Shown: positions 1-64,000 of the stretch, in pieces
How the letters are laid out: the number at the start of each line of letters is the position of its first letter
How positions within the stretch are numbered: the stretch's first letter is position 1
Assembly (NCBI GenBank): GCA_000434555.1
Contig: FR880111.1
Span: 2,161 to 66,160, forward strand
Direction: 5' to 3'
DNA from: Clostridium sp. CAG:524
Lineage (GTDB): Bacteria > Bacillota_I > Bacilli_A > RF39 > UBA660
DNA: 64,000 nt
Program-made: the position numbers and the translations under genes
Notes under the pieces: model-generated
Database searches by the model: none
What the model saw: only the letters and a program-made list of their open reading frames with translations
Told to the model about the DNA's origin: nothing

Positions 1-653
1 AATACACCTGTCATTACTAAGTCTAAATTAAATACTTGTGAACCATATAATATTAAATAACCAATTCCTGCTTTAGAAGTTAAGAATTCTCCCATAATTA
101 CGCCAATTAAACACATTGATATATTTATCTTAAATGTATTTAGTATTGTCTTTTTATTTTCTTGTAACACCACATTTAATAATATATCTTTTTTAGATGC
201 ACCAAATGTTTTTAATAATTTTATTTTTAATTTATCTGTACTTACAAATCCATTATATATTGTTTGTATACTTACTATTAATGAGATAAGTATAGCCATT
301 AATATAATACTTTTTATATTAGCACCTATCCATATTATTATAATAGGGCCAAGTGCTACTTTTGGAAGACTATTTAATATTGTAAGATATGGATCTAATA
401 CTTTAGCAATAAAACTATGATTATAAAGTATAATTGATATTAATAATGATAGTATACTTGTTATTACAAATGATATTAATGTTTCTTTTACAGTAACAAA
501 TATGTGAGTAAATAAATTATTTTGAATATATAAATTCTTAATAGTAATAAGTATTTTTTTAGGTGAGCTAGTTATAAATGTATTAATTATGTTTTTATTT
601 GATAATATTTGCCATATAAGTATAAATAGTATGAATATTGATATTTGAGTCAT
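1..653 (-). CDS. ABC transporter permease, NitT/TauT (nitrate/sulfonate/taurine) type; 3' end cut by window edge
   Basis: Absent from the ORF track because it runs off the window. My own minus-strand translation from ATG 653-651 gives MTQISIFILFILIWQILSNK...LPKVALGPIIIIWIGAN...MCLIGVIMGEFLTSKAGIGYLILYG. The protein is polytopic and lies directly downstream of the ATPase gene in the same operon. Confidence 0.75.
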   Translation of the reverse strand, partial: MTQISIFILFILIWQILSNKNIINTFITSSPKKILITIKNLYIQNNLFTHIFVTVKETLISFVITSILSLLISIILYNHSFIAKVLDPYLTILNSLPKVALGPIIIIWIGANIKSIILMAILISLIVSIQTIYNGFVSTDKLKIKLLKTFGASKKDILLNVVLQENKKTILNTFKINISMCLIGVIMGEFLTSKAGIGYLILYGSQVFNLDLVMTGV

Positions 654-705
654 AAGAATAATTATTTTATTTCTTTTAATCTTTTTTAAAAAGTCTTTTT
701 GTTCT

Positions 706-1461
706 TTACTCATTATTATCAATTTCCTTCCATATTAGGTCATAATATTCTCTAAATAATGGGTCTTTTCTATTTTCAATTGGACCTTTTTTATCTTGTA
801 AAGTAATTGTATGTATATTTTTAATAACAGCAGGTCTATTTGAAAGAACTATTATTTTATCACACATAGAAATTGCTTCACTAATATCATGTGTTACGAT
901 TAATACTGTTTTTTGTTCTTCTTTTATTATATTGTAAACATCATTACTAACTTTTAATCTTGTTTGATAATCTAATGCACCAAATGGCTCATCTAAAAGT
1001 AATATATCAGGATTACAAGCAAGAGTTCTAATAAGAGCTAGTCTTTGTTTCATACCACCAGATAGTTCATTTGGATATTTATCTTTAAAACTATAAAGTC
1101 CATATTTTATAAGTAAATTTATTGTAAAATCTTTTGTATTATCATTTAACTTTTTAGATATTTTAAGACCTAATATTGCATTATCATATATTGTTAACCA
1201 TGGAAATAAGCATGCATCTTGAAGCATATATCCAATAGTAATATTATCTTTTATAGATATATTTCCAGAGTATTCAGTTTCAAGTGATGAAATAATATTT
1301 AATATTGAACTTTTACCACATCCGGATGGACCAATTATACCTATAAATTCATTTTTATATAAGTCAAAGGATATATTATCAAGTGCTTTAGTTTCACCAT
1401 GTATTGAGTGATAAGTTTTACTTATATTATTAAGTGATAGTAATTTATTTGTTGAATTCAT
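706..1461 (-). CDS. ABC transporter ATP-binding protein (NitT/TauT family)
   Basis: Walker A is GIIGPSGCGKSS. ABC signature LSGGMKQR and Walker B LLLDEP are both present. It overlaps the upstream binding-protein gene by 17 nt. Confidence 0.9.
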   Translation of the reverse strand: MNSTNKLLSLNNISKTYHSIHGETKALDNISFDLYKNEFIGIIGPSGCGKSSILNIISSLETEYSGNISIKDNITIGYMLQDACLFPWLTIYDNAILGLKISKKLNDNTKDFTINLLIKYGLYSFKDKYPNELSGGMKQRLALIRTLACNPDILLLDEPFGALDYQTRLKVSNDVYNIIKEEQKTVLIVTHDISEAISMCDKIIVLSNRPAVIKNIHTITLQDKKGPIENRKDPLFREYYDLIWKEIDNNE

Positions 1462-2428
1462 TTGTTATTAATATATTAGAATCTAGTTTATTATTTATAA
1501 ATTTACCATAGTAAAGTATATCTATTAATTTGTCATAATCTTTACTATTAACATATGTATTATCATACCATGAGTCTGCATTTTTATATCTATCTATTAG
1601 TATTGCTAAATCTTTTAAACTTGTATCAGGAAATTGATTTATTATTACTTTTGCGATAGTTTCACTGTCATTTTCTCTAGTGAATTTTATACCTTTATTA
1701 AGAGCATTATTAAATCTTTGTATCAATCCTTTATTGTTATTTATAAATTCTTCACGAGCATAAAATGCTGTATATGGAACTATTCCTGATAAGTTACCAA
1801 GTGATGTAAGAGGGCAACCATATCCTTGCTTTTCTATATTTAAAGCATTTGGTTCAAATAGATTTACAAAGTCTCCTTGACCACTTATATAAGAACCTGT
1901 AAGAGCACTAAACTCTATACTTGTATCAATATTAATATCACTTTCATTAATACCATTTTCATGAAGAGCATATTTAAACATTAATAATGGCATACCACCA
2001 TTTCTACCAGCAAGTATCTTTTTACCTTTTAAATCATTAAGTGTAAAATTGTCTTTTAGTTTACAGTCTCCAACTATAAATTGTCCATCTCTTTTAGTTA
2101 AAGATGCGAATGTAAGTAGTTTTTCTTTAGAATTATTATAAATGTAAACAGTTGCCTCAGGTCCAGAAAATCCAATATTAACATCTTTACTTAATACAGC
2201 TGTTCCAACTTTATCAGCACCAGGAGTAAGTACTACTTCAATATCAATATTCTCATCTTTAAAGTATCCATTTTCTATAGATACATACCATGGAGTATAA
2301 AATACAGAATGTGTTACTTCTGCAACAACTAACTTTTTATTTTTAGATTCTTTTTCTCTTATACCAATTATTATAGTTAAAACTATTATTGCGATTAATG
2401 AAAAGATAGTTAAAAATATTTTTTTCAT
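1445..2428 (-). CDS. ABC transporter substrate-binding protein (NMT1/SsuA-like), membrane-anchored
   Basis: N-terminal hydrophobic anchor IFLTIFSLIAIIVLTIIIGI. First gene of the binding-protein/ATPase/permease operon. Size and periplasmic-binding-protein-like composition fit. The family call is from context plus general similarity. Confidence 0.65.
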   Translation of the reverse strand: MKKIFLTIFSLIAIIVLTIIIGIREKESKNKKLVVAEVTHSVFYTPWYVSIENGYFKDENIDIEVVLTPGADKVGTAVLSKDVNIGFSGPEATVYIYNNSKEKLLTFASLTKRDGQFIVGDCKLKDNFTLNDLKGKKILAGRNGGMPLLMFKYALHENGINESDINIDTSIEFSALTGSYISGQGDFVNLFEPNALNIEKQGYGCPLTSLGNLSGIVPYTAFYAREEFINNNKGLIQRFNNALNKGIKFTRENDSETIAKVIINQFPDTSLKDLAILIDRYKNADSWYDNTYVNSKDYDKLIDILYYGKFINNKLDSNILITNEFNK

Positions 2429-2546
2429 ATATCCTCACTTTCATATTTAATATATTCAAATATAATAAATTTGTTATTTATATATTGAATTTTTTTATTT
2501 ATCATTATATAATTAGTTTGTATAATGTGAAGGTAAGGAGGATGTA

Positions 2547-3662
2547 ATGAGGTGCTTAGCAAATGTTTTTTTAAAACAAAAAGCTAAATGCATTCTTAGA
2601 AATGTTGATATACTTGTTTCTAAAGAACTAAAACCTTATCCTAAAGATATAGAATGTTTTGAAATTTGTGTCGATAAGTTTTATGAATATTTTATATTTG
2701 GGAGAAGAGATATTACTAATACTTTAAATGAGTATGAAGATATTTTTAATAAGTATGATGTTGATAATATTGTAATAAAAAGAATGCTTTTACTTATATT
2801 TGAAAATGTTGTTGATTATTTAGATATTATCAATAATCCAGTGGAATTTGAATGGTATTATTTAGTTGCTAAAATGATGCTTTTATGTATTATGTTAGAA
2901 GAACTAACTAATTCGCTTACAGTTCCTAAGGTAGACTATTATACTGCGATTAAATTATTAGAAAAAAAGAATAGTTATTTATTTGATGATGAATCTAAAA
3001 AACTATTTAATGATAATTATTTAAAGATAATTAAGAATATCACTAAAAGTGTTAGTTCTAGTAAGAAATGTTTAAACATGCTATCAAAAAGTCCATTAAA
3101 AGTATATTACGATTACATGGGTAATATAGATGGGTATAATTTATTTATTTCTAAAGTTAATTTTGATAAAAAATACTTTGAAGGAATAGATGAATCTCAT
3201 GCTTTTGATGCTTTTGTTAAATATGGATTTGCTCTTGATTTTAAGTATATTGAAGCAGAACATATATCTTTTGAAGTTATTAAAAATGTTTTTGATAATA
3301 AACCTAATACATTATATTTCGTAAAGCTTCCAAATGATTTCTTTAAGCTTAAAACTAATATTACTAAAATGTATAATATTGTAGAACCTAAAACAATACG
3401 TAATTTTGTATTCTTAGTTCCATATAAGGAATTTATGAATAGAGATGTTAAAGTAAAAGAACTAAAAAATTATGGATTTAAATTAGGTGTATATGATTTT
3501 AATACAGTTGAAAGTAAAAGTCTTAAATTAAAGAACGTAATTGATTATGTTTATTTTAAGCATAATAAGGTATCTAATTATAATAGTATTGTTGAATTTT
3601 CACACAATATAGGAGCAACAATAATAGAAAATGATGGTAATACTTATAAAGTGTACAAATAG
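2547..3662 (+). CDS. Cytoplasmic protein of unknown function; C-terminal half resembles a degenerate EAL (c-di-GMP phosphodiesterase-like) domain
   Basis: RBS AAGGAGG at 2533-2539. No TM segment. C-terminal strings LKNYGFKLGVYDFNTVESKSLKLKNVIDYVYFKHN and SIVEFSHNIGATIIENDG align by eye with the EAL blocks l+..G..ialDDFGtGyssl..l..l..d.iKiD and ivkaii.la..lgi.viAEGVE, but the catalytic residues are replaced. It is 7 nt upstream of the next gene, so it is co-operonic with locus A. Confidence 0.55.
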   Translation: MRCLANVFLKQKAKCILRNVDILVSKELKPYPKDIECFEICVDKFYEYFIFGRRDITNTLNEYEDIFNKYDVDNIVIKRMLLLIFENVVDYLDIINNPVEFEWYYLVAKMMLLCIMLEELTNSLTVPKVDYYTAIKLLEKKNSYLFDDESKKLFNDNYLKIIKNITKSVSSSKKCLNMLSKSPLKVYYDYMGNIDGYNLFISKVNFDKKYFEGIDESHAFDAFVKYGFALDFKYIEAEHISFEVIKNVFDNKPNTLYFVKLPNDFFKLKTNITKMYNIVEPKTIRNFVFLVPYKEFMNRDVKVKELKNYGFKLGVYDFNTVESKSLKLKNVIDYVYFKHNKVSNYNSIVEFSHNIGATIIENDGNTYKVYK

Positions 3663-3669
3663 GTGAATC

Positions 3670-4362
3670 ATGAATAATAATGTAATAAAAGTTAAAGCAG
3701 AAAAAATATATAGAGGAAAACTTTTATCAAGAGTTATTAAGATGGGATTACTTATTTTATTACTATTTTTTTCATTATTATATTTAGTACTATATGTTGT
3801 CAATAGTAATGGATATTTTACTATTAAATTAGACAAGAATTTGAAAGCTGAAAGACATATACTTTTATCTTCTGACTCAGAATTTTCTACTGAAACTGTG
3901 GAAATTAAAGTAAAAGGATTAGAGTATATGGATAATATTACTGAATCATGGATACCAATGGATGAAGTAATAAAAAAAGAGGGCGATAATAGTGGTGATA
4001 ACTATATTGCTTATACATACTTTATAAAAAATGATGGAGAACAAAAAGCCGATTATAAAAGTAAGATTGTTGTCGAATCAGTTATAAAGAATGTAGATGA
4101 TGCTGTTAGGGTTGCGGTATTTACTAATGGCGAAAAAAAAGTTTATGCTAAAAAGGCAAAAAATGGTAAAGAGGAGCCAAATACAATTGCGTTTTTATCA
4201 AATCATTTAATTATGGAACAAGAAAGAAATGGGTTAGAACCTGGACAAATGGACAGGTATACAATTCTTGTTTGGTTAGAAGGAAAAGACCCGGAATGCA
4301 TCGATGACATTATTGGCGGAGAAATGAAAATGTCAATGGTAATCACTGAAAAAAGTGAATAA
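3670..4362 (+). CDS. Membrane-anchored paralog of the locus-A secreted family (TapA-like role possible)
   Basis: N-terminal TM is MGLLILLLFFSLLYLVLYVV followed by NSNGYFT, a variant of the SYAWF motif. The C-terminal motif YTILVWLEGKDPECIDD is shared with the 4377, 8897 and 10065 products. Confidence 0.6.
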   Translation: MNNNVIKVKAEKIYRGKLLSRVIKMGLLILLLFFSLLYLVLYVVNSNGYFTIKLDKNLKAERHILLSSDSEFSTETVEIKVKGLEYMDNITESWIPMDEVIKKEGDNSGDNYIAYTYFIKNDGEQKADYKSKIVVESVIKNVDDAVRVAVFTNGEKKVYAKKAKNGKEEPNTIAFLSNHLIMEQERNGLEPGQMDRYTILVWLEGKDPECIDDIIGGEMKMSMVITEKSE

Positions 4363-4376
4363 TTTAGAGAAAGGAA

Positions 4377-5480
4377 ATGTATATGGAAAATCAAAATGAT
4401 AATTCTACAAATAATACTTTTCAACAAGCAGAAGTAGTTACTCCTGTTGAAAATAAAGTTGTAGAAGAAACTAAAAAAGAAAAAAAAGAAGAATCTAATG
4501 ATGGTAGAAAAAAGATTCTTACAGCTTTCTTAATGTTAATAGTAACAGCTATTTCATTAACAACAGCATCATATGCATGGTTCACAGAAAATACAACTGT
4601 AACTGTTGATAGTATTGATGTTAATGTTAGTGCAGCAAATGGTATCCAAGTTTCTGTTGATGCTGTTAACTGGAAAGCTAATATTACTACTGCAGAAATA
4701 ACTGGTTCTGCATATCAAGGTAATACTAATCAATTACCTAGTCAAATTGTACCAGTTTCAACAATCGGAGAAGTTGATACAACTACAGGATTTATGAAAA
4801 TGTTTAAAGGAAGTATTGAAGCTGATGCTGGTACTGCTCATGGTTATAAAATAGTTGCTTCACGTTCAACTGAACAAGCAGGCACACTTGGAGACTTTAT
4901 AGCATTTGACTTATTCTTACTTGCTACACAACCAACAACTGTATATTTAACAACAACTTCAGATGTTATTGCTAGTGGAGCTGACACTGGACTAAAAAAT
5001 GCAGCTAGAGTTGCATTCCTATATGAAGGTAGTGCAGCTACTGGTGCTAGTGCTGATGCTATCGCACTTAAAGGTGCTACATCTCATGGAAATGGAAATA
5101 CAAATATATTCTGGGAACCAAATAACAATATACATAAACCAGGAGGAGTTGCTCAAGCGCAAAACTACGGACAAACTAGTTTTACAACTAATACAGTAGT
5201 TCCAAATTATTTAGGTATTAAGGCTGATATTACTGCAGAAACAGCACTTGATTATCAATCTAATAGTGCTACATATTTTGATACTGTTACACCTGATATA
5301 ACAACTCCAGAAGATAATAATGCTAATGGAGAATATAAAACACTATTTAATTTAGCAGCTGGTATTAATAAAGTAAGAATATATGGATGGGTAGAAGGAC
5401 AAGATTACGACTGTGAAAACAACGCATCTGGTACTAATATCAAATTTAATATTCAAATATCTAAGAATGCTAATCCATAA
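4377..5480 (+). CDS. SipW-dependent-type signal peptide protein, TasA/camelysin-like; candidate major fibre subunit
   Basis: Hydrophobic segment ILTAFLMLIVTAISLTTASYAWFTENTTV ends in the SipW-cognate motif. The mature part is rich in Ala/Thr/Gly/Asn. C-terminal motif is VRIYGWVEGQDYDCENN. The gene lies immediately upstream of a SipW-type peptidase. ATG at 4383 has better RBS spacing than 4377. Confidence 0.7.
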   Translation: MYMENQNDNSTNNTFQQAEVVTPVENKVVEETKKEKKEESNDGRKKILTAFLMLIVTAISLTTASYAWFTENTTVTVDSIDVNVSAANGIQVSVDAVNWKANITTAEITGSAYQGNTNQLPSQIVPVSTIGEVDTTTGFMKMFKGSIEADAGTAHGYKIVASRSTEQAGTLGDFIAFDLFLLATQPTTVYLTTTSDVIASGADTGLKNAARVAFLYEGSAATGASADAIALKGATSHGNGNTNIFWEPNNNIHKPGGVAQAQNYGQTSFTTNTVVPNYLGIKADITAETALDYQSNSATYFDTVTPDITTPEDNNANGEYKTLFNLAAGINKVRIYGWVEGQDYDCENNASGTNIKFNIQISKNANP

Positions 5481-5498
5481 TAGAGAAAGAGGTGTAGA

Positions 5499-6053
5499 AT
5501 GAAAGGGAAAAAAATATTTAAGGTTATTTTAGATGTGTTAGTGTGGATAATTATTATCCTTGCTGCTAGTGTTACTTTGATTACACTAACTTCTCGTGAA
5601 AAAGGAGTTTCTCAAGTATTTGGATATGTGCCATTAAATATTCAAACAGGATCAATGGAACCTACAATTATGACTGATGATTTAATCATCACAAAACAAT
5701 ATGATGGTAAGAGTGAACTTAAAGAGGGAGATGTTATCTCATTTAGAGCAACAGAACAAGATACTTATATCATTAAAACACACCGTATTAAGTCTGTTTT
5801 AACTGTTAATGGTATGACTTCATATGTTACTCAAGGTGATAATAATACCGGTGAAGATCCTCAACAAGTAGCTCCTGGTGATATTATTTCTGTATGGAAT
5901 GGAACAAGAATTCCTAAATTAGGAGCTGTTCTTACATTCTTAAAGACTAAAGTTGGATTCTTTGTATGTATAATATTACCACTTGCAGCATTCTTTATAT
6001 ATCAATTATATAAATTTATAATGCTATTACTTGATTATAAAAAAGTTAAATGA
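5499..6053 (+). CDS. Signal peptidase I, SipW/ER-archaeal type (copy 1)
   Basis: N-terminal TM. Catalytic Ser box GSMEPTI, His box IIKTHRI, then TQGDNNTGEDP. C-terminal TM is FFVCIILPLAAFFIY. This layout is typical of SipW/Sec11-type peptidases. Confidence 0.8.
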   Translation: MKGKKIFKVILDVLVWIIIILAASVTLITLTSREKGVSQVFGYVPLNIQTGSMEPTIMTDDLIITKQYDGKSELKEGDVISFRATEQDTYIIKTHRIKSVLTVNGMTSYVTQGDNNTGEDPQQVAPGDIISVWNGTRIPKLGAVLTFLKTKVGFFVCIILPLAAFFIYQLYKFIMLLLDYKKVK

Positions 6054-6068
6054 TTTGTTATATAAATT

Positions 6069-6091
6069 GACTACGAAAGTAGTCTTTTTTA
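6069..6091 (+). terminator. Rho-independent terminator after locus-A module 1
   Basis: The sequence is gactac-gaaa-gtagtc followed by tttttt. Confidence 0.6.
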
Positions 6092-6115
6092 TTGTAGTAA
6101 AATATTGTATTTTTC

Positions 6116-6163
6116 TTGTAATTCTATATTCAAATATGATAAAATTAATATGAATATAGAATT
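6116..6163 (+). promoter_or_regulatory. Putative sigma-A promoter overlapped by a perfect 13-bp inverted repeat (candidate operator) for locus-A module 2
   Basis: The -35 is TTGTAA at 6116-6121. An 18-nt spacer leads to the TGn-extended -10 TGATAAAAT at 6137-6145. Inverted-repeat arms are aattctatattca (6120-6132) and tgaatatagaatt (6151-6163). Confidence 0.4.
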
Positions 6164-6183
6164 AAGAATAGAGGTGAAGAGAA

Positions 6184-7764
6184 TTGTCAACATATATGAG
6201 ATTTTTATATGACTTTATGGAACAATTCTTTTCTGGAGTTATAAATATTTTTATGGGTGTTGTTAGAGGATTTGGAAAGATGTTTAACTTTAAAGCATAC
6301 TTATCAATACTTAAAGAATATTCTTCAGAATTTTCAGTTGGTCAATGGATATTAGTAGGAGTAGCAGTACTTTTAGTATTCGCTTTTTTAGCAGGAATAT
6401 GTTTCTTAATATATCTACTTATAAGAAAATATTTAAGATTTAGAAAAACACTTGTTGAACAAGAAAGTTTGCTTGAAGAAGTAGCTAAACTTGATAGAGA
6501 TGTTATAAGACTTAATCAAGAAAAAGAAGAATTATATGCTTTAAAAGTTTCTCAAATAGGACTTACTCCACAAGTCAGTGGAAGTAATATAAAAATGGAT
6601 ATGCCAAAAGAAATTAAAGAAGAAAATGGTGAAGAAAGTGCTGAAGGTGAAAAAGCTGAAGAAGTTCCAACTGAAGCAGCTAATGGAAGCAGATTCTTTA
6701 AATTAACTCAAATAGATGAGGAGTATGCTAATAAGACACCTGAAAACTTTGGCAATACATTTACACTTGAAGAATTATGTGAAACATTTAGAAATTTTGC
6801 AGCATCAAGAATGAAACTATATTATAAAATTAAAATTATTAGATTATTTGTAGCAGCTCTTGGAGCAACAAGACTTGTAATTTTACAAGGTATCTCTGGT
6901 ACAGGTAAAACATCACTACCATATGCGTGGGGTAAATTCATAAGTAGAGATGCAACTATCGCATCAGTACAACCATCATGGAGAGATAGAACTGAACTTT
7001 TTGGATACTTCAACGAATTTACTAAGAAGTTTAATGAAACAGAAGTTTTAAAAGCAATGTATGAAGCAAGCTATAATGATGAAATGTATTTAACAATACT
7101 AGATGAAATGAATATCGCTCGTGTTGAATACTATTTTGCGGAAATGCTATCAATATTAGAAATGCCTTCTCGTGATGAATGGGTAATTGACTTAGTACCT
7201 AATGTATGGCCAAACGATCCAAAACATTTACCTGATGGAAAACTTAAAATACCAGATAACATGTGGTACATTGGTACAATCAATAACGATGATTCAACAT
7301 TCATGGTTACTGATAAAGTTTACGACCGTGCTATGCCAATAGACATAAATGATAAAGGTCAAGCATTTGATGCTCCTGATACACCTGGTATTAGAATTAA
7401 CAGTAGTTACTTAGAAAGCTTATTTAATAAAGCAAAAGCAGAACATCCAGTATCACAAGATACATTAAATAAACTTGAAGACATGGATAATTATGTTATT
7501 GAACATTTTAGACTTGCCTTTGGTAATCGTATCGTTAAACATATCAAAGAATTCGTTCCAGTTTATGTAGCGTGCGGTGGTACTGAACTTGATGGATTTG
7601 ATTATATTCTTTGTAAAAAAGTCTTAAGAAAATTTGAACAATTAAACTTATCATTCATTCGTGATGAAATAGATGGATATGTTAAATTTTTAGATAAGAC
7701 ATTTGGCAAAGAAAATATGAGTGAATGTAAAGAATATTTAGCAAGACTTAAGAAAGCAATGTAA
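6184..7764 (+). CDS. Membrane-anchored McrB-like AAA+ (AAA_5/GTPase-type) NTPase with coiled-coil linker
   Basis: TTG start 7 nt after GAGGTG. TM WILVGVAVLLVFAFLAGICFLIYLLI is followed by the basic stretch RKYLRFRK, which places the C-terminal part in the cytoplasm. Coiled coil is LVEQESLLEEVAKLDRDVIRLNQEKEEL. Walker A is LQGISGTGKTSL. McrB-type blocks are SVQPSWRDRTELFGYF, LTILDEMNIARVEYYFAEMLSILE and WYIGTINNDDSTFMVTDKVYDRAMPI. Confidence 0.75.
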   Translation: MSTYMRFLYDFMEQFFSGVINIFMGVVRGFGKMFNFKAYLSILKEYSSEFSVGQWILVGVAVLLVFAFLAGICFLIYLLIRKYLRFRKTLVEQESLLEEVAKLDRDVIRLNQEKEELYALKVSQIGLTPQVSGSNIKMDMPKEIKEENGEESAEGEKAEEVPTEAANGSRFFKLTQIDEEYANKTPENFGNTFTLEELCETFRNFAASRMKLYYKIKIIRLFVAALGATRLVILQGISGTGKTSLPYAWGKFISRDATIASVQPSWRDRTELFGYFNEFTKKFNETEVLKAMYEASYNDEMYLTILDEMNIARVEYYFAEMLSILEMPSRDEWVIDLVPNVWPNDPKHLPDGKLKIPDNMWYIGTINNDDSTFMVTDKVYDRAMPIDINDKGQAFDAPDTPGIRINSSYLESLFNKAKAEHPVSQDTLNKLEDMDNYVIEHFRLAFGNRIVKHIKEFVPVYVACGGTELDGFDYILCKKVLRKFEQLNLSFIRDEIDGYVKFLDKTFGKENMSECKEYLARLKKAM

Positions 7765-7779
7765 TAAGAAAGGATTTGT

Positions 7780-8892
7780 ATGAATAAGAATGAATTATTA
7801 AATTTATTAGATGACACTGATAGTAAAGCTATAGAACAATTTTGTGGTTCGAATGATTCACATGTTGTTATTAATTCATCTTTTCAAAGTGTTGAATATG
7901 ATTATTCATGGATAGATAAGATAGAAGAAACACTTGTATATCTAGATAATATCATTAGAAATCCTAAAAGATTTATCATGCAGGAAGAAGAAGTTGTTCC
8001 TGTTGAAAAAGCTAAAAAAATAAGTCAAGAAACAATTAAACATTTAGCTCAACATACAGATTTAATACAAGATGTAGACGAAGATGGTACTATTACACCA
8101 AGTAAAGTACTTAACGTACATAAAGAAGAAAGTTTTGATATTTATGAGAATAGATTTATAATTTCACTCTTAAATAATCTAAATTACTTCTTTACTTTAA
8201 GAAAACAAGTTACAGCAAGTGGCAGTTATGCTAAAAAGAAAAAAGTAATGACTTACACAGGTAAAACTAAACTTGGTAATGAAGAAGTAAATATAAGTTT
8301 AAATATGCAAACAAACTTCTCTGAAGATTTAGGTGGTGTTTCAAGCAGTGGTGAATCAATCGAACAAAGAATTGCTAAAATAGAATTAGTAGTAGGAGAT
8401 TTCTTAAAAACACCATTTGTAAAAGAATTAGCTAACGCAGCACCTGTTAAATCACCAATAAGAAAAACAAACACTATACTTAAGAATCCTAACTTTCAAA
8501 AAGCATTAGAATTATGGGAATTTATTGAACAATATGACGTTAAAGATAAAAAAGAAACAAATGACTCTAAAGAAAGTGTTGATGAAGAAAAAACTAAAAA
8601 TAGAATGGATGGAGCATTCTTTTTAGATTATGTTATTCTAAATGAACTTGATAATAATAAAACATATAAAAAAGATCAAATAAATAGATATGCTCTTAAG
8701 AAATTAATGGAAGACTTTATCGCTAATAATAGAAATCATTCTATGAAAGAATTTAAGAAAATATTACAAGAAGAATTTAAACTCGCATTAGAAAAAGAAG
8801 AAAAAACAGATAAAGAAATTATTAAGAGATTTAAAAATTTATTAAAACATTATAGAAAAAATAAACAAGATGCATTTGCATATTTGAGGTAA
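7780..8892 (+). CDS. Partner of the McrB-like NTPase; weak McrC/DUF2357-like N-terminal motif, no recognisable nuclease domain
   Basis: 15 nt downstream of the NTPase gene. The FDIYENRFIISLLNNL motif resembles the D.xENRf block of McrC/DUF2357-type partners. The C-terminal third is Lys/Glu-rich and probably helical. I see no convincing PD-(D/E)xK motif and no TM. Confidence 0.45.
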   Translation: MNKNELLNLLDDTDSKAIEQFCGSNDSHVVINSSFQSVEYDYSWIDKIEETLVYLDNIIRNPKRFIMQEEEVVPVEKAKKISQETIKHLAQHTDLIQDVDEDGTITPSKVLNVHKEESFDIYENRFIISLLNNLNYFFTLRKQVTASGSYAKKKKVMTYTGKTKLGNEEVNISLNMQTNFSEDLGGVSSSGESIEQRIAKIELVVGDFLKTPFVKELANAAPVKSPIRKTNTILKNPNFQKALELWEFIEQYDVKDKKETNDSKESVDEEKTKNRMDGAFFLDYVILNELDNNKTYKKDQINRYALKKLMEDFIANNRNHSMKEFKKILQEEFKLALEKEEKTDKEIIKRFKNLLKHYRKNKQDAFAYLR

Positions 8893-8896
8893 TAAG

Positions 8897-10054
8897 ATGA
8901 ATAAGGATATGAATAAGAAAATTAGTAGTACAATTATTAAAATGATAGCTATAATTGTTTCTATCTTTGTTTTTTCTTATGCATGGTTTGTTCATAATGA
9001 AAATACTCACATTAATGCAATTGAGATTGGAACTGCTAAAACTAACAATATTCAAGTTAGTGAGGATGGTGGTAATAATTGGGGTACTTCTCTTAGTATA
9101 GATGTTGGAGAAGGGTTCAGATTTGATAATGAAGTTACAAGTGATGGTATTAATTTTTATAAAGCTAATCTTAAAAATGATGATGGCTATCCTCTTCATT
9201 TTATAAATGCTACTGTTAATAAAGATTATTTAGATTTTGATTTATGGTTTAAAAATGATACAAGTGTTAAATTATTTTTAGACGATAATTCAAGAGTTTA
9301 TCCAGAATGTGGTACTGATGAATCAGATTTGATATGGGATGAAGTTACTGGTAGTTTAGATTCTATAACAAGAGTTAGTGCCTATGGTAACTTTAGTAGA
9401 GATTTAATCGCAGGAGCAGTTAGAGTTGCATTTATAAAATATAATTATGATGAAGAAAATGATGAATATATTTTAGACAATACACCTAGTCTTGTATGGG
9501 CACCTAATCCTAATTATGAAATTATATCAAATGGAGAAGATTTACTTACAGCATCAATTACATCAACTAATAAACAAAGTTATAAATATTTAAAAGTAAA
9601 TAGTGGAAGTAATTTTGTAGAAAGTGATATTCCTAATTTAATAGATACTATTCATGCTAAATATAGTAGTAAAATGGCTAATGGAGATACGCCACTTGTT
9701 ACTATTGAAACTACAGATGGAGTAGAAAAAAAAGCTGGATTAAAAATAAGAGTATGGGTAGAAGGAAATGATAGAGATGCTAATAGTGCTTTAAAAGGTG
9801 GCATATTTAAATTTGATTTATCATTCATAGGATTACAAAAGAAAGATAACACTAATATTCCAAATGTAAGTAAAAATGGTAATTCAATAAGTGGTATCAA
9901 TAATACCATGGAATATTCAATAGATAATGGAAATAAATGGATAAGATATAATGGCAGTGATGATTTATCATTTAAAAGTGGTACTCATGTATTAGTTAGA
10001 TATAGTGAAACTAGTGATTACTTTGTATCTAATTATGTGGAACTAGATTTTTAA
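8897..10054 (+). CDS. SipW-dependent-type signal peptide protein, locus-A paralog
   Basis: Signal segment is IIKMIAIIVSIFVFSYAWFVHNENTH. Motif LKIRVWVEGNDRDANSALKGG is present. An extra C-terminal module (ISGINNTMEYSIDNGNKWIRY...VLVRYSE) is shared with the 10065 product. Only 4 nt separate it from the previous gene. Confidence 0.7.
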   Translation: MNKDMNKKISSTIIKMIAIIVSIFVFSYAWFVHNENTHINAIEIGTAKTNNIQVSEDGGNNWGTSLSIDVGEGFRFDNEVTSDGINFYKANLKNDDGYPLHFINATVNKDYLDFDLWFKNDTSVKLFLDDNSRVYPECGTDESDLIWDEVTGSLDSITRVSAYGNFSRDLIAGAVRVAFIKYNYDEENDEYILDNTPSLVWAPNPNYEIISNGEDLLTASITSTNKQSYKYLKVNSGSNFVESDIPNLIDTIHAKYSSKMANGDTPLVTIETTDGVEKKAGLKIRVWVEGNDRDANSALKGGIFKFDLSFIGLQKKDNTNIPNVSKNGNSISGINNTMEYSIDNGNKWIRYNGSDDLSFKSGTHVLVRYSETSDYFVSNYVELDF

Positions 10055-10064
10055 GAGGTGTATT

Positions 10065-11114
10065 ATGAGTAATAAGTCATTTTTTAAAATTATATTGTTA
10101 ATTGGATTTACAGTTATTCTTATAATAAGTTCTTATGCATGGTTTCAAGATAGATCTAATCCATCTATAAGCTTATCTAATATTCAAGTTTCAGCAGCAG
10201 AAGGTCTTGTTATTAAATTACAACCGGATAGTGCAGCAAGAAATACTGTTAGTTTAAATAGTGTTCTTGAAAATTTTAATGAATTTGAACTTAAACAAGT
10301 GTCAAGTGTTGATGCAGTTAATTTCTATACGATAGACTTTAACGAAGGTTTAACTTTAACTGACCCAGAATTTATAAAACTTCCTGAAGTAAATGGTAGT
10401 GTATCTCAAATGATTGAAAATGGTTATATTGATTTTACTTTCTATTTACAAACTGAAGATTATCCAAAACATGTATATGTACATAGAGATACATCTGTTA
10501 CAGGTCCTGCTTATGATGCCCTTAGAATAGCACTTACTTATCCAACCACAGATAATACAACATCAACAATTATATTTGGAAAAACACCTGAAAATGGTAT
10601 TACAGATGAATATACTACAAATGCAATTATAACAGCAGGTAAGTTTAAATTTGGTAATATACCTAGTAGTTTCTATACAACACAACTTGTTCGTAATTTT
10701 AGTTATAAAGATGGTGGAAGAAGTAATAGCGATAGTGATACGATTGATACTAATAAAGTATTATTTACAATACCAGCTAATAGTAGAATGGCTATAAATT
10801 TGAAAATATGGTTAGAAGGCGGAGATATAGATTGCACCAATGCACTTGCATCAACATTTCTAAATGTATTATTTAAATTTGGTAGTGCTAATGAATTACT
10901 AGCAGCTCCAACATTAACAGGAAATTCTAACTATACAATAACTGGCCTTGATACTACAATGGAATGGGCCACAACAAATACAACAACAACAGTATGGACA
11001 CCTGTAACAAATAGTAATATGCAATTTACCGGTTATCAATCAGTATATGTTAGAATTAAAGAAGTAGTAGGTGTTTCACCAGAAAGTTATGCTACTCTTG
11101 TAACATTCCAGTGA
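10065..11114 (+). CDS. SipW-dependent-type signal peptide protein, locus-A paralog
   Basis: Signal segment is IILLIGFTVILIISSYAWFQDRSNPS. Motif INLKIWLEGGDIDCTNALAS is present. The C-terminal module is ITGLDTTMEWATTN...VYVRIKE. Confidence 0.7.
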   Translation: MSNKSFFKIILLIGFTVILIISSYAWFQDRSNPSISLSNIQVSAAEGLVIKLQPDSAARNTVSLNSVLENFNEFELKQVSSVDAVNFYTIDFNEGLTLTDPEFIKLPEVNGSVSQMIENGYIDFTFYLQTEDYPKHVYVHRDTSVTGPAYDALRIALTYPTTDNTTSTIIFGKTPENGITDEYTTNAIITAGKFKFGNIPSSFYTTQLVRNFSYKDGGRSNSDSDTIDTNKVLFTIPANSRMAINLKIWLEGGDIDCTNALASTFLNVLFKFGSANELLAAPTLTGNSNYTITGLDTTMEWATTNTTTTVWTPVTNSNMQFTGYQSVYVRIKEVVGVSPESYATLVTFQ

Positions 11115-11122
11115 GGTAGCAT

Positions 11123-11698
11123 ATGAAAAAGATATCAATATTATTAAGTATATTAGTTATAATCTTACTTACAGTAAGCGCATATGCATGGATGCAAACA
11201 GAACCATCACTAGGAGAAAATATAGAATATAATAGAGATTTCTATGTAACTGATAGTGATATACAAGTTAAACTATATGCACTTATTGATAATAAATATG
11301 TTTTACAAGGACAATATTCAGACGATGAATTATTAAATTTAGACTTAATGTATCCAGGTAAAACACAAAGATATAGATTTGAACTTACTAATATTAATCC
11401 AACACCAGCAAGAGTAAAGATAGTATTTACAGAAATAACTGGAAATATAAATTTACTTAAAAATTATTTAAAGATAGGTATTACTAATCCAATAATTGAT
11501 AACTTTAAATTATCAGACAGATTAGAACATAATGAAGAGGATGATAGATACTTCTTTGATTTTGCAAATAGTGTTACTATCCCAGCAGAATCAACACTTA
11601 ATTATTATTGGAATCTAGAAATAGACATAGATGCTCCAAATTCATTACAAAATACAAATTTAAAGATTAACAAAATTATGTTTATAAAACCATCATAA
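11123..11698 (+). CDS. Small SipW-dependent-type signal peptide protein (TasA/camelysin-like beta-sandwich size)
   Basis: Signal segment is ISILLSILVIILLTVSAYAWMQTEPS. The protein is 191 aa. YPGKTQRYRFELTNINPTPARVKIVF resembles the PG..-containing strand of TasA-family proteins. Confidence 0.6.
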   Translation: MKKISILLSILVIILLTVSAYAWMQTEPSLGENIEYNRDFYVTDSDIQVKLYALIDNKYVLQGQYSDDELLNLDLMYPGKTQRYRFELTNINPTPARVKIVFTEITGNINLLKNYLKIGITNPIIDNFKLSDRLEHNEEDDRYFFDFANSVTIPAESTLNYYWNLEIDIDAPNSLQNTNLKINKIMFIKPS

Positions 11699-11714
11699 TT
11701 TAGAAAGGATTCAT

Positions 11715-12260
11715 ATGAAAAAAGTAATAAAGAAAATATTAAACATACTCAAAATAATTATATTAATATTACTAATACTATTTGCACTATTCACAGTATA
11801 TCAAAAAGTATTTCCTAATAATCCTAGTGCTTTTGGATTTAGAACTTATTCTATTATTACTAAAAGTATGGAACCAGTTCTAAAAAAAGGAGATGTAATA
11901 CTCGTTCAAGAAAGAAATACAAGTTCATATAAAGTAGGAGATATAATTACATTTAAGGGAACGAGCGGAGACTTAAAAGGAAAGATAGTTACACATGAAA
12001 TAGTTGGAATTAAACTAGAAAATGGAAAAAATATATTCTATACTAAAGGTATACAAAATATAAGTGAAGACCCAGCTGTTTATGAAGATGAAATATTAGG
12101 AAAATATATATATAAATTTAAATTCTTTAGTTTAATAGAAAGAATAATGGATACTAAAATAGGATTTATATTAATTATAATAATTCCACTAGGATATATT
12201 TATTTTTATGAAATTAGAGATATAATTAAAGATATAAAAAATATTAAGAATAAGGAGTAA
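11715..12260 (+). CDS. Signal peptidase I, SipW/ER-archaeal type (copy 2, diverged)
   Basis: N-terminal TM. Ser box is KSMEPVL and His box is IVTHEIV. The GDN box is replaced by TKGIQNISEDP. C-terminal TM is IGFILIIIIPLGYIYF. Confidence 0.75.
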   Translation: MKKVIKKILNILKIIILILLILFALFTVYQKVFPNNPSAFGFRTYSIITKSMEPVLKKGDVILVQERNTSSYKVGDIITFKGTSGDLKGKIVTHEIVGIKLENGKNIFYTKGIQNISEDPAVYEDEILGKYIYKFKFFSLIERIMDTKIGFILIIIIPLGYIYFYEIRDIIKDIKNIKNKE

Positions 12261-12267
12261 CATATAC

Positions 12268-15200
12268 ATGAAAGATAGCATTAATAAAATTTATAATGCG
12301 ATTATCAATTATATAATTGATTTCTTTCATGTGTTTAAAAAAAGATTTAATAAATTTAAAAGAAAAACTAAACGTAAACTTAGAAAACTATATTATTATG
12401 AAATACTTGGTGTTATAGCTGTATCAGTTTACTTCTATAGATTCTTATGTAAGATATATAAAAAGCCTATATTTAAAAAGTTTAGAAATAAAAGTAAACT
12501 TTTATATAAGAAATCTCTTGTTAAACTTGAAAAAGCTAAATATGATTATGAAACATATTTACTTGAGATAAGATATGATACTAAAGATAAAATGGATAAT
12601 GTAAAGAATAAATATTCTAAATATTGTACTAAAAGAATTCTTGCGAAAAGTTTTGTATTAATAGCTTTATCTGTATTTTTGATATATGATACATATTCAT
12701 GGTTCTATAATGAATATGTAAGTAAGGGTACTAAGATTAGTTTGGGTACAGTAGAACATATAGTTAATCAATATGATAAGAATGGTAATTTAATTGGAAT
12801 AGAAGGAGATATTGTTACTGTTGTTGAAGAAGATAACTTAGCAAATACTTTTAAGAATACAAGATATGTTGAAATAAAAAATACTGGTTCTCTTAACTTA
12901 GATTATAATTTAACATTTACATTAGATGGTACTATGTCTAATGCTGGTGTACTTTATTATAGAGTAATTGATATTACTGAAGATGTAATTAATACTACTA
13001 TTACAAGTGGTTCTAATACTAAACTTGAAGCTTATGCTAAAAATAATCCAACACCTAATAATCTTGAAACAGATGCAGTTAATCCAGTTTCAAATATGAC
13101 AACAATACCACAAGTATTAATAAAAGGTGAAATTGATAAAGATGAAGATAACCTTGAAAATAATTATAGATATTTTAGAATAGATTATGGTATGTATCAA
13201 AGTGTTAATTCTGCACTTTATTCTGGTGCTTCAGTTGCTGTTCATGCAAAGGTGTATTGTACTCAAAGAGGAATAGACGCAAGCCTTATAAATGAAGGAC
13301 AAATATGGTTAGTTGAAAATGAAGAACAATTTAGAGATGCAGTACTTAATGCTTTAAGTGGAGATACAATTAAACTAGCAGATGACATTACTATAAATGG
13401 AAGTGTAGATTTACAAAGAAGAGTTGGTATAGATGTAGATACATATAATTTACATGTTACTGGAGATCTTGTTTATGATTTTGTAGAACTTGGTAAACTA
13501 AAGATTGATACATCTAAAGGCGGTAAAATAGATGTAGATAGTAGACTATATGTAAATGCTCCTAAATCACAAATACATTTTACAGGTCTTAATAAAGACT
13601 ATGATATTTTTGTAGGAGGAGAATTTACTGTAAATGGTATACAAAATGAAGAAGAAGATGGAGTCCTTTTAGAAGCAGTAAGAATTGTTAAAAATAAGAT
13701 AGGTAATATTCCAGCAGATATAATAGTACTATCAAATACAAGACTTACTATTGCACCTAATGTAGAACTTAATTATGTAATTGGTGCTCCTGGAAGTACA
13801 AACATAGAAATATTAAACAATGGTACAATTACTCAAATACAATTACAAGATATGAATCTTATTGATTCATTCTCAAAATATCAAATATATATTTACAACT
13901 TAAATACAATACTTGGAGTACTTGGAGGTTCATCAATAATCTTACCATCAAACTCAACTCCATATACAGGACCTAATACAGGTAATACATTAATTATAAG
14001 AGGAGTTAGTTCAAATGATATAACTGTTTCAGGTAGTGATCACTATACTGGAGATGATATCAATCAAGGAGCTCCAGAAGATTCAGTCGTACCAATACAA
14101 GGAGAAGTAGATTCATATTATGTTTATATAAGAGATAATAAAGAAACTTTAGAAGGACTTTTAAAAGCATATTTTGATGAAATAGATGCGGCTACTACAA
14201 CTGATAAAATAACCGCTATTAAAAAGTTAGTAATTTATACATTAAATCAAGCATATTTTGAAAATGATGACTTCAATTATATAGCAAGTGATGCAATGCC
14301 TAATATAGAATATTTAGGACTTCAAAATGCAACAATAAGTGATAATAAAACAATTAATAAAATAGCTAGTAATACATTAAAAGATAAAACATCAATAAAA
14401 ACATTAATATTATCAAAAACACTTACTACTATTGGTGATAATGCATTTGCAAATGTTAACTTAGGTAGAATAAGTACTAATAGAACATTTAGATTTTTAT
14501 CAATACCAAGTTCAGTTACAAGTATAGGTTCAGGAGCCTTCAAAAATGCAAAATATGTTAACTTTGAAGGACAAATACCTCCATCAGTTGCAAGTGGAGC
14601 ATTTAACAATGTATCTAATGGTACAAAATTCTTTGTTCCAGAAGGAGCAATAACAGCATATAGAGATGCTAATAACATTAATGAAGCATATATATATTAT
14701 GCAGCAACACTATCAGACAATAAAAGATATTTCTTATATGATTATAAAGATGGATATGGAATATCATACTTTATAAATAGTGTATCTGTTGGATCTAATT
14801 TAACAATACCAAATACAATAACTATGAATTCTATTACTAAAGACATAACCGCTCTTGGATATAATTCATATAGAAATTTAATTACACCAGCAACAGGTAC
14901 TAGTGTAGTTATTCCAAATACAGTTAAATTAATAGATAGTTATGCATTCTATGAAGATAATATAATAGATATAAATTTATCTAATGTTGAAATAATTAAT
15001 TCCTATGCATTCTACAAAACAAAACTTACTAAACTAGAATCTAATACAATAACTACTATTGGAGACTATACTTTCTATGAAAATCCTATTACATATATAT
15101 CACTTGGTAAAATAGAAAAAATAGGTAAATATGCATTTACTAATAATACAACATTATATGAAATGGATTTAGGTCCAGTTAAGAGTATAGGTGATTATGC

Positions 15201-18200
15201 ATTTTATAATTGTCCTCAACTCGGTAGAGTATGGTTTAGAAATATGACTACTGTTGTTGTTAACAATGGTAAAAGTATAGACCTAACAGTTGGTGAAAAT
15301 GCTGTATTTACTAATTGGGGAATGTATCTTGATGGAAGACTTAGGGTATATGTTCCAGATGGTAATGATAGTGAAGGATTTAATTATCTTGAAGGATATA
15401 AAAAATTATTCCAAGGAAGTAGTGCATTTATTTATCCAATGGGAACTATTATTGGTAACTATAAACATGTAGCTATACCTTATGATTGGGGAGAATATAG
15501 TGTTAAAACTGTTACTAAGAAAAATGGTGCTGGAAATGATGTTACAGCTTATGAAATAATAGAATATCATGGAGCTGATTTAACAAGTAGTTATCAACTT
15601 CCAGATATAATAACTGTAGGTGATGGACTTAGTGCTTCAATAAGTGGTAATTCATGGCAACAAGGTACTGGATATAGATATGGTGGAACACTTACTATAA
15701 CAAATAATATGGATACAGCTGTTACAGATTGGACAGTTAGATTAGCACTCCCAGATGGCGTTACATGGGGAAGTACATACACAAATGCAGTAGAAAATAT
15801 AGATGGAAATATAGTAACATTATCTAATGCAACGTATAATGGAACAATAAATCCAAATAGTAGTATAAATATATCGTTCTATTATGATACAATTAGTCAA
15901 AGCCTAAGTGCATCAATACTTAGTACTTATTCCTCTAGTACACCAATCATGAATATAATATCAATAGGAAAATATGCTTATAGACATACAATTTCAAAAG
16001 AAAATCAAACAATAGATTTAGTCGCAAATAACTTACTTAACATTGATGCCCATGGTTTAGAAAACATTAGTGTTAAATCGCTTACATCAAGTAGTTTAGT
16101 ATCCATAGGTGATTATGGACTTTATAATACAGCACTTCAAATAGTAACACTTCCTAATCTAAATTCACTAGGTAATTATGCTATGTCAGGAATGGATACA
16201 CTATATAGCGTTAACTTAGGTAATATAAGAGTTATGGGAGAGAATGCTATTAGTAATAATCCTAACTTAGAACAAGTATTCATAGGTACAACTGATACAG
16301 ATAATATGTCAGTTCATAGTACTGCAATGAGTAATATAGGTGCTAACACTAATAATAGACTTAGAATATATGTACCTGATACAAAATTAGATTTCTATAA
16401 AACATTATTTAGTACATATTCTGATTATATTTATCCAACTGGTACAATAGTAGGAAGTTTCGTTAATACACCAATTCCATTTGACATAGGAGAATATAGT
16501 GTACGTGAAATTACTGTTAAAGATAGAAATAATAATGATGTAACAGGTTATGAAATAATAGAATATCATGGACCGGATATATCAAATACATTCATGATAC
16601 CAGAAACAGTTACAATAAATGGAGAACAAAAAGATATTATATCTATAGGTTCTTATGCATTTAAACATACAAAAGTAAATGGTACTGGTAGTGATATTAT
16701 TAACAATAAATTGTTAGTTATTAATGATCATGCATTCGAAAATATTAAAGCCATAAATTCATTTACTTCAAATAGCTTACTTGATTTAAAAAGCTATGCA
16801 TTTAATAATGGAAGCCTTATATCTGTAAATACACCTAATTTAAGAAGTATTGGATCATATGCTCTTGCTAATATGAATGGTTTATATAAAATAAATCTTG
16901 GTAAAGTATATAATATGGAAGCAAATTCAGTATATAACTTACCAAACTTAGTTCAAATATTCTTTACACCTCCAGAAGAAACTAAAGTATTTGATCAGTA
17001 TGCATTTACTGATGTAGGAACTCTTACAAGTAATAGAATAAGATTTTATGTTGCTGAATCAGTAATAAGTAGTGAAACACAAATTCCAACTACAACAGCT
17101 ATCAATGTTACAGATACATGTAATAGAACATTAACAAACAGAAGATATACTTATACATGTACAGTTACTGTTAGAAATAATACAGGACATGAATTATCTA
17201 ACTGGACAACATCAATACATCTAGGTAATGTTTCTTTCCAATCTGCAACAGATGTTTCATATGAAAATTCATCATCAAGTGTTAAATTTACCAATACAAG
17301 CGCAAATGGTAATTTAGCAAACGGAGAAAGTACAACATTTACATTTGTAGTTAGATCTAATAATAACTATTCAGCTTGGACTTACTTAAACAACCATTTA
17401 TTTGATTCAACTGGTACATACTATACAACTAATACAACAACTAAAAATGATTATTTAACTGATATATATGCTAATTCATTTAGGACAGAATATAAAGATT
17501 ATTTCTATGATTATGGAACAATACTTGGTGATTATAGTAGTTCATCAATGCCATATAATATAGGTGAATATAGCGTTATATTAAGAGACCACACTACTAA
17601 ATCTGGCGAAACAGTTACAGGATGGGAAATAGTTGAATATCATGGTGCTAACTTAAATTCAAGGTATATAATACCAACATCGCTTACAGTAGATGACAAA
17701 ACTTATGATGTTATTGGAATAGGTGATAGAGCATATAGATGGGCTACAATGGATTCAGGAGGACAATTTGATATTGTTACTACATCTATTAGATATGTTT
17801 ATGAATATGCATTTTATAATTTAAATGGTGTTCATGAAATTAATTTACCTAACACTGACTTTATTGGAAATTATGCATTCTTTAATAATAAATTATATAA
17901 AGCAACAACAACTAGTTTAATTGAACTTGGTGCCTATGCTTACGCTAACAACACAAGTCTTAATTATGTAAATGCGGGACCAGTTACAAGTATAGGTGAA
18001 GGTGCATTCTATGGATGTATAGGCATGGAGCAAATGTTCTTCACATCAACTGAAGCTGATAGTGGCGCAAGTGGAATGAAAATAGGAGTAGGAGTTAACT
18101 CATTCTATAATGTAGGTACTACTCTTGGAAAAAGATTTAGAATTTATGTTCCAGATGGAACAATAGGTACTTCTGATGTTACATATCAAGAAGCATATAA

Positions 18201-19596
18201 AAAGACATTCCCATCAAATGTAAAAGATTATATTTATCCAACTGGATATATTATTGGTAGTTATAAATATGGAGCACTACCATACGATATAGGTGAATAT
18301 AGTGTACGTGAAGTAACACTAAAAAATATGTATAATGCAGACGTAACAGGTTGGGAAATAATAGAATATCATGGACCGGATATAACTTCAACATTTGAAA
18401 TACCAAATACAATTACCGCAGGTGGTCAAAACTTAGATGTTGTATCAATTGGTACTTATGCTTATTATGGAGTAGATGTACAAACTGGAGAAAGATGGAT
18501 AGTAAATCTACCTAATAGTGTCGTATTAATAGGTGATTATGCATTCTATAAAACAGATGTTACAAGAGTATCTGGAAATCAAATAACAAGACTTGGTAAA
18601 TATTCATTCGCTGATTGTGAAAAACTTACTAATGCAATATTTAATAGTGTTGTAATAGCCGATGATTATTGTTTATATAGTTGTGGAGCTATATCATATA
18701 TTCAATTTGGTACAGGTACTACTTCTATCAATGATTATGCATTATATAACCCATATCAAGGTGGACCAAATACAACACTTAGTATGCAAGTAAGTTCAGT
18801 TCCTACAACAGCGTCAACTGCACTACCAGAATATGAAACTGTACTTTTTGGTATATTCTATAGATCACATTTTACATATTCAGTTCCATCATCAGTATTA
18901 AGCGATTTCGAAAGTACTACACCATGGAGATATCATAATTCATCAAGTGCTCAATACTCTTCTGACTTCTTATATATACTTGATAATAATAATCAAATAA
19001 GAATAACATCATACACAGGAAATAATAATACTGTTACAATACCAGATACACTAGATGTAAATGGAGTAAGTAGAAGAGTTACTAATATAGCACCAGATGC
19101 TTTTGATGGTAACAACTATGTTAGAAACTTAACACTTCCAGCTTACTTAAGTGAAATACCTGGTGGATTCTTAGATGGTAATACAGAAATAACTAATATA
19201 TATGTAAGTGCTAATAATACATCATTTACATCAGTTAATGGAGTATTATTTGATAAAGATGAAACAACATTAATAAGATATCCTAATGGAAAAGGAAGTC
19301 AAAATTATACTGTACCAAATACTGTTAAAACAATTGCTTATAGAGCATTTGCTAATCAAACAAATTTATATACTATAAGAATGGGTAATAGTTTAGAAAG
19401 TATAGGTGCTTATGCATTTACAGGATGTACTAATTTAGCTACTTATACATTCTATACAGATGTACCTAAATTAACAGCTTATGCAACATTTGAAAAAGTA
19501 TATAATTTAAATATATATGTACCAACAAACTACTATAACAACTATAATACAGATGTATATTTCAAACGATATAATAGTTACTTAGTAGAGAATTAG
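12268..19596 (+). CDS. Giant (2442 aa) surface adhesin: long N-terminal membrane region with SipW-type motif, TasA-like segment, BspA-type leucine-rich repeat blocks, CBM-like beta-sandwich inserts
   Basis: Two hydrophobic segments are present, and the second ends in FLIYDTYSWFYNEY. VEIKNTGSLNLDYNLTF is TasA-family-like. There are many BspA/TpLRR-type repeats (IGDYAFYNCPQLGRVWF, IGSYAFKHT, IGNYAFFNN, IGAYAFTGCTNL). CBM2/3-like inserts are GGTLTITNNMDTAVTDWTVRLALPDGVTWGSTY and YTCTVTVRNNTGHELSNWTTSIHLGNVSF. Confidence 0.8.
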   Translation: MKDSINKIYNAIINYIIDFFHVFKKRFNKFKRKTKRKLRKLYYYEILGVIAVSVYFYRFLCKIYKKPIFKKFRNKSKLLYKKSLVKLEKAKYDYETYLLEIRYDTKDKMDNVKNKYSKYCTKRILAKSFVLIALSVFLIYDTYSWFYNEYVSKGTKISLGTVEHIVNQYDKNGNLIGIEGDIVTVVEEDNLANTFKNTRYVEIKNTGSLNLDYNLTFTLDGTMSNAGVLYYRVIDITEDVINTTITSGSNTKLEAYAKNNPTPNNLETDAVNPVSNMTTIPQVLIKGEIDKDEDNLENNYRYFRIDYGMYQSVNSALYSGASVAVHAKVYCTQRGIDASLINEGQIWLVENEEQFRDAVLNALSGDTIKLADDITINGSVDLQRRVGIDVDTYNLHVTGDLVYDFVELGKLKIDTSKGGKIDVDSRLYVNAPKSQIHFTGLNKDYDIFVGGEFTVNGIQNEEEDGVLLEAVRIVKNKIGNIPADIIVLSNTRLTIAPNVELNYVIGAPGSTNIEILNNGTITQIQLQDMNLIDSFSKYQIYIYNLNTILGVLGGSSIILPSNSTPYTGPNTGNTLIIRGVSSNDITVSGSDHYTGDDINQGAPEDSVVPIQGEVDSYYVYIRDNKETLEGLLKAYFDEIDAATTTDKITAIKKLVIYTLNQAYFENDDFNYIASDAMPNIEYLGLQNATISDNKTINKIASNTLKDKTSIKTLILSKTLTTIGDNAFANVNLGRISTNRTFRFLSIPSSVTSIGSGAFKNAKYVNFEGQIPPSVASGAFNNVSNGTKFFVPEGAITAYRDANNINEAYIYYAATLSDNKRYFLYDYKDGYGISYFINSVSVGSNLTIPNTITMNSITKDITALGYNSYRNLITPATGTSVVIPNTVKLIDSYAFYEDNIIDINLSNVEIINSYAFYKTKLTKLESNTITTIGDYTFYENPITYISLGKIEKIGKYAFTNNTTLYEMDLGPVKSIGDYAFYNCPQLGRVWFRNMTTVVVNNGKSIDLTVGENAVFTNWGMYLDGRLRVYVPDGNDSEGFNYLEGYKKLFQGSSAFIYPMGTIIGNYKHVAIPYDWGEYSVKTVTKKNGAGNDVTAYEIIEYHGADLTSSYQLPDIITVGDGLSASISGNSWQQGTGYRYGGTLTITNNMDTAVTDWTVRLALPDGVTWGSTYTNAVENIDGNIVTLSNATYNGTINPNSSINISFYYDTISQSLSASILSTYSSSTPIMNIISIGKYAYRHTISKENQTIDLVANNLLNIDAHGLENISVKSLTSSSLVSIGDYGLYNTALQIVTLPNLNSLGNYAMSGMDTLYSVNLGNIRVMGENAISNNPNLEQVFIGTTDTDNMSVHSTAMSNIGANTNNRLRIYVPDTKLDFYKTLFSTYSDYIYPTGTIVGSFVNTPIPFDIGEYSVREITVKDRNNNDVTGYEIIEYHGPDISNTFMIPETVTINGEQKDIISIGSYAFKHTKVNGTGSDIINNKLLVINDHAFENIKAINSFTSNSLLDLKSYAFNNGSLISVNTPNLRSIGSYALANMNGLYKINLGKVYNMEANSVYNLPNLVQIFFTPPEETKVFDQYAFTDVGTLTSNRIRFYVAESVISSETQIPTTTAINVTDTCNRTLTNRRYTYTCTVTVRNNTGHELSNWTTSIHLGNVSFQSATDVSYENSSSSVKFTNTSANGNLANGESTTFTFVVRSNNNYSAWTYLNNHLFDSTGTYYTTNTTTKNDYLTDIYANSFRTEYKDYFYDYGTILGDYSSSSMPYNIGEYSVILRDHTTKSGETVTGWEIVEYHGANLNSRYIIPTSLTVDDKTYDVIGIGDRAYRWATMDSGGQFDIVTTSIRYVYEYAFYNLNGVHEINLPNTDFIGNYAFFNNKLYKATTTSLIELGAYAYANNTSLNYVNAGPVTSIGEGAFYGCIGMEQMFFTSTEADSGASGMKIGVGVNSFYNVGTTLGKRFRIYVPDGTIGTSDVTYQEAYKKTFPSNVKDYIYPTGYIIGSYKYGALPYDIGEYSVREVTLKNMYNADVTGWEIIEYHGPDITSTFEIPNTITAGGQNLDVVSIGTYAYYGVDVQTGERWIVNLPNSVVLIGDYAFYKTDVTRVSGNQITRLGKYSFADCEKLTNAIFNSVVIADDYCLYSCGAISYIQFGTGTTSINDYALYNPYQGGPNTTLSMQVSSVPTTASTALPEYETVLFGIFYRSHFTYSVPSSVLSDFESTTPWRYHNSSSAQYSSDFLYILDNNNQIRITSYTGNNNTVTIPDTLDVNGVSRRVTNIAPDAFDGNNYVRNLTLPAYLSEIPGGFLDGNTEITNIYVSANNTSFTSVNGVLFDKDETTLIRYPNGKGSQNYTVPNTVKTIAYRAFANQTNLYTIRMGNSLESIGAYAFTGCTNLATYTFYTDVPKLTAYATFEKVYNLNIYVPTNYYNNYNTDVYFKRYNSYLVEN

Positions 19597-19616
19597 AAGT
19601 AGAAATACTTCTTTTT
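19596..19616 (+). terminator. Rho-independent terminator ending locus A
   Basis: The sequence is gaagta-gaaa-tacttc followed by ttttt. Confidence 0.6.
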
Positions 19617-19702
19617 CATTGAAAAAATGTTTTAAAATATTTTCATTTGTTCGCTTTTAATAATATATCTTAAATGTTATAATGATTAAGAGGTAAAGAA
19701 AT

Positions 19703-21781
19703 ATGACATTAAATGATAAACAATTAGAAGCAGTAAATCACACTGAAGGACCTTGCTTAGTACTTGCAGGGGCTGGTAGTGGTAAAACAAGAGTACTAAC
19801 TGAAAGAATAATTAAATTAATAGATGATGGAGTAAGTCCTTATAATATACTAGCTATAACATTTACTAATAAAGCAGCTAAAGAAATGAGAGTAAGAGTT
19901 CAAAATAAAATAGGTGATGTAGCAAATTCAATATTTATTGGTACATTTCATTCTTTTGGACTTAGAATATTAAGAGAAAACTATGATGCGATAGGTTATT
20001 CATCAAATATAACTATACTTGATACAGATGATACTAAATCATTAATAAAAAGAATATTAAAAGAGAATAGTTTTGATCCAGCTGATTATGATATAAAACA
20101 TATTATAAGTAAGATAAGTAGTGCTAAAAATGATGGAATAAGTCCACTTGAATTTTCTAAATTATTTTTAAATGAACACGATAAAGTTATAGGTCTTGTT
20201 TATGAAAAATATTTAAAATTATTAAAAGAAAATAATTCAGTTGATTTTGATGACTTATTATTAAAACCAGTTGAAATATTTAAGAAAAGAAAAGATATAT
20301 TAGAAAAATATCAAGAAAGATTTAGATATATTTTAGTAGATGAATATCAAGATACTAATAGTATTCAATATGAATTATGTAAGATGCTTGCTAAAAAGTA
20401 TAATAATATCTTTGTAGTAGGCGATGCTAATCAATCAATATATTCGTGGAGAAATGCTGACTATAGAAATATACTTAATTTTGAAAAAGATTATAAGAAT
20501 GCACATGTAGTATTACTTGAAGAAAATTATAGAAGTACAAACACTATATTAAAGGCAGCTAATTCTGTTATTAAGAATAATAATGAAGGAACTAAATTAA
20601 ATCTATGGACTTCTATAGGTGATGGAGAAAAAGTAGAATATATAAGAGTTGAAGACGAAATCAAAGAAAGTAGTTTTGTTATAAATAAGATAAAAGAACT
20701 TGTGAGTGAAGGTTATAGTTATAGTGATTTTGCTGTTCTTTATAGAACTAATGCTCAAAGTAGAACAGTTGAAGAAGCATTTGTTAGAAATAATATTCCA
20801 TATAATATAATTGGTAGTTATTACTTCTATAATAGAAAAGAAATTAAAGATTTAATCGCATATTTAAATTTAATATATAATACTAATGATTCAGTTAGTT
20901 TAGAAAGAGTAATTAATACACCTAAAAGAGGTATTGGTACTAAAACTATTGATAATATACGTGAGAAAGCTAATATGAATGATATTTCATTATTTGATGC
21001 GATAGATAGTGGTAAAGAACTTGAGTTTAAGAAACTTATTCTTGAACTTATTGAAGACTCTAAGACTATGAATCTATCTGATTTAATTGAAGATGTACTT
21101 GTTAAGACAGGACTTAGGCGTGAATACGAACTTGATAAATCTATTGAAAGTGATACTAAAGTAGAAAACTTAAATGAATTTAAGAGTTTAGCAGTTAATT
21201 TTGAAGATAATGGTATTTATGATTTATCAACATTTTTAGAAAATATTATGCTTGTTAGTGATAAAGGTCAATATGCTGAAGATGATAATAATGTTAATAT
21301 TATGACACTTCATTCAGCAAAAGGACTTGAATTTAATATTGTATTTATACTTGGTATGGAAGAAGGTATTTTCCCTCATAGTAGAAGTTTTGAATCAGCA
21401 AAAGAACTTGAAGAAGAAAGAAGACTTTGCTATGTTGGTATAACTCGTGCTAAAAAGAAATTATATTTATTAAGTGCTCGTACAAGAACTTTATATGGTA
21501 GAACAAGTGGCACTATTGAAAGTAGATTTATAAAAGAAATAGATCCAACACTTATAAATATTAAGAATGAAAGTGTAAAGAAAGATGAAAATAAAAAAGT
21601 AAGTAATATGTATAGTAATAAAACTGTAGATGGACTTAAAGCAGGTGATACAGTTATTCATACAATCTTTGGAGAAGGCGTAATTATAAAGATAAGTGGT
21701 GATATTGCTACTATAGCATTTAAATATGGAGTTGGCATTAAGAGTATAGCTGCTAATCATAAATATTTATCTAAAAAGTAA
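19703..21781 (+). CDS. pcrA: ATP-dependent DNA helicase PcrA (UvrD/Rep superfamily 1)
   Basis: Motif I is LVLAGAGSGKTRVLTERI and motif II is YILVDEYQDTN. Also present: VGDANQSIYSWRNA, LEENYRST, TLHSAKGLEF and YVGITRAKKKL. The length is 692 aa. Confidence 0.85.
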   Translation: MTLNDKQLEAVNHTEGPCLVLAGAGSGKTRVLTERIIKLIDDGVSPYNILAITFTNKAAKEMRVRVQNKIGDVANSIFIGTFHSFGLRILRENYDAIGYSSNITILDTDDTKSLIKRILKENSFDPADYDIKHIISKISSAKNDGISPLEFSKLFLNEHDKVIGLVYEKYLKLLKENNSVDFDDLLLKPVEIFKKRKDILEKYQERFRYILVDEYQDTNSIQYELCKMLAKKYNNIFVVGDANQSIYSWRNADYRNILNFEKDYKNAHVVLLEENYRSTNTILKAANSVIKNNNEGTKLNLWTSIGDGEKVEYIRVEDEIKESSFVINKIKELVSEGYSYSDFAVLYRTNAQSRTVEEAFVRNNIPYNIIGSYYFYNRKEIKDLIAYLNLIYNTNDSVSLERVINTPKRGIGTKTIDNIREKANMNDISLFDAIDSGKELEFKKLILELIEDSKTMNLSDLIEDVLVKTGLRREYELDKSIESDTKVENLNEFKSLAVNFEDNGIYDLSTFLENIMLVSDKGQYAEDDNNVNIMTLHSAKGLEFNIVFILGMEEGIFPHSRSFESAKELEEERRLCYVGITRAKKKLYLLSARTRTLYGRTSGTIESRFIKEIDPTLINIKNESVKKDENKKVSNMYSNKTVDGLKAGDTVIHTIFGEGVIIKISGDIATIAFKYGVGIKSIAANHKYLSKK

Positions 21782-21912
21782 ATACAGTGTATATTGACAA
21801 AATATTAACAACTATAAAAATATATTAAATAACGATGAGAATCATTAACTGAGTTACGACTAAAATAGTTAAGTTATATTACTTAACTATTTTAAATATA
21901 AAAAAATATCTT

Positions 21913-22123
21913 TAGAAGAATATAAAGATACAATAGAAGAAGTTTACTGTAAGATAGACAACACATTAGTTCAAGGATTAGAATATGTTAATGGAGACTA
22001 TACTTATAGATATATGAAGCAGTAAGATATAGTACAGGTTCTGACTTAGCATGGAATAATATAGATAAAACATATGCAAGAATAGATAGCAGTATTAACA
22101 AAGGATATTTTACGAAAAAATAA
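21913..22123 (+). pseudogene. Decayed remnant of a DUF285/BspA-type surface-protein paralog (frameshift plus internal deletion)
   Basis: Frame A reads EVYCKIDNTLVQGLEYVNGDYTYRYMKQ*, against YFCKTSDTLTQGLEYVNGQYTYGYMKEG in the 26091 gene. Frame B reads GSDLAWNNIDKTYARIDSSINKGYFTKK*, against SGLAWSNIS ... DKTYARIDGGTSRPGYFTD. The whole repeat region is missing. Confidence 0.6.
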
Positions 22124-22154
22124 AAGGATAGGTATTAAACTATCCTTGTTTTTT
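22124..22154. terminator. Hairpin terminator, possibly bidirectional
   Basis: The sequence is aaggatag-gtattaaa-ctatcctt then g-tttttt. An A-run lies upstream for the minus-strand gene. Confidence 0.55.
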
Positions 22155-22395
22155 AATTGGCTTTATCAACCAAATCCTTATGTTTATGATAGAACTCTAT
22201 AAGAGCATTATCATATTCATCTTTTGACTTTAAAGGTTCATAATATTCTTCATTATCTTTTAAAACTATCTTTTGTATTAATAAATTTCCATCATCATTT
22301 GAATCTACTAAGTAAGCATATTTAACATCACCAATAGTAATAATATCTACTTCATCATACTCTTTACCATCTATTTCCACTGTATTAATTATCAT
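22153..22395 (-). CDS. Small acidic protein, DUF1292-like
   Basis: 80 aa. The pattern EIDGKEYDEV...YAYLVDSNDDGNLLIQKIV...EYYEPLKSKDEYDNALIEF resembles DUF1292 proteins. It overlaps the upstream gene by 4 nt. Confidence 0.45.
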   Translation of the reverse strand: MIINTVEIDGKEYDEVDIITIGDVKYAYLVDSNDDGNLLIQKIVLKDNEEYYEPLKSKDEYDNALIEFYHKHKDLVDKAN

Positions 22396-23141
22396 TTTAA
22401 TCCAACACCTTCTTCTTTTTCTTGTATTTCTTCACTAACAATTTGATCGAATACACTTTGTTCATGTGCATAATGATTTATAGCTGATTGTAAATCAGGA
22501 TTACCTTTTTTATCCACATATCCACGTTTTACTAACCATTCATTTAAAGTATTTATATCTTTAAAATCCTTTTCAGCATAACTTCCTTCTTCAGCATATT
22601 TTTTAATACCAGATATAACTAAATCAATATTTGTTTCACCATTTTGACCAACTTTATTATTTAAATGTTCTCCCATATCTTCACATACTGAAACAAATGT
22701 TATATCAAGTAGTCTATCATCAAGTGATACTAAATCTTTAGCAATACCATCTTGATCATAATAATATGTATTAGCATTTCTTTTAGTATTTTGTGAAACA
22801 ATACCGATATTTGTACTGTCATATCTTGGATTAAAATCATCACCTTTAACGTATACAATAGAACCTACATCTTTACCAAAATCATGTAATGAACCTTTTG
22901 GCGTAATATCAATAGTTCTAGCAGCTAGAGTAATACCACCAGCAGCAACAATAGCAGCAAGAGCAACTATATATCCATTAGGATTTTTCTTTTTTCTTCT
23001 AGGTCTTCTTCTAGTTACACTTGTCATTGTACTTGATTCATAATTATTAACTATTTTCATAGCATCTCTTTCTTTGAACATAGCATTAATGTCACTCATA
23101 TCAATACCATCATCATAACTTTTAAATTTATTATTTGTCAT
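22392..23141 (-). CDS. Membrane-anchored hypothetical protein
   Basis: Basic stretch RRRPRRKKKNPNG is followed by TM YIVALAAIVAAGGITLAA. I recognise no family. Confidence 0.5.
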   Translation of the reverse strand: MTNNKFKSYDDGIDMSDINAMFKERDAMKIVNNYESSTMTSVTRRRPRRKKKNPNGYIVALAAIVAAGGITLAARTIDITPKGSLHDFGKDVGSIVYVKGDDFNPRYDSTNIGIVSQNTKRNANTYYYDQDGIAKDLVSLDDRLLDITFVSVCEDMGEHLNNKVGQNGETNIDLVISGIKKYAEEGSYAEKDFKDINTLNEWLVKRGYVDKKGNPDLQSAINHYAHEQSVFDQIVSEEIQEKEEGVGLK

Positions 23142-23250
23142 ATCTTACCTCTATATAAAATATATAAATAATTTAACAAAAAGTCAATGTTTGTATGTAA
23201 ACTATTTAAAATATATGTTATAATCATAATTAGAATAAAGAGGTTAAAAT

Positions 23251-25845
23251 ATGTTTAAAGAAATGAAAATGAGACAACTTCAAAAACGAGCTAATGCATT
23301 TGTTAATTCTTTAGAAGGTAAAAGTGATAAAGAAGTAGAACAAGCATACTTAGATAATAAAGAATTTACTAATAATGAAATTGTACTTAGTTTTTTATTT
23401 TTTAAACATCCATCATTAATAAGAATATTACCACTTGATTTTCAAAAATCACGTATCAATAGTAATCTTTCAATGTTTAGAAGTGGTAGTAATGAAGCAC
23501 GTAAGTCACTTGTAAGTGACTGGATAAAAGATAATAAATTCTTTATGAATGCTACTAGTATTGGTATGGATGATGAAGAATACAATAACTATTTAAAAAT
23601 ATATTTTAATCAAAAAGAAGATATAGTAAAACTATATATGGATGATTTAAGACGTGTAGTTGAAATATTATATCGTGAAGATGCTCGTGAAACAGAAAAA
23701 ATGATAAGTGAAGAAGCAAGTAAATTCACAACTAGACAATGGGATTTTATTGTAAAAGCAGAACCATCATTAATCAAATATGCCCCTAGTGATGTACAAG
23801 ATAAATATTCACTAGATGAAAAATATATAAAATACATAAGTGGAGATGCAAAGCATAAATATATAGATGAACAAATAAAGAAAATAAAAGATAATAATGA
23901 ATTATTAAATGAAGCACCTATAGATATAAAATGCGAATATATAAATAGATATCCATTTATGATTAACTATATAAGTAGTAATTCACTTATAGAATTATTA
24001 AAATATGATATAAACTTTATTAGATACATCAATATAACATCATTTAAAAGAGAAGAAGATAAAAGCATAGAAATAATATATGAAATACTTTCTAATATAG
24101 AAAATAAAAGTGTAAAAGATATAGTAGATATAATGATAGATAAAGGGCTATTTAATGCCAAAGGTAAAGTATTTAGATATGATCCTAAAAGTAATGATGT
24201 TACATATCAATATACAAAAAGACTAATTAGAATTTTACAAAATCTAAGTATAGAGCAAATAATACCACTAATACAAATAGATTCTAATTATGTTCTTCCA
24301 TATGTAGTACCAGTGTATAATGACAATACTGACTTGCGAGATAAAGAAAAAATAGTCGTTGACGCTGACTTTAGATGTTTAAATTTACTTAAAGCATATT
24401 ATGGAGAAGAAATATACAATAAATATTATAAAGTAGTTAATAAAATATATAATGATTTCTTAGCTAATTTAAATAGTTATGATTATACAAAAGATCACGA
24501 TTCAATATTTGATCTCTTTAAAATACTATTCAATAAAAATATAATATTAAATAATTCATTTGATAAAATAAGTGTATATATAGGTATGTCAATATTTTAT
24601 AAAGGCAAAGAAACTGATAGAACTCGTAAAGTAACAACAAAAGTATTAAATGAACTACTAACTAATGCATATAAAAGAAATGTAAATATAAGTAAACCAT
24701 TATATGATATATCATCATTAGAAATATTTGATGAAAGATTATCATTTATACCATATAACTTACTTAGTGATTTTAATGACTATAATTTTACTAATTTTAG
24801 TACATTATTATATATTGCTAAAAATGAAACTAATGTAAGATTATTTAAATATTATTTAGATATAGTTTTTAGTATATATGGAGAAAACAAAGAATCACTT
24901 TATAGAGCAATAGAAAACTTTACATATTATAAAGAAATAATAAGAGATATTATAGATAAAGATTTAAATGATGAAGAAACTAAAAATCTTATAGATTTAA
25001 TCGCAACATTTGGTAACTTTAATAATATTACTAAAAAGAGTGAACTATCTAGTTATGATTTAACAACAGTAAAAAACTTTGTAAGTGAATTATCAATGCT
25101 TAAAGATACAGATACAAGTATTTATAGTAATTTACTTAGTAATTACTTATTTGGTAAAGCATATGATATACAAGGAAATCATGGCTATTTAGAAATATCA
25201 ACTATAAAACAACTAATTAATATATTTGATATAGAATCATTAGAAAACTTTGAAATAGATGGTTCTAAAGTATTTAATAAAGAAGAAATAGATTTCTATA
25301 CATTATTAATAGTAATGTTTAAAAATATATCTCTTGATATAGTATTTGAATATGTAAATAATTTAATGAATGATAATTATAAAAGAAATATAATGTTTAG
25401 TATCAATTTCTTTAATAAAATAAAAAAATATAAAAGAAATATCATTAATGATAATATTGTTACTATTAATGATATTATAGAACTATATAATGAAAGTCCT
25501 GATGTAGTAAAATATGAAAATAAAAATGGCGTTGATATTTATACAGTAGTAGGTCAAGATTTCAAAGTACTTTGTTCAGCTAATGATGATGGTATTAATT
25601 ATAGATATGTAAATGTATCATCTTTAGGATTAAATTCATATGGTTATGGTAAATTAGTAAATGATTATAGTGTTAGATTTAGTGAAGATAAAGATGGATA
25701 CATCATTAAAGTAAATAAAGATAATAAAGAAAAAATAAATATGAAAGCAGAATCTATAATAGTTGTAGGTAAACTTACTGATGATTTAATTAATATTGCT
25801 AAAACTAATAATTTAAAGATTATTTATGTAGAAGGTAGGTGGTAA
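23251..25845 (+). CDS. Large cytoplasmic hypothetical protein (possible DUF4116-like helical repeats)
   Basis: 864 aa and no TM. Recurring segments such as HPSLIRILPLDFQ, EPSLIKYAPSDVQ and YDINFIRYINITS are present. The family call is weak. Confidence 0.5.
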   Translation: MFKEMKMRQLQKRANAFVNSLEGKSDKEVEQAYLDNKEFTNNEIVLSFLFFKHPSLIRILPLDFQKSRINSNLSMFRSGSNEARKSLVSDWIKDNKFFMNATSIGMDDEEYNNYLKIYFNQKEDIVKLYMDDLRRVVEILYREDARETEKMISEEASKFTTRQWDFIVKAEPSLIKYAPSDVQDKYSLDEKYIKYISGDAKHKYIDEQIKKIKDNNELLNEAPIDIKCEYINRYPFMINYISSNSLIELLKYDINFIRYINITSFKREEDKSIEIIYEILSNIENKSVKDIVDIMIDKGLFNAKGKVFRYDPKSNDVTYQYTKRLIRILQNLSIEQIIPLIQIDSNYVLPYVVPVYNDNTDLRDKEKIVVDADFRCLNLLKAYYGEEIYNKYYKVVNKIYNDFLANLNSYDYTKDHDSIFDLFKILFNKNIILNNSFDKISVYIGMSIFYKGKETDRTRKVTTKVLNELLTNAYKRNVNISKPLYDISSLEIFDERLSFIPYNLLSDFNDYNFTNFSTLLYIAKNETNVRLFKYYLDIVFSIYGENKESLYRAIENFTYYKEIIRDIIDKDLNDEETKNLIDLIATFGNFNNITKKSELSSYDLTTVKNFVSELSMLKDTDTSIYSNLLSNYLFGKAYDIQGNHGYLEISTIKQLINIFDIESLENFEIDGSKVFNKEEIDFYTLLIVMFKNISLDIVFEYVNNLMNDNYKRNIMFSINFFNKIKKYKRNIINDNIVTINDIIELYNESPDVVKYENKNGVDIYTVVGQDFKVLCSANDDGINYRYVNVSSLGLNSYGYGKLVNDYSVRFSEDKDGYIIKVNKDNKEKINMKAESIIVVGKLTDDLINIAKTNNLKIIYVEGRW

Positions 25846-25847
25846 TA

Positions 25848-26015
25848 ATGATAGATAAGATCAAAGATAAAATAAATATTTTAAAAATGGATACCACTAC
25901 CTGTAAAAAATTAATTAATAATTATGTTTCTATAAAGAAAGTACAAGAATTAAATGAGAATAATCCTTCTTTTAAAAAAATAAATGATAAGAAAAAAGAA
26001 GAAATTTATGATTAG
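25848..26015 (+). CDS. Candidate small ORF (55 aa) coupled to the upstream gene
   Basis: Below the ORF-track cutoff. The ATG lies 2 nt after the upstream stop. Translation is MIDKIKDKINILKMDTTTCKKLINNYVSIKKVQELNENNPSFKKINDKKKEEIYD. It is followed by the hairpin gagaga-tgaataa-tctctc. Confidence 0.3.
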   Translation: MIDKIKDKINILKMDTTTCKKLINNYVSIKKVQELNENNPSFKKINDKKKEEIYD

Positions 26016-26075
26016 GAGAGATGAATAATCTCTCTTATTCTACTTTATGAAGATATTTATTTTTAATATGAAATA

Positions 26076-26084
26076 TGCTACAAT
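26076..26084 (+). promoter_or_regulatory. Extended -10 element (TGCTACAAT) placed for a leaderless transcript of the 26091 gene
   Basis: TG at 26076-26077 and TACAAT at 26079-26084. The ATG at 26091 is exactly 7 nt downstream. There is no Shine-Dalgarno sequence upstream. Confidence 0.35.
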
Positions 26085-26090
26085 ATATTT

Positions 26091-28349
26091 ATGAATAAGA
26101 TAATAAATGGTAGTAATAAATATTTATTAATAATTGAAATGCTAGTAGTAATTAGCATTGTTTTAAGTATAACATATTCTAATTATTTTGTAGAATCAAG
26201 TAATCATAGAGCAGCTGAAATGTATATAGGAAGTCTTAAGTATTCTATGAAGATAGATTCTAATGAAACAAATACTTTATCACTAAAACCTGGTGTTACT
26301 GTTATTGATGTTGATGTAAACAATTTAAATCCTGTTGATACTTATTATAAATTACTTTATTTAAATAATTCTAATTTAGAAATAAAATATTTTAGTGAAA
26401 CAAAAGATACTGATGAAGTTAAAACAAGTTATAAAAGTCCTAATGATAGTGTTACAAGTAGTAATACTAATAATTTAAAATTATTTATTAGAAATAATAG
26501 TGATACTAATCAAGATGTTAGCTTTTCATTAAAAGGTGGTTATATAAATAATACACTTAGTGATATAAGCGTACCTAGTGGTTATAGTGAAATAACTATT
26601 GATAATAGTAGTAATAATACATATTTTTGTAAGACTAGTGATACCCTTACACAAGGACTTGAGTATGTTAATGGGCAATATACTTATGGTTATATGAAAG
26701 AAGGACACAATTCTTCATCTGGTCTTGCTTGGAGTAATATTTCAAATGATGGATGGGGCGTACAACTAACTGATAAAGCAAGTACAGACGCTATAACTAG
26801 TAAAATATGCTCATATATAAATAATAAACCATTAGTATCGGCTGCTGGTACATTTAATAAAAGTAAAGCAACAATATTGAATTTAGATGGCTTAAATACA
26901 AGTAATATAATAAATATGAATGGGATGTTTAGTAATACTCAGATAACAACATTAGATGTAAGCAAATTTAATACAAGTAATGTAAAAGATATGGGTTGGA
27001 TGTTTTCTGGTAGTCAAGCAACAGCATTAGATTTAAGTAATTTTAATACTAGTAATGTAACAAATATGGAAGGAATGTTTAATAAAAGTGAAGCAACAGC
27101 ATTAGATTTAAGTAATTTTAATACTAGTAATGTAACAAATATGCGTTGGATGTTTTCTAACAGTCAAGCAACAACATTAGATTTAAGTAATTTTAATACT
27201 AGCAATGTAACAAATATGGAAGAAATGTTTTATAAAAGTCAAGCAACAACATTAGATGTAAGCAGTTTTAATACAAGTAATGTAACTAACATGAAGTATA
27301 TGTTTGGTAATATTCCAGCAATAACGATAGATGTAAGCAAATTTAATACAAGCAAAGTAACTAATATGTATGCCATGTTTTATAGAAGCCAAATAACAAC
27401 ATTAGATTTAAGTAGTTTTGATACAAGTAATGTAACTGATATGAGTTTTATGTTTAATAACTCTATCAAATTGAAAACTATATATGCTAGCAACAAATTT
27501 AAAACTGATTTAGTTACATCAAGTAGTAATATGTTTTATAATTCTACTTTATTAGTTGGAGGTTCAGGCACAACTTATAATTCAAGTTATGTTGATAAAA
27601 CATATGCTAGAATAGATGGAGGAACAAGTAGGCCTGGGTATTTTACTGACATTGCTAACAAGCCTTCTACTTTTGGAACTGATGATTGGGCAACAATAGT
27701 TAACTCAGTAAAAGCAGGTAATACTAATCATTATAAAGTAGGTGATACTAAGATAGTAAATTTAGGAACATATGGTACTCATACAATACGTGTATCAAAT
27801 ACTACAACACCAAGTGAATGTTCAAATACAAATTTTTCACAAAGTGCATGTGGATTTGTACTTGAGTTTGAAGATATAATTACAACGCATGTGATTAATA
27901 CAACAAGTTCAAATAAAAATGGCTGGCCTGCAAGCAGTATGAGAACATTTGTAAATAATGATATATATAATGCATTACCAGCTGATTTAAGAAATGGAAT
28001 AATAAATACAACAACAATATCTAGTCATGGAAGTAGTGATTCAGCTAACTTTTTATCTACTGATAAACTATATTTACTTGCTACAGCTGAATTATATGAA
28101 AATGGTGAAGACATTGACACAGCTAAAAATTTGACTAGGCAACTTGACTATTATAAATCAATTGGTGTTACTATAAATAGTTATTCTGGAGCAATAAAAA
28201 AAAGTGGAACTACCGCAACGGACTGGTGGTTACGTTCATTTTATAAAACAAATAATCAACATGTATATAGCGTACTAAGAACAGGAAGAGTTGCTCACAG
28301 CATGGCTAGTTTATCAATAGGCGTTTCACCTGCATTTAGAATAGACTAA
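26091..28349 (+). CDS. DUF285/BspA-family repeat surface protein with pilin-like hydrophobic N-terminus and C-terminal WWLRS-motif domain
   Basis: The N-terminus NGSNKYLLIIEMLVVISIVLSI resembles a type IV pilin methylation motif (..LIEMLVVI..). Eight 25-aa repeats of the form LDLSNFNTSNVTNMxxMFxxSxAT are present. The C-terminal domain contains TATDWWLRSFY. Confidence 0.75.
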   Translation: MNKIINGSNKYLLIIEMLVVISIVLSITYSNYFVESSNHRAAEMYIGSLKYSMKIDSNETNTLSLKPGVTVIDVDVNNLNPVDTYYKLLYLNNSNLEIKYFSETKDTDEVKTSYKSPNDSVTSSNTNNLKLFIRNNSDTNQDVSFSLKGGYINNTLSDISVPSGYSEITIDNSSNNTYFCKTSDTLTQGLEYVNGQYTYGYMKEGHNSSSGLAWSNISNDGWGVQLTDKASTDAITSKICSYINNKPLVSAAGTFNKSKATILNLDGLNTSNIINMNGMFSNTQITTLDVSKFNTSNVKDMGWMFSGSQATALDLSNFNTSNVTNMEGMFNKSEATALDLSNFNTSNVTNMRWMFSNSQATTLDLSNFNTSNVTNMEEMFYKSQATTLDVSSFNTSNVTNMKYMFGNIPAITIDVSKFNTSKVTNMYAMFYRSQITTLDLSSFDTSNVTDMSFMFNNSIKLKTIYASNKFKTDLVTSSSNMFYNSTLLVGGSGTTYNSSYVDKTYARIDGGTSRPGYFTDIANKPSTFGTDDWATIVNSVKAGNTNHYKVGDTKIVNLGTYGTHTIRVSNTTTPSECSNTNFSQSACGFVLEFEDIITTHVINTTSSNKNGWPASSMRTFVNNDIYNALPADLRNGIINTTTISSHGSSDSANFLSTDKLYLLATAELYENGEDIDTAKNLTRQLDYYKSIGVTINSYSGAIKKSGTTATDWWLRSFYKTNNQHVYSVLRTGRVAHSMASLSIGVSPAFRID
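26868..27467 (+). repeat. Eight in-frame tandem 75-nt (25-aa) DUF285 repeats; central copies nearly identical at DNA level
   Basis: The unit gcaacagcattagatttaagtaattttaatactagtaatgtaacaaatatg recurs with very few changes at about 27020, 27095 and 27170. The outer copies are more diverged. Confidence 0.8.
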
Positions 28350-28356
28350 ACAAAAA

Positions 28357-28383
28357 AGATAATCACACTTAGATTATCTTTTT
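28357..28383. terminator. Bidirectional hairpin terminator between convergent genes
   Basis: The sequence is agataatc-acactta-gattatct then tttt, with an upstream A-run. Confidence 0.6.
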
Positions 28384-28401
28384 AATTTCATATAATATAA
28401 A

Positions 28402-28971
28402 TTAATCAGCAATATCATTATTTTCAAATTTAATATTTAAAAATTTTCTACTAGCTAAATAGTCTGCCATATGTACAAAACATTGATACTTAGTTTTAGG
28501 TCTTTGTAATACTTCATTACCATTATAATCAGTTGTCCATGGTCCCATGTGTGTTTCAACACAACTACAAACTAAATTTAATTCATCATCAGTAAGTTCT
28601 AATTTATCTTTATTATCTCTTACAAATTTACTTATTTGAAGTGGATGATCAAATGCAGTATACTTATCATGATTAATACCATTTTTAAGTCCATCATGTA
28701 TAGTAAGAGCAAACAATAATAAGTCTTTTTCATCACTTGTAAAATTATTAATAGCTGAATCTTGTAATAATTCATAAGCAATTCTTACTGCTGCCTTAGT
28801 ATGTCTAACAAGACCTTTATCACCCAAAGTAAATTCTGGATGATATTTACCAGTAGATGATGCAGGTATATGATAGAAATAATCTGGTAATAAATCTAAT
28901 ATTGTTATAAGACTATTTCTTATTCTTTCATTTTTTATATAACTTATTTCTTTATTAAATTCTATGTGCAT
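28402..28971 (-). CDS. HD-domain phosphohydrolase
   Basis: GKYHPEFTLGDKGLVRHT and LTIHDGLK supply the H...HD metal-binding pattern. The length is 189 aa. Confidence 0.7.
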   Translation of the reverse strand: MHIEFNKEISYIKNERIRNSLITILDLLPDYFYHIPASSTGKYHPEFTLGDKGLVRHTKAAVRIAYELLQDSAINNFTSDEKDLLLFALTIHDGLKNGINHDKYTAFDHPLQISKFVRDNKDKLELTDDELNLVCSCVETHMGPWTTDYNGNEVLQRPKTKYQCFVHMADYLASRKFLNIKFENNDIAD

Positions 28972-29023
28972 AATTAAAACCTCTATTAAATTATAATATA
29001 AAATTATATTTTTTTCTATATAA

Positions 29024-29914
29024 ATGTGTTATGATCTAAATATGAAAGAAGAAATTATTAATATAAGTAAAAATATAGATATTGATATAATTGGATTTTG
29101 TGATACAAAGAACTTAATAGTTCCATATGATAAATATAAATTACAAGACGAACTTAGTTACAAAAGTACTTTTCAAGTAGGTAATATTGCTGATAAAGAT
29201 TTATCAAATGAAAAATATAATATATATAATACTGCTATAGTGATAGGTGTATCATATAAAAAAGTAGATATGAGCGATAAATCTAAAGTATATTTAAGTA
29301 GTTGTAGTATAGGTGAAGACTATCATATTGTACTTAAAAATAAACTTGAAGTAATAAAAGAATATCTTGAAGCAAAGGGTTATATTGGCAAAATATTTGT
29401 TGATAATAATCCTCTTGATGAAAGACTTTTAGCATATAATGCTGGTCTTGGATTCTTTGGTATAAATAATTTATTAATAAATGAAAAACTAGGTTCATAT
29501 TTTTATATTGGAGTACTACTAACAAATGCATCTATTTCTAGCAATAAAATAATAGATAGTAAATGTATAAATTGTGGACTATGTAAAAAAGTATGTCCTT
29601 TAGGAGCAATAAATGATAATAATATACTTGATTCTACTAAATGTATAAGTTATTTAAACCAAAAGAAAAATATAACAGAAGAAGAAAGCGAATACTTTGA
29701 TAATTGTATTTATGGATGTGATAAATGTATAAGTATATGTCCTTATAATAAAAATATAGAAGTTCTTAATAATGAAGGAATAAATCCATATGAATTTTTA
29801 AATATGGATAATAACGAATATGATAAAAAATATTCTAATAAATCTTGCTACTGGAGAGGCAAAAAAGTTCTTGATAGAAATATAAATATTTATTTAAATC
29901 ATTTGAAAAAGTAA
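29024..29914 (+). CDS. queG: tRNA epoxyqueuosine(34) reductase QueG (short form)
   Basis: GEDYHIVLKNKLEVIKEYL and DERLLAYNAGLGFFGINNLLINEKLGSYFYIGVLLTN are present. Two 4Fe-4S motifs are CINCGLCKKVCPLGA and CIYGCDKCISICPYN. The start may be ATG 29042 (MKEEIINIS). Confidence 0.75.
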   Translation: MCYDLNMKEEIINISKNIDIDIIGFCDTKNLIVPYDKYKLQDELSYKSTFQVGNIADKDLSNEKYNIYNTAIVIGVSYKKVDMSDKSKVYLSSCSIGEDYHIVLKNKLEVIKEYLEAKGYIGKIFVDNNPLDERLLAYNAGLGFFGINNLLINEKLGSYFYIGVLLTNASISSNKIIDSKCINCGLCKKVCPLGAINDNNILDSTKCISYLNQKKNITEEESEYFDNCIYGCDKCISICPYNKNIEVLNNEGINPYEFLNMDNNEYDKKYSNKSCYWRGKKVLDRNINIYLNHLKK

Positions 29915-29956
29915 TAATATTGTGTTAAAATTATATTAATGATAAGGAGAAGAAAA

Positions 29957-30472
29957 ATGAAAAAAAGTGATAAAAAAGTAACTGGTCGTAACTATTTTAT
30001 AGTTATAGTTGTATCTATACTTATAATGGTAGTTGTGTTATATGCTAGAACATTTTATTTAAATTATAAAAATAATAAAGTAAATATAAGTATATTTGAT
30101 GATCAAAAAATTAATCAAATTAATAGTGATGACTTTGATTATGCATTAAGTGAAACTAGTAGTGAAATGATATTATATGTAAGTTACACAGGATCAAGTG
30201 AAATAAGAAATATAGAAGATAGATTATATAAAGAAATAGAAAAGAAAAATCTTACTGATAAAATAATTTATTGGAATGTAACTAATAGTAAAAATAGTGA
30301 ATATATAAACACTTTAAGAAAAAGATTTCCTGAAATAAAAGATCAAATTAATACAGCACCATTATTTATATATATTAAAGATGGAAAAGGCGTTGAAGCC
30401 ATGAGCAGTGAACTAAAAAAAGTTGACTATAAAGTATTTAATAAATTGGTGAGTAAGTACAATATTGAATAG
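29957..30472 (+). CDS. Membrane-anchored hypothetical protein (thioredoxin-fold-like size, no CxxC)
   Basis: Start chosen at ATG 29957, 6 nt after AAGGAGA. The track start 29939 lacks an RBS. TM is YFIVIVVSILIMVVVLYA. I recognise no catalytic motif. Confidence 0.5.
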   Translation: MKKSDKKVTGRNYFIVIVVSILIMVVVLYARTFYLNYKNNKVNISIFDDQKINQINSDDFDYALSETSSEMILYVSYTGSSEIRNIEDRLYKEIEKKNLTDKIIYWNVTNSKNSEYINTLRKRFPEIKDQINTAPLFIYIKDGKGVEAMSSELKKVDYKVFNKLVSKYNIE

Positions 30473-30492
30473 AAGCTTTTAGCTTCTTTTTT
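30472..30492 (+). terminator. Rho-independent terminator
   Basis: The sequence is gaagct-ttt-agcttc followed by tttttt. Confidence 0.55.
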
Positions 30493-30652
30493 ACTAAAAT
30501 TGCTTGATTTTCACCTGAAATTATTATAAAACGATAAAAAGTGGTGAAAATCTGATATATTGATCATAAAAAACTAATGAATATTTACTATCAAATAAAT
30601 ATTCATTTTTATTTTGATTTATGATAAAATTATTTTAATAGGAGAATAAGAT

Positions 30653-32260
30653 ATGAAAGAGTATTTAATTATTTCTATAAAAGATAATGTTCTTACATAT
30701 GATTATAGAAATATTGATGAATCATTAAATAAATATATTAATAAGAATGAGTTTATTAATAATACTCTATATTTTTCTATGAAATATTATAGTAATAATT
30801 ATGAAAAAGTTATTGATTTAATAAAAAGAAACTATAGTGGAATTGACACTATGAATGTAAGACACCTAGTAACATTTAAATATGTTGTTATTATGATGAT
30901 AAGACTTAAAATGTCTTATTTAAAATTAGATATACCATCTACTATAAGTTTATCTGATTATGAATTATTTTTAACAGTTAATACATTAAAACAAATAGAT
31001 TGTTATTTTATGCCAATATTTATTAAAGAAAAATTTAATAATAAAAATGTAGTAGTTAATCTATATAATCATAATAAAATAAGTGATAGATTTATGATAT
31101 CACAAGATTCACTTGACTATGAAACTTTATATTATAGAAAGACACTTGAAATAAAAGAAGAATATCCAGGTATTTTAGATGATATAAAAGAATTCCTAAG
31201 AATAAATTATAATTTAAAATCTATACATATATATGTATTCTCTAAAGATTTAATAAATAATATAATTAATCTTGTTAAAAATGATGAATCAAGAAATATA
31301 ATAGTATTCTTACATCAAGGAAAAGATAAAGGTAATTTTATTGTTAATAACTTTGCTTGGTTAAAAGAATTAAATAAAAAATGTAAAAAAGATTATACAT
31401 GTGAATTTAGAATATTATATTCTAATGATTTTATACGTAATAATTTATTTAAGCAACTTACATTTAATAATTTAAAACTTATGTCTATAATGGCAGTATA
31501 TGTAAGTGTAGTATGTTTACTTATATTTAAATCATATGAATACATAGAAAAGATGGCTATTGATGAAGTAAATCAAGAAATAATAAATAGTTCATTTGCA
31601 CTACCTAATAATGATTCAAAAGAAGAACTTACTAATGGTGGAGTAGAACTTGATCAAAAATTAAATGATAAACAAGTAAAAGATAAATATTCATTTGATA
31701 AAGTATTTCCTAAACTTAAAAAAATCAATAAAGAAACAGTAGGTTATTTAGTAGTAAATGGTACCAATATAAATTATCCTTTAGTACAACATAGTGATAA
31801 TAGTTATTACTTAAAAAGAGATTTCTATAAGAAAAAAACTAGTATGGGATGGATATATTTAGATTATAGAAATGATATAGAAAATCTTAATGATAATAGT
31901 ATTATATATGGACATAGTATGTTAAATGGTACAATGTTTGGTACATTATATAGAGTCATAAATAGTAGTTTTAGAAAAAATAATGAAAACATGATTATAT
32001 CATTAGATACACCAACTAAATCATATAAATTCAAAATATTCTCAGCATATAGAGTAGATTATACTACTGACTACTTAGTTAATAACTTTAATAGTAAAGA
32101 AGAATTTGATTCTTTTGTTAAATTAATAAAAGGAAGAAGTTCATTTAAAGCAAAAGATAAAGTAGAATATGGAGATAAAATACTTACACTATCAACTTGT
32201 GCTGGTGGCGGTAATAGAAGAATGGTAGTACATGCAGTACTTATAAAGGATGGTGAATAA
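30653..32260 (+). CDS. Class B sortase domain fused to a ~290-aa N-terminal cytoplasmic domain of unknown function
   Basis: TM is LMSIMAVYVSVVCLLIF at about residue 285. SrtB-type blocks are VGYLVVNGTNINYPLVQHSDNSYYL, catalytic His IIYGHSM, catalytic Cys LTLSTC, and Arg in GGGNRRMVVHAV. Confidence 0.8.
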   Translation: MKEYLIISIKDNVLTYDYRNIDESLNKYINKNEFINNTLYFSMKYYSNNYEKVIDLIKRNYSGIDTMNVRHLVTFKYVVIMMIRLKMSYLKLDIPSTISLSDYELFLTVNTLKQIDCYFMPIFIKEKFNNKNVVVNLYNHNKISDRFMISQDSLDYETLYYRKTLEIKEEYPGILDDIKEFLRINYNLKSIHIYVFSKDLINNIINLVKNDESRNIIVFLHQGKDKGNFIVNNFAWLKELNKKCKKDYTCEFRILYSNDFIRNNLFKQLTFNNLKLMSIMAVYVSVVCLLIFKSYEYIEKMAIDEVNQEIINSSFALPNNDSKEELTNGGVELDQKLNDKQVKDKYSFDKVFPKLKKINKETVGYLVVNGTNINYPLVQHSDNSYYLKRDFYKKKTSMGWIYLDYRNDIENLNDNSIIYGHSMLNGTMFGTLYRVINSSFRKNNENMIISLDTPTKSYKFKIFSAYRVDYTTDYLVNNFNSKEEFDSFVKLIKGRSSFKAKDKVEYGDKILTLSTCAGGGNRRMVVHAVLIKDGE

Positions 32261-32916
32261 TGAAAAAGAAAATATTTGTAATACTTATTAGTATATTTGT
32301 AATGATTAGCTCAGTAAATGCAACATGTGATGATAATGAAAGAAATAGACTTAAAAGTTTATCAAAAGATATAACTTACGAAACTTCTTACAGCATAAGT
32401 ACTAAAACATTTACAATTAAATTTTATAACGTATTTCCAGGATTAATAATAGGAATTAATGATGGTACAATTAAAGGTGGAGATAATAATGACAGTTATA
32501 GTGTTACAATTGATAATATTAAAGAAGGTGAACATTTAACAGCCGACATATACGATAGTATAGGTTGTAATGAAAAATTAAATACATTATTTATAACATT
32601 ACCATATTACAATAATTTTTATGGAACACAAAAATGTGAAAAATATGTTGGAAAGCTAACACAATGTACATATAAGTTTCTATCATACGAATTAACAGAA
32701 GATATATTAGACGGAGCAATAAAATCAATAGATACAGAAATTAAACCTGTTATCCCTGAACCTGTCGTAAAAAAAACATTTTTTGAAAAAGCATATGAAA
32801 CAGTAAAAACATTTCTTACTGACTGGGGAATTAACATTGGCTTATTCTTATTCTTTGGAATAGTTACAGCAGTAATAGGAGAAAAAATATATAGAAAGAT
32901 AAAACATGGTATATAA
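32260..32916 (+). CDS. Secreted/C-terminally anchored Cys-containing protein, paralog 1
   Basis: TAATG overlap with the sortase gene. Sec signal is IFVILISIFVMISSVNA followed by TCDD. The C-terminus is FFEKAYETVKTFLTDWG, then TM INIGLFLFFGIVTAVIG, then the basic tail KIYRKIKHGI. Confidence 0.6.
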   Translation: MKKKIFVILISIFVMISSVNATCDDNERNRLKSLSKDITYETSYSISTKTFTIKFYNVFPGLIIGINDGTIKGGDNNDSYSVTIDNIKEGEHLTADIYDSIGCNEKLNTLFITLPYYNNFYGTQKCEKYVGKLTQCTYKFLSYELTEDILDGAIKSIDTEIKPVIPEPVVKKTFFEKAYETVKTFLTDWGINIGLFLFFGIVTAVIGEKIYRKIKHGI

Positions 32917-32942
32917 AAATTATCATGTTTTTAAATATTTTA

Positions 32943-32971
32943 ATGACATTTTAATGCAGTTATGTTATAAT
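32943..32971 (+). promoter_or_regulatory. Internal sigma-A promoter (-35 ATGACA, 17 nt spacer, TGn-extended -10 TGTTATAAT)
   Basis: ATGACA at 32943-32948 and TATAAT at 32966-32971, preceded by TGT. The RBS GTAGGTGA follows. Confidence 0.55.
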
Positions 32972-32996
32972 TTTTCTAGAATAAAGTAGGTGAAAT

Positions 32997-33686
32997 ATGA
33001 GAAAGGTTAATTTAATTTTATTTAGTATTTTATGCTTATTTATTTTTACTTTTAAAGTAGATGCAGTATGTAATGATAAGGCGTTAAATGAATGGGCTAC
33101 AAATGCTACAATTGAATATATGGAGGATGTTGATATAAGAGATCCAGAAGATAATCTTATACATAGTAAGGAATACTTGTATCTATTATTTATTTCTACT
33201 CAAAATGAAAAAGGAAAAATAATGGTAAAAGATTCAGAAGATGAAAATGAATATGAAATAAAATATGATGATGAAATATTTTATGGATATGTAGTAGGTT
33301 CATATTTGCATATGAATGAAAAAACATATACATTTACATTATATGGGGCAGAGAACTCTGCATGTCCTAATGAAAAGCTTAGAACGATAGAATATAAAGT
33401 ACCTGCATATAATGTATATTCAAGATCAAAATATTGTTTAGAAAATCCAACAGAAGATATTTGTAAAACTAATAGTAATGAAATGAAAGATGTAAGTGAC
33501 AAAGAATTTATTGAGATTATTAATAAAAAAGAAGAAGAACAAAAAATTGCTAAAATGAACTTTTTTGAAAAAGCATTATATTATTTAAAGAAAAATTGGT
33601 ACTTTATAGTAATACCTATAGTATTAGTTTCTGCTTTCTATGCGATTAGAATTTATATATTAAAGAAGAAGGTGGATGAAGAATGA
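32997..33686 (+). CDS. Secreted/C-terminally anchored Cys-containing protein, paralog 2
   Basis: Signal is LILFSILCLFIFTFKVDA followed by VCND. It shares the YN.Y....C and FFEKA + TM + basic tail layout with the 32260 product. An ATGA overlap links it to the next gene. Confidence 0.6.
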   Translation: MRKVNLILFSILCLFIFTFKVDAVCNDKALNEWATNATIEYMEDVDIRDPEDNLIHSKEYLYLLFISTQNEKGKIMVKDSEDENEYEIKYDDEIFYGYVVGSYLHMNEKTYTFTLYGAENSACPNEKLRTIEYKVPAYNVYSRSKYCLENPTEDICKTNSNEMKDVSDKEFIEIINKKEEEQKIAKMNFFEKALYYLKKNWYFIVIPIVLVSAFYAIRIYILKKKVDEE

Positions 33687-36600
33687 AAATAAAAAATAGT
33701 AAATATTATAAATTTTTAGTATTACTTTTATTTAGTTTTTCAAGCATTATGTATATTAAAGGTGATGGTGGAGGAAGCATTACTATCACTGGTTCAGGAA
33801 AAAAATTTACGGATATAAGTTTTTGTGGTAATACAGTTATAAAGAGTGATGCTAAAACCAAAACAGTTACAGGTCAAGGAAAAGATAAAGGTACAGCAAT
33901 GGCAAATGCTATTAAAGCTAGAAAAAGTGCTATTAACTCCTTACCAAGTGGCTCAACAGTAATAGATAGTTCATCAGCTGTTACATGTCATGTGTCTCCT
34001 ATTTCTAATGGCGGAAATAAAGGTGGAAGTGGAAATGGTAGCAGCATAGGCGGCGGTATTATTATGGAAGATATGAATTATATAGAAGATGACATATATA
34101 CAGTTGAAAAAATGTCATCGAATTCATGTATGAGATGCTGTTCAGGAAAAAATTGTAGTTATAAATGGGGAAATCCAAATAAATATAGAACTTGTCAAAG
34201 ACAATCAGGAGTTGCTAATGAAGCAAGTTGTAGAGCAAAAAATAATAAGACTACTAAAAAACCTGGAGCAACAGTACCAGCTAATGGATGCTATTGCTGT
34301 GGTGCTTCCTCACAGGGATGTAAATATGTATGGAAGAAAAAAGGTGACCCAATAGGAGGCTGTGCAGCACAATCTAAAACATATGCTGAATGTACTGGAC
34401 AAAATGTAGCAATAAAAGGATACGTTTGTAAAGCAAGTTATACATATACTCCAGCCGGAAAAGTTAATAATGGAAGAGCTCAATTACCAACATATAAATA
34501 TGATGCGACAGACCCAAATTTTGCTAATATAAGTGAAGATGCTTATTGCTTACAAAAAGGTCGTCCAGGACCAGATAGTTCATCATGGTCATATACAGCA
34601 CTTGATAATTTTGATATTTCATCTTGTAAGACTAGTGGAGATAATTATCAATGTGGTCTAGCTGAAATAATGTGCCAAACAATGGATATAAGTGTAGATG
34701 AAAATGGAAAGTTTACTGTAAAAAACAACGGAAAATATTCATATTCAACAGTATCAACTGCGCTTAGAACATGGGTAGCTTATGATAACTCATCAATACA
34801 TGATGGAGGAGGAGTAAATACAGGCGGTTCTGGTGATGATGGATTTGATTATTATTCAAACACAGATGTATACTCAAATAGTGCTAATTATTTTTTAAAT
34901 AAAGGCGGAGAAGTTAAAAAATGTGGTAATTCATGTCCAGAAGGTTCTGAAAACTATGGAGTATTATGTTATGGCGATACAAATGAACAAAAAAATATAC
35001 AAGGTGTAGTTGACTTATTACAAAATACAAGGAGTGGAACATCTTGTTTAGATAAACTTAATAAAACATTAAATGGAAATAGCGGTGAAGACGGAAACGA
35101 TGCAACTGAAGGTGAATTAAGTTATGGAAAGCCAGGCATCGATATTGATTTAGATAAAAATTCGCAAACTGCAAATGTAAAAGTAACATTTAGTAAGATG
35201 AAAGTTGGTACAACAATAATATCAGAAAGTACAACTAACGTAGAAGTACCTGTTAAGTATTGTACTGAAGGTAGCTCAGGATGTACTGTTATTATTGAAG
35301 CATTTGACGCTAAAGGAAATAAAATAGCTGACGGCCAAATGGGAAAATGTGCAAAAAATTATTGTGAAGTTAAATACAAATATAAACAAATGTGCGAAGA
35401 AAAAACTCAAACAGCACAAGATAATTATATTACAGCTAAAGTAACTGTTTATACAACAAGTGGAGCAAAGGGAGATAATAAAGCAGGAGCTTTAATAAAA
35501 AATTACGCTAAAGCAAGCGGAGAAGTTTCTCAACAATTTGTATCATTTGATGTAAAAGGCGTACAAGATTTATTAAATGGAAATCCTAGCAGTGGTGGAA
35601 GTACAGGTGGAACTGAAACAACTACTGAACTTTCAAAAGGACCTGTTTATACTGCTAAGAAGTCAATCGTATGTCCATGCGATAACAAAAAAAGGTGTGA
35701 TGATTTTAAAGTTGTAAATACACTACCAAGTAAATGTACTGATTATGATAATTTTAATCAAGGACTTTATGATACATATGATGAAGGTAAACTAGAAGAA
35801 CCTTACATGAACTGTATCATGAATGCATGTAATGTTAGCCAACGTAATCAATATGATTTTAGTAAAGAATATGGAGTTGACGTTGGAATTTGTAGAATAT
35901 TCTGTCGTGAAGAAGTAGAATTTTATTTGGCAAATAAAACTAGAGTTTATGCAGGAATGCAATTTAAATATAAAATTGATGAAGTTCCAGGAGTTGCTAA
36001 GAAGAGAAAATTAACAAATGGTAACTCGCTAACATCAATGGTACTTCAAAAGAGACAATGTGCTTCTGAAATATATTATGATCATAGAAATCCATGGTAT
36101 AATTATTCAACTAAAGATTCAAAATATGATAGTTATATTAAGGCAGGATATGATACATGGCAAAAAATGTATGGTAAGGCTGTAAAAGATATGGTTGATG
36201 CATGGAGTAGTTGGAAAGCATATGAAACATTGCATAAAAAAGAAGGATGGGGAACATGCAATCCATATTTAGATCATGCACCTGATGTTAATTGTTATAG
36301 TAGTGGTAGTGGATGTCCAAGTTCATGTCCTGTATCACAAACATTACCAGGATTTGACTATGTATATTTATGGCCTCCTAAAGGTTCAACAGTAAATAAC
36401 ACCAAATCTGATACTGGAAATCCAGGATATAGTTATAATAATAAGAGTGAAGACACTAATAATAAAGTAACATTTAATGTAAATAATCGAAATAACAGGC
36501 CTAGCGACCAAGATGGAAAATATAATCAAAGCAATGGTTCAACATCAAATGTGTGTGGCTCATATACATGTACTGATTCCAAAGGTAAAAAGGATACATG

Positions 36601-38083
36601 CTATAAATATAGTTGTACAGCAGGAGCAGCATCAGGATGTAAGAAAGGTGAACCAGGAAAAGATAAATGTAAAGTTAAAAATCAAGAGGCAGCATTATGG
36701 AGCGCATTTAAAGCAGCTGTTAATAATATTACGCAGTTAGTATATGAATTAGAAAACTGTAACTTATATAAAACTGAAGATTTAAAATTATATTATGATA
36801 GTGCAAGTTATGTAGATTTTAGCGGATATACTCCTCATAGACCAAAGTATCAAGGTACTTATACATCAGCAATTGATGGAGGTACAACAAAAGATTATAT
36901 TCTTAAACTTGCTAACTGTAAGAGCGAAAAAGGATGTATATCTTTAGACCTTGAATATGCAGATAAAAAATATGGTGCTGAAACAACATTTGGTAAAGAA
37001 GTAGAAATTGTAGCGCAAGATAAAAATATAAAAGAACAAGATTTAACACAAGACGCATGGTGCATTAATAGTAACGCTGGTGAAAAGAAAACTGGTAACT
37101 CATATAATGCAAGTTGTTATCCAGGACCTGGCAATACGGATGTTGATTTAACAGGAAAAAATGTAAAAGGAGAACATGATTTAGTATCTTGCAAAGGATA
37201 TGATACTAACGCACAATGTAAAGTAAATCAAGTTACAGGTGAAAAAATTGAACTTCCAATCAATGACTTTGCAATATTCACAGTAGTAAGTGAAGCTGAT
37301 TTCTGGCAACCTAAGAGATATTCAACAGAAGTTTATACAGGTAATGTATTTGAAAGCGGTTCATCATACGGAGCTTCAACAACAAGCTTACCACCATATG
37401 TTTTCCCAGTAAGCATGGATAAAGAAAGCGGTGGTAAAACAGGAGCATATGATGTAAAACATAAATATAGTTACGTTGGTTCTGCTTTAAGTAAAGCACA
37501 ATTATTAAATGAAAACTATTATGAATTTACTTGTCAATATGAAGTATACAATATTACTAACTTATATGATTGTAAGGTTGGTACTGATGCAAATAAAAAT
37601 GCTGACTTAGAAACATGTAATAATAAGTGTTATGAAATAAAAGATGGAGTACCAATCATTCGTGATTGTGCAAGTTGGAATAATAGAACTAATGATTCTA
37701 AAGGATATGGATTTGTTTATAGAAATGTTGAGCTAAGTAAATTATTCCCAGCGCCAAGAAAAGTTGGAAATAACTGGTATACTCACGATAGTGAACGAAA
37801 AGCCATAGAGGCAACAGCAAGTGATATGTATACAGACAGTGAAAAATATTTAGAATATAGTTTCATATTAAACAGTGATTCTATCAAGAAACTTAGAAAA
37901 TATAACAAAGATAGAAATGGCGCCGGAGGTTACATTGACAATACTCTTAGGGGATGTACTATAACTGATGGATTCTATAATTGTTCAAGTTCATTCTTAG
38001 ACTTAATTAGAGATGATTCAAATAGTTTTGGAATAAAAGTTAATAAATCTGATGGAATATCAAGATATAGACAAGGATATTAA
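33683..38083 (+). CDS. Giant (1466 aa) Cys-rich secreted protein of unknown function
   Basis: Signal peptide is YKFLVLLLFSFSSIMYI. Dozens of Cys are present (not counted). A duplicated motif appears as CMRCCSGKNCSYKWGNPNKY and CYCCGASSQGCKYVWKKKGDP. There is no C-terminal TM or sorting signal. Confidence 0.7.
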   Translation: MKIKNSKYYKFLVLLLFSFSSIMYIKGDGGGSITITGSGKKFTDISFCGNTVIKSDAKTKTVTGQGKDKGTAMANAIKARKSAINSLPSGSTVIDSSSAVTCHVSPISNGGNKGGSGNGSSIGGGIIMEDMNYIEDDIYTVEKMSSNSCMRCCSGKNCSYKWGNPNKYRTCQRQSGVANEASCRAKNNKTTKKPGATVPANGCYCCGASSQGCKYVWKKKGDPIGGCAAQSKTYAECTGQNVAIKGYVCKASYTYTPAGKVNNGRAQLPTYKYDATDPNFANISEDAYCLQKGRPGPDSSSWSYTALDNFDISSCKTSGDNYQCGLAEIMCQTMDISVDENGKFTVKNNGKYSYSTVSTALRTWVAYDNSSIHDGGGVNTGGSGDDGFDYYSNTDVYSNSANYFLNKGGEVKKCGNSCPEGSENYGVLCYGDTNEQKNIQGVVDLLQNTRSGTSCLDKLNKTLNGNSGEDGNDATEGELSYGKPGIDIDLDKNSQTANVKVTFSKMKVGTTIISESTTNVEVPVKYCTEGSSGCTVIIEAFDAKGNKIADGQMGKCAKNYCEVKYKYKQMCEEKTQTAQDNYITAKVTVYTTSGAKGDNKAGALIKNYAKASGEVSQQFVSFDVKGVQDLLNGNPSSGGSTGGTETTTELSKGPVYTAKKSIVCPCDNKKRCDDFKVVNTLPSKCTDYDNFNQGLYDTYDEGKLEEPYMNCIMNACNVSQRNQYDFSKEYGVDVGICRIFCREEVEFYLANKTRVYAGMQFKYKIDEVPGVAKKRKLTNGNSLTSMVLQKRQCASEIYYDHRNPWYNYSTKDSKYDSYIKAGYDTWQKMYGKAVKDMVDAWSSWKAYETLHKKEGWGTCNPYLDHAPDVNCYSSGSGCPSSCPVSQTLPGFDYVYLWPPKGSTVNNTKSDTGNPGYSYNNKSEDTNNKVTFNVNNRNNRPSDQDGKYNQSNGSTSNVCGSYTCTDSKGKKDTCYKYSCTAGAASGCKKGEPGKDKCKVKNQEAALWSAFKAAVNNITQLVYELENCNLYKTEDLKLYYDSASYVDFSGYTPHRPKYQGTYTSAIDGGTTKDYILKLANCKSEKGCISLDLEYADKKYGAETTFGKEVEIVAQDKNIKEQDLTQDAWCINSNAGEKKTGNSYNASCYPGPGNTDVDLTGKNVKGEHDLVSCKGYDTNAQCKVNQVTGEKIELPINDFAIFTVVSEADFWQPKRYSTEVYTGNVFESGSSYGASTTSLPPYVFPVSMDKESGGKTGAYDVKHKYSYVGSALSKAQLLNENYYEFTCQYEVYNITNLYDCKVGTDANKNADLETCNNKCYEIKDGVPIIRDCASWNNRTNDSKGYGFVYRNVELSKLFPAPRKVGNNWYTHDSERKAIEATASDMYTDSEKYLEYSFILNSDSIKKLRKYNKDRNGAGGYIDNTLRGCTITDGFYNCSSSFLDLIRDDSNSFGIKVNKSDGISRYRQGY

Positions 38084-38103
38084 GAAAGGAGAGTAATGAT
38101 TAA

Positions 38104-39237
38104 ATGAAGGAATCAGTTTGGGGATATTTAATACTAGTTCTTGGAATAGTTGTAATCGTTATTCTTCTTCTAATCCAAAGAATTACAACGACAACAGAAG
38201 AAGATTTCTATTTAGGACGTGAAGTAATGGAAGCATCAATGCTTGACGCAGTAGACTATGGTACTTTTAGAACAACCGGTAAAATAGTAATGTCAAAAGA
38301 AAAGTTTGTTGAAGTATTTATACGTAGATTTGCTGAAAGTATCACAAATAATAAAGATTATCAACTAGATTTTTATGATATATATGAAGAACCACCTAAA
38401 GCAACTGTTCGTGTAAGAACAGTAAGTGGTGATACAACATTAAATTCTGATACATTTGATATTAAGCTTGATACTTATATGCATGGTATATTAGAAAGCG
38501 TTTATGGTACTGAACCTGGTACTAATAGTACTCCAACTACACCAGGTAAAGGTAGTGGAACAGCTGGAATGGGTGCACTTACTCCATATGATGAAGCAGA
38601 AGAAGAAGAAGTTGAAGAGGAAGAAGAAACAAAAGAGGCACCACCACTATCTTGCGATGTACAAACTAAAAATACAAATTATAATACTAAATTTGCTAAT
38701 GGAGCTAACTTACGTGATTATGGATGCGGTTATACATCAATATCTATGGTAGCTAGAGCATTTGGTAAAAATGTATCACCAGAACAAGTTGCTAATGATA
38801 TTTGGGATGGACCAAATCATAATTCAAGTACACTTGCTGGTCAAGATTCTGAAGTTTGTGGAAAAAATGGTGCTAGTACAAGTACTTGTGGTAGAGTTAC
38901 TACTGGTACACTAACAAATGATAAATTGCTTGGAAAATATGGATTAAGTGGCAATGTACTATTTAATCAAAATACAAGTGAAGCAGATAGAAAGAAAGCA
39001 ATAACAGATGCATTGAATCGTGGAGAAGCAATTATCCTTAGAATACCTAATCACTATATAGCAATTTCCGGTTCACCAGATAACATTCAATTATGTAATC
39101 CTTGGGATAGAGAACAAAATGGTACTTATACAGTGGACAGTCTATTTAGTAATAGTGCTATTACTAACTGGCATGGTAAATGTGGTAGTACTAATGAATG
39201 TGGTATATGGTATGGTGCTTCATATTCAACTAAATAA
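38104..39237 (+). CDS. Pseudopilin-like N-terminus fused to a C39-like (papain-fold) cysteine peptidase domain
   Basis: The N-terminus is MKESVWGYLILVLGIVVIVILLLI. The linker is acidic (EAEEEEVEEEEE). The Cys box is DYGCGYTSISMVARAFG. The His/Asp boxes are IPNHYIAISGSPDNIQLCNPWD. Confidence 0.6.
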   Translation: MKESVWGYLILVLGIVVIVILLLIQRITTTTEEDFYLGREVMEASMLDAVDYGTFRTTGKIVMSKEKFVEVFIRRFAESITNNKDYQLDFYDIYEEPPKATVRVRTVSGDTTLNSDTFDIKLDTYMHGILESVYGTEPGTNSTPTTPGKGSGTAGMGALTPYDEAEEEEVEEEEETKEAPPLSCDVQTKNTNYNTKFANGANLRDYGCGYTSISMVARAFGKNVSPEQVANDIWDGPNHNSSTLAGQDSEVCGKNGASTSTCGRVTTGTLTNDKLLGKYGLSGNVLFNQNTSEADRKKAITDALNRGEAIILRIPNHYIAISGSPDNIQLCNPWDREQNGTYTVDSLFSNSAITNWHGKCGSTNECGIWYGASYSTK

Positions 39238-39263
39238 AGAGCAATTAAAAAAGTGTTGTTAAT

Positions 39264-41801
39264 TCAACGCTTTTTTCTTATGTAAATAATTGTTACTATA
39301 AACGCTAAACTAGAAATAATAAGTCCAACAATAAATCCACTTGGAACATAGTTCATTTTTATATTATGTTTACCTTTATCTAAATCTAAACATATAAATG
39401 AATCAAAACATATATCATAATTTACTTTATTATCATCAACATAGATATTCCATCCTTTATCATATGGAATAGTTAATAATAATACATTTTTATCATTATT
39501 AACATCTATATTTCCTTCTATATGATTATCTTTATTATACTTAGTTATATTAAATTCATTTTTCTTAAGTTCATTAATTGTTTCAATATAATTATCATAA
39601 TCTATTTGATACCATATTAATGAATCATATTTTATTTTAGTAGCATTTGATTTAATAACAATTTTATATTCATCATTCTTCTTAATAAATAATGGTATTT
39701 GTTTATTATATACATTCTTTATTTCTTTATTGTTAATATAAACAGTATAAGAACCATCAAAAATGTTATTATTAAACATTATTGAATCAGGATTATTTTT
39801 TTCAGTTAGTTCAATATTCGGAATAAGAAATGCATCATTACTAGCTTTACCACTAATTACCGCATAGAAATTTTTATCTGGTATAATGTATTTTTTATTA
39901 TTATCAATTTTAATATTTGCATTATATATTTTAATATTATTATCTATTTTATATGTTTTAATATCAGTATTTAACATTGAATTAATTAAATTTTCAGTAT
40001 TCTGATAAGAACTATTACTTTCTTTAAATTTCTTATTATAAATCATATATCCTAAACTTAATGCATCTTTATTTAAATACATGTAAGGATTTTCATTATA
40101 AACATTTTCATAATACATTTCATCTTTACTACCATTTATATATTTTATACCAAGTAATGATGTTAAATATGGATTATAATTATTAAATTTTACATTTGTT
40201 TCATGTTTAACACTATATCCAAATTTTCTTAAAAAATTTAATATTTTAGCATTTCTAACTGAATTAAAATGATTTATGCCATTATAATTCAATAGGGAAG
40301 GTGAATTATATACAAGTTCGAAATCTACTTCAATTCTATAAAAATTATTATCTTTATTTTCAATTTCCTTTATCTTGTTTATTGCATCTTTATATTTATT
40401 TAAATATAATTTATAGTCTTGTATTTCAGGATGAATTTGAAGTATTGTAAAAGTTAAAATTATATTAAAAGTTATTTCAGTAAAGAATAAAATTAACAAT
40501 AATGTTTTAGTTTTTTTATTCTCAATTAAGAATACATACAATATAAGTAGAAGAAAACTAAATATTAGAGAAAAAATCTTAAAGCCATTATTACAATCAA
40601 TTTTTGATATAGGGTATAATGTTAATAATATAAAAGATATTATAATAATTAAATTCTCTTTTATATTAGTTTTATAAGTAATATTAGTTATTTCCTTCAT
40701 AGCAACAGTTATTAAAAAGAAAGAAAATGTAAATATATATCTATTAGGATACCAAATAGGTCTTTGAAATAATTGCCAGGCAAAATCTAATAAATTAAAA
40801 CTTATACTAAGTAAAAAGAATAATATGAAAATTAATGTAGTAATTCTTTCTTTTTTAGATATTTTTTTATTAAAGAAATATTTTATTACTAATATTATTA
40901 CAAATAATGAAACATATATATTAACCATACCATATTCTAAATCATAATTAGATGTAGAACCTGGTAAGAATTTATAAAATATATTTAAGAAGTTCATATT
41001 AAATTTGAAATATTCTGTTTTACTAGATGCATAGAGTAATGCTTTTCCTTTTAATAGTTCACTTGCTTCAGGAATAATTATTATCATACACATAAATCCT
41101 GAAAGTAAACTTGATATAATAAAGTCTTTAATAATATTTTTATCTAATTTATAAATAACAATATTATATATAAAATATAACAATGAGAATATACATACCA
41201 TATAACCAATATAAAAATTAGATATTATTGATAATGTAAGTGATATTATATAAAGTCTATTTTTTCTTTCATAAATTAATTTATCAAGACCTAAGATTAC
41301 TATAGGAAATAAAACAACTGTATCAAAATACATGTAATTAAAGAAATAGCATACATTATAAGCCATTAACGCATAACTTATACTAAATATAATATATCTT
41401 AAATTAGATTGATTTTTAAATTTATATTTTAAGTATTTACACATTGTAAATCCAGAAAGACCAATTCTTAAAAGAATAATAAATGTATAATATTCTAATA
41501 TATTTTCACTAGTACTAAATATACAAAGTAGGTTAGTTGGATTAAACATATAATATATACTAGTCGCATAAAAATTATATCCAAGTAATCCTTTAAATGA
41601 ATAGAATAGACTTTCATTACCAAGAAGAACATTTTTATAATAACTAGTAAATCCAGCATATTGATAATACCCATCATATTTTGATAGAACTTGTCCACCA
41701 AAAGGATATATCTTACAAACTAGACAGCATATTAACATTATTAATATTGGTACTATAAAAGCTAAAATTTCAGGTAAATGTTTTTTAAAATTCTTTTTCA
41801 T
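39264..41801 (-). CDS. YfhO-like polytopic membrane protein (GT-C type glycopolymer glycosyltransferase family)
   Basis: 845 aa. More than 12 N-terminal TM helices, a large extracytoplasmic domain and a terminal TM, which is the YfhO family layout. The neighbourhood is teichoic-acid related. Confidence 0.55.
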   Translation of the reverse strand: MKKNFKKHLPEILAFIVPILIMLICCLVCKIYPFGGQVLSKYDGYYQYAGFTSYYKNVLLGNESLFYSFKGLLGYNFYATSIYYMFNPTNLLCIFSTSENILEYYTFIILLRIGLSGFTMCKYLKYKFKNQSNLRYIIFSISYALMAYNVCYFFNYMYFDTVVLFPIVILGLDKLIYERKNRLYIISLTLSIISNFYIGYMVCIFSLLYFIYNIVIYKLDKNIIKDFIISSLLSGFMCMIIIIPEASELLKGKALLYASSKTEYFKFNMNFLNIFYKFLPGSTSNYDLEYGMVNIYVSLFVIILVIKYFFNKKISKKERITTLIFILFFLLSISFNLLDFAWQLFQRPIWYPNRYIFTFSFFLITVAMKEITNITYKTNIKENLIIIISFILLTLYPISKIDCNNGFKIFSLIFSFLLLILYVFLIENKKTKTLLLILFFTEITFNIILTFTILQIHPEIQDYKLYLNKYKDAINKIKEIENKDNNFYRIEVDFELVYNSPSLLNYNGINHFNSVRNAKILNFLRKFGYSVKHETNVKFNNYNPYLTSLLGIKYINGSKDEMYYENVYNENPYMYLNKDALSLGYMIYNKKFKESNSSYQNTENLINSMLNTDIKTYKIDNNIKIYNANIKIDNNKKYIIPDKNFYAVISGKASNDAFLIPNIELTEKNNPDSIMFNNNIFDGSYTVYINNKEIKNVYNKQIPLFIKKNDEYKIVIKSNATKIKYDSLIWYQIDYDNYIETINELKKNEFNITKYNKDNHIEGNIDVNNDKNVLLLTIPYDKGWNIYVDDNKVNYDICFDSFICLDLDKGKHNIKMNYVPSGFIVGLIISSLAFIVTIIYIRKKR

Positions 41802-41877
41802 ATCACATCACATAAAATATTTTATCAAATTAATAAAGTAAATTATACCTATTTTTAATTTTATAATAAATAATATA

Positions 41878-41907
41878 TTGAAAAGAAATTATCTAATGTG
41901 TTATAAT
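41878..41907 (+). promoter_or_regulatory. Sigma-A promoter of the Tad-like locus (-35 TTGAAA, 18 nt spacer, TGn-extended -10 TGTTATAAT)
   Basis: TTGAAA at 41878-41883, TG at 41899-41900 and TATAAT at 41902-41907. Confidence 0.55.
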
Positions 41908-41926
41908 TAATTAGAATAGATAGTAC

Positions 41927-42760
41927 ATGAAGTCTATGGAGGGAAAAAGAATGGAAAATATAAAAGTTGCACTTAAAAGATTTTTAAAAAATAAAAATAC
42001 AGTTACTATTATTGCATTACTAACTTCACTTGCGATTCTATACTATGCATATAATTTAAGAATTAAGAAAGCTACTGAACCAATTAGTGTTCCATATGCA
42101 GTAAGAAGACTAGAGCCAAGAACTTTAATTGAAAATAAAGATGTTGGTATTAAACAAGTACCAGGTGGAATGGTAAATGGACGTGATGTAATTGCTAGTT
42201 CATCATTAATAGTTGGAAAATATGTATCAGAAAAAGTTGAAATACCACTTGGAAGTTTATTTTATAATGAAACAGTTGTTACTTGGGAACAACTACCATC
42301 AAGTTTATTTGAAGATATTCCTAATGATTACACAGTTATAACAATGCCAGTATCATTAGAAACTACATATGGTAATTCAATATTTACAGGTAACTATATA
42401 GATTTATATTTTGCTGGATATGACTATGATGATAAATTAATTGTAGCTAAGTTCATTGAAAGCATTAGAGTACTTGCTGTAATTGATGGACATGGAAATA
42501 ATATATTTGAAAAGAGTTCAAATGTTGAGCCTCCATCATACTTAATGTTCTCAATACCAGAGGATTTACACTTACTACTTAGAAAAGCAATATATAAAAA
42601 AGTTAATTTATTCCCAGTACCTAGAAATGCAGAATATTCTTTAAAACCAAACCCAACTAAAGTTAGTAGTACATATATTAGAAAATTAATTGAACAACAA
42701 ACTATTGATGTAAGTGAGAAAGATTTAGAATTAAATCCAATACAAGGAGGTAATCAATAA
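41927..42760 (+). CDS. CpaB/RcpC-like Flp pilus assembly protein (SAF domain), copy 1
   Basis: N-terminal TM is VTIIALLTSLAILYYAY. The SAF-like segment is RLEPRTLIENKDVGIKQVPGGMV. The probable true start is ATG 41951, 7 nt after GGAGGG. Confidence 0.6.
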   Translation: MKSMEGKRMENIKVALKRFLKNKNTVTIIALLTSLAILYYAYNLRIKKATEPISVPYAVRRLEPRTLIENKDVGIKQVPGGMVNGRDVIASSSLIVGKYVSEKVEIPLGSLFYNETVVTWEQLPSSLFEDIPNDYTVITMPVSLETTYGNSIFTGNYIDLYFAGYDYDDKLIVAKFIESIRVLAVIDGHGNNIFEKSSNVEPPSYLMFSIPEDLHLLLRKAIYKKVNLFPVPRNAEYSLKPNPTKVSSTYIRKLIEQQTIDVSEKDLELNPIQGGNQ

Positions 42761-43554
42761 TGAATGCATTAAAAAAGTTCGTAACTAATAAAACATTCGT
42801 AACAATTGCATTAGGAGCAGCTTGCTTAATCATTTTATATGTTGCATACACATATAGGGTTGGTAAAGAAATAAATAAAGTTAAAATATATGTTGCAAAA
42901 GAAAATATTCCTGCAAGAACAGAAATAACTGATAATTTAATTGAAGAAGTAGAAGTTGCATCTTCAATGTTAAGTAAAGATGTAATTCGTGATGTTAATA
43001 GTATAAAAGGAAAATATGTAAATTATAATACATATATTCCAGCTGGAAGTCCATTTTATGCATCAGCCATAATTGAATGGAAACAAATGCCTGATTCAGC
43101 TTGGTCAAGCATACCTACAGGAAATACAGTTTTCTCATTACCAGTGAATACAACTACAACATATGGTAACTCAATATTTCCAGGTGATAAAATAGATTTG
43201 TATTATGAAACTAAAGATGGTTCTGGAATGTATGTGTTTGGTAAACTAATCGAAGGAATTACAATACTTGCTGTTAAAGATGAAGATGGTGAACACATAT
43301 TTAAAAAAGGATCAAACCAAAAAAATGCTAGTGCATTAATATTTAGTGTTTCTGAAGAATATCATATTCTTTTAAGACAAGCTACATACTTAGATGGTTC
43401 TTTAGTTCCAGTACCTAGAAATAAAAATTATAATAAAAAAACTAATATAACAAGTGAGTATCTAAGACATTTAATCGAAAATAAATGTAGAATCATCAAT
43501 CCAGATGTTGTTGATACACCAGATGCTGGTGATGAAAATATAAAAGTAAAATAA
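42760..43554 (+). CDS. CpaB/RcpC-like Flp pilus assembly protein, copy 2 (paralog)
   Basis: TAATG overlap with the upstream gene. It has the same layout and shared strings with copy 1: TTYGNSIFPGDKIDLYY against TTYGNSIFTGNYIDLYF, and LVPVPRN against LFPVPRN. Confidence 0.6.
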   Translation: MNALKKFVTNKTFVTIALGAACLIILYVAYTYRVGKEINKVKIYVAKENIPARTEITDNLIEEVEVASSMLSKDVIRDVNSIKGKYVNYNTYIPAGSPFYASAIIEWKQMPDSAWSSIPTGNTVFSLPVNTTTTYGNSIFPGDKIDLYYETKDGSGMYVFGKLIEGITILAVKDEDGEHIFKKGSNQKNASALIFSVSEEYHILLRQATYLDGSLVPVPRNKNYNKKTNITSEYLRHLIENKCRIINPDVVDTPDAGDENIKVK

Positions 43555-43587
43555 TGATTTAAAGAAAAAATATAGAAAGGGATTCTA

Positions 43588-44928
43588 ATGGATAATGTTG
43601 TTTTTTCACAAATAGATTTTGGATTATTTATGCCTCTTTTAGAAAATGACGATATAACAGATATTTCATATTCTAATGGTGGTAAACAATTATGGGTAAA
43701 AACATTAAGTAAAGGTGTTTATCCAGTACACATTGATGGTATAAATAATGAAGTTGTAGAGAAATTAGCATTTCAATGTTCTAACGTTATGGGTAAGACA
43801 TTTAACATGGCTCATCCACTCTTAGATGCTGAAAGTGCTGAACTTCGTCTTAACTTTGTTCATGAATCTATTGCTACTAATGGCATAGCTCTTCTAATAA
43901 GAAAAACACCAGCAATGATAAGACTTAATAAAGATAAACTTGTTAAAGAAGATTATGTATCAGTTAAATTACATGACTTCTTAATTACATGTGTTACTGG
44001 TCACTGTAACATACTTGTTAGTGGAGAAACTGGTTCAGGTAAAACTGAGTTTATCAAATATCTTGCTAGTAAAATAAAAGAAGATGAAAAAATAATAACA
44101 ATAGAAGATACATTAGAACTTCACTTAGATAAAATATATCCAGATCGTGATATTGTAGCGATGAAAACAAATAATATTGCTTCATATTCTGATGTTCTTG
44201 TTGCTTGTATGCGTCAAAACCCAAGATGGATTTTACTATCAGAGGTTCGTTCAGCAGAAGCTGTTCTTGCTGTTCGTAACTCAATTTCTTCAGGACATAA
44301 TATCTTGTCAACAATACACTCAGACAAAGCATCAAGTATTCCAATGCGTTTATATTCACTTCTTGAATCTAGTCAAGATATAAATCAATTTGTTGCATCA
44401 ATGCATAGATATATTCAGCTTGGTATACATATAAAAGGATTTTTTTCTAAAAAGTATAATAGATTTCAAAGAGAAATTACACAAGTGGTTGAATTTTACG
44501 TTGATGATGAGGATAATGAAGCTAAAGTAAATGTACTTTATTCAAGAGATTTAATGGATAATGAAGTGTATAACAACCCAACTCAGCATTTAATTGATTA
44601 TCTAGCAAGCCAAGGTGTTATGATGCCTGAAGACCCATTTATACCAAAAGGTAGTGAGCTTAAATCAAGTGAAGAAAAAACAACTAGTGAAAATACTGAA
44701 ACAACAAATACTGATTTAAATAATAAACCTGCACAAACAAATAATGTAAAAGAAACTAAAACCACTGCTACTGCTAGCAATATAGTATCTGAGGTTCCAG
44801 TTCAACCAGGAATCACTCCAGTAAACAAAACACAAGAAATTAGTAATATCAATCAAAACGTAAATCCTGTAAATACAGGTGTAAACAATGTAAATAACAA
44901 TTCCAATCTTGAAATTGTTGAGATATAG
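43588..44928 (+). CDS. CpaF/TadA-type (VirB11-like) secretion ATPase with low-complexity C-terminal tail
   Basis: Walker A is VSGETGSGKTEF and the Asp box is IITIEDTLELH. Walker B is RQNPRWILLSEVRSAEA and the His box is SSGHNILSTIHS. The last ~100 aa are Thr/Asn/Val-rich. Confidence 0.85.
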   Translation: MDNVVFSQIDFGLFMPLLENDDITDISYSNGGKQLWVKTLSKGVYPVHIDGINNEVVEKLAFQCSNVMGKTFNMAHPLLDAESAELRLNFVHESIATNGIALLIRKTPAMIRLNKDKLVKEDYVSVKLHDFLITCVTGHCNILVSGETGSGKTEFIKYLASKIKEDEKIITIEDTLELHLDKIYPDRDIVAMKTNNIASYSDVLVACMRQNPRWILLSEVRSAEAVLAVRNSISSGHNILSTIHSDKASSIPMRLYSLLESSQDINQFVASMHRYIQLGIHIKGFFSKKYNRFQREITQVVEFYVDDEDNEAKVNVLYSRDLMDNEVYNNPTQHLIDYLASQGVMMPEDPFIPKGSELKSSEEKTTSENTETTNTDLNNKPAQTNNVKETKTTATASNIVSEVPVQPGITPVNKTQEISNINQNVNPVNTGVNNVNNNSNLEIVEI

Positions 44929-44939
44929 GAGGTGGAAAA

Positions 44940-45839
44940 ATGTATATTGAGATATTTGTTATTGCTGCTATAATTGCATTCATATATTTCTATCGTAAAA
45001 ATACTGGCGATAATTCATATAAATTTTTAGCAAATCAAGTAGCTGGCACATATGAAAAATATGCTCCATATTCATTTAAAGTTGTTCGTGAGAAAGCAAA
45101 AGAACTCGGACAAGAATATACAACACGTCAGTATGTAATTCAAATAGCATTATTTGGAGTAGGTGCTGCATTTATATCATATTTATATTTCTATAGTATT
45201 ATATGGAGTATAATTTATGCTACATGTGCAATACTTATTATTCCATATTTAACGTTTATGAGGTGCAAAAAAGCCTATAGTGAATTTATATTTGAGCAAA
45301 TACAAGTATATTCAACTAACGTAATTATGGAATTTAATACAACACAATCATTTGTTAAAGCGCTTGAAGGAGTAAGAGATTCTGGAGTTCTTGAAGAACC
45401 ACTTCTTGGAGATGTAAAAGAAATGATTAACATGTCATATGAAAATGGTACGATAGATGAAGCCATTAGATTCATGAATGAAAAATATGATTACTATGTA
45501 ATAAAGAATATGCATCAATTATTCATTCAAATTACAAAAGAAGGTTCTAAAGATTCAGGTGTTGCACTTGAAGGTATGCTTCAAGACATAGATATGCTAG
45601 TTGAAAATGTATATCGTGATAGAATAGATAGAACATCATTCTATAAACAATTTGTAACCTTCGGATTAGCACTATATCTATTAGTATTATTAGTTCAATT
45701 ACTTCTTGGTAACAACTCATATATAAAACTATTAAATAATCCTTTAGTTGTTATATTATTACATGGAGTAATACTTATAAACTCATATTTCTTACTATCA
45801 GGTATTAAGTATTATCATGAGGATGTGGGGGCTGAATAA
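44940..45839 (+). CDS. TadB-like (T2SS F-type) inner-membrane platform protein
   Basis: The topology is one N-terminal TM, two TM helices, a soluble helical domain and two C-terminal TM helices. It sits immediately after the ATPase gene. Confidence 0.6.
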   Translation: MYIEIFVIAAIIAFIYFYRKNTGDNSYKFLANQVAGTYEKYAPYSFKVVREKAKELGQEYTTRQYVIQIALFGVGAAFISYLYFYSIIWSIIYATCAILIIPYLTFMRCKKAYSEFIFEQIQVYSTNVIMEFNTTQSFVKALEGVRDSGVLEEPLLGDVKEMINMSYENGTIDEAIRFMNEKYDYYVIKNMHQLFIQITKEGSKDSGVALEGMLQDIDMLVENVYRDRIDRTSFYKQFVTFGLALYLLVLLVQLLLGNNSYIKLLNNPLVVILLHGVILINSYFLLSGIKYYHEDVGAE

Positions 45840-46630
45840 TGGAAATATTAATTGTTGGTATTATAATGATATTCTTATTTAATTATTTAAATTTGTTTAA
45901 TTTTAATAAGTTTGTCAGCGATAATAAATCTGTATTTAATAAATTAAAAGAAGACGATTACGAGTTCTTATTAGTTGCAAAGTATGGCGATAAAGTTGAT
46001 CCTATTTTAAGATATCAAAAAAGAGTTAAAACAGCTATCGTTACAATGTTAATAGGAACAATAGCAGCTATGACACTTGCAAATGATATTAATTTTGCAT
46101 TAAAGTTAGTTATAGCATTTGTAATTACTTATCTTATGTTTAAAGATGAATATAATAGGCTTAAATCATTTTATAAAGTGCATTTACATGATATAAACTT
46201 AAAATTACCATATTATTTAAAAAGTTTAGAAATATTAATTCAACATTACACTGTACCAGTTGCATTAACCAGAAGTTTAGAACAAGCTCCAGAAATGTTT
46301 AAACCTGGTCTACGTGAATTAATTGCGTCTATTGATGCTGGAGATTCTTCAGTTGAACCATATATGGCATTTGCAAAACGATATCCAGTTAGAGATTCAA
46401 TGAGAATGATGAGACTTCTTTATAGACTTAGTTTAGGTAGTCAAGAAAGAAAGCAAGAACAACTTGAAACCTTCTCAAGAACTATATCAGCATTACAAGC
46501 TAAATCAAGAGAAACTAAATATAAAGAAAGACTTGATAAGATGGAAAAGAAAACAATGACAATGCTTACTGCAACAGGAGCAGGTGTTATGATTATATTA
46601 CTACTATCAATCATGCAAATTATGGGATAA
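45839..46630 (+). CDS. TadC-like (T2SS F-type) inner-membrane platform protein
   Basis: 1-nt overlap with the tadB-like gene. The TM/soluble-domain layout is similar. Confidence 0.6.
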   Translation: MEILIVGIIMIFLFNYLNLFNFNKFVSDNKSVFNKLKEDDYEFLLVAKYGDKVDPILRYQKRVKTAIVTMLIGTIAAMTLANDINFALKLVIAFVITYLMFKDEYNRLKSFYKVHLHDINLKLPYYLKSLEILIQHYTVPVALTRSLEQAPEMFKPGLRELIASIDAGDSSVEPYMAFAKRYPVRDSMRMMRLLYRLSLGSQERKQEQLETFSRTISALQAKSRETKYKERLDKMEKKTMTMLTATGAGVMIILLLSIMQIMG

Positions 46631-46645
46631 TAATGTAAATTATAC

Positions 46646-46674
46646 TTGAATATAAAAATATTGTATTGTATAAT
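46646..46674 (+). promoter_or_regulatory. Strong internal sigma-A promoter for the pilin candidate (-35 TTGAAT, 17 nt spacer, -10 TATAAT)
   Basis: TTGAAT at 46646-46651 and TATAAT at 46669-46674. The RBS AAAGGAGGA follows at about 46689. Confidence 0.6.
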
Positions 46675-46704
46675 TAACTTAGATAATAAAGGAGGAAGAT
46701 ATAA

Positions 46705-46989
46705 ATGAAGGAAGCTACAGGAGAATTAAATATGACAGTTGTAACATTAGTAGCGGTTGCTGCAGTTGCTGCATTATTCTATTTCTTTTTATGGCCAATG
46801 ATTCAAAAAATGGTTGCTAATCAAACATGTAGTACATATGGTAATGGTTGGACAGCTAAATATGTTAAAGAAATTTCAGGAGCAACAGGAACTGATGCTA
46901 AGGTTAATGAGTATATGTGTTGTCCAAAAGATTCAAGTGGCAATGTTGTAGAAGATACTACAAAATGTATCAGTATTGAAAATAAATAG
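46705..46989 (+). CDS. Small pilin candidate (Flp-like size, non-canonical leader, 5 Cys in the C-terminal part)
   Basis: 94 aa. MKEATGELNMTVVTLVAVAAVAALFYFFLWPMI is a short charged leader ending in Gly followed by a hydrophobic helix. The C-terminal part contains the Cys-bearing strings CSTYGNGW, YMCCPKD and TKCISI. The gene has its own promoter and is followed by a hairpin. Confidence 0.55.
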   Translation: MKEATGELNMTVVTLVAVAAVAALFYFFLWPMIQKMVANQTCSTYGNGWTAKYVKEISGATGTDAKVNEYMCCPKDSSGNVVEDTTKCISIENK

Positions 46990-47027
46990 TAAATATTTGT
47001 ATATCAAAAATTAATATTAAATAAAGT

Positions 47028-47064
47028 GGCTATAGGTGATGTCATGTCACTTGTAGCTGTTTTT
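47028..47064 (+). terminator. Imperfect stem-loop plus T5; candidate partial terminator/attenuator after the pilin gene
   Basis: ggctataggtgat-gtcat-gtcacttgtagct forms a 13-bp stem including G.U pairs. It is followed by g-ttttt. Confidence 0.45.
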
Positions 47065-47084
47065 AATAAAGAGGGAAGTGTAAA

Positions 47085-47609
47085 ATGAGAGAATCTATTG
47101 GAGGATTATGGCTATTTAGTATAGTAATAACATTTATTGTTTTATTTGTAAGTTTCCTTGCATATTCAATTAGTTATACTAGAGCATTTAAGGTTAAAAA
47201 TGAAATAATTAATTATATTGAAAGAGCGGAAGGATTTACTAAGTCTGATAGGGATATCCGTTCTATTACATATGAAGAATTATCAGCTATGGATAATCCA
47301 ACAGTAGATATTCAAGCATATGTACAAATACAAAATATTGGTTACAATTATTCTATAGCAGATCAAGTTGATTGTAGTCAATATGGATATGGACATAATC
47401 AAGTTGGAGGTTATTGCCTTAAAAGATTTTGCCCTAATAATGAAAATGGTGCTAAAATATATTACAAAGTAACTACATTTATAGCATTTAAAATTCCAAT
47501 ATTAAATTTTATATTTAAAATTCCAATCACTGGAGAAACAAAAGCATTATATTATGATCAAACGTCTGCAATAGAATGTGATGAAATGCGTTATGGTTAT
47601 CAAAACTAA
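47085..47609 (+). CDS. TadE-like pseudopilin / minor pilin candidate
   Basis: The N-terminus is MRESIGGLWLFSIVITFIVLFVSFLAYSI. The extracellular part carries Cys in DCSQYGYGHNQVGGYCLKRFCPNN and IECDE. Confidence 0.5.
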   Translation: MRESIGGLWLFSIVITFIVLFVSFLAYSISYTRAFKVKNEIINYIERAEGFTKSDRDIRSITYEELSAMDNPTVDIQAYVQIQNIGYNYSIADQVDCSQYGYGHNQVGGYCLKRFCPNNENGAKIYYKVTTFIAFKIPILNFIFKIPITGETKALYYDQTSAIECDEMRYGYQN

Positions 47610-47624
47610 GGAGGTTATAAAAAA

Positions 47625-48569
47625 ATGAATGTAATGGTTGTTAATAAATACAAAGAACTTCTAATGGGACTTAACATTGAAGTTATGAAGTCCATGGAAG
47701 GTGTATTTAATGTAGATGAAATTATTGATACTTTCACTAATTTCTATTATGATAAAATGATTTTAGATATTACAGCTATTCGTGATTATCAAAATACAGA
47801 TAATTTACAAAAACTAGCTATGAATATCAATATGGAAAATGTAATATTATTACTTGATGATAGTCCTGAAACTGAAACTAAATCATATTTATCTAAATTA
47901 ATATCACTTGGTATTTACAATTTTACTCGTAATGCTGAAGGTATTAATTATTTGCTTGTTCACCCACATACATATAGAGATGTAGTAAATATTCATAATT
48001 TACAAGATTTAGATGGTGGATATGGTGAAGGTGGAGATACTACTATAACTAATAATTATAGTGGTAAAATGAGAATTATTGGATTTAAAAATATGACTCA
48101 ACACGCTGGAGCTACAACACTTATATATTTACTTAGAAAAGCTTTATCAGGTAATAAAACAGTTGGAGCAATTGAAGTAAACAAAGTAGATTTCTTGTAT
48201 TTTAATGATAAAGAATTAGTTAGTACAACTACATCTGAGTTACCTAAAGAACTTATGAAAAAACAATTATGTGACATAGTTTTAGTAGATTTAAATGATT
48301 ATGATGATGTATCTATATGTTCACAAGTATATTATCTAATAGAACCATCAACTATTATGATAAATAAGATGTTACGTAAGAATAAATCTGTTCTTGAAAC
48401 ACTTAAGAATGAAAAAGTAGTACTTAATAAATGTGTTTTAAATAGTGAAGATGTTGCTACATTTGAATATGAAACAAAACTTAAAGTGTTTGCGACTATA
48501 CCACCAGTTGATGATAGACAAGAAAATATAGAACCAATCAATAAATTTATTGAAAAAATGATTTTATAA
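47625..48569 (+). CDS. TadZ/CpaE-like protein: receiver-like N-domain plus degenerate ParA/MinD-type ATPase domain
   Basis: MRIIGFKNMTQHAGATTLIYLLRKAL occupies the position of the deviant Walker A but has no Lys-Gly-Gly. IVLVDLND is Walker-B-like. The N-terminal ~120 aa are CheY-fold-like (MILDITAIRD). Confidence 0.5.
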   Translation: MNVMVVNKYKELLMGLNIEVMKSMEGVFNVDEIIDTFTNFYYDKMILDITAIRDYQNTDNLQKLAMNINMENVILLLDDSPETETKSYLSKLISLGIYNFTRNAEGINYLLVHPHTYRDVVNIHNLQDLDGGYGEGGDTTITNNYSGKMRIIGFKNMTQHAGATTLIYLLRKALSGNKTVGAIEVNKVDFLYFNDKELVSTTTSELPKELMKKQLCDIVLVDLNDYDDVSICSQVYYLIEPSTIMINKMLRKNKSVLETLKNEKVVLNKCVLNSEDVATFEYETKLKVFATIPPVDDRQENIEPINKFIEKMIL

Positions 48570-48639
48570 TAGTCTATAATATTGACAAAATAGTATAATT
48601 TATATTAAAATTGATATAGAGAAGGAGAATGAAATAAAT

Positions 48640-48996
48640 ATGTTAGATTTAATTTATACGTTAACTATTAATTCAGCAAATGATTTGTGTAAACAAATGG
48701 AACCTATTCTTCGTTTAGTTGGTATTGTTGTATTTGCTATTAAGGTTGTTGTACCTATTATATTAATTGTTGTAGGTATGTTAGACCTAGCTAAAGCAGT
48801 TACTGAAAAGAATGAAGATAATATTAAGAAAGCACAACAAGCATTAATTAAAAAGGCTATTGCTGCTGTTATCGTATTCTTAATAGTTACTATTGTTGCT
48901 TTACTAATGAATTTAATAGGTAATAAAGATTATGAAAAATGTATGACATGTATTAATGATCCATGGTCATGTAGTACTGGACAAACAGGACAATAA
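48640..48996 (+). CDS. Small two-TM membrane protein with Cys-rich tail (VirB2/TrbC-like topology)
   Basis: The first TM is LRLVGIVVFAIKVVVPIILIVVGML, followed by a charged loop. The second TM is AIAAVIVFLIVTIVALLMNLI. The tail is CMTCINDPWSCSTGQ. Confidence 0.45.
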   Translation: MLDLIYTLTINSANDLCKQMEPILRLVGIVVFAIKVVVPIILIVVGMLDLAKAVTEKNEDNIKKAQQALIKKAIAAVIVFLIVTIVALLMNLIGNKDYEKCMTCINDPWSCSTGQTGQ

Positions 48997-48998
48997 TT

Positions 48999-49023
48999 AA
49001 AAGTTCAAAAGAACTTTTTTTTT
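48999..49023 (+). terminator. Strong rho-independent terminator ending the Tad-like locus
   Basis: The sequence is aaaagttc-aaaa-gaactttt followed by a T-run. Confidence 0.7.
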
Positions 49024-49099
49024 GACCATTAAAATGTAAAGTGCGAGTATAAATTGAAATATTATTAATAAAATGGTATAATTTATTTGAGGAATTAGT

Positions 49100-51145
49100 A
49101 TGAAAAGGAAATTTGATTTTAAAAAGATATTAAAAAGTATTAAAAAGTTTATTACAAAGTATGCAAGTACTAATATTTTATTTTTAAGTTATGTAATAAT
49201 AAGTTTATTATTAGGATTTGCAATTAGATTATTTACTATAGGAGCACCTATATATTTTAGAGCAACAATAGCTGATTTAATGTTTGTTCTATTTGTTGGA
49301 GCATTTGGCTATTTAATAAGGCCTAGGTATCAATTTAGGTATTTTTTGATATGGATATTATTTTATACATTCTTATGTATAGGTAATACAATATATTACC
49401 AATTTTATCAATCATTCTTATCAGTAAATCTTATAAGTACTGCATCAATGCTTGGTGAAGTAAACGATTCAGTATTCGATAAACTAAATGTATATCAATT
49501 TTTATATTTGATATTTCCTTGTATATTTATATTTATACATACAAGGCTTAGTAAAAAGAACTATTATTTTGAAATAGAAAAGACTAATAAAGATAGAAAG
49601 AATTTTATATATACACTAGGAGCATCTGTAATATTTATAGTCATTATTGCATGTGGACTTACTGGTACAGATACTAGTAGACTTATTAAGCAATGGAATA
49701 GAGAATATTTAGTACGTCAATTTGGTATATATTCTTATACAGTAAATGATTTAGTACAAAGTGTGCAACCTAAAATAAATACTTTATTTGGTTATGATGA
49801 AGCAGCATTAAATTTTAGAGAATTTTACGCTTGTAAATTTGAAAAAGAAACTAAAGTAAATAAATATACTAATAAATTTAAAGGCAGAAATGTTATATTT
49901 ATTCATGCTGAAAGCATGCAGAATTTCTTAGTTAATTTAAAAATAAATGGCGAAGAAGTTACACCTAATTTAAATAAACTTGCTAGTGAGGGAATGTATT
50001 TTGATAGATTTTATCCTCAAATAAGTATAGGTACTTCTAGTGATACAGAATTTACATTAAATACTGGTCTTATGCCATCATCAAGTGGTACAGTTTTTGT
50101 AAACTATTACAATAGAAAATATTATGCATTACCTAATTACTTTAATGAGATGGGCTATTACACATTTAGTGCACATGCTAATGCAGCTGATTATTGGAAT
50201 AGAAAAACTATGCATAAGACACTTGGCTACAAAGATTTCTATGCTAAAGATACATTTGATGTTCCAACTGATACAAAATCTAAAGATTGGGTAGGACTTG
50301 GACTTAGTGATAAATCATTCTTTAATCAACTAATACCTATCTTAAAAAATATAAAAGAAACTAAATCACCATTCTATGGTACAGTTATTACATTATCAAA
50401 TCACTCACCATTTAATGATTTAACTAAATATGATCCATTTGAAGTAACAATGAAATACACTTACACAGATGAAAAAGGTAAGAAACAAGAGGGAGTAGCT
50501 CCATATTTAGAAAAAACATCTATGGGAAATTATATAAGAAGTGCACATTATGCTGATGCAGCTTTAGGCGAATTTATAAATTTACTTAGAGATAATGGAC
50601 TACTTGATAATACAATGATCATGTTATATGGTGATCACGAAGCAAGACTTTCTAAGAACCAATTTAATCTATTATATAATTATGATCCAGTAACACAAGA
50701 TATTAAAGACGAAAATGATCCTACATATGTAAGTATGGAAAACTATAATTATGATTTACTTAAAAATACACCATTTATAATATGGAATAATAAAGAAAAA
50801 TATAAAAAGACTATAAGTAATGTTATGGGAATGTATGATGTTCTTCCAACTATGGCCAATATGTTTGGATTTAAAGAAAAATATGCTCTTGGTCATGATA
50901 TATTCAGTGATAATGAAAAAATAGTAGTATTCCCTAATGGTAATGTTCTTACTAATAAAGTATACTATAGCAGTCTTAATGATGAATACGTAGCACTTAC
51001 AGATGAACCTATTAGTGTTGATTATATTGATAGTCTAAAGACTTATGCTTCTAATATACTTGAAGTATCTAATGGAATTGTAACACATGATTTAATAAAA
51101 AATGAAGAAGATAAAATAGGAGAATGCAAAAATGAAAAAAAATAA
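49100..51145 (+). CDS. ltaS: Lipoteichoic acid synthase family protein (LtaS-type sulfatase-fold)
   Basis: Five N-terminal TM helices. The extracellular domain carries FIHAESMQNF, the catalytic-Thr block GTSSDTEFTLNTGL, and MLYGDHEA. Confidence 0.8.
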   Translation: MKRKFDFKKILKSIKKFITKYASTNILFLSYVIISLLLGFAIRLFTIGAPIYFRATIADLMFVLFVGAFGYLIRPRYQFRYFLIWILFYTFLCIGNTIYYQFYQSFLSVNLISTASMLGEVNDSVFDKLNVYQFLYLIFPCIFIFIHTRLSKKNYYFEIEKTNKDRKNFIYTLGASVIFIVIIACGLTGTDTSRLIKQWNREYLVRQFGIYSYTVNDLVQSVQPKINTLFGYDEAALNFREFYACKFEKETKVNKYTNKFKGRNVIFIHAESMQNFLVNLKINGEEVTPNLNKLASEGMYFDRFYPQISIGTSSDTEFTLNTGLMPSSSGTVFVNYYNRKYYALPNYFNEMGYYTFSAHANAADYWNRKTMHKTLGYKDFYAKDTFDVPTDTKSKDWVGLGLSDKSFFNQLIPILKNIKETKSPFYGTVITLSNHSPFNDLTKYDPFEVTMKYTYTDEKGKKQEGVAPYLEKTSMGNYIRSAHYADAALGEFINLLRDNGLLDNTMIMLYGDHEARLSKNQFNLLYNYDPVTQDIKDENDPTYVSMENYNYDLLKNTPFIIWNNKEKYKKTISNVMGMYDVLPTMANMFGFKEKYALGHDIFSDNEKIVVFPNGNVLTNKVYYSSLNDEYVALTDEPISVDYIDSLKTYASNILEVSNGIVTHDLIKNEEDKIGECKNEKK

Positions 51146-51743
51146 GGGTAGAGGAGTAATTGTTATATTTATAATAGTAGGTATTATATTATTTGGATAC
51201 CTTGGATATAGAGTTAAAAATGATTTCTTTAAAGGCTCAGAAAGAAAGAAACTTGATTCTATAGAATTATATGGATATACTTTATCTAAGAATGATACAG
51301 AGATTTATAAAACATATTTTAAAGAGCTTAGTAAGGTATTAAATGAAAAAACTATAGATTATACTGAATATGCTAAATTAATCTCAAAACTTTTTGTAAT
51401 TGACTTGTATACTCTTGATAATAAATTAGCTAGTACTGATATAGGAGGTCTTGAATTCTTACATAAAGATTTAAAAGATAATTTTAAAGAAAATATGGGA
51501 AGTACATTATATAACTTTGTTGAAAGTAATATAGATGGAAAAAGAACACAAGAACTACCTATTGTAAAAGATGTAAATGTAAGCGATGTATTTGAAACAA
51601 AATACACATATAATAAAACTGAATATGATGCATATATAGTTAGTACTGACATTACATATGAAAAAGATTTAGGATACCCTAAAAGTATGAAATTAACTAT
51701 TATTAAAGATAATAACATATTGTATATTGTTAAAGGCGAGTAA
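51132..51743 (+). CDS. Membrane-anchored hypothetical protein
   Basis: 14-nt overlap with ltaS. TM is VIVIFIIVGIILFGYLGY. No family recognised. Confidence 0.5.
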   Translation: MKKNKGRGVIVIFIIVGIILFGYLGYRVKNDFFKGSERKKLDSIELYGYTLSKNDTEIYKTYFKELSKVLNEKTIDYTEYAKLISKLFVIDLYTLDNKLASTDIGGLEFLHKDLKDNFKENMGSTLYNFVESNIDGKRTQELPIVKDVNVSDVFETKYTYNKTEYDAYIVSTDITYEKDLGYPKSMKLTIIKDNNILYIVKGE

Positions 51744-51816
51744 TTCGTCTTTTTCTTTTAATTCTATGGCTTTTATTTATTATTTATGTTATCATTATAT
51801 ATAATAGGAGTGAATA

Positions 51817-52512
51817 ATGAAAAGGGAATTATTTTATATAAAAGATTTAGATGAATTTACATTATTAGATTTTGCTATTATAGTAATACTTATAGTAAAT
51901 TTATTTTTACACTTAAAAGGATTTAATGAAATATTTTTTAGTATATCAACACTAATATGTTTTTTACTATGTATGTTAAAAGTATATCTATATTTTAAAG
52001 AGAATAAGAATGATGGATATATTAATACAATAAGACATCCAATTATAATAAATGATAAAGATATATACATTCTTCATGATAATTTTAACTTTATTAATAT
52101 AGTAGCTGCTATACTTGTTATATTGTTACTTTCAGTTGTAGTAATGTCTATATTTATTAAATCGTTTAATCTTTTTGATACAATTGTTAAGTATTTATCT
52201 TTATCAAGTATATATATATTCTTAATTGATATCTTATTTATAACAGCGATAGTTATAGTTGAAAGTAAATTTATTTTTAGAAGCTTAAATATCAAATATA
52301 TAGAAAAGAACATAAACAATTTAGATAAAATAATTAATTCTAAAAAGTTTAAAATAGATAAAATAGAAGATATTAGTTTAACAAATAATAATACTTACAT
52401 GGCAATGTATGAAAATGCTATTAACAATATTATATTTGATTCTAAATATGAAAGATATAATGATTTAATATTACTTATTAATGAAAGATGTAGTTTAACG
52501 GAAGAAAAATAA
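51817..52512 (+). CDS. Polytopic membrane hypothetical protein
   Basis: Four hydrophobic helices and no recognisable motif. In particular there is no GxGD prepilin-peptidase motif. Confidence 0.45.
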   Translation: MKRELFYIKDLDEFTLLDFAIIVILIVNLFLHLKGFNEIFFSISTLICFLLCMLKVYLYFKENKNDGYINTIRHPIIINDKDIYILHDNFNFINIVAAILVILLLSVVVMSIFIKSFNLFDTIVKYLSLSSIYIFLIDILFITAIVIVESKFIFRSLNIKYIEKNINNLDKIINSKKFKIDKIEDISLTNNNTYMAMYENAINNIIFDSKYERYNDLILLINERCSLTEEK

Positions 52513-52537
52513 ACATTCAATTAAATATTGAATGTTT
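52511..52537 (+). terminator. Hairpin terminator
   Basis: The sequence is aaacattcaat-taaat-attgaatgttt. The stem ends in a T-run. Confidence 0.55.
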
Positions 52538-52545
52538 TTAAATCC

Positions 52546-52570
52546 TAAAAAAAAGATTCTATTGAATCTT
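52546..52570 (-). terminator. Rho-independent terminator of the minus-strand LCP operon
   Basis: On the minus strand the sequence is aagattc-aata-gaatctt followed by tttttttt. Confidence 0.6.
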
Positions 52571-54485
52571 AATTATTTGTATCATTAGTACTATCTTTTG
52601 ATATAGGTGGAGTAGTAACTGGTGTTACTGCTTTCTTTTTTACGTATATTGTAAGTGTACTTAATTGATCAAGTATTATTTTAGTATGCTCTTTTTGACT
52701 ATAGAATCTATAATTTGAATAATCACTTATATCAACTGTTTTATTTGTATCAACATCTATAAATGATAATTTTAATGAATTTCTTGATGCATAACTCTTA
52801 AGTTCACTTACTGTATATTTAGATACATCAGCAAGAGTAGCTATTGTATTTTGCTTATATTTACCATTTCCTATTAAAGTTGCTTCATATGGCTTATTTA
52901 AGTCGAATGAGGCTGTCTTTATAAGAGTAGGTTTAGTTTTACCTAAATTAATATTAATTGCTTTCTTAATATCATTTATACTTCCTGTATAAGGTATTTC
53001 TACAGCTGGATAACTCTTAGATGCTGGTTCATATACTTTTCTCCATACACCATATGTCTTAAGTTGCATTCTCTCAACATTTACTAAGTTAGTACTATCA
53101 CTTATTACTAATGATTTACCTAAATTATATAATGATAAAATATCTTTATTTGTAATATTAGTTTGGAAATTTGATTTAATTGAATTTAGTATATTTATTG
53201 CTTCATCAGGATTAGTTAATTTCTTTGTAGCTGCATTTACTATACCAAGTATAACTTTAATTTGATTTTTACCTCTAGTAAAATCATTTCTTTTTCCTTC
53301 TGTCCAAGTAGGGCAGTGATTTTTCATTCCTTTGCTATCTTTAGCACTATGTCTATTTCTTGATAAAGCTAAGGCTTGTTCACCATTTAAATGTTGCATA
53401 CCTTTTTCAACAAATACTGTTTTATCTCCCCAAACTCTTGAACTATTTTGTTCACAGAATGAGTATGGAACATCTACATCAATTCCACCAACAGCATCAA
53501 CTAATTGAACAACTCCTTTAAAGTTTATTTTAGCATAATAGTCAATATTAACACCAAATAAGTTTTCCATTGTTTTAACAGCACATGACGCTGAACTTCC
53601 CCAAGTGGTAGTATTTATTCTTCTATAACTTCCATTAGAACAAGCTGTCTTTAAATAAGTATCTCTAGGAACTGATGTAATAGTAGCCCTTAATGTATCA
53701 GGATTAAATGTTACTAGCAATAATACATCACCATTATATCCTGATGTAACACCATCTTTAGAAGAATCTACACCAATTAATAACATTGTAAATGGTTTTG
53801 TAAGAGAAGCTTCATTACTCTTAATATCATCATCATTAGAACTTTTATATTCTTTTTCAGCTTTATATATGACTTTAGTTTCTTCACTAATATTTTCATA
53901 TCCTTCAAGAGAATAGAACATATCAGCATAGTTTGCACTAAAGAATGCAGCATCAACTTCTTTATTTTTTAAAGCATATAATAATTCAATAGTTGAATTA
54001 TAAGTTTTTATTTCATTATTATCACCAAGTTTTAGTTCTTTTATTTTTTCTTGAGGTAACTCGTATCCTTCTTCTTTACCATCACTAGCAATACCAATAA
54101 CTTTTTTCTTTAAATCTTTTTCGCTATTTAATGATTTATCATAAGTAACAAGTGAAGTATATTTTATATTTGTATTATCAGTATAATTCATTGACTTATA
54201 TATCTTCTTTAAATAATAAGAACCATATAATTCAGCTGATATAAATACTATACTTATGAATACTGGTATCAAAAATGATTTCATTGATTTCTTTTTAATA
54301 CTTCTAAGTTCTAAATAACTTAATAATAAGAAGAAATAAATAAGTATCACTATAGCATATATTCTATAGAATGTTTCAACACCTTCATAGAATGTAAGAG
54401 AGTAAGCTAAGTATCCTATTGAAAACAATGAGAGCAATATAATTATTATAGATAACATAGCTTTAAATATTTTTTTATTTTTCAT
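52569..54485 (-). CDS. LytR-CpsA-Psr (LCP) family glycopolymer transferase with extended N-terminal membrane/extracellular region
   Basis: The LCP blocks FTMLLIGVDSSKDG and GDVLLLVTFNPDTLRATITSVPRDTYL are present. There are three N-terminal TM helices. Confidence 0.8.
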   Translation of the reverse strand: MKNKKIFKAMLSIIIILLSLFSIGYLAYSLTFYEGVETFYRIYAIVILIYFFLLLSYLELRSIKKKSMKSFLIPVFISIVFISAELYGSYYLKKIYKSMNYTDNTNIKYTSLVTYDKSLNSEKDLKKKVIGIASDGKEEGYELPQEKIKELKLGDNNEIKTYNSTIELLYALKNKEVDAAFFSANYADMFYSLEGYENISEETKVIYKAEKEYKSSNDDDIKSNEASLTKPFTMLLIGVDSSKDGVTSGYNGDVLLLVTFNPDTLRATITSVPRDTYLKTACSNGSYRRINTTTWGSSASCAVKTMENLFGVNIDYYAKINFKGVVQLVDAVGGIDVDVPYSFCEQNSSRVWGDKTVFVEKGMQHLNGEQALALSRNRHSAKDSKGMKNHCPTWTEGKRNDFTRGKNQIKVILGIVNAATKKLTNPDEAINILNSIKSNFQTNITNKDILSLYNLGKSLVISDSTNLVNVERMQLKTYGVWRKVYEPASKSYPAVEIPYTGSINDIKKAININLGKTKPTLIKTASFDLNKPYEATLIGNGKYKQNTIATLADVSKYTVSELKSYASRNSLKLSFIDVDTNKTVDISDYSNYRFYSQKEHTKIILDQLSTLTIYVKKKAVTPVTTPPISKDSTNDTNN

Positions 54486-54502
54486 ATCGTAACACTTCTT
54501 TC

Positions 54503-55978
54503 TTATTTCTTTTTACTTTTCTTTTTATTTTGTTTACCTTTTGTTTCTTCTTTTGATGTATCTTCTTCTTTTACATCTTCCTTTTCATTTTTAGCAGTTT
54601 CTATCTTTTCTAATTCTTTTTGTTCTTCTTGCTTTCTTTGTTCTTCAAGTAACATTAATCTTCTTTGTTTCTTTCTCTTTTTAGTTTTACTTATTTTTGA
54701 TATTAGTATACATATTAATATTAAAAATATAATAATTGTTTCACTAAATAATAGGATTAACATTTTTTTATATTGTTTTAATTTAGAATCACAATTAGGT
54801 GTTTCATCTTTTATTTCTTCTTTTTCATGGAACCTTATTATTGTATTATTAATTTTATCATATGTAAAGTAATTATCTTTTCCAGTGTCAAGGTCTTTAG
54901 CGTGTATTATATAAAATTCATTAGTTTCATCAGTATATGCTTCAAATTCAACTTCATTTATTTTTACTGTTGTTTTTGTATATCCATCAAATTCTTTATC
55001 AAGAGGTAGGGGATATATCTTATTTTGATTAAGTGTTGTTTCACTATATTCTTTATATTGATTAGTATTACTATCATATGTATATAATTTAATATTACCA
55101 TCTATATCTTTAAGACCAACTAATGTAAAGTTGTTTGTTTTATTAATAAATCCTGGTACTTTTTGATCATTAATTGTTACTTCAGTTTTTTCATAATTCT
55201 TAGGTGCTTCTAATTTACTTTCTCTTTTTACTACGGTATAATCTTTGTCATTTATTTTTACATTTATTGGATTTGGATCACTTACATTAACAATTATTGT
55301 ATATGTTTTAGTACTTCCATTTTCGGCAGTAACTGTTACTTTTATTTTATTTTCTCCTTCAGTAACATCATGCGTTCCAGTTCCACTTACACTAGCTTTT
55401 GAATCTTCTTTAGAAGCATTTACTTTAACCTTTTCAGTATTAGATGTAGCTTCTACTTTATACTCAGTTGTATTTTTATTAAATTCTGGTTTTAATTTTA
55501 ATCCATCAATTGATAAACTTTTTAAGTTATTATTTTTTGAATATGTAGATTCTAGTTGTGCTTGTGTTATTATCTTTACACTTTTAGTACCTTTAGAAAG
55601 TGACATTGTTTTTTCAGTTCCATAATCATAAACAGCAGCTGATTTAACTGTTACAGATGTATTACCAGTAGCTATTGCTTTAAATTTATATGTATATGTT
55701 TTTGATTTTATCTTACTATCTCCATAATCTTTTACAGTAGATGGTCCTGACATTAGTTTAAGCTTTTTAGTATCATAACTAATAGTCCATTCCCAAACTC
55801 CTAAAACATTTGAAGATGATACTTTTACATTAACTGTAAAAGTATTTCCAACTACAACTCTATTAGTACCTGATGTAACTTGTATATTTGCTGATGCAGC
55901 ATTTACTTTAACTATATTTGTAAATAATAGAAGTAGTGTAAATATACTTGCTAATAATATGTTAATTCTTTTTTTCAT
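54503..55978 (-). CDS. Membrane-anchored cohesin-like plus cadherin-like beta-sandwich protein
   Basis: A signal peptide is present. The cohesin-like segment is NIQVTSGTNRVVVGNTFTVNVKVSS...WEWTISYDTKKLKL. The cadherin-like segment is NNLKSLSIDGLKLKPEFNKNTTEYKVEA. A C-terminal TM is followed by a Lys/Glu-rich tail. Confidence 0.6.
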   Translation of the reverse strand: MKKRINILLASIFTLLLLFTNIVKVNAASANIQVTSGTNRVVVGNTFTVNVKVSSSNVLGVWEWTISYDTKKLKLMSGPSTVKDYGDSKIKSKTYTYKFKAIATGNTSVTVKSAAVYDYGTEKTMSLSKGTKSVKIITQAQLESTYSKNNNLKSLSIDGLKLKPEFNKNTTEYKVEATSNTEKVKVNASKEDSKASVSGTGTHDVTEGENKIKVTVTAENGSTKTYTIIVNVSDPNPINVKINDKDYTVVKRESKLEAPKNYEKTEVTINDQKVPGFINKTNNFTLVGLKDIDGNIKLYTYDSNTNQYKEYSETTLNQNKIYPLPLDKEFDGYTKTTVKINEVEFEAYTDETNEFYIIHAKDLDTGKDNYFTYDKINNTIIRFHEKEEIKDETPNCDSKLKQYKKMLILLFSETIIIFLILICILISKISKTKKRKKQRRLMLLEEQRKQEEQKELEKIETAKNEKEDVKEEDTSKEETKGKQNKKKSKKK

Positions 55979-55988
55979 TTATCTCTCC

Positions 55989-58175
55989 TTATAATTCTTT
56001 ATCTCCAAGTAAATATTTTTGTACTTGTAATAAATCTAATATTGTAACCTTTCCATCATTTGATGTATCAGCGGCTATTAATGCTTCAGTTGATAACTTT
56101 TTATCTCCAAGTAAATATTTTTGTATTTGTAATAAATCTAATATCGTTATCTTTCCATCTCCTGATAAGTCTCCATTAACTATCATTGTAAAGCTTTTTT
56201 CTTCCATAGCAGTTTTTATTGTAATTTTAGTACCTGTAGTAATTAATGAATTATTATTTAATTCTTTATTATCATTAGTTATTATTACATTTAATGCTTT
56301 TGCTGAATATAATTTATCTTTTATAAGATTTACTTTAGTATCATGTTTAATTTTTACTATGTATCCTTCATCACTACCAATTCCTGCATTTTGAAGAGCA
56401 TCGCTTACTGTTGTGTTATCCTCAACTTTTATTATTGTAACAGTGTATTTCTTTTCTTCTTTTGTTTCTGAAAGTACTGTTATTGTTATATCAGTTTCAT
56501 TATCTTTTAATTCGTATTTACCAGTTCCTGAAATAGAGGAAGCACTACTTTTTTGAGTAGCTTTTATATTTACTTCTTTTACTGTATTTGGAATGTATGA
56601 TTGATATGTAAGTATATCTTCATCAAATTCTGGTGTTATTTTGTATCCTTCAATTTCTAATGATTTTAAATCATTATTCATATCTCCGCTTTTAGGAAGT
56701 GAAGTGTATTCTGGCATATCATTATAAACAGGAATTTCAAATGTAAATTTTTGATTTAGAACATTTGCTTTTTTAAGAGCATCATATGTTTTGTTTCCTT
56801 CAGTTGCTGGTGCTTGTATATTTGTTTGATATTGATGAGTATATTTACTATAGTGAGCATCAGGACCAACATTAAACTTTTGATAGTATAAAGTACCTTG
56901 TCCTGCGTTTACATATCCTTTAGCAAGCAAGCTACTTCCTTCTAAAATAGATGTTTCAACATTATCCCAAACTTCACCACTTCTACTAATAAGTTTAGCA
57001 GCATAGGCAAGACCTCTTGTTATTGCTGAATATTTAACTCCACCAACTGTTGTTTCATAAGCACCAATATTGAAGAAATTATAATATCCTTTATAAGTAT
57101 TACCTTTCCATGTAAATTCTGTCCCATTTACTGAATCACTTCCATTAGCGCCAACTTCTATTCTAATTCTAGTCGCAATATGAAGTGGGCTAATCTTATG
57201 ACTTTTACCAGCTTTAAACATTGGAATAGTATATTTATCATCACCAAGTTTACCACTACCGAAAACTGATTTTATAAGAGCTGGATATTCATTTTCAAGA
57301 GTACTATCATATTTTAAATCTTCAAACATAAATATTCTTTCTTCTGTAAGCCAGTTTCTAGGGTCAAGATAGAAAGCAATAACTCCAGTATTTACTTTGA
57401 ACCATGAACTACCTTCAGCAGGTCTATTTGATGTTCTATAATTATCATTTGTTGTCTGCATATAATTTTTTCCTTCTTCACCATTTACAGCAGAAGAAAA
57501 TTTTATATTTGTAAATGCAGGTTTAAACTGCCAATTAGGATATTTACTATGAAGATAGGTTAGATATGGAATATATGAATCTGGAAAATTAGCTTTCTTA
57601 AGTGTTTCAGCATATTCTTTATCTTCTTTTGTTATATCTTCTTTTCTAGTAACATATTTTTTACATATATATCCTTCTTTATTACCATAATAATTTATTT
57701 GATACCATTTACCTCCAGAACATCCACTTGAGTTTCCGTTTACTTCTTTTACAATTGTTACATTTACTCCAAGCGATAAAGTGTCAAGTAAACTGCCTGA
57801 TGTAGCTGCCTTATTTCTAACTCCTACATTATTACCATTGACTCTAGCACTATAATCTATAACGTTTATACCAGTAAAAGTATTATCAACGAACCTAACA
57901 TAATCACTACATACATAAGCTTCTTGTTCTTTATAAATTATTTTATACCATTTATTTGAACAACCACTTCCAGTATATAATGTTTTATCAACAACTGTTA
58001 TTTGTGTTCCAGCATTAACAGTTGCAATTATTGATGAATCACTTTTAGTATTATGTTCCTTTCTTATTCTTACTGAACTTCCTTTTATTTCCGCATCAAA
58101 TGCAGCTTTTATATTTAATGGAACAAATAAGAATAGGGCTAGTAAAAGTATAAATATATATTTCTTCTTATTCAT
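55989..58175 (-). CDS. Secreted cell-wall hydrolase candidate: 2x SH3b, glucosaminidase-like domain, cadherin-like domain, C-terminal dockerin
   Basis: SH3b-like segments are VRIRKEHNTKSD...NKWYKIIY and VGVRNKAATSG...GKWYQINYYG. GH73-like strings are HIATRIRIEVGANGS and YYNFFNIGAYE. The dockerin duplicates are DLSGDGKITILDLLQIQKYLLG and DTSNDGKVTILDLLQVQKYLLG. Confidence 0.6.
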   Translation of the reverse strand: MNKKKYIFILLLALFLFVPLNIKAAFDAEIKGSSVRIRKEHNTKSDSSIIATVNAGTQITVVDKTLYTGSGCSNKWYKIIYKEQEAYVCSDYVRFVDNTFTGINVIDYSARVNGNNVGVRNKAATSGSLLDTLSLGVNVTIVKEVNGNSSGCSGGKWYQINYYGNKEGYICKKYVTRKEDITKEDKEYAETLKKANFPDSYIPYLTYLHSKYPNWQFKPAFTNIKFSSAVNGEEGKNYMQTTNDNYRTSNRPAEGSSWFKVNTGVIAFYLDPRNWLTEERIFMFEDLKYDSTLENEYPALIKSVFGSGKLGDDKYTIPMFKAGKSHKISPLHIATRIRIEVGANGSDSVNGTEFTWKGNTYKGYYNFFNIGAYETTVGGVKYSAITRGLAYAAKLISRSGEVWDNVETSILEGSSLLAKGYVNAGQGTLYYQKFNVGPDAHYSKYTHQYQTNIQAPATEGNKTYDALKKANVLNQKFTFEIPVYNDMPEYTSLPKSGDMNNDLKSLEIEGYKITPEFDEDILTYQSYIPNTVKEVNIKATQKSSASSISGTGKYELKDNETDITITVLSETKEEKKYTVTIIKVEDNTTVSDALQNAGIGSDEGYIVKIKHDTKVNLIKDKLYSAKALNVIITNDNKELNNNSLITTGTKITIKTAMEEKSFTMIVNGDLSGDGKITILDLLQIQKYLLGDKKLSTEALIAADTSNDGKVTILDLLQVQKYLLGDKEL

Positions 58176-58307
58176 AGTTACTCCTTATCATTCTATATAA
58201 TAAATAATTATACCAAAATTCTACATATTTTTCATTATATTTAGGGAAATTTACATTATTTAAACAAGAAAAAACTAAATAAATTTTAATTTACTTAGTT
58301 CATATGT

Positions 58308-58931
58308 TTACTCTCTACCTGAATATGTATCAACTACTAATTTATTATTGTATTCTTTGAATGTAAATTTTTGTGTAGTGTTATTGTTAATACTATCATC
58401 TACATCACTAGTTTCTGTAATGTTAACATTATATGATAGATTTCCTATTTTAGTGATATTGTTTATTTTAGATATGTAACATTCTCCGCCACCTTGACTT
58501 TTTCTTACATAACCACTTTTATCTTTGAAAATGTATCCATCAGTTTCTTTTTTAAAGTATTCTTCTGTTACATAATTAAGCATTGCATTTTTAAAGTCAT
58601 CATATTTAACATTAGTGATAACCATTTCTGTTGCTTCATCATATATTTGTTTACTTTCATCAAAACCTAGATTTAAGTAATCTAAGATGTTATCAGTATG
58701 AAGTGCACAATCTACTTCAAGAAACTTTTCAATAGTTTTTTTGACTTTTTCATCTTCATCACTTACTTTTTGTGTAGTCGTTGTAGTAGTAGTCTTACTT
58801 TGACTATTAATATCATTATTAGCTTTCTTATTGTTAATTAACATATATATTATTACTCCTAGTAAAATGATGATAACTATTAATGCAATGATTAATAGTA
58901 TTGATTTTGTAGAATTTTCTTTTTCTTGCAT
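58308..58931 (-). CDS. Membrane-anchored hypothetical protein
   Basis: TM is ILLIIALIVIIILLGVIIYMLI. A Thr-rich linker follows. No family recognised. Confidence 0.5.
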   Translation of the reverse strand: MQEKENSTKSILLIIALIVIIILLGVIIYMLINNKKANNDINSQSKTTTTTTTQKVSDEDEKVKKTIEKFLEVDCALHTDNILDYLNLGFDESKQIYDEATEMVITNVKYDDFKNAMLNYVTEEYFKKETDGYIFKDKSGYVRKSQGGGECYISKINNITKIGNLSYNVNITETSDVDDSINNNTTQKFTFKEYNNKLVVDTYSGRE

Positions 58932-59063
58932 TTTCCCCTCCTTATTATCTTAATTTTATCATTTCATATTTACTTTTTCAATTAAATATTAGTCAATAAT
59001 AGTGTTTTTATACTATTTTAATGGAAAAAATAAAATTATTAGTTTATAATAATTAATAGGGAG

Positions 59064-60170
59064 TTGAAAAAGATGAATTTTGAAGTTAATGGATATAATA
59101 TATTTATAATAGTAGCGGTATGTTTTTTGTCTTCACTTATATTTGTACAAATAATGAAGAAGGTAGCAATATTTCTAAAAGTACTTGATGTACCAAATGA
59201 TCCTAGAAAGATACATAAGAAGCCTATGCCTTTACTTGGAGGACTTGGTATATTCTTTGCATTTTTACTTGGATATATGTTATTTGCTCCTAAAAATAAT
59301 CTTATGATTGCTGTTTTAATAGGTTCGTTCTTAATTATGCTTTTAGGTCTATTTGATGATATGACTAAGAGTGAGACACCAATGCCTAATAAATATAAAG
59401 TTCTTGTTCAATTAATAGTTGCTGCAATAGTTGTATTTTATGGTGGACTTGAACTTACTAAAATTACTTTGTTTGGTATGACTATTACGTTTACAAGCAT
59501 TCCATTTTTAAGTGAGTTTCTTTCTATACTTATTATAGTTGCGACTATTAATGCAATTAACTTAATTGATGGACTTGATGGATTATGTGCTGGGATTAGT
59601 TCTATATATTTTTTAACTATTGCGATAATTGGATTTATTCTAAACAAATTTGGAGGACTTGATGTAATATTATCACTTATTATGTTAGGCTCTACACTTG
59701 GATATTTAGTTCATAATTTTCCACCAGCAAGAATATATCAAGGAGACGCTGGAAGTACATTCTTAGGATTTATGATAGCTGTTATATTCTTACTTGGATT
59801 TAAAACAACGACATTAACTTCATTAATTATACCAATGCTAATACTTGCAATTCCAATTATGGATACTTTATTTGCAATAATAAGAAGAAAACTAAAAGGA
59901 CAAAGTATTGATCATGCTGATAAAGAACATCTTCATCATCAATTACTAAAACATTTTTCTAAAAAGAGTTCATTACTTGTTATATATGCGATTAATATAT
60001 TATTTTCAGCAACAACAATATTCTATGTTTTAGGAAATAAAAAAACAGTTATATGTTGTTATGTAGTTTTAATGTTTATTGTATTATTTTTAATACTTAA
60101 AACTGATATTGTGTTTGACTGGACAAGTAAAAAAAATAAAAAGAATAATAGAGGTGAGGAAAATAAATGA
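59064..60170 (+). CDS. Glycosyltransferase family 4 polyprenyl-phosphate HexNAc-1-phosphate transferase (TagO/WecA/MraY-like)
   Basis: MPLLGGLGIFFAF and INAINLIDGLDGL are present and the protein is polytopic. The likely true start is ATG 59073, 9 nt after AGGGAG. The track start 59064 is a TTG. Confidence 0.8.
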   Translation: MKKMNFEVNGYNIFIIVAVCFLSSLIFVQIMKKVAIFLKVLDVPNDPRKIHKKPMPLLGGLGIFFAFLLGYMLFAPKNNLMIAVLIGSFLIMLLGLFDDMTKSETPMPNKYKVLVQLIVAAIVVFYGGLELTKITLFGMTITFTSIPFLSEFLSILIIVATINAINLIDGLDGLCAGISSIYFLTIAIIGFILNKFGGLDVILSLIMLGSTLGYLVHNFPPARIYQGDAGSTFLGFMIAVIFLLGFKTTTLTSLIIPMLILAIPIMDTLFAIIRRKLKGQSIDHADKEHLHHQLLKHFSKKSSLLVIYAINILFSATTIFYVLGNKKTVICCYVVLMFIVLFLILKTDIVFDWTSKKNKKNNRGEENK

Positions 60171-61135
60171 AAGTAGGTGTACTTGGAGCAGGGGCATATG
60201 GACTTGCTCTTACACATATTTTAGTAAACAATAAAGTTGAAGTAACTATGTGGACACATGACGAAAATGAAAGAAAAACTCTTGATGAAACAAGAAAATC
60301 AAAAAAATTAAATGATTACAAAATACCAAATGAAATAAAATTCACTTGTGATTTGAATGAAGCAGTAAATGACAAAGATTTAATCGTTATGGCTATTCCA
60401 GCATTTGCTTTTGAAGATGTAACTATTAAACTTAGTAAATATATAAAGAAGAAACAACCAGTATTAATTGCTACTAAAGGTATCCAACAAAATACATGTT
60501 TGTTTTTAAATGATGTATTTGCTAAATATTTAAAGAATGGTATAGCTGTTATAAGTGGTCCTACTTTTGCAGTGGATATAATTAAAGATTCACCAGTAGG
60601 ATTCAGTTTAGCAACAAAAAATAATAAAACTGAAATGGTTGTTCGAAAGTGTTTTCAAAATTCGACAACTAAGTTTAGAAGAACTAAAGATATAGTAGGT
60701 ATCGAAATATGTGGTAGTATTAAAAATGTTATGGCTATTGCTTCTGGTATGCTTGAAGGTATGGGTGTAACAGATTCAACAAGAGCACTTTTCTTAACTG
60801 AAAGTATGAATGATATTAAAGAATTAATTGATGCTTTAGGTGGCAAAAAGAAATCAATATTATCCTTTGCTGGATTTGGTGATATCTTAATGACATGCAC
60901 TAGTAAGAATTCAAGAAATTTTAGTTTTGGATATTTAATAGGTAGTGGAGCTACTAATGAAGAAGTAAATAAATATTTAGAAACTACTACAGTTGAAGGA
61001 ATGTATACATTAAAGTCAATACATAAACTTGTTAGACGTAAGAAAGTAAAAATGCCTATAATAAACTTAATACATGATATTATAGAAGGTAAAAAAGATA
61101 AAGAAGAAATGTTAAAATTTTTAATTAATAAATAA
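60167..61135 (+). CDS. gpsA: NAD(P)H-dependent glycerol-3-phosphate dehydrogenase
   Basis: The Rossmann motif is KVGVLGAGAYGLALT. Also present: ATKGI, ISGPTFA and CGSIKNVMAIASG. It overlaps the upstream gene by 4 nt. Confidence 0.85.
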   Translation: MKVGVLGAGAYGLALTHILVNNKVEVTMWTHDENERKTLDETRKSKKLNDYKIPNEIKFTCDLNEAVNDKDLIVMAIPAFAFEDVTIKLSKYIKKKQPVLIATKGIQQNTCLFLNDVFAKYLKNGIAVISGPTFAVDIIKDSPVGFSLATKNNKTEMVVRKCFQNSTTKFRRTKDIVGIEICGSIKNVMAIASGMLEGMGVTDSTRALFLTESMNDIKELIDALGGKKKSILSFAGFGDILMTCTSKNSRNFSFGYLIGSGATNEEVNKYLETTTVEGMYTLKSIHKLVRRKKVKMPIINLIHDIIEGKKDKEEMLKFLINK

Positions 61136-61158
61136 AAAGACTAGTGAATAGTCTTTTT
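61136..61158. terminator. Bidirectional hairpin terminator between convergent genes
   Basis: The sequence is aaagacta-gtgaa-tagtcttt then tt. An A-run lies on the other side. Confidence 0.6.
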
Positions 61159-61168
61159 AAAATGTTAT

Positions 61169-62971
61169 TTATTTTAAGTTGCCTTTTTGATCAATAAAGT
61201 GATAATTAGCTTTCATTTTATTAACATACATTTTAGTAGATTTACCAAATGGAAATTTTATATCACTTTTATTTTTTTCTTCTACTGAAGCATATATATC
61301 TTTTGAATTTAATAATATTAATTTATATTTTAATGATTTTTTTGATAAGTTACTATCTTGTTTATTATCTGATACTTTATATACATTTTTAATATTATTC
61401 TTTTCTAAATATTTTTTAACAACACCATCATTATCAAGATAAGCAACTTTAGTATTTTTAAATTTTATACTTGATAGAGTAGATAAAATTATTAATTCTT
61501 GTTGTTTTGGATGTTTTATGAACATATGTATTGTATGAATAATATATCTATATATTTTCAATAATATATTTTTAGTTATAACTAAATTATTTCTTGTTAT
61601 ATAAACATAATAATTGAATAACTTATATCTTAATGTACTTTTAGTTATTATTTTATATTCTAAAGTACCACATATAATTATTTTTTCATTATTTATAAGT
61701 ACTTTTATCTTATTAGTTTCATCTTTCAATATTCTAAATTCTAATGATTTCATAATAGGGGAATATTCTATGAAATTTTCAAATTGTTCAATTTTATATT
61801 CTTTGATATCATAGTTCAAATTTCTATTATTTGTTTTTATTTGAACATTTGCTATATTTAATATATTTTCTGGTAATTCTATTTTAACAATAAATTCATT
61901 ATTATTATCTTGTATTTCATATAAATTAGTATATATATCACTTATATCACATACTTCTATATTTTTAAATAATAATTTATTATCTTTTATTTGATAATAT
62001 TCATTTGTTTTATTATTATATTTTATATTTAATGCTTGCATTTTATCATAAAGTGACATTATTTTTTGTTCTAAAATAATATAATCATCAATTTCATCTA
62101 ATAATGATTTTATTATATTATTATTTTCTTCTTTTTCATCTTTAGTCATGTTAGCATCAAATGATTTATTTATTCTTGACTGTAAGTGATACATTACAAA
62201 ATATTCTGCATAAGGTATTGCCTTACCAAACATTTTCTTAGATAATTCCATTACAAATACATAAACTTCTTTTAATGTAAGAGTATACCAGTTCTTATTT
62301 AATGTTTGTGTTTGTATGGAAGAATTTCTTGTTTTTCTTTTTCTATATAAATAATTAGATGAAGCAATTGCTCCATATTTCATCTTTTTTCTTTTAAATA
62401 AAACTTCAGTCATGAATTTAGCATCTTCTGAATACTTAAGTTTTTCATCGAATGTTATATCTTTTATAGCTTCTCTTCTAATTAATGAAGCAGCAGCACT
62501 TAATTGAAGTAATTCATGTTCCTTTGTTATATCAATTATTCTATCTCCTGCATCAAATCTAAAATCTGTTACATGATATCCATGAGCAGCTTCAAAAAAT
62601 TTCTGCCTAAATCCAACTACATCTATTTCAGGATGATTATCTAACATTTCACATCCTTTTCTAAATGCATCTTTCTCAAACTTATCATCTGAATCAATAA
62701 AATTAATATATTCTCCAGTAGCTATCTTTATTCCTTCATTTCTTGCTGAAGAAACACCACCGTTTTCTTTTTTGATATATTTTATATTATCATATTTATT
62801 TTTATATTTTAAACATATTTTTTCTTCATTATATGGACTACCATCATTTATTAATATTAATTCTATATTCTCAAACCCTATTGTTTGATTTATTATACTT
62901 TTTATTGTATCTTCAATATATTTTTCTACGTTATATATTGGTATAACTACACTTACTTTATATTTTGACAT
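61169..62971 (-). CDS. Family 2 (GT-A) glycosyltransferase with long C-terminal extension
   Basis: VSVVIPIYNVEKYIEDTIKSIINQT, GGVSSARNEGI and INFIDSDD (DxD) are present. Confidence 0.8.
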   Translation of the reverse strand: MSKYKVSVVIPIYNVEKYIEDTIKSIINQTIGFENIELILINDGSPYNEEKICLKYKNKYDNIKYIKKENGGVSSARNEGIKIATGEYINFIDSDDKFEKDAFRKGCEMLDNHPEIDVVGFRQKFFEAAHGYHVTDFRFDAGDRIIDITKEHELLQLSAAASLIRREAIKDITFDEKLKYSEDAKFMTEVLFKRKKMKYGAIASSNYLYRKRKTRNSSIQTQTLNKNWYTLTLKEVYVFVMELSKKMFGKAIPYAEYFVMYHLQSRINKSFDANMTKDEKEENNNIIKSLLDEIDDYIILEQKIMSLYDKMQALNIKYNNKTNEYYQIKDNKLLFKNIEVCDISDIYTNLYEIQDNNNEFIVKIELPENILNIANVQIKTNNRNLNYDIKEYKIEQFENFIEYSPIMKSLEFRILKDETNKIKVLINNEKIIICGTLEYKIITKSTLRYKLFNYYVYITRNNLVITKNILLKIYRYIIHTIHMFIKHPKQQELIILSTLSSIKFKNTKVAYLDNDGVVKKYLEKNNIKNVYKVSDNKQDSNLSKKSLKYKLILLNSKDIYASVEEKNKSDIKFPFGKSTKMYVNKMKANYHFIDQKGNLK

Positions 62972-63091
62972 AATAACTCCTTTTTAACAATTTCTTTATA
63001 TATTATAAGATATATATTATCAAAAGTAAATCAAGTACTTTTATTTATTTATTATTTTATGTTATACTTTTTATAGGAGATAGAATTATTT

Positions 63092-64000
63092 ATGGATAAA
63101 TGTAGCGTAATTTCTTTAAAAAATATTGATAAGATTAAATCAATTAAGAGTGAATATGTAATTATAAGTGATAAAAAATATGATGTTGATTATGATAAAA
63201 TAATTAGTTTTATGGAAGAAAACAATTATGAATTATATGCTTTATGTCCTTATAGTGATAATAAAAGTTTAATAAAAAAATATGATATAGTTAATACTGA
63301 GAGTGGTTACTTTAATTTTTATTTAGAAAGTTTTATTATTAAAAAAAGTTTACTTGATAAATGTAATTATAATAGTGAATATGGTATTCTTATGTATCTT
63401 TATGATAATGTTAAATCTTATTATCAATCTAATGAGAGAATAGATATAGATATTGTTTATACTGATAAAAATAAGAATAGTTTTTATATTGATAAATCAT
63501 GGTATTTAGAAGATATGAAAACATTATGTAAATTATCAAAAGAGTGTAAAAATAGTGGTAAGAATTACTTATTTAATATGTATTTACTTAAATTATCTTA
63601 TAATATTAGACAAGTAGAGAATAGTATTATTAATGAAAGTGAATATAATGAATTTATTAAGTTATCTCATGAATTTTTAAATAATATAGATGATAAATAT
63701 ATTAATACTAATAATGTAAAACTTAATATAAATATAAATAAAAATATAGTATATTACATACTTAATATTAAATATGAAAGTGTAAAGTATAAGTTAAGTG
63801 ATGGTTATATAAAATGTAAATATAATGTAGATAATGTTAAATCTAATTCAATAGTGGTACATTGTATTAATTATAAGAAAGGTTATTTATATTTTGATTG
63901 CTCTTATGATAAAACATGCTTTGAATTATCAAATGTTAATATTTATGGAAATGATAAAAAAATAGATTACGATAAGACAGATATTTATATGGGAAATAAG
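63092..64000 (+). CDS. Hypothetical protein, 3' end cut by window edge (envelope-glycopolymer neighbourhood)
   Basis: Absent from the ORF track. The reading frame is open from ATG 63092 to the window end (303 codons) and begins MDKCSVISLKNIDKIKSIKSEYVIISDKKYD. AGGAGA lies 8 nt upstream. No family recognised. Confidence 0.5.
   Translation, partial: MDKCSVISLKNIDKIKSIKSEYVIISDKKYDVDYDKIISFMEENNYELYALCPYSDNKSLIKKYDIVNTESGYFNFYLESFIIKKSLLDKCNYNSEYGILMYLYDNVKSYYQSNERIDIDIVYTDKNKNSFYIDKSWYLEDMKTLCKLSKECKNSGKNYLFNMYLLKLSYNIRQVENSIINESEYNEFIKLSHEFLNNIDDKYINTNNVKLNININKNIVYYILNIKYESVKYKLSDGYIKCKYNVDNVKSNSIVVHCINYKKGYLYFDCSYDKTCFELSNVNIYGNDKKIDYDKTDIYMGNK

What the first reader, a model, noticed from the sequence alone, without database searches (positions are those of the whole stretch)
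3670..19596. Two-module SipW-type peptidase / TasA-like operon of exceptional complexity: candidate new surface-fibre system
Eleven co-directional genes have 4-18 nt spacers. The only break is a 130-nt gap carrying a hairpin terminator and a putative promoter with a palindrome. Each module ends with, or contains, an ER/archaeal-type signal peptidase (SMEP Ser box, HR/HE His box, C-terminal TM). Five products have a hydrophobic segment ending in SYAWF, SYAWF, SYAWF, AYAWM or TYSWF. This is the SipW-cognate signal-peptide class known from B. subtilis TasA/TapA.

Module 1 comprises an anchored paralog, an Ala/Thr/Gly/Asn-rich 367-aa protein (the likely major subunit) and a peptidase. Module 2 comprises an McrB-like NTPase, its partner, three paralogs, a second peptidase and a 2442-aa LRR adhesin. 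The described tapA-sipW-tasA and clostridial sipW-bsaA loci are 2-3 gene systems. To my knowledge a version with multiple minor subunits, a giant tip-adhesin-like substrate and an NTPase has not been described.
Basis: partly seen in the sequence, partly recalled or inferred. Interest (0 to 1): 0.85.

Follow-up and report, generated by a model that had tools for sequence, protein, structure and literature searches.

The report
Signal-peptidase-dependent surface fibre cluster with McrB-like GTPase
This is a real gene cluster, conserved in gene order across uncultured low-GC gut bacteria, that most likely builds an adhesive surface fibre from proteins cut by two dedicated signal peptidases; it always carries a restriction-enzyme-like GTPase pair, a link the literature has named ("CoCoPALM") but never analysed.

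Summary
Coordinates 3670-19596 contain ten co-directional genes (not eleven) with 4-18 nt spacers and one 130-nt gap. An eleventh conserved gene lies upstream at 2547-3662.

Both peptidases pass the archaeal-type signal peptidase I model. Five products end their single hydrophobic segment in [ST/A]Y[AS]|W[FM]. This motif is kept in about 96% of orthologs and is absent from all 76 orthologs of the anchored protein.

The full gene order recurs in about 20 complete loci, down to 45% subunit identity. At least 524 species-level genomes encode the major subunit. By their record titles these are uncultured Bacilli/"Mollicutes"/CAG-type gut MAGs.

The "TasA-like" reading is only partly supported. The 191-aa protein links to camelysin/TasA-type domains (hhalign 96%). 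The 230/367/385/349-aa proteins form a separate family with no Pfam or PDB match.

The NTPase pair is not an inserted defence island. It is the best-conserved part of the cluster and fits "CoCoPALM" (Bell et al. 2024), which is named but undescribed.

Best model: a membrane-anchored heteropolymeric fibre dependent on SipW-type (archaeal/ER-type) signal peptidases, tipped by a giant LRR/CBM adhesin, with a GTPase module of unknown role. I rate it a new variant of a known kind, interest 0.62.

The parts
2547..3662 (+). A371: predicted cytoplasmic 371-aa protein and first gene of the cluster. It has no TM segment and no family or PDB match, and it evolves fast.
   Evidence: It lies 7 nt upstream of the 230-aa gene. 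It is present at the head of the window-type (type-1) loci and sits next to the McrB/DUF2357 pair in rearranged loci. It is 20-27% identical to distant orthologs. It has no Pfam, PADLOC or PDB hit.
3670..4362 (+). B230: membrane-anchored relative of the subunit family. It has one TM (residues 26-44) and no cleavage motif. I propose it is the base or anchor subunit.
   Evidence: The TM comes from the hydropathy scan. None of 76 orthologs has the [ST]Y[AS]|W[FM] motif, but G-x-F-T-[IV]-x-L-D directly after the TM is nearly invariant and the C-terminal W[LI]EGxDP[ED]C...GGE[MI]K motif is shared with the subunit family. hhalign to G385 gives 91.5%.
4377..5480 (+). C367: likely major subunit. Cleavage is predicted after SYA66, giving a mature N-terminus of WFTENTTVTV.
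   Evidence: It is 41% A+T+G+N, the window maximum. It has 1744 homologs, all unnamed and without Pfam domains. The most conserved block is residues 61-75, spanning the cleavage site and the first mature strand. The AF2 model has pLDDT 77 and is a beta-sandwich. It has no PDB fold or sequence match.
5499..6053 (+). Signal peptidase 1 (184 aa), archaeal/ER (SipW) type.
   Evidence: TIGR02228 scores 87.9 bits against a cutoff of 51.85. GSMEP and THR boxes are present. TMs lie at residues 10-28 and 152-170.
6069..6094 (+). Intrinsic terminator or attenuator after module 1.
   Evidence: It is a 6-bp GC-containing stem, a GAAA loop and TTTTTTATTG. A hairpin plus T-run occurs at the same position, with different stem sequences, in at least 12 related loci.
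6116..6145 (+). Putative module-2 promoter: TTGTAA, an 18-nt spacer containing a TG dinucleotide, then TAAAAT (extended -10).
   Evidence: This is read from the sequence. TATG[AGT]TAAAAT is conserved in relatives. The overlapping palindrome (6122-6132 / 6151-6161) is not conserved as a palindrome because the left arm differs in relatives.
6184..7764 (+). E526: membrane-anchored McrB-family GTPase. It has a TM at 62-80, a charged helical stretch, then an AAA+ domain with GISGTGKT, ILDEMN and INNDD motifs. It is the CoCoPALM-type McrB homolog.
   Evidence: It matches PDB McrB 6hz4 at E 2.4e-5 over residues 230-416, NCBIfam McrB at 2.9e-5 and PADLOC PDC-M26A at 1e-37. It is the most conserved protein of the cluster, at 64-68% identity where C367 is 46-52%. 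It has more than 8000 unnamed homologs.
7780..8892 (+). F370: McrC-like partner. It has a DUF2357 domain and a Lys/Glu-rich helical C-terminus, and no detectable nuclease.
   Evidence: Pfam DUF2357 scores 47.7 bits against a cutoff of 23.3. It has no PDB or PADLOC hit. It lies immediately downstream of E in all 28 loci where E is complete.
8897..10054 (+). G385: minor subunit paralog of C367 with an extra C-terminal small beta domain.
   Evidence: hhalign to the C367 family gives 98.8%, E 4e-17, over 272 columns. The SYAWF motif is present. Residues 302-370 give weak DUF4073/CHB_HEX_C hits.
10065..11114 (+). H349: minor subunit paralog with an extra C-terminal small beta domain.
   Evidence: hhalign to G385 gives 99.0% and to C367 97.7%. 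The SYAWF motif is present.
11123..11698 (+). I191: small single-domain subunit and remote member of the camelysin/TasA-like superfamily.
   Evidence: The deep profile A6 against Peptidase_M73-type N-domains of related loci gives hhalign 96.2%, E 2.4e-9, over 157 columns. One of 40 relatives hits Pfam Peptidase_M73 at 5e-6. The best PDB sequence hit is AbpX at E 0.054. The AF2 model has pLDDT 82 and gives only generic beta-sandwich Foldseek hits.
11715..12260 (+). Signal peptidase 2 (181 aa), archaeal/ER (SipW) type.
   Evidence: TIGR02228 scores 100 bits against a cutoff of 51.85. KSMEP and THE boxes are present. There are N- and C-terminal TMs.
12268..19596 (+). K2442: giant adhesin. It has a conserved ~120-aa basic N-terminal extension, a hydrophobic segment ending in TYS|WF, a ~280-aa N-domain, BspA-type LRR blocks and CBM2-like modules.
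   Evidence: LRR_5 scores 301 bits over 7 stretches and CBM_2 scores 35 bits. The N-terminal extension is conserved in orthologs. Its only link to Peptidase_M73-type domains is a 20-aa motif, IKNTGSLNLDYNL. It has no LPXTG.

Best explanation
The region is one conserved apparatus of eleven genes in two transcription units. It most likely builds a sortase-independent, membrane-anchored surface fibre in uncultured low-GC gut bacteria. By their record titles these are Bacilli/'Mollicutes'/'Clostridium sp. CAG:1000'-type MAGs; I infer they are RF39-like.

Proposed steps:
1. The subunits are exported with an N-terminal signal-anchor. The two cluster-encoded archaeal/ER-type signal peptidases cut after [ST]-Y-[AS]. 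This frees an N-terminus beginning W-F/M that is the most conserved part of the major subunit.
2. By analogy with TasA, BsaA and archaeal Abp fibres, I propose this new N-terminal strand inserts into the beta-sandwich of a neighbouring subunit (donor-strand complementation).
3. The fibre would comprise the 367-aa protein as shaft, the 385/349/191-aa proteins as low-copy adaptor or tip subunits, and the 2442-aa LRR/CBM protein as the distal adhesin.
4. The 230-aa paralog lacks the cleavage motif in every ortholog, so it stays in the membrane and anchors the fibre base.
5. A terminator hairpin after the first peptidase, followed by a separate promoter, sets a high ratio of shaft to accessory proteins.
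6. The membrane-anchored McrB-family GTPase, its nuclease-less McrC-like partner and the 371-aa cytoplasmic protein form a conserved inner-face module. This is the arrangement named CoCoPALM by Bell et al. 2024. I suggest it gates or energises assembly, but its role is unknown.

Shown: gene content, peptidase family membership, motif conservation, paralogy, synteny, and conservation of the terminator position. Inferred: cleavage, polymerisation, subunit order, anchoring, and any role of the GTPase.
For: - Peptidases: TIGR02228 scores 88 and 100 bits against a cutoff of 51.85, and the Ser and His boxes are intact.
- Motif: it is restricted to 5 of 80 window ORFs, all in the cluster. It is conserved in 162 of 169 orthologs and absent from 0/76 anchor orthologs.
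- The same motif precedes a threshold-passing Peptidase_M73 domain in locus L001.
- TasA's donor strand is residues 28-38, the N-terminal segment of the fibre subunit (PMC9674648).
- The block spanning the cleavage site and first strand is the most conserved part of C367. It is the least confidently placed part of both AF2 models.
- Paralogy of C, G and H is 97.7-99%, and B links to G at 91.5%.
- I191 links to camelysin-type domains at 96.2%.
- Synteny: the complete order A-B-C-pep-E-F-G-H-I-pep-K appears in about 20 loci, down to 45% C367 identity. One lies on a 532-kb contig next to rpsF-ssb-rpsR.
- At least 524 species-representative genomes encode a C367 relative.
- E is the best-conserved protein of the cluster.
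- E and F are always adjacent, and a SipW-type peptidase lies in the same cluster in every locus with E.
- A terminator hairpin is conserved in position, with different stem sequences, in at least 12 loci.
- No cluster protein has LPXTG.
- BsaA fibres are membrane- rather than wall-anchored (PMC11580942).
- CoCoPALM is described in PMC11090510.
Against: - No window protein reaches any TasA, BsaA, camelysin or SipW-cognate-signal model.
- The major-subunit family shows no relation to Peptidase_M73 beyond the signal peptide.
- Foldseek finds no fibre-forming protein for either model. The best E is 0.12 for C367, and I191 gives only generic CBM-like sandwiches.
- Polymerisation, cleavage and surface location are untested, and no multimer prediction could be run.
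- Many relatives have a shorter arrangement without E/F nearby (B, C, a ~545-aa protein, a ~410-aa peptidase fusion, then a giant protein). The GTPase is therefore not obligatorily adjacent.
- The GTPase's closest library match is a candidate defence protein, PDC-M26A.
Confidence: 0.58

Rival explanations
1. The McrB-like/DUF2357 pair, possibly with the 371-aa protein, is a conflict or defence module derived from McrBC rather than part of the assembly machine. It would sit with the fibre genes because the fibre is a phage receptor or a sensor of attack. The GTPase would couple envelope events to a protective response rather than to assembly.
For: - E is homologous to McrB.
- The strongest library hit is the PADLOC candidate defence protein PDC-M26A at 1e-37.
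- The nearest annotated relatives on plasmids are large AAA/DUF2357 pairs of CoCoNuT type, about 40% identical in the GTPase domain.
- Bell et al. place CoCoPALM inside a clade of predicted restriction-like systems.
Against: - No nuclease or other effector domain is detectable in F or A.
- E has no DNA-binding N-domain and carries a TM segment instead.
- E is the most conserved protein of the cluster, at 64-68% identity. It keeps the same position between the two peptidase modules in about 20 complete loci, down to 45% identity of the major subunit. That pattern is atypical of defence genes.
- F does not hit any PADLOC model.
Confidence: 0.2
2. The proteins do not form a polymer. The cluster would be a dedicated export and processing unit for a set of independent surface or secreted proteins: an abundant coat or matrix protein, accessory binding proteins and a giant adhesin. 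These proteins would merely share a specialised signal peptide and peptidase.
For: - There is no detectable homology or fold match of the C/G/H/B family to any known fibre subunit.
- Foldseek's weak hits are to lectins and carbohydrate-binding modules.
- Related loci use the same motif on many unrelated DUF285 adhesins.
Against: - Four to five paralogs in fixed order, including one that is uncleavable and membrane-anchored, is the pattern of heteropolymeric pili rather than of independent exoproteins.
- Conservation is strongest at the new N-terminal strand and at the C-terminal hairpin shared by all paralogs.
- One subunit is a remote camelysin/TasA-type domain, a family whose characterised members polymerise.
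Confidence: 0.18
3. The peptidase-like proteins act as non-catalytic pilus-assembly chaperones, like streptococcal SipA/LepA. The fibre would be assembled by the sortase encoded 11 kb downstream.
For: [quoted passage not shown]
- A sortase-domain gene lies at 30653-32260.
Against: - Both peptidases keep the catalytic Ser and His boxes and pass the enzyme model's threshold.
- No ORF in the window, including every cluster protein, has an LPXTG-type sorting signal.
- The sortase gene is separated from the cluster by unrelated genes, including one for a PcrA/UvrD helicase.
Confidence: 0.04

Closest known systems
Bacillus subtilis tapA-sipW-tasA (and B. cereus sipW-tasA-calY)
   Same: It has a dedicated archaeal/ER-type signal peptidase in the operon. 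Substrates have a conserved small-aromatic-small / aromatic-Phe motif at the cleavage site. This is my own recollection of TasA's TWA|AF and was not tested here. A beta-sandwich subunit has a new N-terminus that forms the donor strand (PMC9674648). An accessory protein anchors or nucleates the fibre. The 191-aa protein is a remote member of the same domain superfamily.
   Different: - There are two peptidases, and neither reaches the SipW equivalog cutoff (101 and 84 bits against 190).
- The major subunit family has no detectable relation to TasA or Peptidase_M73.
- There are four or five structural paralogs plus a 2442-aa LRR/CBM adhesin.
- The anchor is a TM-retaining paralog rather than TapA.
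- The cluster includes a McrB-type GTPase, a DUF2357 protein and a 371-aa cytoplasmic protein.
Clostridium perfringens sipW-bsaA-bsaB-bsaC (BsaA family; Kivimaki et al., PMC11580942)
   Same: It is a SipW-dependent, membrane-anchored (not wall-linked) fibre. There are several TasA-family paralogs per operon and a large adhesive or vWA accessory protein. Export is helped by an NTPase-driven machine, there type IV pilus genes.
   Different: - The window proteins do not hit the BsaA model TIGR04090. Only a DUF285 protein of a related locus does, at E 0.0065.
- The N-E-K isopeptide triad was not assessed.
- The NTPase here belongs to the McrB family and is encoded inside the cluster.
[quoted passage not shown] 2024, PMC11090510)
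   Same: The McrB-like GTPase is fused to an N-terminal TM plus a charged helical segment. The adjacent McrC homolog has DUF2357 and a helical Lys/Glu-rich C-terminus with no recognisable nuclease. Signal-peptidase-family genes lie in the same operon. The GTPase motif INNDD is compatible with the NxD[D/E] signature of that clade.
   Different: The published description is one paragraph, with no gene lists that I could retrieve. It does not mention the subunit family, the cleavage motif, the anchored paralog, the giant adhesin, the two-module layout or the phyletic range described here. Homology of the N-terminal segment to FtsB/FtsL is sub-threshold here (E 0.0095; no DivIC hit).
Archaeal bundling pili and biomatrix proteins (AbpA, AbpX) and cannulae
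   Same: These are TasA-like jelly-roll subunits that polymerise by donor strands without a chaperone or usher. AbpX is the top, though not significant, PDB sequence match of the 191-aa family profile (E 0.054). The AbpA operon has eight genes including a GTPase.
   Different: The archaeal operons have no dedicated peptidase. The GTPase there is unrelated and not conserved. No significant similarity to the window's major subunit was found.
Canonical McrBC type IV restriction systems and CoCoNuT systems
   Same: They share the AAA+ GTPase core (Walker A and B motifs and the signature Asn/Asp motif). The DUF2357 partner is encoded immediately downstream.
   Different: Here there is no DNA- or RNA-binding N-domain and no nuclease. 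The GTPase is membrane-anchored and highly conserved, and it keeps a fixed position inside a surface-protein cluster in about 20 loci. The plasmid relatives are 800-aa plus 600-700-aa pairs in defence-like contexts.

Membership tests
Archaeal/ER-type signal peptidase I (TIGR02228; SipW-type) | Score above the curated cutoff of the family model | tested here: met
   The scores are 87.9 bits (5499-6053) and 100 bits (11715-12260) against a cutoff of 51.85.
Archaeal/ER-type signal peptidase I (TIGR02228; SipW-type) | Catalytic Ser and His boxes, and flanking N- and C-terminal TM segments | tested here: met
   GSMEP with THR, and KSMEP with THE, are read in the translations. TMs lie at 10-28 and 152-170, and at 8-26 and 149-167.
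Archaeal/ER-type signal peptidase I (TIGR02228; SipW-type) | Equivalog of Bacillus SipW (NF046067, cutoff 190 bits) | tested here: not met
   The scores are 101 and 84 bits. The proteins are of the same type but are not SipW orthologs.
TasA / camelysin / BsaA fibre subunits (Pfam PF12389, NF046066, TIGR04090) | Family model hit on the window's subunits | tested here: not met
   There are no hits for any of the six proteins, even at E<=10.
TasA / camelysin / BsaA fibre subunits (Pfam PF12389, NF046066, TIGR04090) | Remote homology by profile-profile comparison | tested here: inconclusive
   It is met for the 191-aa protein: 96.2%, E 2.4e-9, over 157 columns against Peptidase_M73-type N-domains, and 1 of 40 relatives hits PF12389 at 5e-6. 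It is not met for the 367/385/349/230-aa family, which matches only over the signal peptide. For the adhesin N-domain there is only a 20-aa motif.
TasA / camelysin / BsaA fibre subunits (Pfam PF12389, NF046066, TIGR04090) | TasA-like jelly-roll fold recovered by structure search | tested here: not met
   For the C367 model the best PDB match has E 0.12 and TM<=0.19. For the I191 model there are only generic CBM or Ig sandwiches at E ~1e-3 and TM<=0.36, with no TasA, AbpA or CanA in the top 50. Both models are beta-sandwiches, so a distant relation is not excluded.
TasA / camelysin / BsaA fibre subunits (Pfam PF12389, NF046066, TIGR04090) | SipW-cognate signal peptide | tested here: inconclusive
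   No NCBIfam signal-peptide model, TIGR04088 included, matched the N-terminal segments. However, the identical motif precedes a threshold-passing PF12389 domain in L001.
TasA / camelysin / BsaA fibre subunits (Pfam PF12389, NF046066, TIGR04090) | Polymerisation by N-terminal donor-strand exchange | not testable with these tools
   No multimer prediction or experiment was available. The only indirect signs are the highest conservation and the low model confidence of the segment following the cleavage site.
CoCoPALM (Bell et al. 2024) | McrB-family GTPase with the shortened NxD signature | tested here: inconclusive
   The GTPase domain is confirmed. The motif reads I-N-N-D-D, which is compatible with NxD followed by D. 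HMMER, however, aligns it gap-free to E. coli N-T-A-D, so the deletion is not proven.
CoCoPALM (Bell et al. 2024) | FtsB-like TM plus coiled-coil fused to the GTPase | tested here: inconclusive
   A TM at 62-80 is followed by a charged helical stretch. The FtsL model hits only at E 0.0095, below its cutoff, and there is no DivIC/FtsB Pfam hit.
CoCoPALM (Bell et al. 2024) | Adjacent McrC homolog (DUF2357) carrying a coiled-coil, often without a nuclease | tested here: met
   DUF2357 scores 47.7 bits against a cutoff of 23.3. The C-terminal third is Lys/Glu-rich and 23% of the protein is K+E. No nuclease model or PDB hit was found. Coiled-coil formation itself was not computed.
CoCoPALM (Bell et al. 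2024) | Operonic association with signal-peptidase-family genes | tested here: met
   There are two in the window. A SipW-type peptidase lies in the same cluster in all 30 related loci that carry the GTPase.
Canonical McrBC restriction system | DNA-binding N-domain on McrB and a PD-(D/E)xK nuclease on McrC | tested here: not met
   The N-terminus of E is a membrane segment. F has no nuclease hit in Pfam, PADLOC or PDB. Structure-level detection of a degenerate nuclease fold was not possible.
Sortase-assembled Gram-positive pili | LPXTG-type sorting signal on the subunits | tested here: not met
   No window ORF ends with LPXTG plus a hydrophobic tail.
Type IV filaments | Class III signal peptide, cut before the hydrophobic helix by a PilD-type peptidase, and a PilB-type ATPase | tested here: not met
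   The conserved motif lies after, not before, the hydrophobic segment. The peptidases belong to the S26 family and the NTPase to the McrB family.

The most novel reading that the evidence does not exclude
The cluster encodes a previously unrecognised, NTP-driven pathway for building Gram-positive surface filaments. A membrane-anchored McrB-family GTPase hexamer, with its McrC-like plug and the 371-aa partner, would form the cytoplasmic motor or platform. SipW-type peptidases would play the role of the prepilin peptidase. An uncleaved paralog would form the base, three minor subunits and a giant adhesin would form the tip, and a new beta-sandwich family would form the shaft. This would be functionally analogous to type IV filament machines but built entirely from non-homologous parts, and it would show a restriction-enzyme motor exapted for envelope assembly.
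Probability: 0.3. Interest if true: 0.9.

Novelty: new variant of a known kind. Interest (0 to 1): 0.62.

Why it matters
- **Scale and host group.** The cluster occurs in at least 524 species-level genomes of uncultured, low-GC gut Bacilli from human, Hadza, ruminant and chicken samples, as judged from record titles. To my knowledge nothing is known about these organisms' surface biology.
- **Adhesion.** A conserved fibre tipped by a 2400-aa LRR/CBM adhesin is a strong candidate for how these organisms attach to host, dietary fibre or partner cells.
- **Mechanism.** The cluster gives a concrete, testable anatomy for 'CoCoPALM', which has a name but no description. That anatomy covers which proteins are substrates, which one is the anchor, where the cut is, and how the two modules are expressed.
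- **GTPase exaptation.** If the McrB-type GTPase acts in assembly, it would be a clear case of a restriction-system motor recruited to cell-envelope construction, and a new route to pili in Gram-positives.
- **New protein family.** The subunit family has no Pfam, NCBIfam or PDB counterpart despite more than 1700 homologs.

Tried and rejected
1. **Defence-island insertion of the GTPase pair.** I rejected this as the main reading. The pair is the best-conserved element and keeps its position in about 20 complete loci.
2. **Wall-less host needing a membrane-anchored pilus.** I rejected this. The window encodes sortase, LCP, LtaS-like and YfhO proteins.
3. **Direct TasA membership.** Pfam and NCBIfam at E<=10, profile searches of PDB sequences and two Foldseek searches found nothing for the major subunit.
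4. **One family of six paralogs.** I rejected this. hhalign separates a C/G/H(/B) family from the 191-aa protein and from the adhesin N-domain.
5. **The palindrome as a conserved operator.** The left arm is not conserved in relatives, whereas the extended -10 is.
6. **Phage or plasmid origin.** There is one hit in 2.9 million viral contigs, and it looks like a bacterial cluster. Plasmid matches are to the GTPase domain only, in different systems.
7. **Function of the 371-aa and 370-aa proteins from profiles against PDB.** There were no informative hits. My impression that the C-terminal half of the 371-aa protein looks like a degenerate EAL-type alpha/beta domain could not be tested and is not claimed.
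8. **Protein P0273**, a 646-aa 'fusion' homolog of the GTPase, is an internal duplication or assembly artefact.
9. **Literature.** Four searches for this cluster in RF39, Mollicutes or DUF285 contexts found no description beyond the CoCoPALM paragraph.
10. **Retrieving CoCoPALM gene lists** from the paper's supplements found nothing.

Full report
**1. What is in the sequence**

The window is about 25% G+C. Between 3670 and 19596 there are ten co-directional ORFs of 230, 367, 184, 526, 370, 385, 349, 191, 181 and 2442 aa. They are separated by 4-18 nt, except for a 130-nt gap at 6054-6183. The eleventh is an upstream ORF (2547-3662, 371 aa, 7-nt spacer) that turns out to belong to the same conserved cluster.

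The gap holds a hairpin (GACTAC-GAAA-GTAGTC) followed by TTTTTTATTG at 6069-6094.

**2. The peptidases**

Both small proteins pass the curated threshold of NCBIfam TIGR02228, the archaeal-type signal peptidase I model (87.9 and 100 bits against 51.85). Both also hit Pfam Peptidase_S26. They keep the SMEP serine box and a THR/THE histidine box, and they have N- and C-terminal membrane segments.

They do not reach the equivalog cutoff for Bacillus SipW (101 and 84 bits against 190). They are therefore SipW-type enzymes but not SipW orthologs. Because the catalytic residues are intact, a purely chaperone-like role in the manner of streptococcal SipA is unlikely.

**3. The cleavage-site motif**

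The pattern is a hydrophobic stretch ending in [ST/A]-Y-[AS]-W-[FM].

In 85 related loci the motif is present in 83/84 orthologs of the 367-aa protein. It is also present in 22/22, 21/22 and 20/20 orthologs of the three smaller proteins and in 16/21 orthologs of the giant protein. It is absent from all 76 orthologs of the 230-aa protein.

Small residues at positions -3 and -1 fit a signal-peptidase site. The predicted cut leaves W-F/M as the new N-terminus.

The block spanning this site and the first mature strand (residues 61-75, LTTASYAWFTENTTV) is the most conserved part of the 367-aa family.

**4. How the structural proteins are related**

Profile-profile comparison shows that the 367-, 385- and 349-aa proteins are true paralogs: 98.8%, 99.0% and 97.7% probability over 167-325 columns. 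The 230-aa protein joins them through the shared C-terminal W-[LVI]-E-G-x-D-x-[DE]-C hairpin (91.5%).

The 191-aa protein and the N-domain of the giant protein match that family only over the signal peptide. 'Five or six paralogs' therefore overstates the case. There are at least two, and probably three, structural families that share one export signal.

**5. Is it TasA-like?**

Directly, no.
- None of the proteins hits Peptidase_M73, TasA, BsaA or any signal-peptide model, even at E<=10.
- The 367-aa family profile finds nothing among PDB sequences.
- AlphaFold models of the 367-aa protein (pLDDT 77) and the 191-aa protein (pLDDT 82) are beta-sandwiches. They retrieve only non-significant or generic lectin- and CBM-type matches, with no TasA, AbpA or cannula protein in the top 50.

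Indirectly, partly yes.
- In a 76%-identical relative (L001), the inter-module gap contains DUF285 adhesins. The N-domain of one passes the Pfam Peptidase_M73 threshold (33.3 bits against 22.5) and begins with ...ISYAWFSA.
- An exhaustive HMMER search with the 191-aa family found only 64 representative clusters.
- A profile built from 40 of them aligns to those Peptidase_M73-type domains with 96.2% probability, E 2.4e-9, over 157 columns.
- One of the 40 hits Pfam Peptidase_M73 at 5e-6.
- The top PDB sequence matches are the archaeal TasA-like protein AbpX, although they are not significant (E 0.054).

The system therefore belongs to the world of SipW-type peptidases and TasA-like subunits. 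Its presumed shaft protein, however, is a family with no described counterpart.

**6. Conservation and distribution**

The 367-aa protein has 1744 database homologs, all unnamed and without Pfam domains. Their record titles read 'uncultured Bacilli bacterium', 'Mollicutes/Mycoplasmatota bacterium', 'Clostridium sp. CAG:1000', 'Mycoplasma sp. CAG:877' and 'Erysipelotrichaceae bacterium'. They come from human (including Hadza), ruminant and chicken gut. I infer, but did not test, that this is the RF39-like group of gut Bacilli.

Classifying the ORFs of 85 loci with family HMMs gave three layouts.
- **Window type:** A371, B230, C367, peptidase, [variable insert], McrB, DUF2357, G385, H349, I191, peptidase, giant LRR protein. 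It is complete in about 20 loci, down to 45% C367 identity, and again on a 532-kb JGI contig next to rpsF-ssb-rpsR and parAB.
- **Shorter type:** B, C, a ~545-aa cytoplasmic protein, a ~410-aa peptidase with a long cytoplasmic tail, then a giant protein. It occurs in about 40 loci.
- **Rearranged type:** A-McrB-DUF2357-peptidase lies directly upstream of B-C. It occurs in five loci.

Ortholog identities show that the McrB-like protein is the most conserved member: 64-68% where C367 is 46-52% and A371 is 20-27%.

**7. The junction between modules**

In relatives the gap after the first peptidase ranges from 40 nt to 5 kb. It hosts IS605-family transposase and DUF285 adhesin genes.

Wherever the gap is short, a hairpin plus T-run follows the peptidase stop codon. 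The stem sequences differ between lineages, which argues for a functional terminator or attenuator.

Downstream, TATG[AGT]TAAAAT (an extended -10) is conserved, preceded in the window by TTGTAA. The left arm of the window's palindrome is not conserved.

I infer differential expression, with module 1 (shaft, anchor, peptidase) high and module 2 lower, as in many pilus operons.

**8. The GTPase pair**

The 526-aa protein has a strong TM (62-80) followed by a charged helical stretch. After that comes an AAA+ domain that aligns to the E. coli McrB structure 6hz4 (E 2.4e-5) with Walker A GISGTGKT, Walker B ILDEMN and the signature INNDD. The 370-aa partner has DUF2357, the McrC N-terminal domain, and a Lys/Glu-rich C-terminus. 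No nuclease is detectable.

PADLOC's only hit is a candidate-defence protein, PDC-M26A (1e-37), and the partner hits nothing. Plasmid relatives share about 40% identity in the GTPase domain only. They are much larger AAA/DUF2357 pairs in defence-like contexts.

The literature search was decisive here. Bell et al. 2024 (eLife, PMC11090510) describe, in one paragraph, a large clade of McrB GTPases of the NxD type. [quoted passage not shown] They name the clade CoCoPALM and defer analysis to a future paper. I found no follow-up and no gene lists in the held supplements. The window's pair fits this description, although the FtsB homology and the NxD deletion remain inconclusive here.

**9. The adhesin and the anchor**

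The 2442-aa protein carries seven LRR_5 (BspA-type) stretches and a CBM_2 module. By eye there is a second CBM2-like segment. It has a conserved, very basic ~120-aa N-terminal extension before its hydrophobic segment.

No cluster protein has an LPXTG signal.

The 230-aa protein keeps its TM in all orthologs. Directly after the TM it has a nearly invariant G-x-F-T-[IV]-x-L-D segment that resembles the W-F-T-x-N-x-T-V start of mature C367.

C. perfringens BsaA fibres are reported to be membrane-anchored rather than wall-anchored, and their operon partner BsaC depends on a type IV pilus machine for export (PMC11580942). Both are useful precedents.

**10. Most likely mechanism**

- **Shown:** a conserved two-unit cluster, two active-looking SipW-type peptidases, a lineage-wide cleavage motif on five proteins, one uncleavable membrane paralog, one camelysin-like subunit, a giant LRR/CBM protein, and a highly conserved membrane-anchored McrB/McrC-like pair.
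- **Inferred:**
  - The peptidases cut after [ST]Y[AS].
  - The freed N-terminal strands drive donor-strand polymerisation, as for TasA residues 28-38 (PMC9674648).
  - C367 forms the shaft, G/H/I form adaptors, K forms the tip, and B forms the membrane base.
  - The GTPase module gates or powers assembly from the cytoplasmic face.

My confidence that this is a peptidase-dependent surface assembly is about 0.75. My confidence that it is a donor-strand fibre with roughly this subunit order is about 0.5. My confidence that the GTPase acts in assembly rather than in conflict or regulation is about 0.3-0.4.

**11. Novelty and verdict**

Three elements are known: SipW-dependent TasA/BsaA fibres, operons with several such paralogs, and the bare association of a McrB clade with signal peptidases (CoCoPALM).

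To my knowledge, and in the held literature, four things are not described:
- the actual anatomy, that is, a new subunit family with more than 1700 homologs and no Pfam or PDB counterpart;
- the conserved cleavage motif and the uncleaved anchoring paralog;
- the giant LRR/CBM tip candidate and the two-module expression design;
- the near-fixed eleven-gene order across a large uncultured gut lineage.

I rate it a new variant of a known kind, with interest 0.62.

Noticed in passing
window 26091-28349: This 752-aa protein has four DUF285 repeats and a C-terminal DUF6273 domain. It contains the 'EYVNGQYTYGYM' segment that also follows the camelysin-type N-domains of DUF285 adhesins in related loci. 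It lacks the YAWF-type signal motif, so it may be a related adhesin exported by another route.
   Followed up: partly
window 30653-38083: There is a separate run of co-directional genes: a 535-aa protein with a C-terminal sortase domain, two small ORFs (218 and 229 aa) and a 1466-aa protein with no Pfam hit. No LPXTG-type signal was found in any window ORF, so the sortase's substrate is not obvious.
   Followed up: partly
window 39264-41801, 49100-51145, 52569-54485, 55989-58175: These are cell-envelope genes: YfhO, an LtaS-like sulfatase-family protein, an LCP (LytR_cpsA_psr) protein, and an SH3_3 + cadherin-like + dockerin type I protein. They indicate a walled organism. The dockerin hints at cohesin-dockerin surface complexes.
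   Followed up: no
L018 (91%-identical relative), in the gap between peptidase 1 and the GTPase gene; also L013: The enlarged inter-module gap contains a mini-ORF encoding MKCKNGFTLVELLAVIAVLAILAVLSVPNIIKLV, which is a type IV pilin-like N-terminus (G|FTLVE) truncated after the helix. It is absent from the window. It is curious because export of the C. perfringens Bsa matrix protein depends on type IV pilus genes.
   Followed up: no
window 4377-5480, 3670-4362, 10065-11114 (C-terminal W-x-E-G-x-D-x-[DE]-C motif): The 367-, 230- and 349-aa proteins each contain a single cysteine, and it sits in the shared acidic C-terminal motif. It is invariant in the 367-aa and 230-aa families. A lone conserved Cys next to an Asp/Glu cluster in an exported protein of an anaerobe suggests metal binding or an inter-subunit covalent link.
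   Followed up: no
related loci L005, L030, L032, L037 and about 35 others (type-2 layout): In the shorter layout the SipW-type peptidase is fused, after its C-terminal TM, to a ~240-aa cytoplasmic domain. It is preceded by a ~545-aa helical cytoplasmic protein instead of the McrB/DUF2357 pair. A cytoplasmic partner for the peptidase therefore seems to be a general feature of these systems.
   Followed up: partly
L006, L007, L013, L018 upstream of the A371 ortholog: The closest relatives carry an extra mini-module that the window lacks. It consists of two 185-199-aa proteins with TFAWF or SYAYY motifs and a third SipW-type peptidase of 204 aa. In the window, the divergent NMT1/ABC transporter genes abut the cluster instead.
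   Followed up: no
window 8897-10054 and 10065-11114, C-terminal ~80 aa of each product: Both minor subunits end in a similar small beta domain (...ME[YW]......W......F.G...V.VR......L.F). It gives weak DUF4073, CHB_HEX_C and Tli3 hits. The domain is absent from the major subunit, so it may be a binding or spacing module.
   Followed up: no

What the first reader, a model, noticed from the sequence alone, without database searches (positions are those of the whole stretch)
6184..8892. Membrane-tethered McrB-like AAA+ NTPase and a partner lacking a visible nuclease motif, embedded in a secretion/fibre operon
The 526-aa product carries all McrB/AAA_5 hallmark blocks: GISGTGKT, VQPSWRDRTELFGYF, ILDEMNIARVEYYFAEMLSILE and YIGTINNDDS...DRAMPI. 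In place of a DNA-binding N-domain it has a TM helix (positive-inside places the ATPase in the cytoplasm), a coiled coil and an acidic linker.

The downstream 370-aa protein has only a McrC/DUF2357-like DIYENRF motif. I find no convincing PD-(D/E)xK nuclease signature. Its stop is 4 nt from the start of the next SipW-substrate gene, so the pair is translationally embedded in module 2 rather than being an inserted defence cassette with its own signals.

I see two readings. (i) An McrBC-derived motor has been repurposed for assembly or extraction of the fibre or the 2442-aa adhesin at the membrane. (ii) It is a novel membrane-associated McrBC-like defence module hitch-hiking in the operon. Either would be new.
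Basis: partly seen in the sequence, partly recalled or inferred. Interest (0 to 1): 0.85.

Follow-up and report, generated by a model that had tools for sequence, protein, structure and literature searches.

The report
Membrane-anchored McrBC-like pair in fibre locus
A restriction-enzyme-type GTPase motor that has swapped its DNA-binding domain for a membrane anchor, and a partner that has lost its nuclease, sit in a conserved gene cluster with signal peptidases and secreted fibre-like proteins. This class was named CoCoPALM in a 2024 census, and nobody has yet shown what it does.

Summary
Window 6184-7764 encodes a 526-aa protein with one transmembrane helix, a helical stalk, an acidic linker and a McrB-type AAA+ domain. 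Window 7780-8892 encodes a 370-aa McrC N-domain (DUF2357) protein with no nuclease by Pfam, conservation, AF2 or Foldseek.

The pair is not an inserted defence cassette:
- In all 80 related species genomes examined the two genes are adjacent.
- 79 of 80 have a SipW-type peptidase within 10 kb, and in 67 of 77 it directly follows the partner.
- The NTPase is the slowest-evolving gene in the locus, slower than PcrA or the ABC-transporter genes compared.
- No full-length copy appears in the phage, plasmid or viral-contig collections.

It is not new as a class. Bell et al. (eLife 2024) named "CoCoPALM" systems: NxD-branch McrB GTPases fused to an FtsB-like transmembrane/coiled-coil module, with a McrC homolog, linked to signal peptidases. 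This locus meets those features, with FtsB homology and the partner's coiled coil left inconclusive.

The most likely function is a GTP-driven membrane complex working with SipW in surface-fibre biogenesis. That is inferred, not shown. Distant relatives partly lack SipW, so a more general membrane role remains open.

The parts
2547..3662 (+). Conserved cytoplasmic protein of unknown function (371 aa), first gene of the + strand cluster
   Evidence: No Pfam hit. It is homologous over its full length (hhalign probability 96.5%, E 7.9e-10) to the ~330-aa gene that abuts the NTPase start in at least 51 of 80 related loci.
3670..4362 (+). Signal-anchored 230-aa protein, always paired with the 367-aa protein. 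Possible membrane-anchored base of the fibre (inferred).
   Evidence: Its N-terminal hydrophobic anchor lacks the YAWF motif. Homologs lie next to the 367-aa family in 45 loci.
4377..5480 (+). 367-aa secreted protein with a signal anchor ending ...SYAWF. Candidate major fibre subunit (inferred).
   Evidence: Motif read directly. 55 homologs were found in the 80 loci. No Pfam hit and no PDB sequence hit, so a TasA-like fold is not shown.
5499..6053 (+). SipW-type (archaeal-type) signal peptidase I, copy 1
   Evidence: NCBIfam TIGR02228 at 87.9 bits, above its cutoff of 51.85. Bacillus SipW model E 5e-29, below its equivalog cutoff. Pfam Peptidase_S26.
6069..6090 (+). Terminator-like hairpin (6-bp stem, GAAA loop) followed by a T-run, between SipW#1 and the NTPase gene
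   Evidence: Found. MFE of the 6054-6110 stretch is -11 kcal/mol, z = -2.9 against shuffles. Function not shown.
6184..6345 (+). NTPase residues 1-54: conserved amphipathic N-terminal segment, predicted outside or at the membrane surface
   Evidence: AF2 helices at 2-24, 26-33 and 36-47. Invariant F16, G29, Y39, Y46 and W55 in homologs. Topology inferred from the charge bias.
6346..6423 (+). NTPase residues 55-80: transmembrane helix
   Evidence: KD19 maximum 3.03; 5 K/R after the helix against 1 before it.
6424..6555 (+). NTPase residues 81-124: cytoplasmic helical stalk continuing the transmembrane helix (short coiled coil, FtsB/FtsL-like arrangement)
   Evidence: AF2 gives a single helix over 52-124. 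Heptad a/d positions 96, 100, 103, 107, 110, 114, 117 and 121 read L, V, L, V, L, K, L, V (read). Weak sub-threshold hits to TIGR04561 and FtsL.
6556..6696 (+). NTPase residues 125-171: disordered acidic linker
   Evidence: pLDDT 25-45. Net charge -6 over residues 128-170. Length and sequence vary among homologs.
6697..7764 (+). NTPase residues 172-526: McrB-type AAA+ domain of the NxD branch, with Walker A 236-243, Walker B 306-310 and NxD 367-369, plus a C-terminal helical domain
   Evidence: Only McrB is found in the PDB. PADLOC PDC-M26A E 1.1e-37, core only. Foldseek best hits are RavA and McrB 6hz4_D. G236, G239, G241, K242, D307, N310, N367, D369 and R382 are invariant in 131 representatives.
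7780..8544 (+). Partner residues 1-255: McrC N-terminal (DUF2357) domain, with the conserved core at about residues 22-255 including YENRF (122-126)
   Evidence: Pfam DUF2357 E 1.5e-12. 34 invariant positions, all within residues 21-246. The core is shared with all long variants. YENRF is present in all 8 distant partners.
8545..8892 (+). Partner residues 256-370: variable helical K/E-rich tail in place of the McrC nuclease
   Evidence: No invariant residue after W246. AF2 shows one strand plus helices, including helix 322-369. No PDB fold match at E<=1e-3. Relatives carry 100-560-aa K/E-rich coiled-coil tails here.
8897..10054 (+). 385-aa secreted protein with a signal anchor ending ...SYAWF
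   Evidence: Homologs occur in the window-type loci.
10065..11114 (+). 349-aa secreted protein with a signal anchor ending ...SYAWF
11123..11698 (+). 191-aa secreted protein with a signal anchor ending ...AYAWM
11715..12260 (+). SipW-type signal peptidase I, copy 2. This is the ortholog of the peptidase that directly follows the partner in most genomes.
   Evidence: TIGR02228 at 100 bits, above its cutoff of 51.85. In 67 of 77 loci the gene right after the partner is a SipW homolog, and in the listed part it best matches this copy.
12268..19596 (+). 2442-aa surface protein with BspA-type LRR domains and a CBM2 domain. It has a long basic N-terminus followed by a hydrophobic anchor ending ...TYSWF.
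   Evidence: Pfam LRR_5 (6 matched stretches), E 8.4e-91; CBM_2 E 1.9e-8. Motif read. Present only in the window-type loci.

Best explanation

Shown:
- The 526-aa protein is an NxD-branch McrB-type AAA+ NTPase, presumably a GTPase.
- Its N-terminal DNA-reading domain is replaced by a short conserved outside segment, one transmembrane helix and a helical stalk.
- The 370-aa protein keeps the McrC N-domain, which in McrBC plugs into the McrB hexamer and switches on GTP hydrolysis. Its nuclease is replaced by a variable helical tail.
- The two genes form a conserved unit with a SipW-type signal peptidase and with secreted proteins whose signal anchors end in a TasA-like (S/A/T)-Y-(A/S)-W-(F/M) motif.

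Inferred:
- Six NTPase subunits form a ring hanging under the membrane on six transmembrane/stalk helices.
- One partner molecule sits in the ring and triggers GTP hydrolysis.
- The resulting conformational cycle is passed through the stalks and transmembrane helices, and perhaps through the partner's tail, to the membrane site where SipW cleaves the fibre precursors.
- The complex therefore acts as an energy-coupled assembly platform or gate for processing, polymerisation or anchoring of the surface fibre and its LRR adhesin.
- No DNA is cut.
For: Domain identity:
- McrB is the only PDB relative.
- Walker A, Walker B, N367 and D369 are invariant across 131 representatives at the 50% clustering level. 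The signature reads GT(A/I)NxD(D/E)STF, the NxD form described for this branch (PMC11090510 section 7).
- The transmembrane helix, stalk and linker are supported.
- The partner hits DUF2357 above the Pfam threshold.

No nuclease:
- No nuclease family in Pfam.
- No conserved residue after W246.
- The AF2 model has only one strand after residue 255.
- No PDB fold hit.
- Long variants carry only K/E-rich coiled-coil tails.

Linkage to SipW:
- 80 of 80 loci have the partner adjacent, with gaps of 0-64 nt.
- 79 of 80 have a SipW homolog within 10 kb.
- In 67 of 77 it starts between -146 and +45 nt of the partner's stop, often as a 4-nt overlap.
- In relatives at 35-40% identity, 3 of 8 again have SipW touching the NTPase gene, plus 2-6 paralogous signal-anchored proteins.

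Core-gene behaviour:
- The NTPase is the most conserved protein in every locus comparison: 89% against 71-76% for the ABC-transporter genes, and 59% against 55% for PcrA.
- At least 586 matching stretches were found in the species-representative genome collection.
- No full-length relative is found in 50,697 phage records or 72,556 plasmid records. Only one distant relative (28% identity) is found in 2.9 million viral contigs.
- No defence-system context was found in the ten neighbouring window proteins scanned with PADLOC. Only the PcrA-type helicase gives strong hits (generic UvrD/GajB and RTasHel models), and one small ORF gives a weak Cas3 match.

Prior description of the class: PMC11090510.
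Against: - No experiment exists for any member of the class. Ring formation, activation by the partner and coupling to SipW are extrapolated from E. coli and Thermococcus McrBC structures (Niu et al. 2020 and Nirwan et al. 2019, as cited in PMC11090510).
- Characterised TasA/SipW fibres need no cytoplasmic NTPase (established knowledge), so the need for a motor is unexplained.
- The secreted neighbours are not demonstrably TasA-like: no Pfam hit, no PDB profile hit and no TIGR04088 hit.
- In 5 of 8 distant transmembrane-bearing relatives there is no SipW within 8 kb. Three are bare pairs and two have a GNAT acetyltransferase fused to the partner. The ancestral role of the membrane-tethered pair may therefore be more general.
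- AF2 confidence is low for partner residues 61-120, the presumed ring-inserting part.
Confidence: 0.55

Rival explanations
1. General membrane or envelope module. The membrane-tethered GTPase and its activator serve a broader membrane process, such as envelope remodelling, secretion of other substrates, or an FtsB/FtsL-like scaffolding role. On this view the SipW/fibre linkage is a clade-specific recruitment rather than the core function.
For: - Of 8 loci from distant transmembrane-bearing relatives, 5 have no SipW within 8 kb.
- Three of those are bare pairs among housekeeping genes (L084, L089, L090).
- Two sit next to gatCAB, with ligA (and pcrA in L083) upstream, and have an acetyltransferase fused to the partner (L083, L088).
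- 77 of 131 family representatives carry a transmembrane segment with very varied N-terminal lengths.
- The NTPase is as conserved as housekeeping genes.
Against: - Within the subfamily to which the window belongs the SipW link is nearly absolute, 79 of 80, with overlapping reading frames.
- The link reappears independently, in a different gene order, in distant relatives L085-L087.
- Only 8 distant loci were sampled.
Confidence: 0.22
2. Conflict or defence system. This would be a CoCoNuT-like McrBC derivative that guards the pilus or fibre, a common phage receptor. It would respond to infection through the membrane or the peptidase rather than through a nuclease.
For: - It descends from type IV restriction systems and is sister to the predicted-defence CoCoNuT clade (PMC11090510).
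- The AAA+ core hits the PADLOC candidate PDC-M26A at E 1.1e-37.
- One close relative (L081/P0187) has the partner's N-half fused to a RmuC-family domain.
Against: - No effector nuclease is present in the partner or detected in the scanned part of the neighbourhood.
- The partner has no PADLOC hit.
- Conservation exceeds that of PcrA, and the gene order is stable across at least 80 species. This is unlike the patchy, fast-evolving pattern usual for defence genes (established knowledge).
- The family is absent from the phage, plasmid and viral collections.
- The RmuC fusion sits on a 2.5x-coverage contig that diverges from the window at 8384. It may be a deletion or an assembly chimera.
Confidence: 0.12
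3. Decaying remnant of an McrBC system that lost its DNA-binding and nuclease domains and now has no function.
For: Both canonical output domains are missing.
Against: - Every catalytic residue is invariant across 131 representatives.
- The AAA+ core is nearly invariant among homologs at 64-90% identity.
- Intact ORFs with tight gene spacing are found in 80 of 80 genomes.
Confidence: 0.02

Closest known systems
[quoted passage not shown]
   Same: - NxD-type McrB GTPase.
- N-terminal transmembrane helix plus coiled-coil module.
- Adjacent McrC (DUF2357) homolog without a nuclease and with a helical tail.
- Signal-peptidase genes in the same operon.
   Different: Nothing contradicts membership. 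The published description is one paragraph with no mechanism, and the promised follow-up was not found.

Details added here:
- The conserved unit is NTPase-partner-SipW.
- A fourth conserved cytoplasmic gene belongs to the locus.
- The secreted neighbours share a signal motif.
- The NTPase evolves unusually slowly.
- Some distant transmembrane-bearing relatives lack SipW.
Canonical McrBC type IV restriction enzyme (E. coli K-12)
   Same: - AAA+ core with Walker A, Walker B and an asparagine/aspartate signature.
- A separately encoded partner with the DUF2357 activating domain directly downstream.
   Different: - No DNA-binding N-domain; a transmembrane helix and stalk take its place.
- No PD-(D/E)xK nuclease.
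- NxD rather than NxxD signature.
- No restriction-modification or defence neighbourhood.
- The score is far below the NCBIfam McrB equivalog cutoff (23 bits against 637).
CoCoNuT systems / PADLOC candidate PDC-M26
   Same: The GTPase core and C-terminal domain are about 30-35% identical over the whole alignment and about 40% over the matched core. They share the same NxD(D/E) signature and coiled-coil accessories.
   Different: - CoCoNuT GTPases are 650-870 aa with long soluble coiled coils and no transmembrane segment.
- According to the paper they are always accompanied by HEPN or other nucleases; none is present here.
- The partner has no PADLOC hit.
sipW-tasA-type fibre operons (B. subtilis tapA-sipW-tasA; C. 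perfringens sipW-bsaA-bsaB-bsaC, PMC11580942)
   Same: - Archaeal-type signal peptidase I genes next to several paralogous secreted proteins.
- The window's signal anchors end in Y-A-W-F, resembling TasA's W-A|A-F site with Phe at P2' (PMC10269814 for the P2' Phe; the TasA sequence is from memory).
   Different: - Those operons contain no cytoplasmic NTPase.
- The secreted proteins here match no TasA/camelysin model or PDB entry by sequence.
Type IV pilus, Tad and archaellum assembly ATPases (PilB/TadA/FlaI)
   Same: The idea of a cytoplasmic hexameric NTPase at the membrane coupled to a dedicated prepilin peptidase and signal-anchored subunits.
   Different: - Unrelated ATPase fold family, and a different peptidase class (aspartic prepilin peptidase against S26 serine peptidase).
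- The analogy is functional only and is untested.
- A separate VirB11/TadA-like ATPase gene lies elsewhere in the window (43588-44928).

Membership tests
McrB-type AAA+ GTPase, NxD branch | Walker A (GxxGxGK[ST]) and Walker B (DExx) of an AAA+ core related to McrB | tested here: met
   GISGTGKTS at 236-244 and LDEMN at 306-310. G236, G239, G241, K242 and D307 are invariant and E308 is at least 90% conserved in 131 representatives. McrB is the only PDB sequence relative. Foldseek hits RavA and McrB.
McrB-type AAA+ GTPase, NxD branch | Signature N-x-D, usually followed by D or E, instead of NxxD | tested here: met
   The window has N367-N-D369-D370. Across 131 representatives N367 and D369 are invariant, while position 370 varies (D, E, Q, G or A). 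A gapless pairwise alignment to E. coli McrB would also allow an NxxD reading. The family alignment decides in favour of NxD.
McrB-type AAA+ GTPase, NxD branch | GTP binding and hydrolysis, and hexamer formation | not testable with these tools
   Needs biochemistry or a multimer prediction.
Canonical McrBC restriction system | N-terminal DNA-binding (modified-base reader) domain on McrB | tested here: not met
   Residues 1-171 are an amphipathic segment, a transmembrane helix, a stalk and an acidic linker. No Pfam domain is found.
Canonical McrBC restriction system | PD-(D/E)xK nuclease at the C-terminus of McrC | tested here: not met
   No nuclease family in Pfam. No invariant residue after W246. 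AF2 shows one strand plus helices after residue 255. No Foldseek PDB hit at E<=1e-3.
McrC N-terminal domain (DUF2357, PF09823) | Match to the Pfam model above its gathering score | tested here: met
   47.7 bits against a cutoff of 23.3, E 1.5e-12, residues 55-147. Nearly all of the 120 listed homologs carry PF09823.
CoCoPALM (PMC11090510) | GTPase fused to an FtsB-like transmembrane plus coiled-coil module | tested here: inconclusive
   The transmembrane helix and a continuous helix over 52-124 are met. Homology to FtsB itself is not shown: only sub-threshold hits to FtsL (E 0.0095, 15.8 bits against 42.45) and TIGR04561.
CoCoPALM (PMC11090510) | McrC homolog adjacent, usually with a coiled coil | tested here: inconclusive
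   The adjacency part is met: 15 nt separate the genes in the window, and the partner is adjacent in 80 of 80 loci. For the coiled coil, the window protein has a terminal helix over 322-369 and relatives have long K/E-rich tails. Coiled-coil propensity was not formally scored; a simple heptad heuristic gave nothing.
CoCoPALM (PMC11090510) | Association with signal-peptidase-family genes | tested here: met
   Two SipW-type genes lie in the window locus. 79 of 80 related loci have one within 10 kb, and in 67 of 77 it directly follows the partner.
PADLOC candidate system PDC-M26 | Both components match the system's models | tested here: not met
   The NTPase matches PDC-M26A in the AAA+ core only (best stretch profile positions 312-432 of 724, E 1.1e-37). 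The partner has no hit at E<=1.
Archaeal-type signal peptidase I (SipW type) | Match to TIGR02228 above its cutoff | tested here: met
   87.9 and 100 bits against a cutoff of 51.85. Both copies are below the Bacillus SipW equivalog cutoff of 190. SMEP (Ser) and TH(R/E)I (His) motifs are visible in both copies.
TasA/camelysin-type fibre subunits | Sequence or fold match to TasA-family models, and a SipW-cognate signal peptide | tested here: inconclusive
   No Pfam hit. A family profile of 36 sequences finds no PDB entry. The N-terminal peptides hit no SipW-cognate signal model in NCBIfam. Only the motif resemblance remains.

The most novel reading that the evidence does not exclude
The McrBC-derived GTPase ring and its nuclease-less activator are the engine of a previously unrecognised kind of pilus machine in Gram-positive gut bacteria. 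On this reading, GTP hydrolysis under the membrane drives the stepwise assembly, or the retraction or release, of SipW-processed donor-strand fibres carrying a giant LRR adhesin. That would be an NTP-powered pilus system unrelated to type IV pili, sortase pili and chaperone-usher pili.
Probability: 0.3. Interest if true: 0.85.

Novelty: new member of a known kind. Interest (0 to 1): 0.55.

Why it matters
If the inferred role is right, a restriction-enzyme motor has been turned into part of a cell-surface fibre machine.
- It would be the first case of a cytoplasmic NTPase coupled to a SipW/TasA-type system. The characterised systems of that type assemble without cytoplasmic energy input.
- The module is present in at least several hundred species of small-genome gut and rumen Bacillota, which are almost all uncultured. 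There it sits next to large adhesins, so it may bear on how these organisms attach in the gut.
- It also tests what a McrB ring does when there is no DNA and no nuclease.
- The class is named in the literature but remains unstudied, so the locus is a good entry point rather than a discovery.

Tried and rejected
- **Partner against the PDB by sequence and by family profile.** Only chance EF-Tu matches.
- **Foldseek of the partner model against the PDB.** Nothing at E<=1e-3, neither McrC nor any nuclease. The elongated model with a low-confidence 61-120 segment limits this test.
- **TasA-likeness of the 367-aa family.** The profile finds no PDB hit. N-terminal peptides against NCBIfam, looking for the SipW-cognate signal model, gave no relevant hit.
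- **EAL-like reading of the conserved cytoplasmic gene.** I suspected this by eye. Neither Pfam on 32 members nor a PDB profile search supports it, so I dropped it.
- **My own heptad heuristic for coiled coils.** It returned nothing at its threshold. The stalk claim therefore rests on the AF2 helix and manual reading of the heptad positions.
- **Literature.** No paper mentions PDC-M26. No follow-up on CoCoPALM was found, and the eLife supplements held as text do not mention it. The single 'McrB' mention in the C. perfringens bsa preprint (PMC11580942) was not among the passages shown and was not followed up; the paper was used only for TasA/SipW background.
- **Defence-island idea.** PADLOC on ten neighbouring proteins finds only generic UvrD/GajB hits on what NCBIfam identifies as PcrA, plus a weak Cas3 hit on a small ORF.
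- **RmuC fusion (P0187/L081).** I considered it as evidence for a nuclease-bearing variant. I set it aside because the contig has 2.5x coverage and simply diverges from the window at position 8384.

Full report

Yes. The six-frame ORF list gives 6184-7764 (+, 526 aa, TTG start) and 7780-8892 (+, 370 aa), followed 4 nt later by 8897-10054. The TTG start has a GAGGTG box 7 nt upstream. It also matches the N-terminus of homologs, M-x-x-x-x-RFL.

Pfam finds nothing in the NTPase. Other searches do place it:
- phmmer against the PDB finds only E. coli McrB (E 2.4e-5, residues 230-416).
- A 25-sequence family profile again finds only McrB.
- NCBIfam gives McrB at E 2.9e-5, far below the equivalog cutoff.
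- PADLOC gives the candidate PDC-M26A at E 1.1e-37, in the AAA+ core only.

The transmembrane segment is clear. Hydropathy peaks at 3.03 over residues 62-80, with five K/R just after the helix and one before it. AlphaFold2 with the family alignment shows short helices over residues 2-47, one continuous helix over 52-124 (transmembrane part plus stalk), a disordered acidic stretch over 125-171, and then an AAA+ fold. The best PDB fold matches for that model are RavA and McrB.

The partner hits DUF2357, the McrC N-terminal domain, above the Pfam threshold (E 1.5e-12).

**2. Does the partner hide a nuclease?**

I found no sign of one.
- Pfam reports no PD-(D/E)xK or other nuclease family.
- In a 40-sequence alignment all 34 invariant positions lie between residues 21 and 246, and the rest is variable.
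- The AF2 model (mean pLDDT 77) has only one strand and four helices after residue 255, ending in a 48-residue helix.
- Foldseek against the PDB gives no hit at E<=1e-3.
- Relatives with longer partners (451-821 aa) share the same core and add only K/E-rich coiled-coil tails.

The most conserved stretch of the partner, residues 56-126 including YENRF, is modelled with low confidence as a monomer. That fits a segment which folds only when bound. In McrBC this domain inserts into the McrB ring and stimulates GTP hydrolysis (Niu et al. 2020 and Nirwan et al. 2019, as summarised in PMC11090510).

**3. Genomic context elsewhere**

The best 80 loci (57-89% identity) come from gut and rumen metagenome-assembled genomes labelled Bacilli, Mycoplasmatota/Tenericutes, Erysipelotrichaceae or Clostridia.

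I called ORFs in those loci and searched them with the window's proteins and then counted:
- The partner follows the NTPase in 80 of 80 loci, with gaps of 0-64 nt.
- A SipW homolog lies within 10 kb in 79 of 80. The exception is a 3.8-kb contig that ends right after the partner.
- In 67 of the 77 loci with enough downstream sequence, SipW starts between -146 and +45 nt of the partner's stop, often with a 4-nt overlap.
- The other ten, including the window type, have secreted-protein genes inserted before that SipW.

So the conserved unit is NTPase-partner-SipW. The 230-aa and 367-aa proteins of the window recur as a pair in 45 and 52 loci respectively.

A further conserved member is a cytoplasmic protein of about 330-370 aa with no known domain. 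In the window it is 2547-3662. In at least 51 other loci it abuts the NTPase start. The two groups are homologous by profile-profile comparison (probability 96.5%).

**4. The neighbours**

Both peptidases match the archaeal-type signal peptidase I model above its cutoff.

Five proteins in the window carry a hydrophobic anchor ending in (S/A/T)-Y-(A/S)-W-(F/M). They are 4377-5480, 8897-10054, 10065-11114, 11123-11698 and the 2442-aa BspA-LRR/CBM2 protein. The motif resembles the TasA cleavage site, which has an aromatic residue at P2' (PMC10269814).

I could not show that these proteins are TasA-like: there was no Pfam hit, no PDB profile hit and no signal-peptide model hit. 'Fibre' is therefore an inference from the SipW link and the paralogous secreted proteins.

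**5. Defence module or cellular machine?**

Several results point away from defence.
- The NTPase is the most conserved protein in every locus-to-locus comparison: 89% identity against 71-76% for the flanking ABC-transporter genes, 59% against 55% for PcrA, and 64% against 50-65% for the ABC-transporter genes in L016.
- Its AAA+ core is nearly invariant among homologs that are 64-90% identical overall.
- No full-length relative is found in the phage or plasmid collections, only AAA+ cores at 41% identity or less. Only one distant relative turns up in 2.9 million viral contigs.
- The flanks are ordinary: an ABC transporter upstream and PcrA downstream. PADLOC adds only generic helicase hits on PcrA and one weak Cas3 hit.

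**6. What is already known**

Bell et al. (eLife 2024, PMC11090510, section 7) made a census of McrBC systems. [quoted passage not shown]
- the NxD-motif GTPase is fused to an FtsB-like transmembrane and coiled-coil domain;
[quoted passage not shown] They named these systems CoCoPALM and deferred the analysis to a later paper. I found no such paper.

The window's pair fits. In 131 family representatives the signature is GT(A/I)NxD(D/E)STF, with N367 and D369 invariant and position 370 variable, which is the NxD form. 77 of the 131 carry a transmembrane segment before the AAA+ domain. The rest are 650-870-aa soluble proteins of the CoCoNuT type.

Homology of the stalk to FtsB itself was not confirmed here; only sub-threshold FtsL and TIGR04561 hits were found.

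**7. How far does the SipW link reach?**

I searched with a profile of distant transmembrane-bearing representatives and looked at eight long contigs. I then added in-house profiles built from the 80 loci.
- All eight have a partner with the YENRF motif directly downstream.
- Three (L085-L087) have a SipW homolog immediately upstream of the NTPase. The precomputed Pfam annotation had missed it. They also have two to six paralogous small proteins whose anchors end in G-F-(A/S)-x-W-(V/I), an ABC transporter and Flg_new-repeat proteins.
- Two (L083, L088) have a 1047-1190-aa partner with a fused GNAT acetyltransferase, next to gatCAB, with ligA (and pcrA in L083) upstream.
- Three are bare pairs among housekeeping genes.

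The link to SipW-dependent secreted proteins is therefore recurrent but not universal. That keeps open a more general membrane role for the pair.

**8. Most likely mechanism**

Shown:
- domain composition and topology;
- loss of the DNA-binding and nuclease domains;
- intact catalytic residues;
- a conserved operon with SipW and signal-anchored proteins.

Inferred by analogy with McrBC:
- The NTPase forms a hexamer tethered under the membrane by six transmembrane/stalk helices.
- One partner inserts into the ring and activates GTP hydrolysis.
- The conformational cycle is transmitted to the membrane site where SipW processes the precursors.
- The complex works as an energy-coupled platform or gate for fibre and adhesin biogenesis.

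Why a SipW system would need such a motor is unexplained, since characterised TasA-type fibres polymerise without one. I put the fibre-linked GTPase-machine reading at about 0.55, a more general membrane role at about 0.22, a conflict system at about 0.12, and a dead remnant at about 0.02.

**9. Verdict**

The claim of novelty does not hold at the level of the class, because this is a well-formed member of the already named but unstudied CoCoPALM group. It remains worth attention, since no function has been demonstrated for any member and the module is widespread in uncultured gut Bacillota.

Noticed in passing
window 2547-3662; L031:9004-9990 and at least 50 other loci: A cytoplasmic protein of about 330-370 aa with no recognisable domain is a further conserved member of the locus. 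In the window it is the first gene of the cluster. In most relatives it abuts the NTPase start. The two groups are homologous (hhalign probability 96.5%). An EAL-like look in the C-terminal third was not supported by Pfam or by a PDB profile search.
   Followed up: partly
L081:5338-6708 (protein P0187; also P0189): In a close relative the partner's N-terminal half (79% identical) is fused to a RmuC-family domain, and the whole second module is missing. L081 is collinear with window 2482-8384 and then diverges. The contig has only about 2.5x coverage, so this is either a real deletion variant or an assembly chimera.
   Followed up: partly
L085, L086, L087 (distant relatives): A second locus type: SipW sits directly upstream of the transmembrane McrB-like gene. 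It comes with 2-6 tandem paralogs of small signal-anchored proteins (anchor ending GF[AS]xW[VI]), an ABC transporter (ABC_tran plus 12TM_1), an 800-aa protein and a Flg_new-repeat protein.
   Followed up: partly
L083:10611-14183, L088:10418-13561: In another branch the McrC-like partner is 1047-1190 aa and carries a GNAT acetyltransferase domain. In both loci the pair sits directly after gatCAB and an epimerase gene, with ligA further upstream (and pcrA in L083).
   Followed up: no
window 12268-19596: The 2442-aa BspA-LRR/CBM2 protein has an unusual N-terminus. About 130 mostly basic residues precede the hydrophobic anchor and the TYSWF motif. The protein would therefore start with a sizeable cytoplasmic segment if it is inserted like the other precursors.
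   Followed up: no
window 30653-32260, 33683-38083, 43588-44928: The window holds further surface-structure genes. These are a 535-aa protein with a sortase domain, a 1466-aa protein with no Pfam hit, and a VirB11/TadA/FlaI-type secretion ATPase (E 4e-31) that suggests a separate Tad or type IV pilus-like locus.
   Followed up: no
window 26091-28349: A 752-aa protein with four DUF285 ('Mycoplasma protein') repeats plus DUF6273. Together with about 25% G+C, a YfhO protein (39264-41801) and an LTA-synthase-like sulfatase-domain protein (49100-51145), this points to a small-genome but cell-walled Bacillota lineage.
   Followed up: no
window 6054-6110: A hairpin with a GAAA loop and a T-run follows SipW#1 and folds better than shuffled sequence (z = -2.9). 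It may attenuate read-through from the first module into the NTPase gene. The SipW#1-to-NTPase spacer is much shorter in some relatives (about 40-56 nt in L008 and L004) and similar in others (about 115 nt in L001, L002 and L005).
   Followed up: partly

Follow-up and report, generated by a model that had tools for sequence, protein, structure and literature searches.

Judged from its sequence, the first gene of the operon described here encodes a class B sortase that is predicted to be active and belongs to a sub-family not described so far. It carries an N-terminal domain of ~270 residues that proved to be real and conserved, and that is known solely as a class B sortase fusion. At the level of the family, gene order and sequence comparison show that the sortase is normally paired with a small secreted protein of its own, whose gene lies head-to-head with that of the enzyme. 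We propose that the enzyme belongs to a SrtB family with two-sided recognition, that its substrate has been lost locally in the clade of the present sequence, and that the product of the second gene (g2) is an uncleaved partner. We assign this overall explanation a probability of about 0.5.

The operon lies in a 64-kb window, which is the whole stretch of DNA analysed. An ORF check returned all five genes at exactly the coordinates of the first-pass annotation, and the tight coupling it described is present: a TAATG overlap joins genes 1 and 2, and an ATGA overlap joins genes 3 and 4. The internal promoter that it also postulated corresponds to the best promoter-like site of the region, a consensus match at 11/12 positions, but in DNA this rich in AT such sites are no more frequent than in shuffled sequence, and the match is suggestive at most. 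Upstream of gene 1, the hairpin listed in Table 1 is the sole terminator-like site between 29800 and 42000. The DUF6568 gene beyond it adjoins the fusion sortase in both close and distant loci and is thus a conserved neighbour of the sortase module; the protein in the window contains zero Cys, and CxxC is absent from every DUF6568 copy examined. At the other end, the YfhO gene interrupts the locus in the window and is outside the system; no YfhO gene lies between g5 and the CpaB-like genes in loci L003 and L013 or in the distant loci.

Table 1. Features of the sortase operon and the adjoining locus in the window
Feature	Coordinates	Strand	Description
DUF6568 protein	29939..30472	+	membrane-anchored; Pfam PF20207, E 4e-22, PedC-like in newer Pfam
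Terminator-like hairpin	30471..30487	+	between DUF6568 gene and sortase operon
Gene 1	30653-32260	+	535 aa, fusion sortase
Cytoplasmic alpha/beta-repeat domain (predicted)	30653..31468	+	gene 1 residues 1-272; AlphaFold2 model
Membrane helix, single	31472..31534	+	gene 1 residues 274-294; hydropathy analysis
Sortase catalytic domain	31685..32260	+	gene 1 residues 345-535; H421, C516, R523
Gene 2 (g2)	32260-32916	+	218 aa; start overlaps sortase stop codon (TAATG)
Promoter-like site	32943-32971	+	between genes 2 and 3; ATGACA-17-TATAAT, upstream TG
Gene 3 (g3)	32997-33686	+	229 aa; g2 paralogue, always upstream of large Cys-rich protein
Gene 4 (g4)	33683-38083	+	1466 aa, secreted, 61 Cys
Gene 5 (g5)	38104-39237	+	377 aa; DUF5411 and C39-like Cys peptidase domain
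YfhO-family membrane protein	39264..41801	-	Pfam E 4e-157; opposite strand
Two CpaB/RcpC-like proteins	41927-42760 and 42760-43554	+	weak, below threshold; Pfam RcpC, TIGR03177
Secretion ATPase, T2SSE / VirB11 / TadA type	43588..44928	+	Pfam T2SSE 95.7 bits, above cutoff
Two polytopic membrane proteins	44940..46630	+	TadB/TadC position; highly conserved, syntenic
Pilin-like protein	46705-46989	+	94 aa; M[KR]E[SA]..G leader
Pseudopilin-like protein	47085-47609	+	174 aa; M[KR]E[SA]..G leader
Cytoplasmic protein	47625-48569	+	314 aa; TadZ position; syntenic
Membrane protein	48640-48996	+	118 aa; syntenic; weak T4SS_pilin match only

Gene 1 has only one hydrophobic segment, at residues 272-295, and its full-length model shows one long helix across residues 258-311. 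As this segment is the sole one, residues 1-272 would be cytoplasmic if the catalytic domain is extracellular. Structure prediction of this N-domain, which had been suggested earlier, gave a confident AlphaFold2 model (pLDDT 90, pTM 0.81) with an alpha/beta-repeat architecture that has no structural neighbour in PDB or BFVD at E<=0.001. Its sequence has no match in Pfam, PHROG or PDB, and the domain displays no recognisable binding fold. In a search of 1.84e9 representative proteins, the full-length homologues of the N-domain were all sortase fusions of 513-565 aa, and the extension is kept full-length in >100 protein clusters. The full-length homologues of gene 1 align with 100% coverage and 54-99% identity, and relatives do not conserve the methionines found where the membrane helix begins; together these findings exclude a mis-called start near residue 280, which had been named as a caveat. 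The original description of a SrtB domain preceded by a long cytoplasmic domain is thus borne out by the 272-residue extension, its full-length homologues and the confident model. In known SrtB enzymes the N-terminus is no more than a short anchor, whereas the fusion family has this conserved domain of ~270 residues.

The catalytic part of gene 1 scores 167.9 bits against NCBIfam TIGR03064 (class B sortase, MEROPS C60B) over residues 335-518, above the cutoff of 153.75, and matches Pfam Sortase over residues 367-530. The GHSM, TLSTC and NRR motifs of the first-pass annotation are located at positions 420, 512 and 521, respectively. SrtB structures match gene 1 by sequence with E values of 1e-31 to 1e-37, including that of B. 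anthracis SrtB (2oqw, E 2.7e-37), and a Foldseek search with the gene 1 model returned SrtB structures as all of its best 19 matches, with target-normalised TM scores of 0.68-0.91. The triad of H421, C516 and R523 is invariant in 68/68 aligned homologues of the window's clade. Two of the 65 distinct full-length fusions are catalytically dead, and the sortase of locus L023 has lost both the catalytic His and Cys. In catalytic sequence, predicted fold and His-Cys-Arg triad, the enzyme thus resembles the class B sortases of S. aureus, B. anthracis and C. difficile. It lies outside the NF040525 sub-family ('class B sortase, LPKTxAVK-specific'), since it scores only 70 bits against a cutoff of 200.

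The sorting motifs of S. aureus and B. anthracis SrtB are NPQTN and NPKTG, respectively, and C. difficile SrtB recognises (S/P)PxTG (PMC4155245). As the first-pass annotation had stated for the co-operonic products, no canonical signal is present: throughout the 64-kb window, no LPXTG-, NPQTN- or SPKTG-like motif was found near any C-terminus. Moreover, 11 close relatives were examined to a distance of 10 kb from the sortase, and no protein with a canonical sorting signal was found. Unlike known class B sortases, the window's clade has no adjacent substrate. Outside this clade, a small secreted protein is encoded beside the sortase in divergent orientation, 30-200 bp from its start, in 42/50 evaluable loci, a count that includes near-duplicate loci from different metagenomes and comprises 28 distinct sorting signals. 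The C-terminus of this protein bears an xPxTG motif (NPKTG, NPQTG, SPKTG and others) followed by a membrane helix and a basic tail, as in L018 with SPKTG and L020 with NPKTG, and some of these C-terminal sequences score at or above the cutoff of the LPXTG-anchor model TIGR01167. In adjoining substrates with NPKTG, NPQTG or SPKTG plus helix and basic tail, these family members are like other class B sortases. In view of such pairings, the earlier suggestion of a non-canonical motif or a different chemistry is not supported. Since distant relatives of the fusion sortase adjoin ordinary substrates, the missing substrate of the window's clade looks like a local loss, as far as gene neighbourhoods indicate, and not like new chemistry. 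A substrate is probably encoded elsewhere in the genome of this organism, because the catalytic triad is still invariant. Compared to the canonically partnered members, the window's enzyme shares 22-35% identity in the N-domain and 39-54% in the sortase domain, and at such identities its specificity could have drifted.

A cell wall to which a substrate could be joined is likely to be present, because the window contains genes for a LytR-CpsA-Psr protein, LtaS and YfhO, and in relatives there are genes for a PASTA-domain PBP and an amidase. The host lineage is a small-genome, uncultured one that is common in gut metagenomes.

Unlike the substrates of known class B sortases, the partners of the fusion family end in a conserved octet whose distance from the TG is nearly constant. 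These last eight residues follow the pattern K-x-x-K-hydrophobic-Y-[KR]-I-COOH and lie ~31 residues past the TG; counted from the TG to the C-terminus, 24 of the 28 distinct signals have exactly the same length, and the remaining four deviate by one residue. The mean identity among partners is 43% in the tail, compared to 25% in the membrane helix and 27% in the ectodomain. The conserved tail and fixed spacing could stem from common descent of the sorting signals rather than from functional constraint. A comparable arrangement is found in the NF040525 and exosortase/PEP-CTERM systems, where one enzyme serves cognates whose whole C-terminal signal is conserved beyond the pentapeptide; to our knowledge, the sorting enzyme has no cytoplasmic domain in either system. 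It is plausible that the N-domain couples the enzyme to something inside the cell. Of the possible contacts, the conserved C-terminal tail of the substrate itself is the best candidate, ahead of a signalling input.

The g2 and g3 proteins both start with a signal peptide, contain 4-5 Cys and end in a membrane helix with a basic tail; in g2, a secreted 4-Cys domain precedes the helix. This is the layout first described for the two paralogues. Their pairwise similarity is weak (E 0.008), and the two families are homologous by hhalign with a probability of 98.8% (E 8.5e-17). By contrast, the FFEKA motif that had been taken as a shared feature is conserved among close relatives only, not family-wide. 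A survey of other genomes, also proposed at that stage, placed g2 directly 3' of the sortase in 15/15 genome loci. The g2 tail [KR]H[GK][ILF]-COOH is kept in 97/98 family representatives, with K213 and H216 invariant, and the window's clade has an almost invariant C-terminus of ...KHGI.

In one reading of the first-pass annotation, g2, and perhaps g3, would be a substrate cleaved at a non-canonical site before the helix, for example around a conserved WG dipeptide. Consistent with this, g2 always follows the sortase and is the sole conserved co-operonic protein with signal peptide, C-terminal helix and basic tail; across the window's clade its WG keeps a constant distance of 28 residues to the C-terminus, compared to 31 for the canonical TG, and its tail resembles the canonical one at positions -1 (I/V/L) and -3 (H/Y). 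However, WG is replaced by YY, IY or NY in 41/98 family representatives, a TG-type motif occurs in 0/98, and we know of no sortase that cleaves after Trp. In L020, a g2-like protein without WG coexists with the separate NPKTG protein, and L021 shows the same gene order, its partner's C-terminus being cut off by the contig end. The g2 ectodomain has no homology to the canonical partners either. In L023, g2 is retained beside a sortase that has lost the catalytic His and Cys. We consider cleavage of g2 unlikely; given its retention beside a dead enzyme, g2 is, from these comparisons, more likely a partner of the sortase than its substrate.

Genes 1-5, first described as a five-gene cassette, are not a self-contained unit but, by conserved synteny, the upstream end of a larger locus with Tad-like components. 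The CpaB-like proteins score 27.7 bits against RcpC (cutoff 28.8) and 50.6 against TIGR03177 (cutoff 71), and their genes are syntenic in every locus long enough to show them. The best NCBIfam models for the ATPase are VirB11, TrbB and TadA, all below their cutoffs. The two polytopic membrane proteins have no Pfam match, T2SSF included, even at E<=10, and no PDB profile match, so the TadB/TadC label refers to position and topology only. The M[KR]E[SA]..G leader is common to the 94-aa and 174-aa proteins and g5, and the Flp motif G/xxxxEY is absent from the pilin-like proteins. No family match was found for the 314-aa protein at the TadZ position, and no A24 / TadV prepilin peptidase among the window ORFs scanned.

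A DUF5411-containing CpaF/PilC-like operon has been predicted in Roseburia, Ruminococcus and Eubacterium (PMC9523054). Like that operon and Tad (type IVc) systems, the present locus combines CpaB/RcpC-like proteins, a T2SSE-family ATPase, two polytopic membrane proteins, short pilin-like proteins and a DUF5411 protein. It differs from Tad in that its membrane proteins have no T2SSF match, its pilin-like proteins no Flp motif, its CpaB matches fall below threshold and its scanned ORFs include no prepilin peptidase. The described shared components of the DUF5411 operon include no sortase, g2/g3 or g4 (PMC9523054). The class B fold in a surface-appendage locus also recalls two class B sortases that polymerise pili, S. 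pyogenes Spy0129 and S. pneumoniae PI-2 SrtG1 (Foldseek 3psq and 4y4q). In those loci, however, each pilin has a sorting signal, whereas no protein of the window's locus has one, and its appendage genes belong to the type IV filaments, not to the pilins that sortases assemble.

This neighbourhood raises the question of whether the window-clade protein is mainly a structural part of the Tad-like machine, with the N-domain docked to the ATPase or to the protein at the TadZ position, the outer domain to g2, g5 or the pilins, and transpeptidation secondary or dispensable. Synteny of the fusion sortase with the CpaB-like, ATPase and pilin-like genes indeed persists down to 31-42% N-domain identity (L017, L020, L021 and L023), in L023 the dead member still precedes g2, the CpaB-like genes and the ATPase as elsewhere, and a homologue of the 314-aa protein lies directly 3' of the sortase in L017. 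Nevertheless, the invariant triad of the window's clade and the rarity of dead fusions argue against such a role, and we regard it as rather improbable. Most of the distant fusion members have no Tad-like genes within 10 kb and do have a canonical partner, which points to ordinary sorting as the ancestral role. In addition, the adjacency to Tad-like genes may partly reflect a shared QueG-LtaS chromosomal neighbourhood.

The Cys-rich secreted protein g4, annotated as such from the outset, contains 4.2% Cys and has no match in Pfam, NCBIfam or PDB. It is variable except for a conserved C-terminal domain of about 270 aa, with a conserved K-x-D-G-[IV]-S-x-Y near the C-terminus, and it has no membrane anchor. 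Homologues of g3 and g4 are fused in frame twice in L004, and g3-g4 modules are duplicated in L010 and L011; this pairing points to g3 as a membrane tether for g4. That the sortase attaches g4 or a pilin-like filament through a signal other than a C-terminal helix plus tail, such as the g4 end motif, is very unlikely: g4 is co-operonic, has a conserved C-terminal domain and end motif and lacks an anchor of its own, but sortases need a substrate held in the membrane by a sorting-signal helix, the g4 motif contains no T-G, and the g3-g4 pairing, fusions and duplicated modules point to g3 for the anchoring. Pfam confirmed the C39-like peptidase with a pilin-like N-terminus in g5: residues 1-132 are DUF5411 (E 3.9e-49), the pilin-like N-terminal domain, and residues 204-314 are Peptidase_C39_2 (E 1.6e-6), with C208 and H317 as candidate catalytic residues by sequence inspection. 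Distant loci conserve only the DUF5411 part.

Taken with these alternatives, we favour a two-sided sortase whose substrate has been displaced. The enzyme would consist of the cytoplasmic alpha/beta-repeat domain, one membrane helix and a catalytic domain outside the cell. Like other class B sortases, it would cut after the Thr of xPxT-G and link the protein to the cell wall, and the N-domain would dock on the conserved substrate tail, so that recognition takes place on either face of the membrane. The window's clade no longer has a substrate gene at the head-to-head site, and its substrate is probably encoded elsewhere in the genome; here the sortase gene instead leads an operon that encodes Cys-rich surface proteins, next to a Tad-like machine for filaments or secretion. 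The g2 protein, whose translation is coupled to that of the sortase, is most likely an uncleaved membrane partner, not a substrate. A more specific version, which we put forward tentatively and think doubtful as a whole, is that the catalytic domain takes xPxT-G and the N-domain binds the C-terminal octet with the 31-residue spacing as a ruler, while g2 would be an uncleavable mimic whose ...KHGI tail occupies the N-domain and couples or gates the sortase to the Tad-like machine and its Cys-rich cargo.

The enzyme class itself is already known; what is new here is a class B sortase with an undescribed cytoplasmic domain. Sortase recognition is thought to occur almost wholly via the extracellular pentapeptide, and the tail of the signal is credited with no role beyond that of a charged stop-transfer element. 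A clade of sortases that have a cytoplasmic domain, and whose partners conserve their tail at a fixed distance from the cleavage site, would be a natural test case for sorting-signal recognition from inside the cell. If true, such recognition would bear on how bacteria with multiple sortases keep their substrates apart, and on the engineering of orthogonal sortase-tag pairs. For the DUF5411-containing Tad-like systems of gut Firmicutes, which are poorly understood, the locus brings in a sortase and a set of Cys-rich surface proteins.

The first gene of the operon encodes an SrtB-type enzyme, as the first-pass annotation had proposed. It scores 167.9 bits against the NCBIfam model TIGR03064 over residues 335-518 (curated cutoff 153.75), also matches Pfam Sortase, and aligns with the SrtB crystal-structure sequences from B. 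anthracis, C. difficile and S. aureus at E-values of 1e-31 to 1e-37. The motifs GHSM, TLSTC and NRR sit at residues 420, 512 and 521, respectively, and residues 272-295 form the sole hydrophobic segment. There is nothing unusual about the catalytic domain, and public databases already annotate the protein as a class B sortase; one homologue cluster bears the NCBI name "class B sortase [Bacilli bacterium]". The gene is carried by fifteen species-representative genomes, all uncultured gut MAGs labelled Bacilli, Tenericutes, Mycoplasmatota or Clostridium sp., with one copy on a 1.53-Mb chromosome.

The long cytoplasmic extension ahead of the membrane helix (residues 1-272, the N-domain) is genuine. 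The best 120 of 364 cluster matches cover 100% of gene 1 at 54-99% identity, and the Met residues where the membrane helix begins vary among relatives, so that no short form is hidden and an annotation artefact is ruled out. Structure prediction, which had been suggested for this region, yielded a confident model: AlphaFold2 gave a pLDDT of 82.6 for the full-length protein and performed better on the N-domain alone (pLDDT 90, pTM 0.81). In the predicted fold, two hairpins are followed by about eight strand-helix units with a spacing of ~25 residues. Structural similarity search using Foldseek against PDB and BFVD revealed no neighbour at E<=0.001; the best TM-scores were 0.31 or lower, with a faint likeness to leucine-rich-repeat proteins and nothing more. 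Neither Pfam (E<=10) nor PHROGs holds a family for the N-domain, nor do PDB sequences by profile search. A phmmer search with the single N-domain sequence against 1.84 billion representative proteins retrieved 58 relatives, and all the full-length ones have 513-565 residues and carry a sortase domain; the N-domain is thus known solely within this sortase. In the searchable literature, no account of a sortase with a cytoplasmic domain was found.

The five open reading frames have exactly the coordinates first assigned to them, and the TAATG and ATGA overlaps are found at the junctions of genes 1/2 and 3/4, respectively. The internal promoter claimed earlier corresponds to a site between genes 2 and 3, which is only suggestive because promoter-like sites are no commoner in this region (20-33% GC) than in shuffled sequence. 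GC content across the window ranges from 19% to 33%. A search for a riboswitch or another RNA element ahead of the operon gave nothing: the whole window matched no Rfam family at gathering score, and no tRNA gene was found in its 64 kb. Pattern scans of the C-termini throughout the window found no LPXTG-, NPQTN- or SPKTG-like signal, which the first-pass annotation had noted for the operon products, and a C-terminal membrane helix with a basic tail is restricted to the products of genes 2 and 3 and a polytopic YfhO protein. The description of a sortase lacking a canonical substrate is correct for the window, but comparison with relatives mostly explains the puzzle.

Features of the operon, its surroundings and related loci (window positions unless a relative's locus is named by its L handle)
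Feature	Position	Strand	Remark
Gene 1	30653-32260	+	535-aa class B sortase fusion
Gene 2	32260-32916	+	218 aa
Gene 3	32997-33686	+	229 aa
Gene 4	33683-38083	+	1466 aa
Gene 5	38104-39237	+	377 aa
Promoter-like site	32943-32971		Inside 80-nt gap of genes 2/3; 11/12 consensus positions plus upstream TG; best of region
Terminator-like hairpin	30471-30487		Ends gene preceding sortase operon
DUF6568 (PedC-like, PF20207) membrane protein	29939-30472	+	Upstream of sortase
YfhO-family gene	39264-41801	-	Separates sortase operon from CpaB-like/ATPase genes
SipW-like S26 signal peptidases	5499-6053, 11715-12260	+	Two genes
Proteins with signal peptides ending SYAWF or AYAWM	8897-10054, 10065-11114, 11123-11698	+	Three genes
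BspA-type LRR + CBM_2 protein	12268-19596	+	2442 aa
DUF285 + DUF6273 protein	26091-28349	+	752 aa
LytR-CpsA-Psr protein	52569-54485	-
Secreted proteins, cadherin-like, SH3_3 and dockerin type I domains	54503-58175	-	Two genes
Gene 3-like/gene 4-like in-frame fusions	L004:181-4443, L004:4513-9318		Two fusions
Pseudo-sortase	L023:29-1582		His to Asn, Cys to Tyr
Pseudo-sortase	L024:10001-11560		Catalytic His and Cys both lost
HerA/FtsK-like (DUF87) ATPase	L020:8036-9793, L021:2836-4698	-	Between sortase and gene 2-like gene, opposite strand

Distant members of the family have canonical partners. In two loci with 26% N-domain identity (L018 and L019), the fusion sortase lies beside a divergent gene for a 401-residue Listeria-Bacteroides-repeat protein that ends in SPKTG, a membrane helix and KRKNKFSNI. 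In L020 (31%), a head-to-head gene encodes a 374-residue protein ending in NPKTG, a membrane helix and SRKQKVQSL, and the other side of the sortase carries gene 2-like and gene 3-like genes and those for a big Cys-rich protein, DUF5411, CpaB-like proteins, an ATPase and membrane proteins; L021 is arranged alike, its partner being truncated by the contig end. A metagenome scan with the N-domain of one distant sub-clade added 55 further loci. Among the 50 loci outside the window's clade with enough upstream sequence to be evaluated, 42 possess a divergent gene for a secreted protein of 175-400 residues, mostly 30-200 bp from the sortase start. These partners end in xPxTG or xxxTG (NPQTG, NPKTG, NPETG, IPPTG, TPDTG, ETKTG and others), then a membrane helix and a basic tail, and several C-termini reach the TIGR01167 LPXTG-anchor cutoff or come near the NPXTG-anchor model. 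Such a neighbour is absent from the window and from all 11 evaluable close relatives, and no homologue of the NPKTG/SPKTG partners or of the HerA-like ATPase was found in the window or the close loci.

The C-termini of the canonical partners are unexpectedly regular. When the partners are aligned from the C-terminus, T/S-G occupies the identical position in 24 of 28 distinct signals, where 31 residues follow the G, and is off by one in the remaining four. The last eight residues follow the pattern K-[NKS]-[NKT]-K-[LFMVI]-[YQF]-[KRNH]-[IV]. For pairs with diverged ectodomains, the mean identity is 43% in the tail, compared to 25% in the membrane helix and 27% in the ectodomain. The tail of ordinary sorting signals is just a cluster of basic residues. 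Because the tail and the N-domain lie on the same, cytoplasmic side of the membrane and only this sortase clade has the N-domain, direct contact between them is an attractive hypothesis; common ancestry of the sorting signals is an alternative account of the regularity.

Genes 2 and 3 each encode a signal peptide, four to five Cys residues, a C-terminal membrane helix and a basic tail, and their families are homologous (hhalign probability 98.8%, E 8.5e-17), in line with their description as paralogues. The FFEKA motif once ascribed to them is kept among close relatives alone. Together with gene 4, they match no family in Pfam, NCBIfam or PHROGs. Gene 2 directly follows the sortase gene in 15 of 15 genome loci and has no gene 4 partner. 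Its four Cys residues, K213 and H216 are invariant, and 97 of 98 near-full-length cluster representatives end in [VIT][KR]H[GK][ILF]-COOH. That the gene 2 product is a non-canonical sortase substrate, as its constant position might suggest, appears unlikely: a TG-type motif occurs in none of these 98 representatives, and the pre-helix WG becomes YY, IY or NY in 41 of them. The idea that gene 2 derives from a canonical partner by decay was likewise rejected, as hhalign matched nothing beyond the signal peptide.

The operon forms the upstream end of a larger conserved locus. Downstream follow, in order, two CpaB/RcpC-like genes, a T2SSE-family ATPase, two polytopic membrane proteins, a 94-residue pilin-like, a 174-residue pseudopilin-like, a 314-residue cytoplasmic and a 118-residue membrane protein. 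The intervening YfhO gene is missing at that place in the relatives' loci L003 and L013 and in all distant loci, where the CpaB-like genes come directly after gene 5 or its DUF5411 part. Gene 5 combines DUF5411 with Peptidase_C39_2, which bears out its reading as a C39-like peptidase; together with the 94- and 174-residue proteins (38104, 46705 and 47085, all on the forward strand) it has an M[KR]E[SA]..G leader that is invariant across loci and precedes a hydrophobic stretch. Among the window ORFs scanned there was no A24 prepilin peptidase. By sequence, the Tad label is partial, the ATPase being solid and the CpaB matches just below threshold; no sequence support was found for TadB, TadC or TadZ labels, which are positional only. 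A literature search on DUF5411 and DUF6568 found a single paper (PMC9523054), which mentions DUF5411: in gut Clostridia it belongs to a predicted secretion operon alongside CpaF and PilC-like genes. The DUF6568 gene adjoins the fusion sortase across clades, also in L017, L020, L027, L030-L034, L047 and L059. Since its product lacks CxxC and usually contains no Cys (the window copy is Cys-free), it would be a redox-inactive thioredoxin-like partner.

A mainly structural role of the sortase protein in the Tad-like machine might be read from the two of 65 distinct full-length fusions that have lost catalytic residues. The one in L023 still directly precedes a gene 2 homologue, a pair of CpaB-like genes and the ATPase; the one in L024 has no Tad-like genes within 10 kb. 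We consider this role quite unlikely, as the catalytic triad is invariant in 68 members of the window's clade, which argues that a substrate still exists.

Gene 4, confirmed as Cys-rich with 61 Cys residues, has no match among PDB sequences; it is variable save for a C-terminal domain of ~270 residues, and lacks an anchor. A large Cys-rich protein is always encoded directly downstream of gene 3. In L010 and L011 the pair occurs in duplicate, and the L004 fusions keep the gene 3 membrane helix and basic loop followed by the gene 4 signal peptide, which points to tight functional coupling. From this constant pairing, duplication and fusion, the gene 3 product looks like a membrane tether or escort of gene 4. 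It is highly improbable that the sortase anchors the anchorless gene 4 product or the filament through an unknown signal.

Elsewhere, 2547-19596 on the forward strand is a separate cluster, which includes the two SipW-like signal peptidases, the three proteins with SYAWF or AYAWM signal-peptide ends and the BspA-type protein, and looks like a TasA/SipW-type secreted-fibre module. The N-terminus of the DUF285/DUF6273 protein (KYLLIIEMLVVISIV) resembles the N-methylation segment of type IV pilins, with atypical Glu spacing. The window encodes LytR-CpsA-Psr, LtaS and YfhO, and relatives carry PBP and amidase genes, which makes a cell wall for anchoring likely.

Altogether, we propose, with a probability of about 0.5 for the whole reading, that gene 1 would encode a working SrtB-type enzyme from an undescribed sub-family that is normally partnered by a canonical xPxTG protein. 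The window's clade may have lost or relocated the neighbouring partner gene and enlisted the sortase gene to head a Cys-rich surface-protein operon beside a Tad-like machine, with the gene 2 product as a putative uncleaved membrane partner. Judged by the searchable literature and libraries, three features are new: an exclusive cytoplasmic domain without a structural neighbour, dedicated partners with a fixed-length signal and a conserved tail, and the clade-specific coupling to gene 2 and a DUF5411-type Tad-like locus. Of greater interest is the resulting question of whether these sortases may recognize their sorting signals from the cytoplasmic side.
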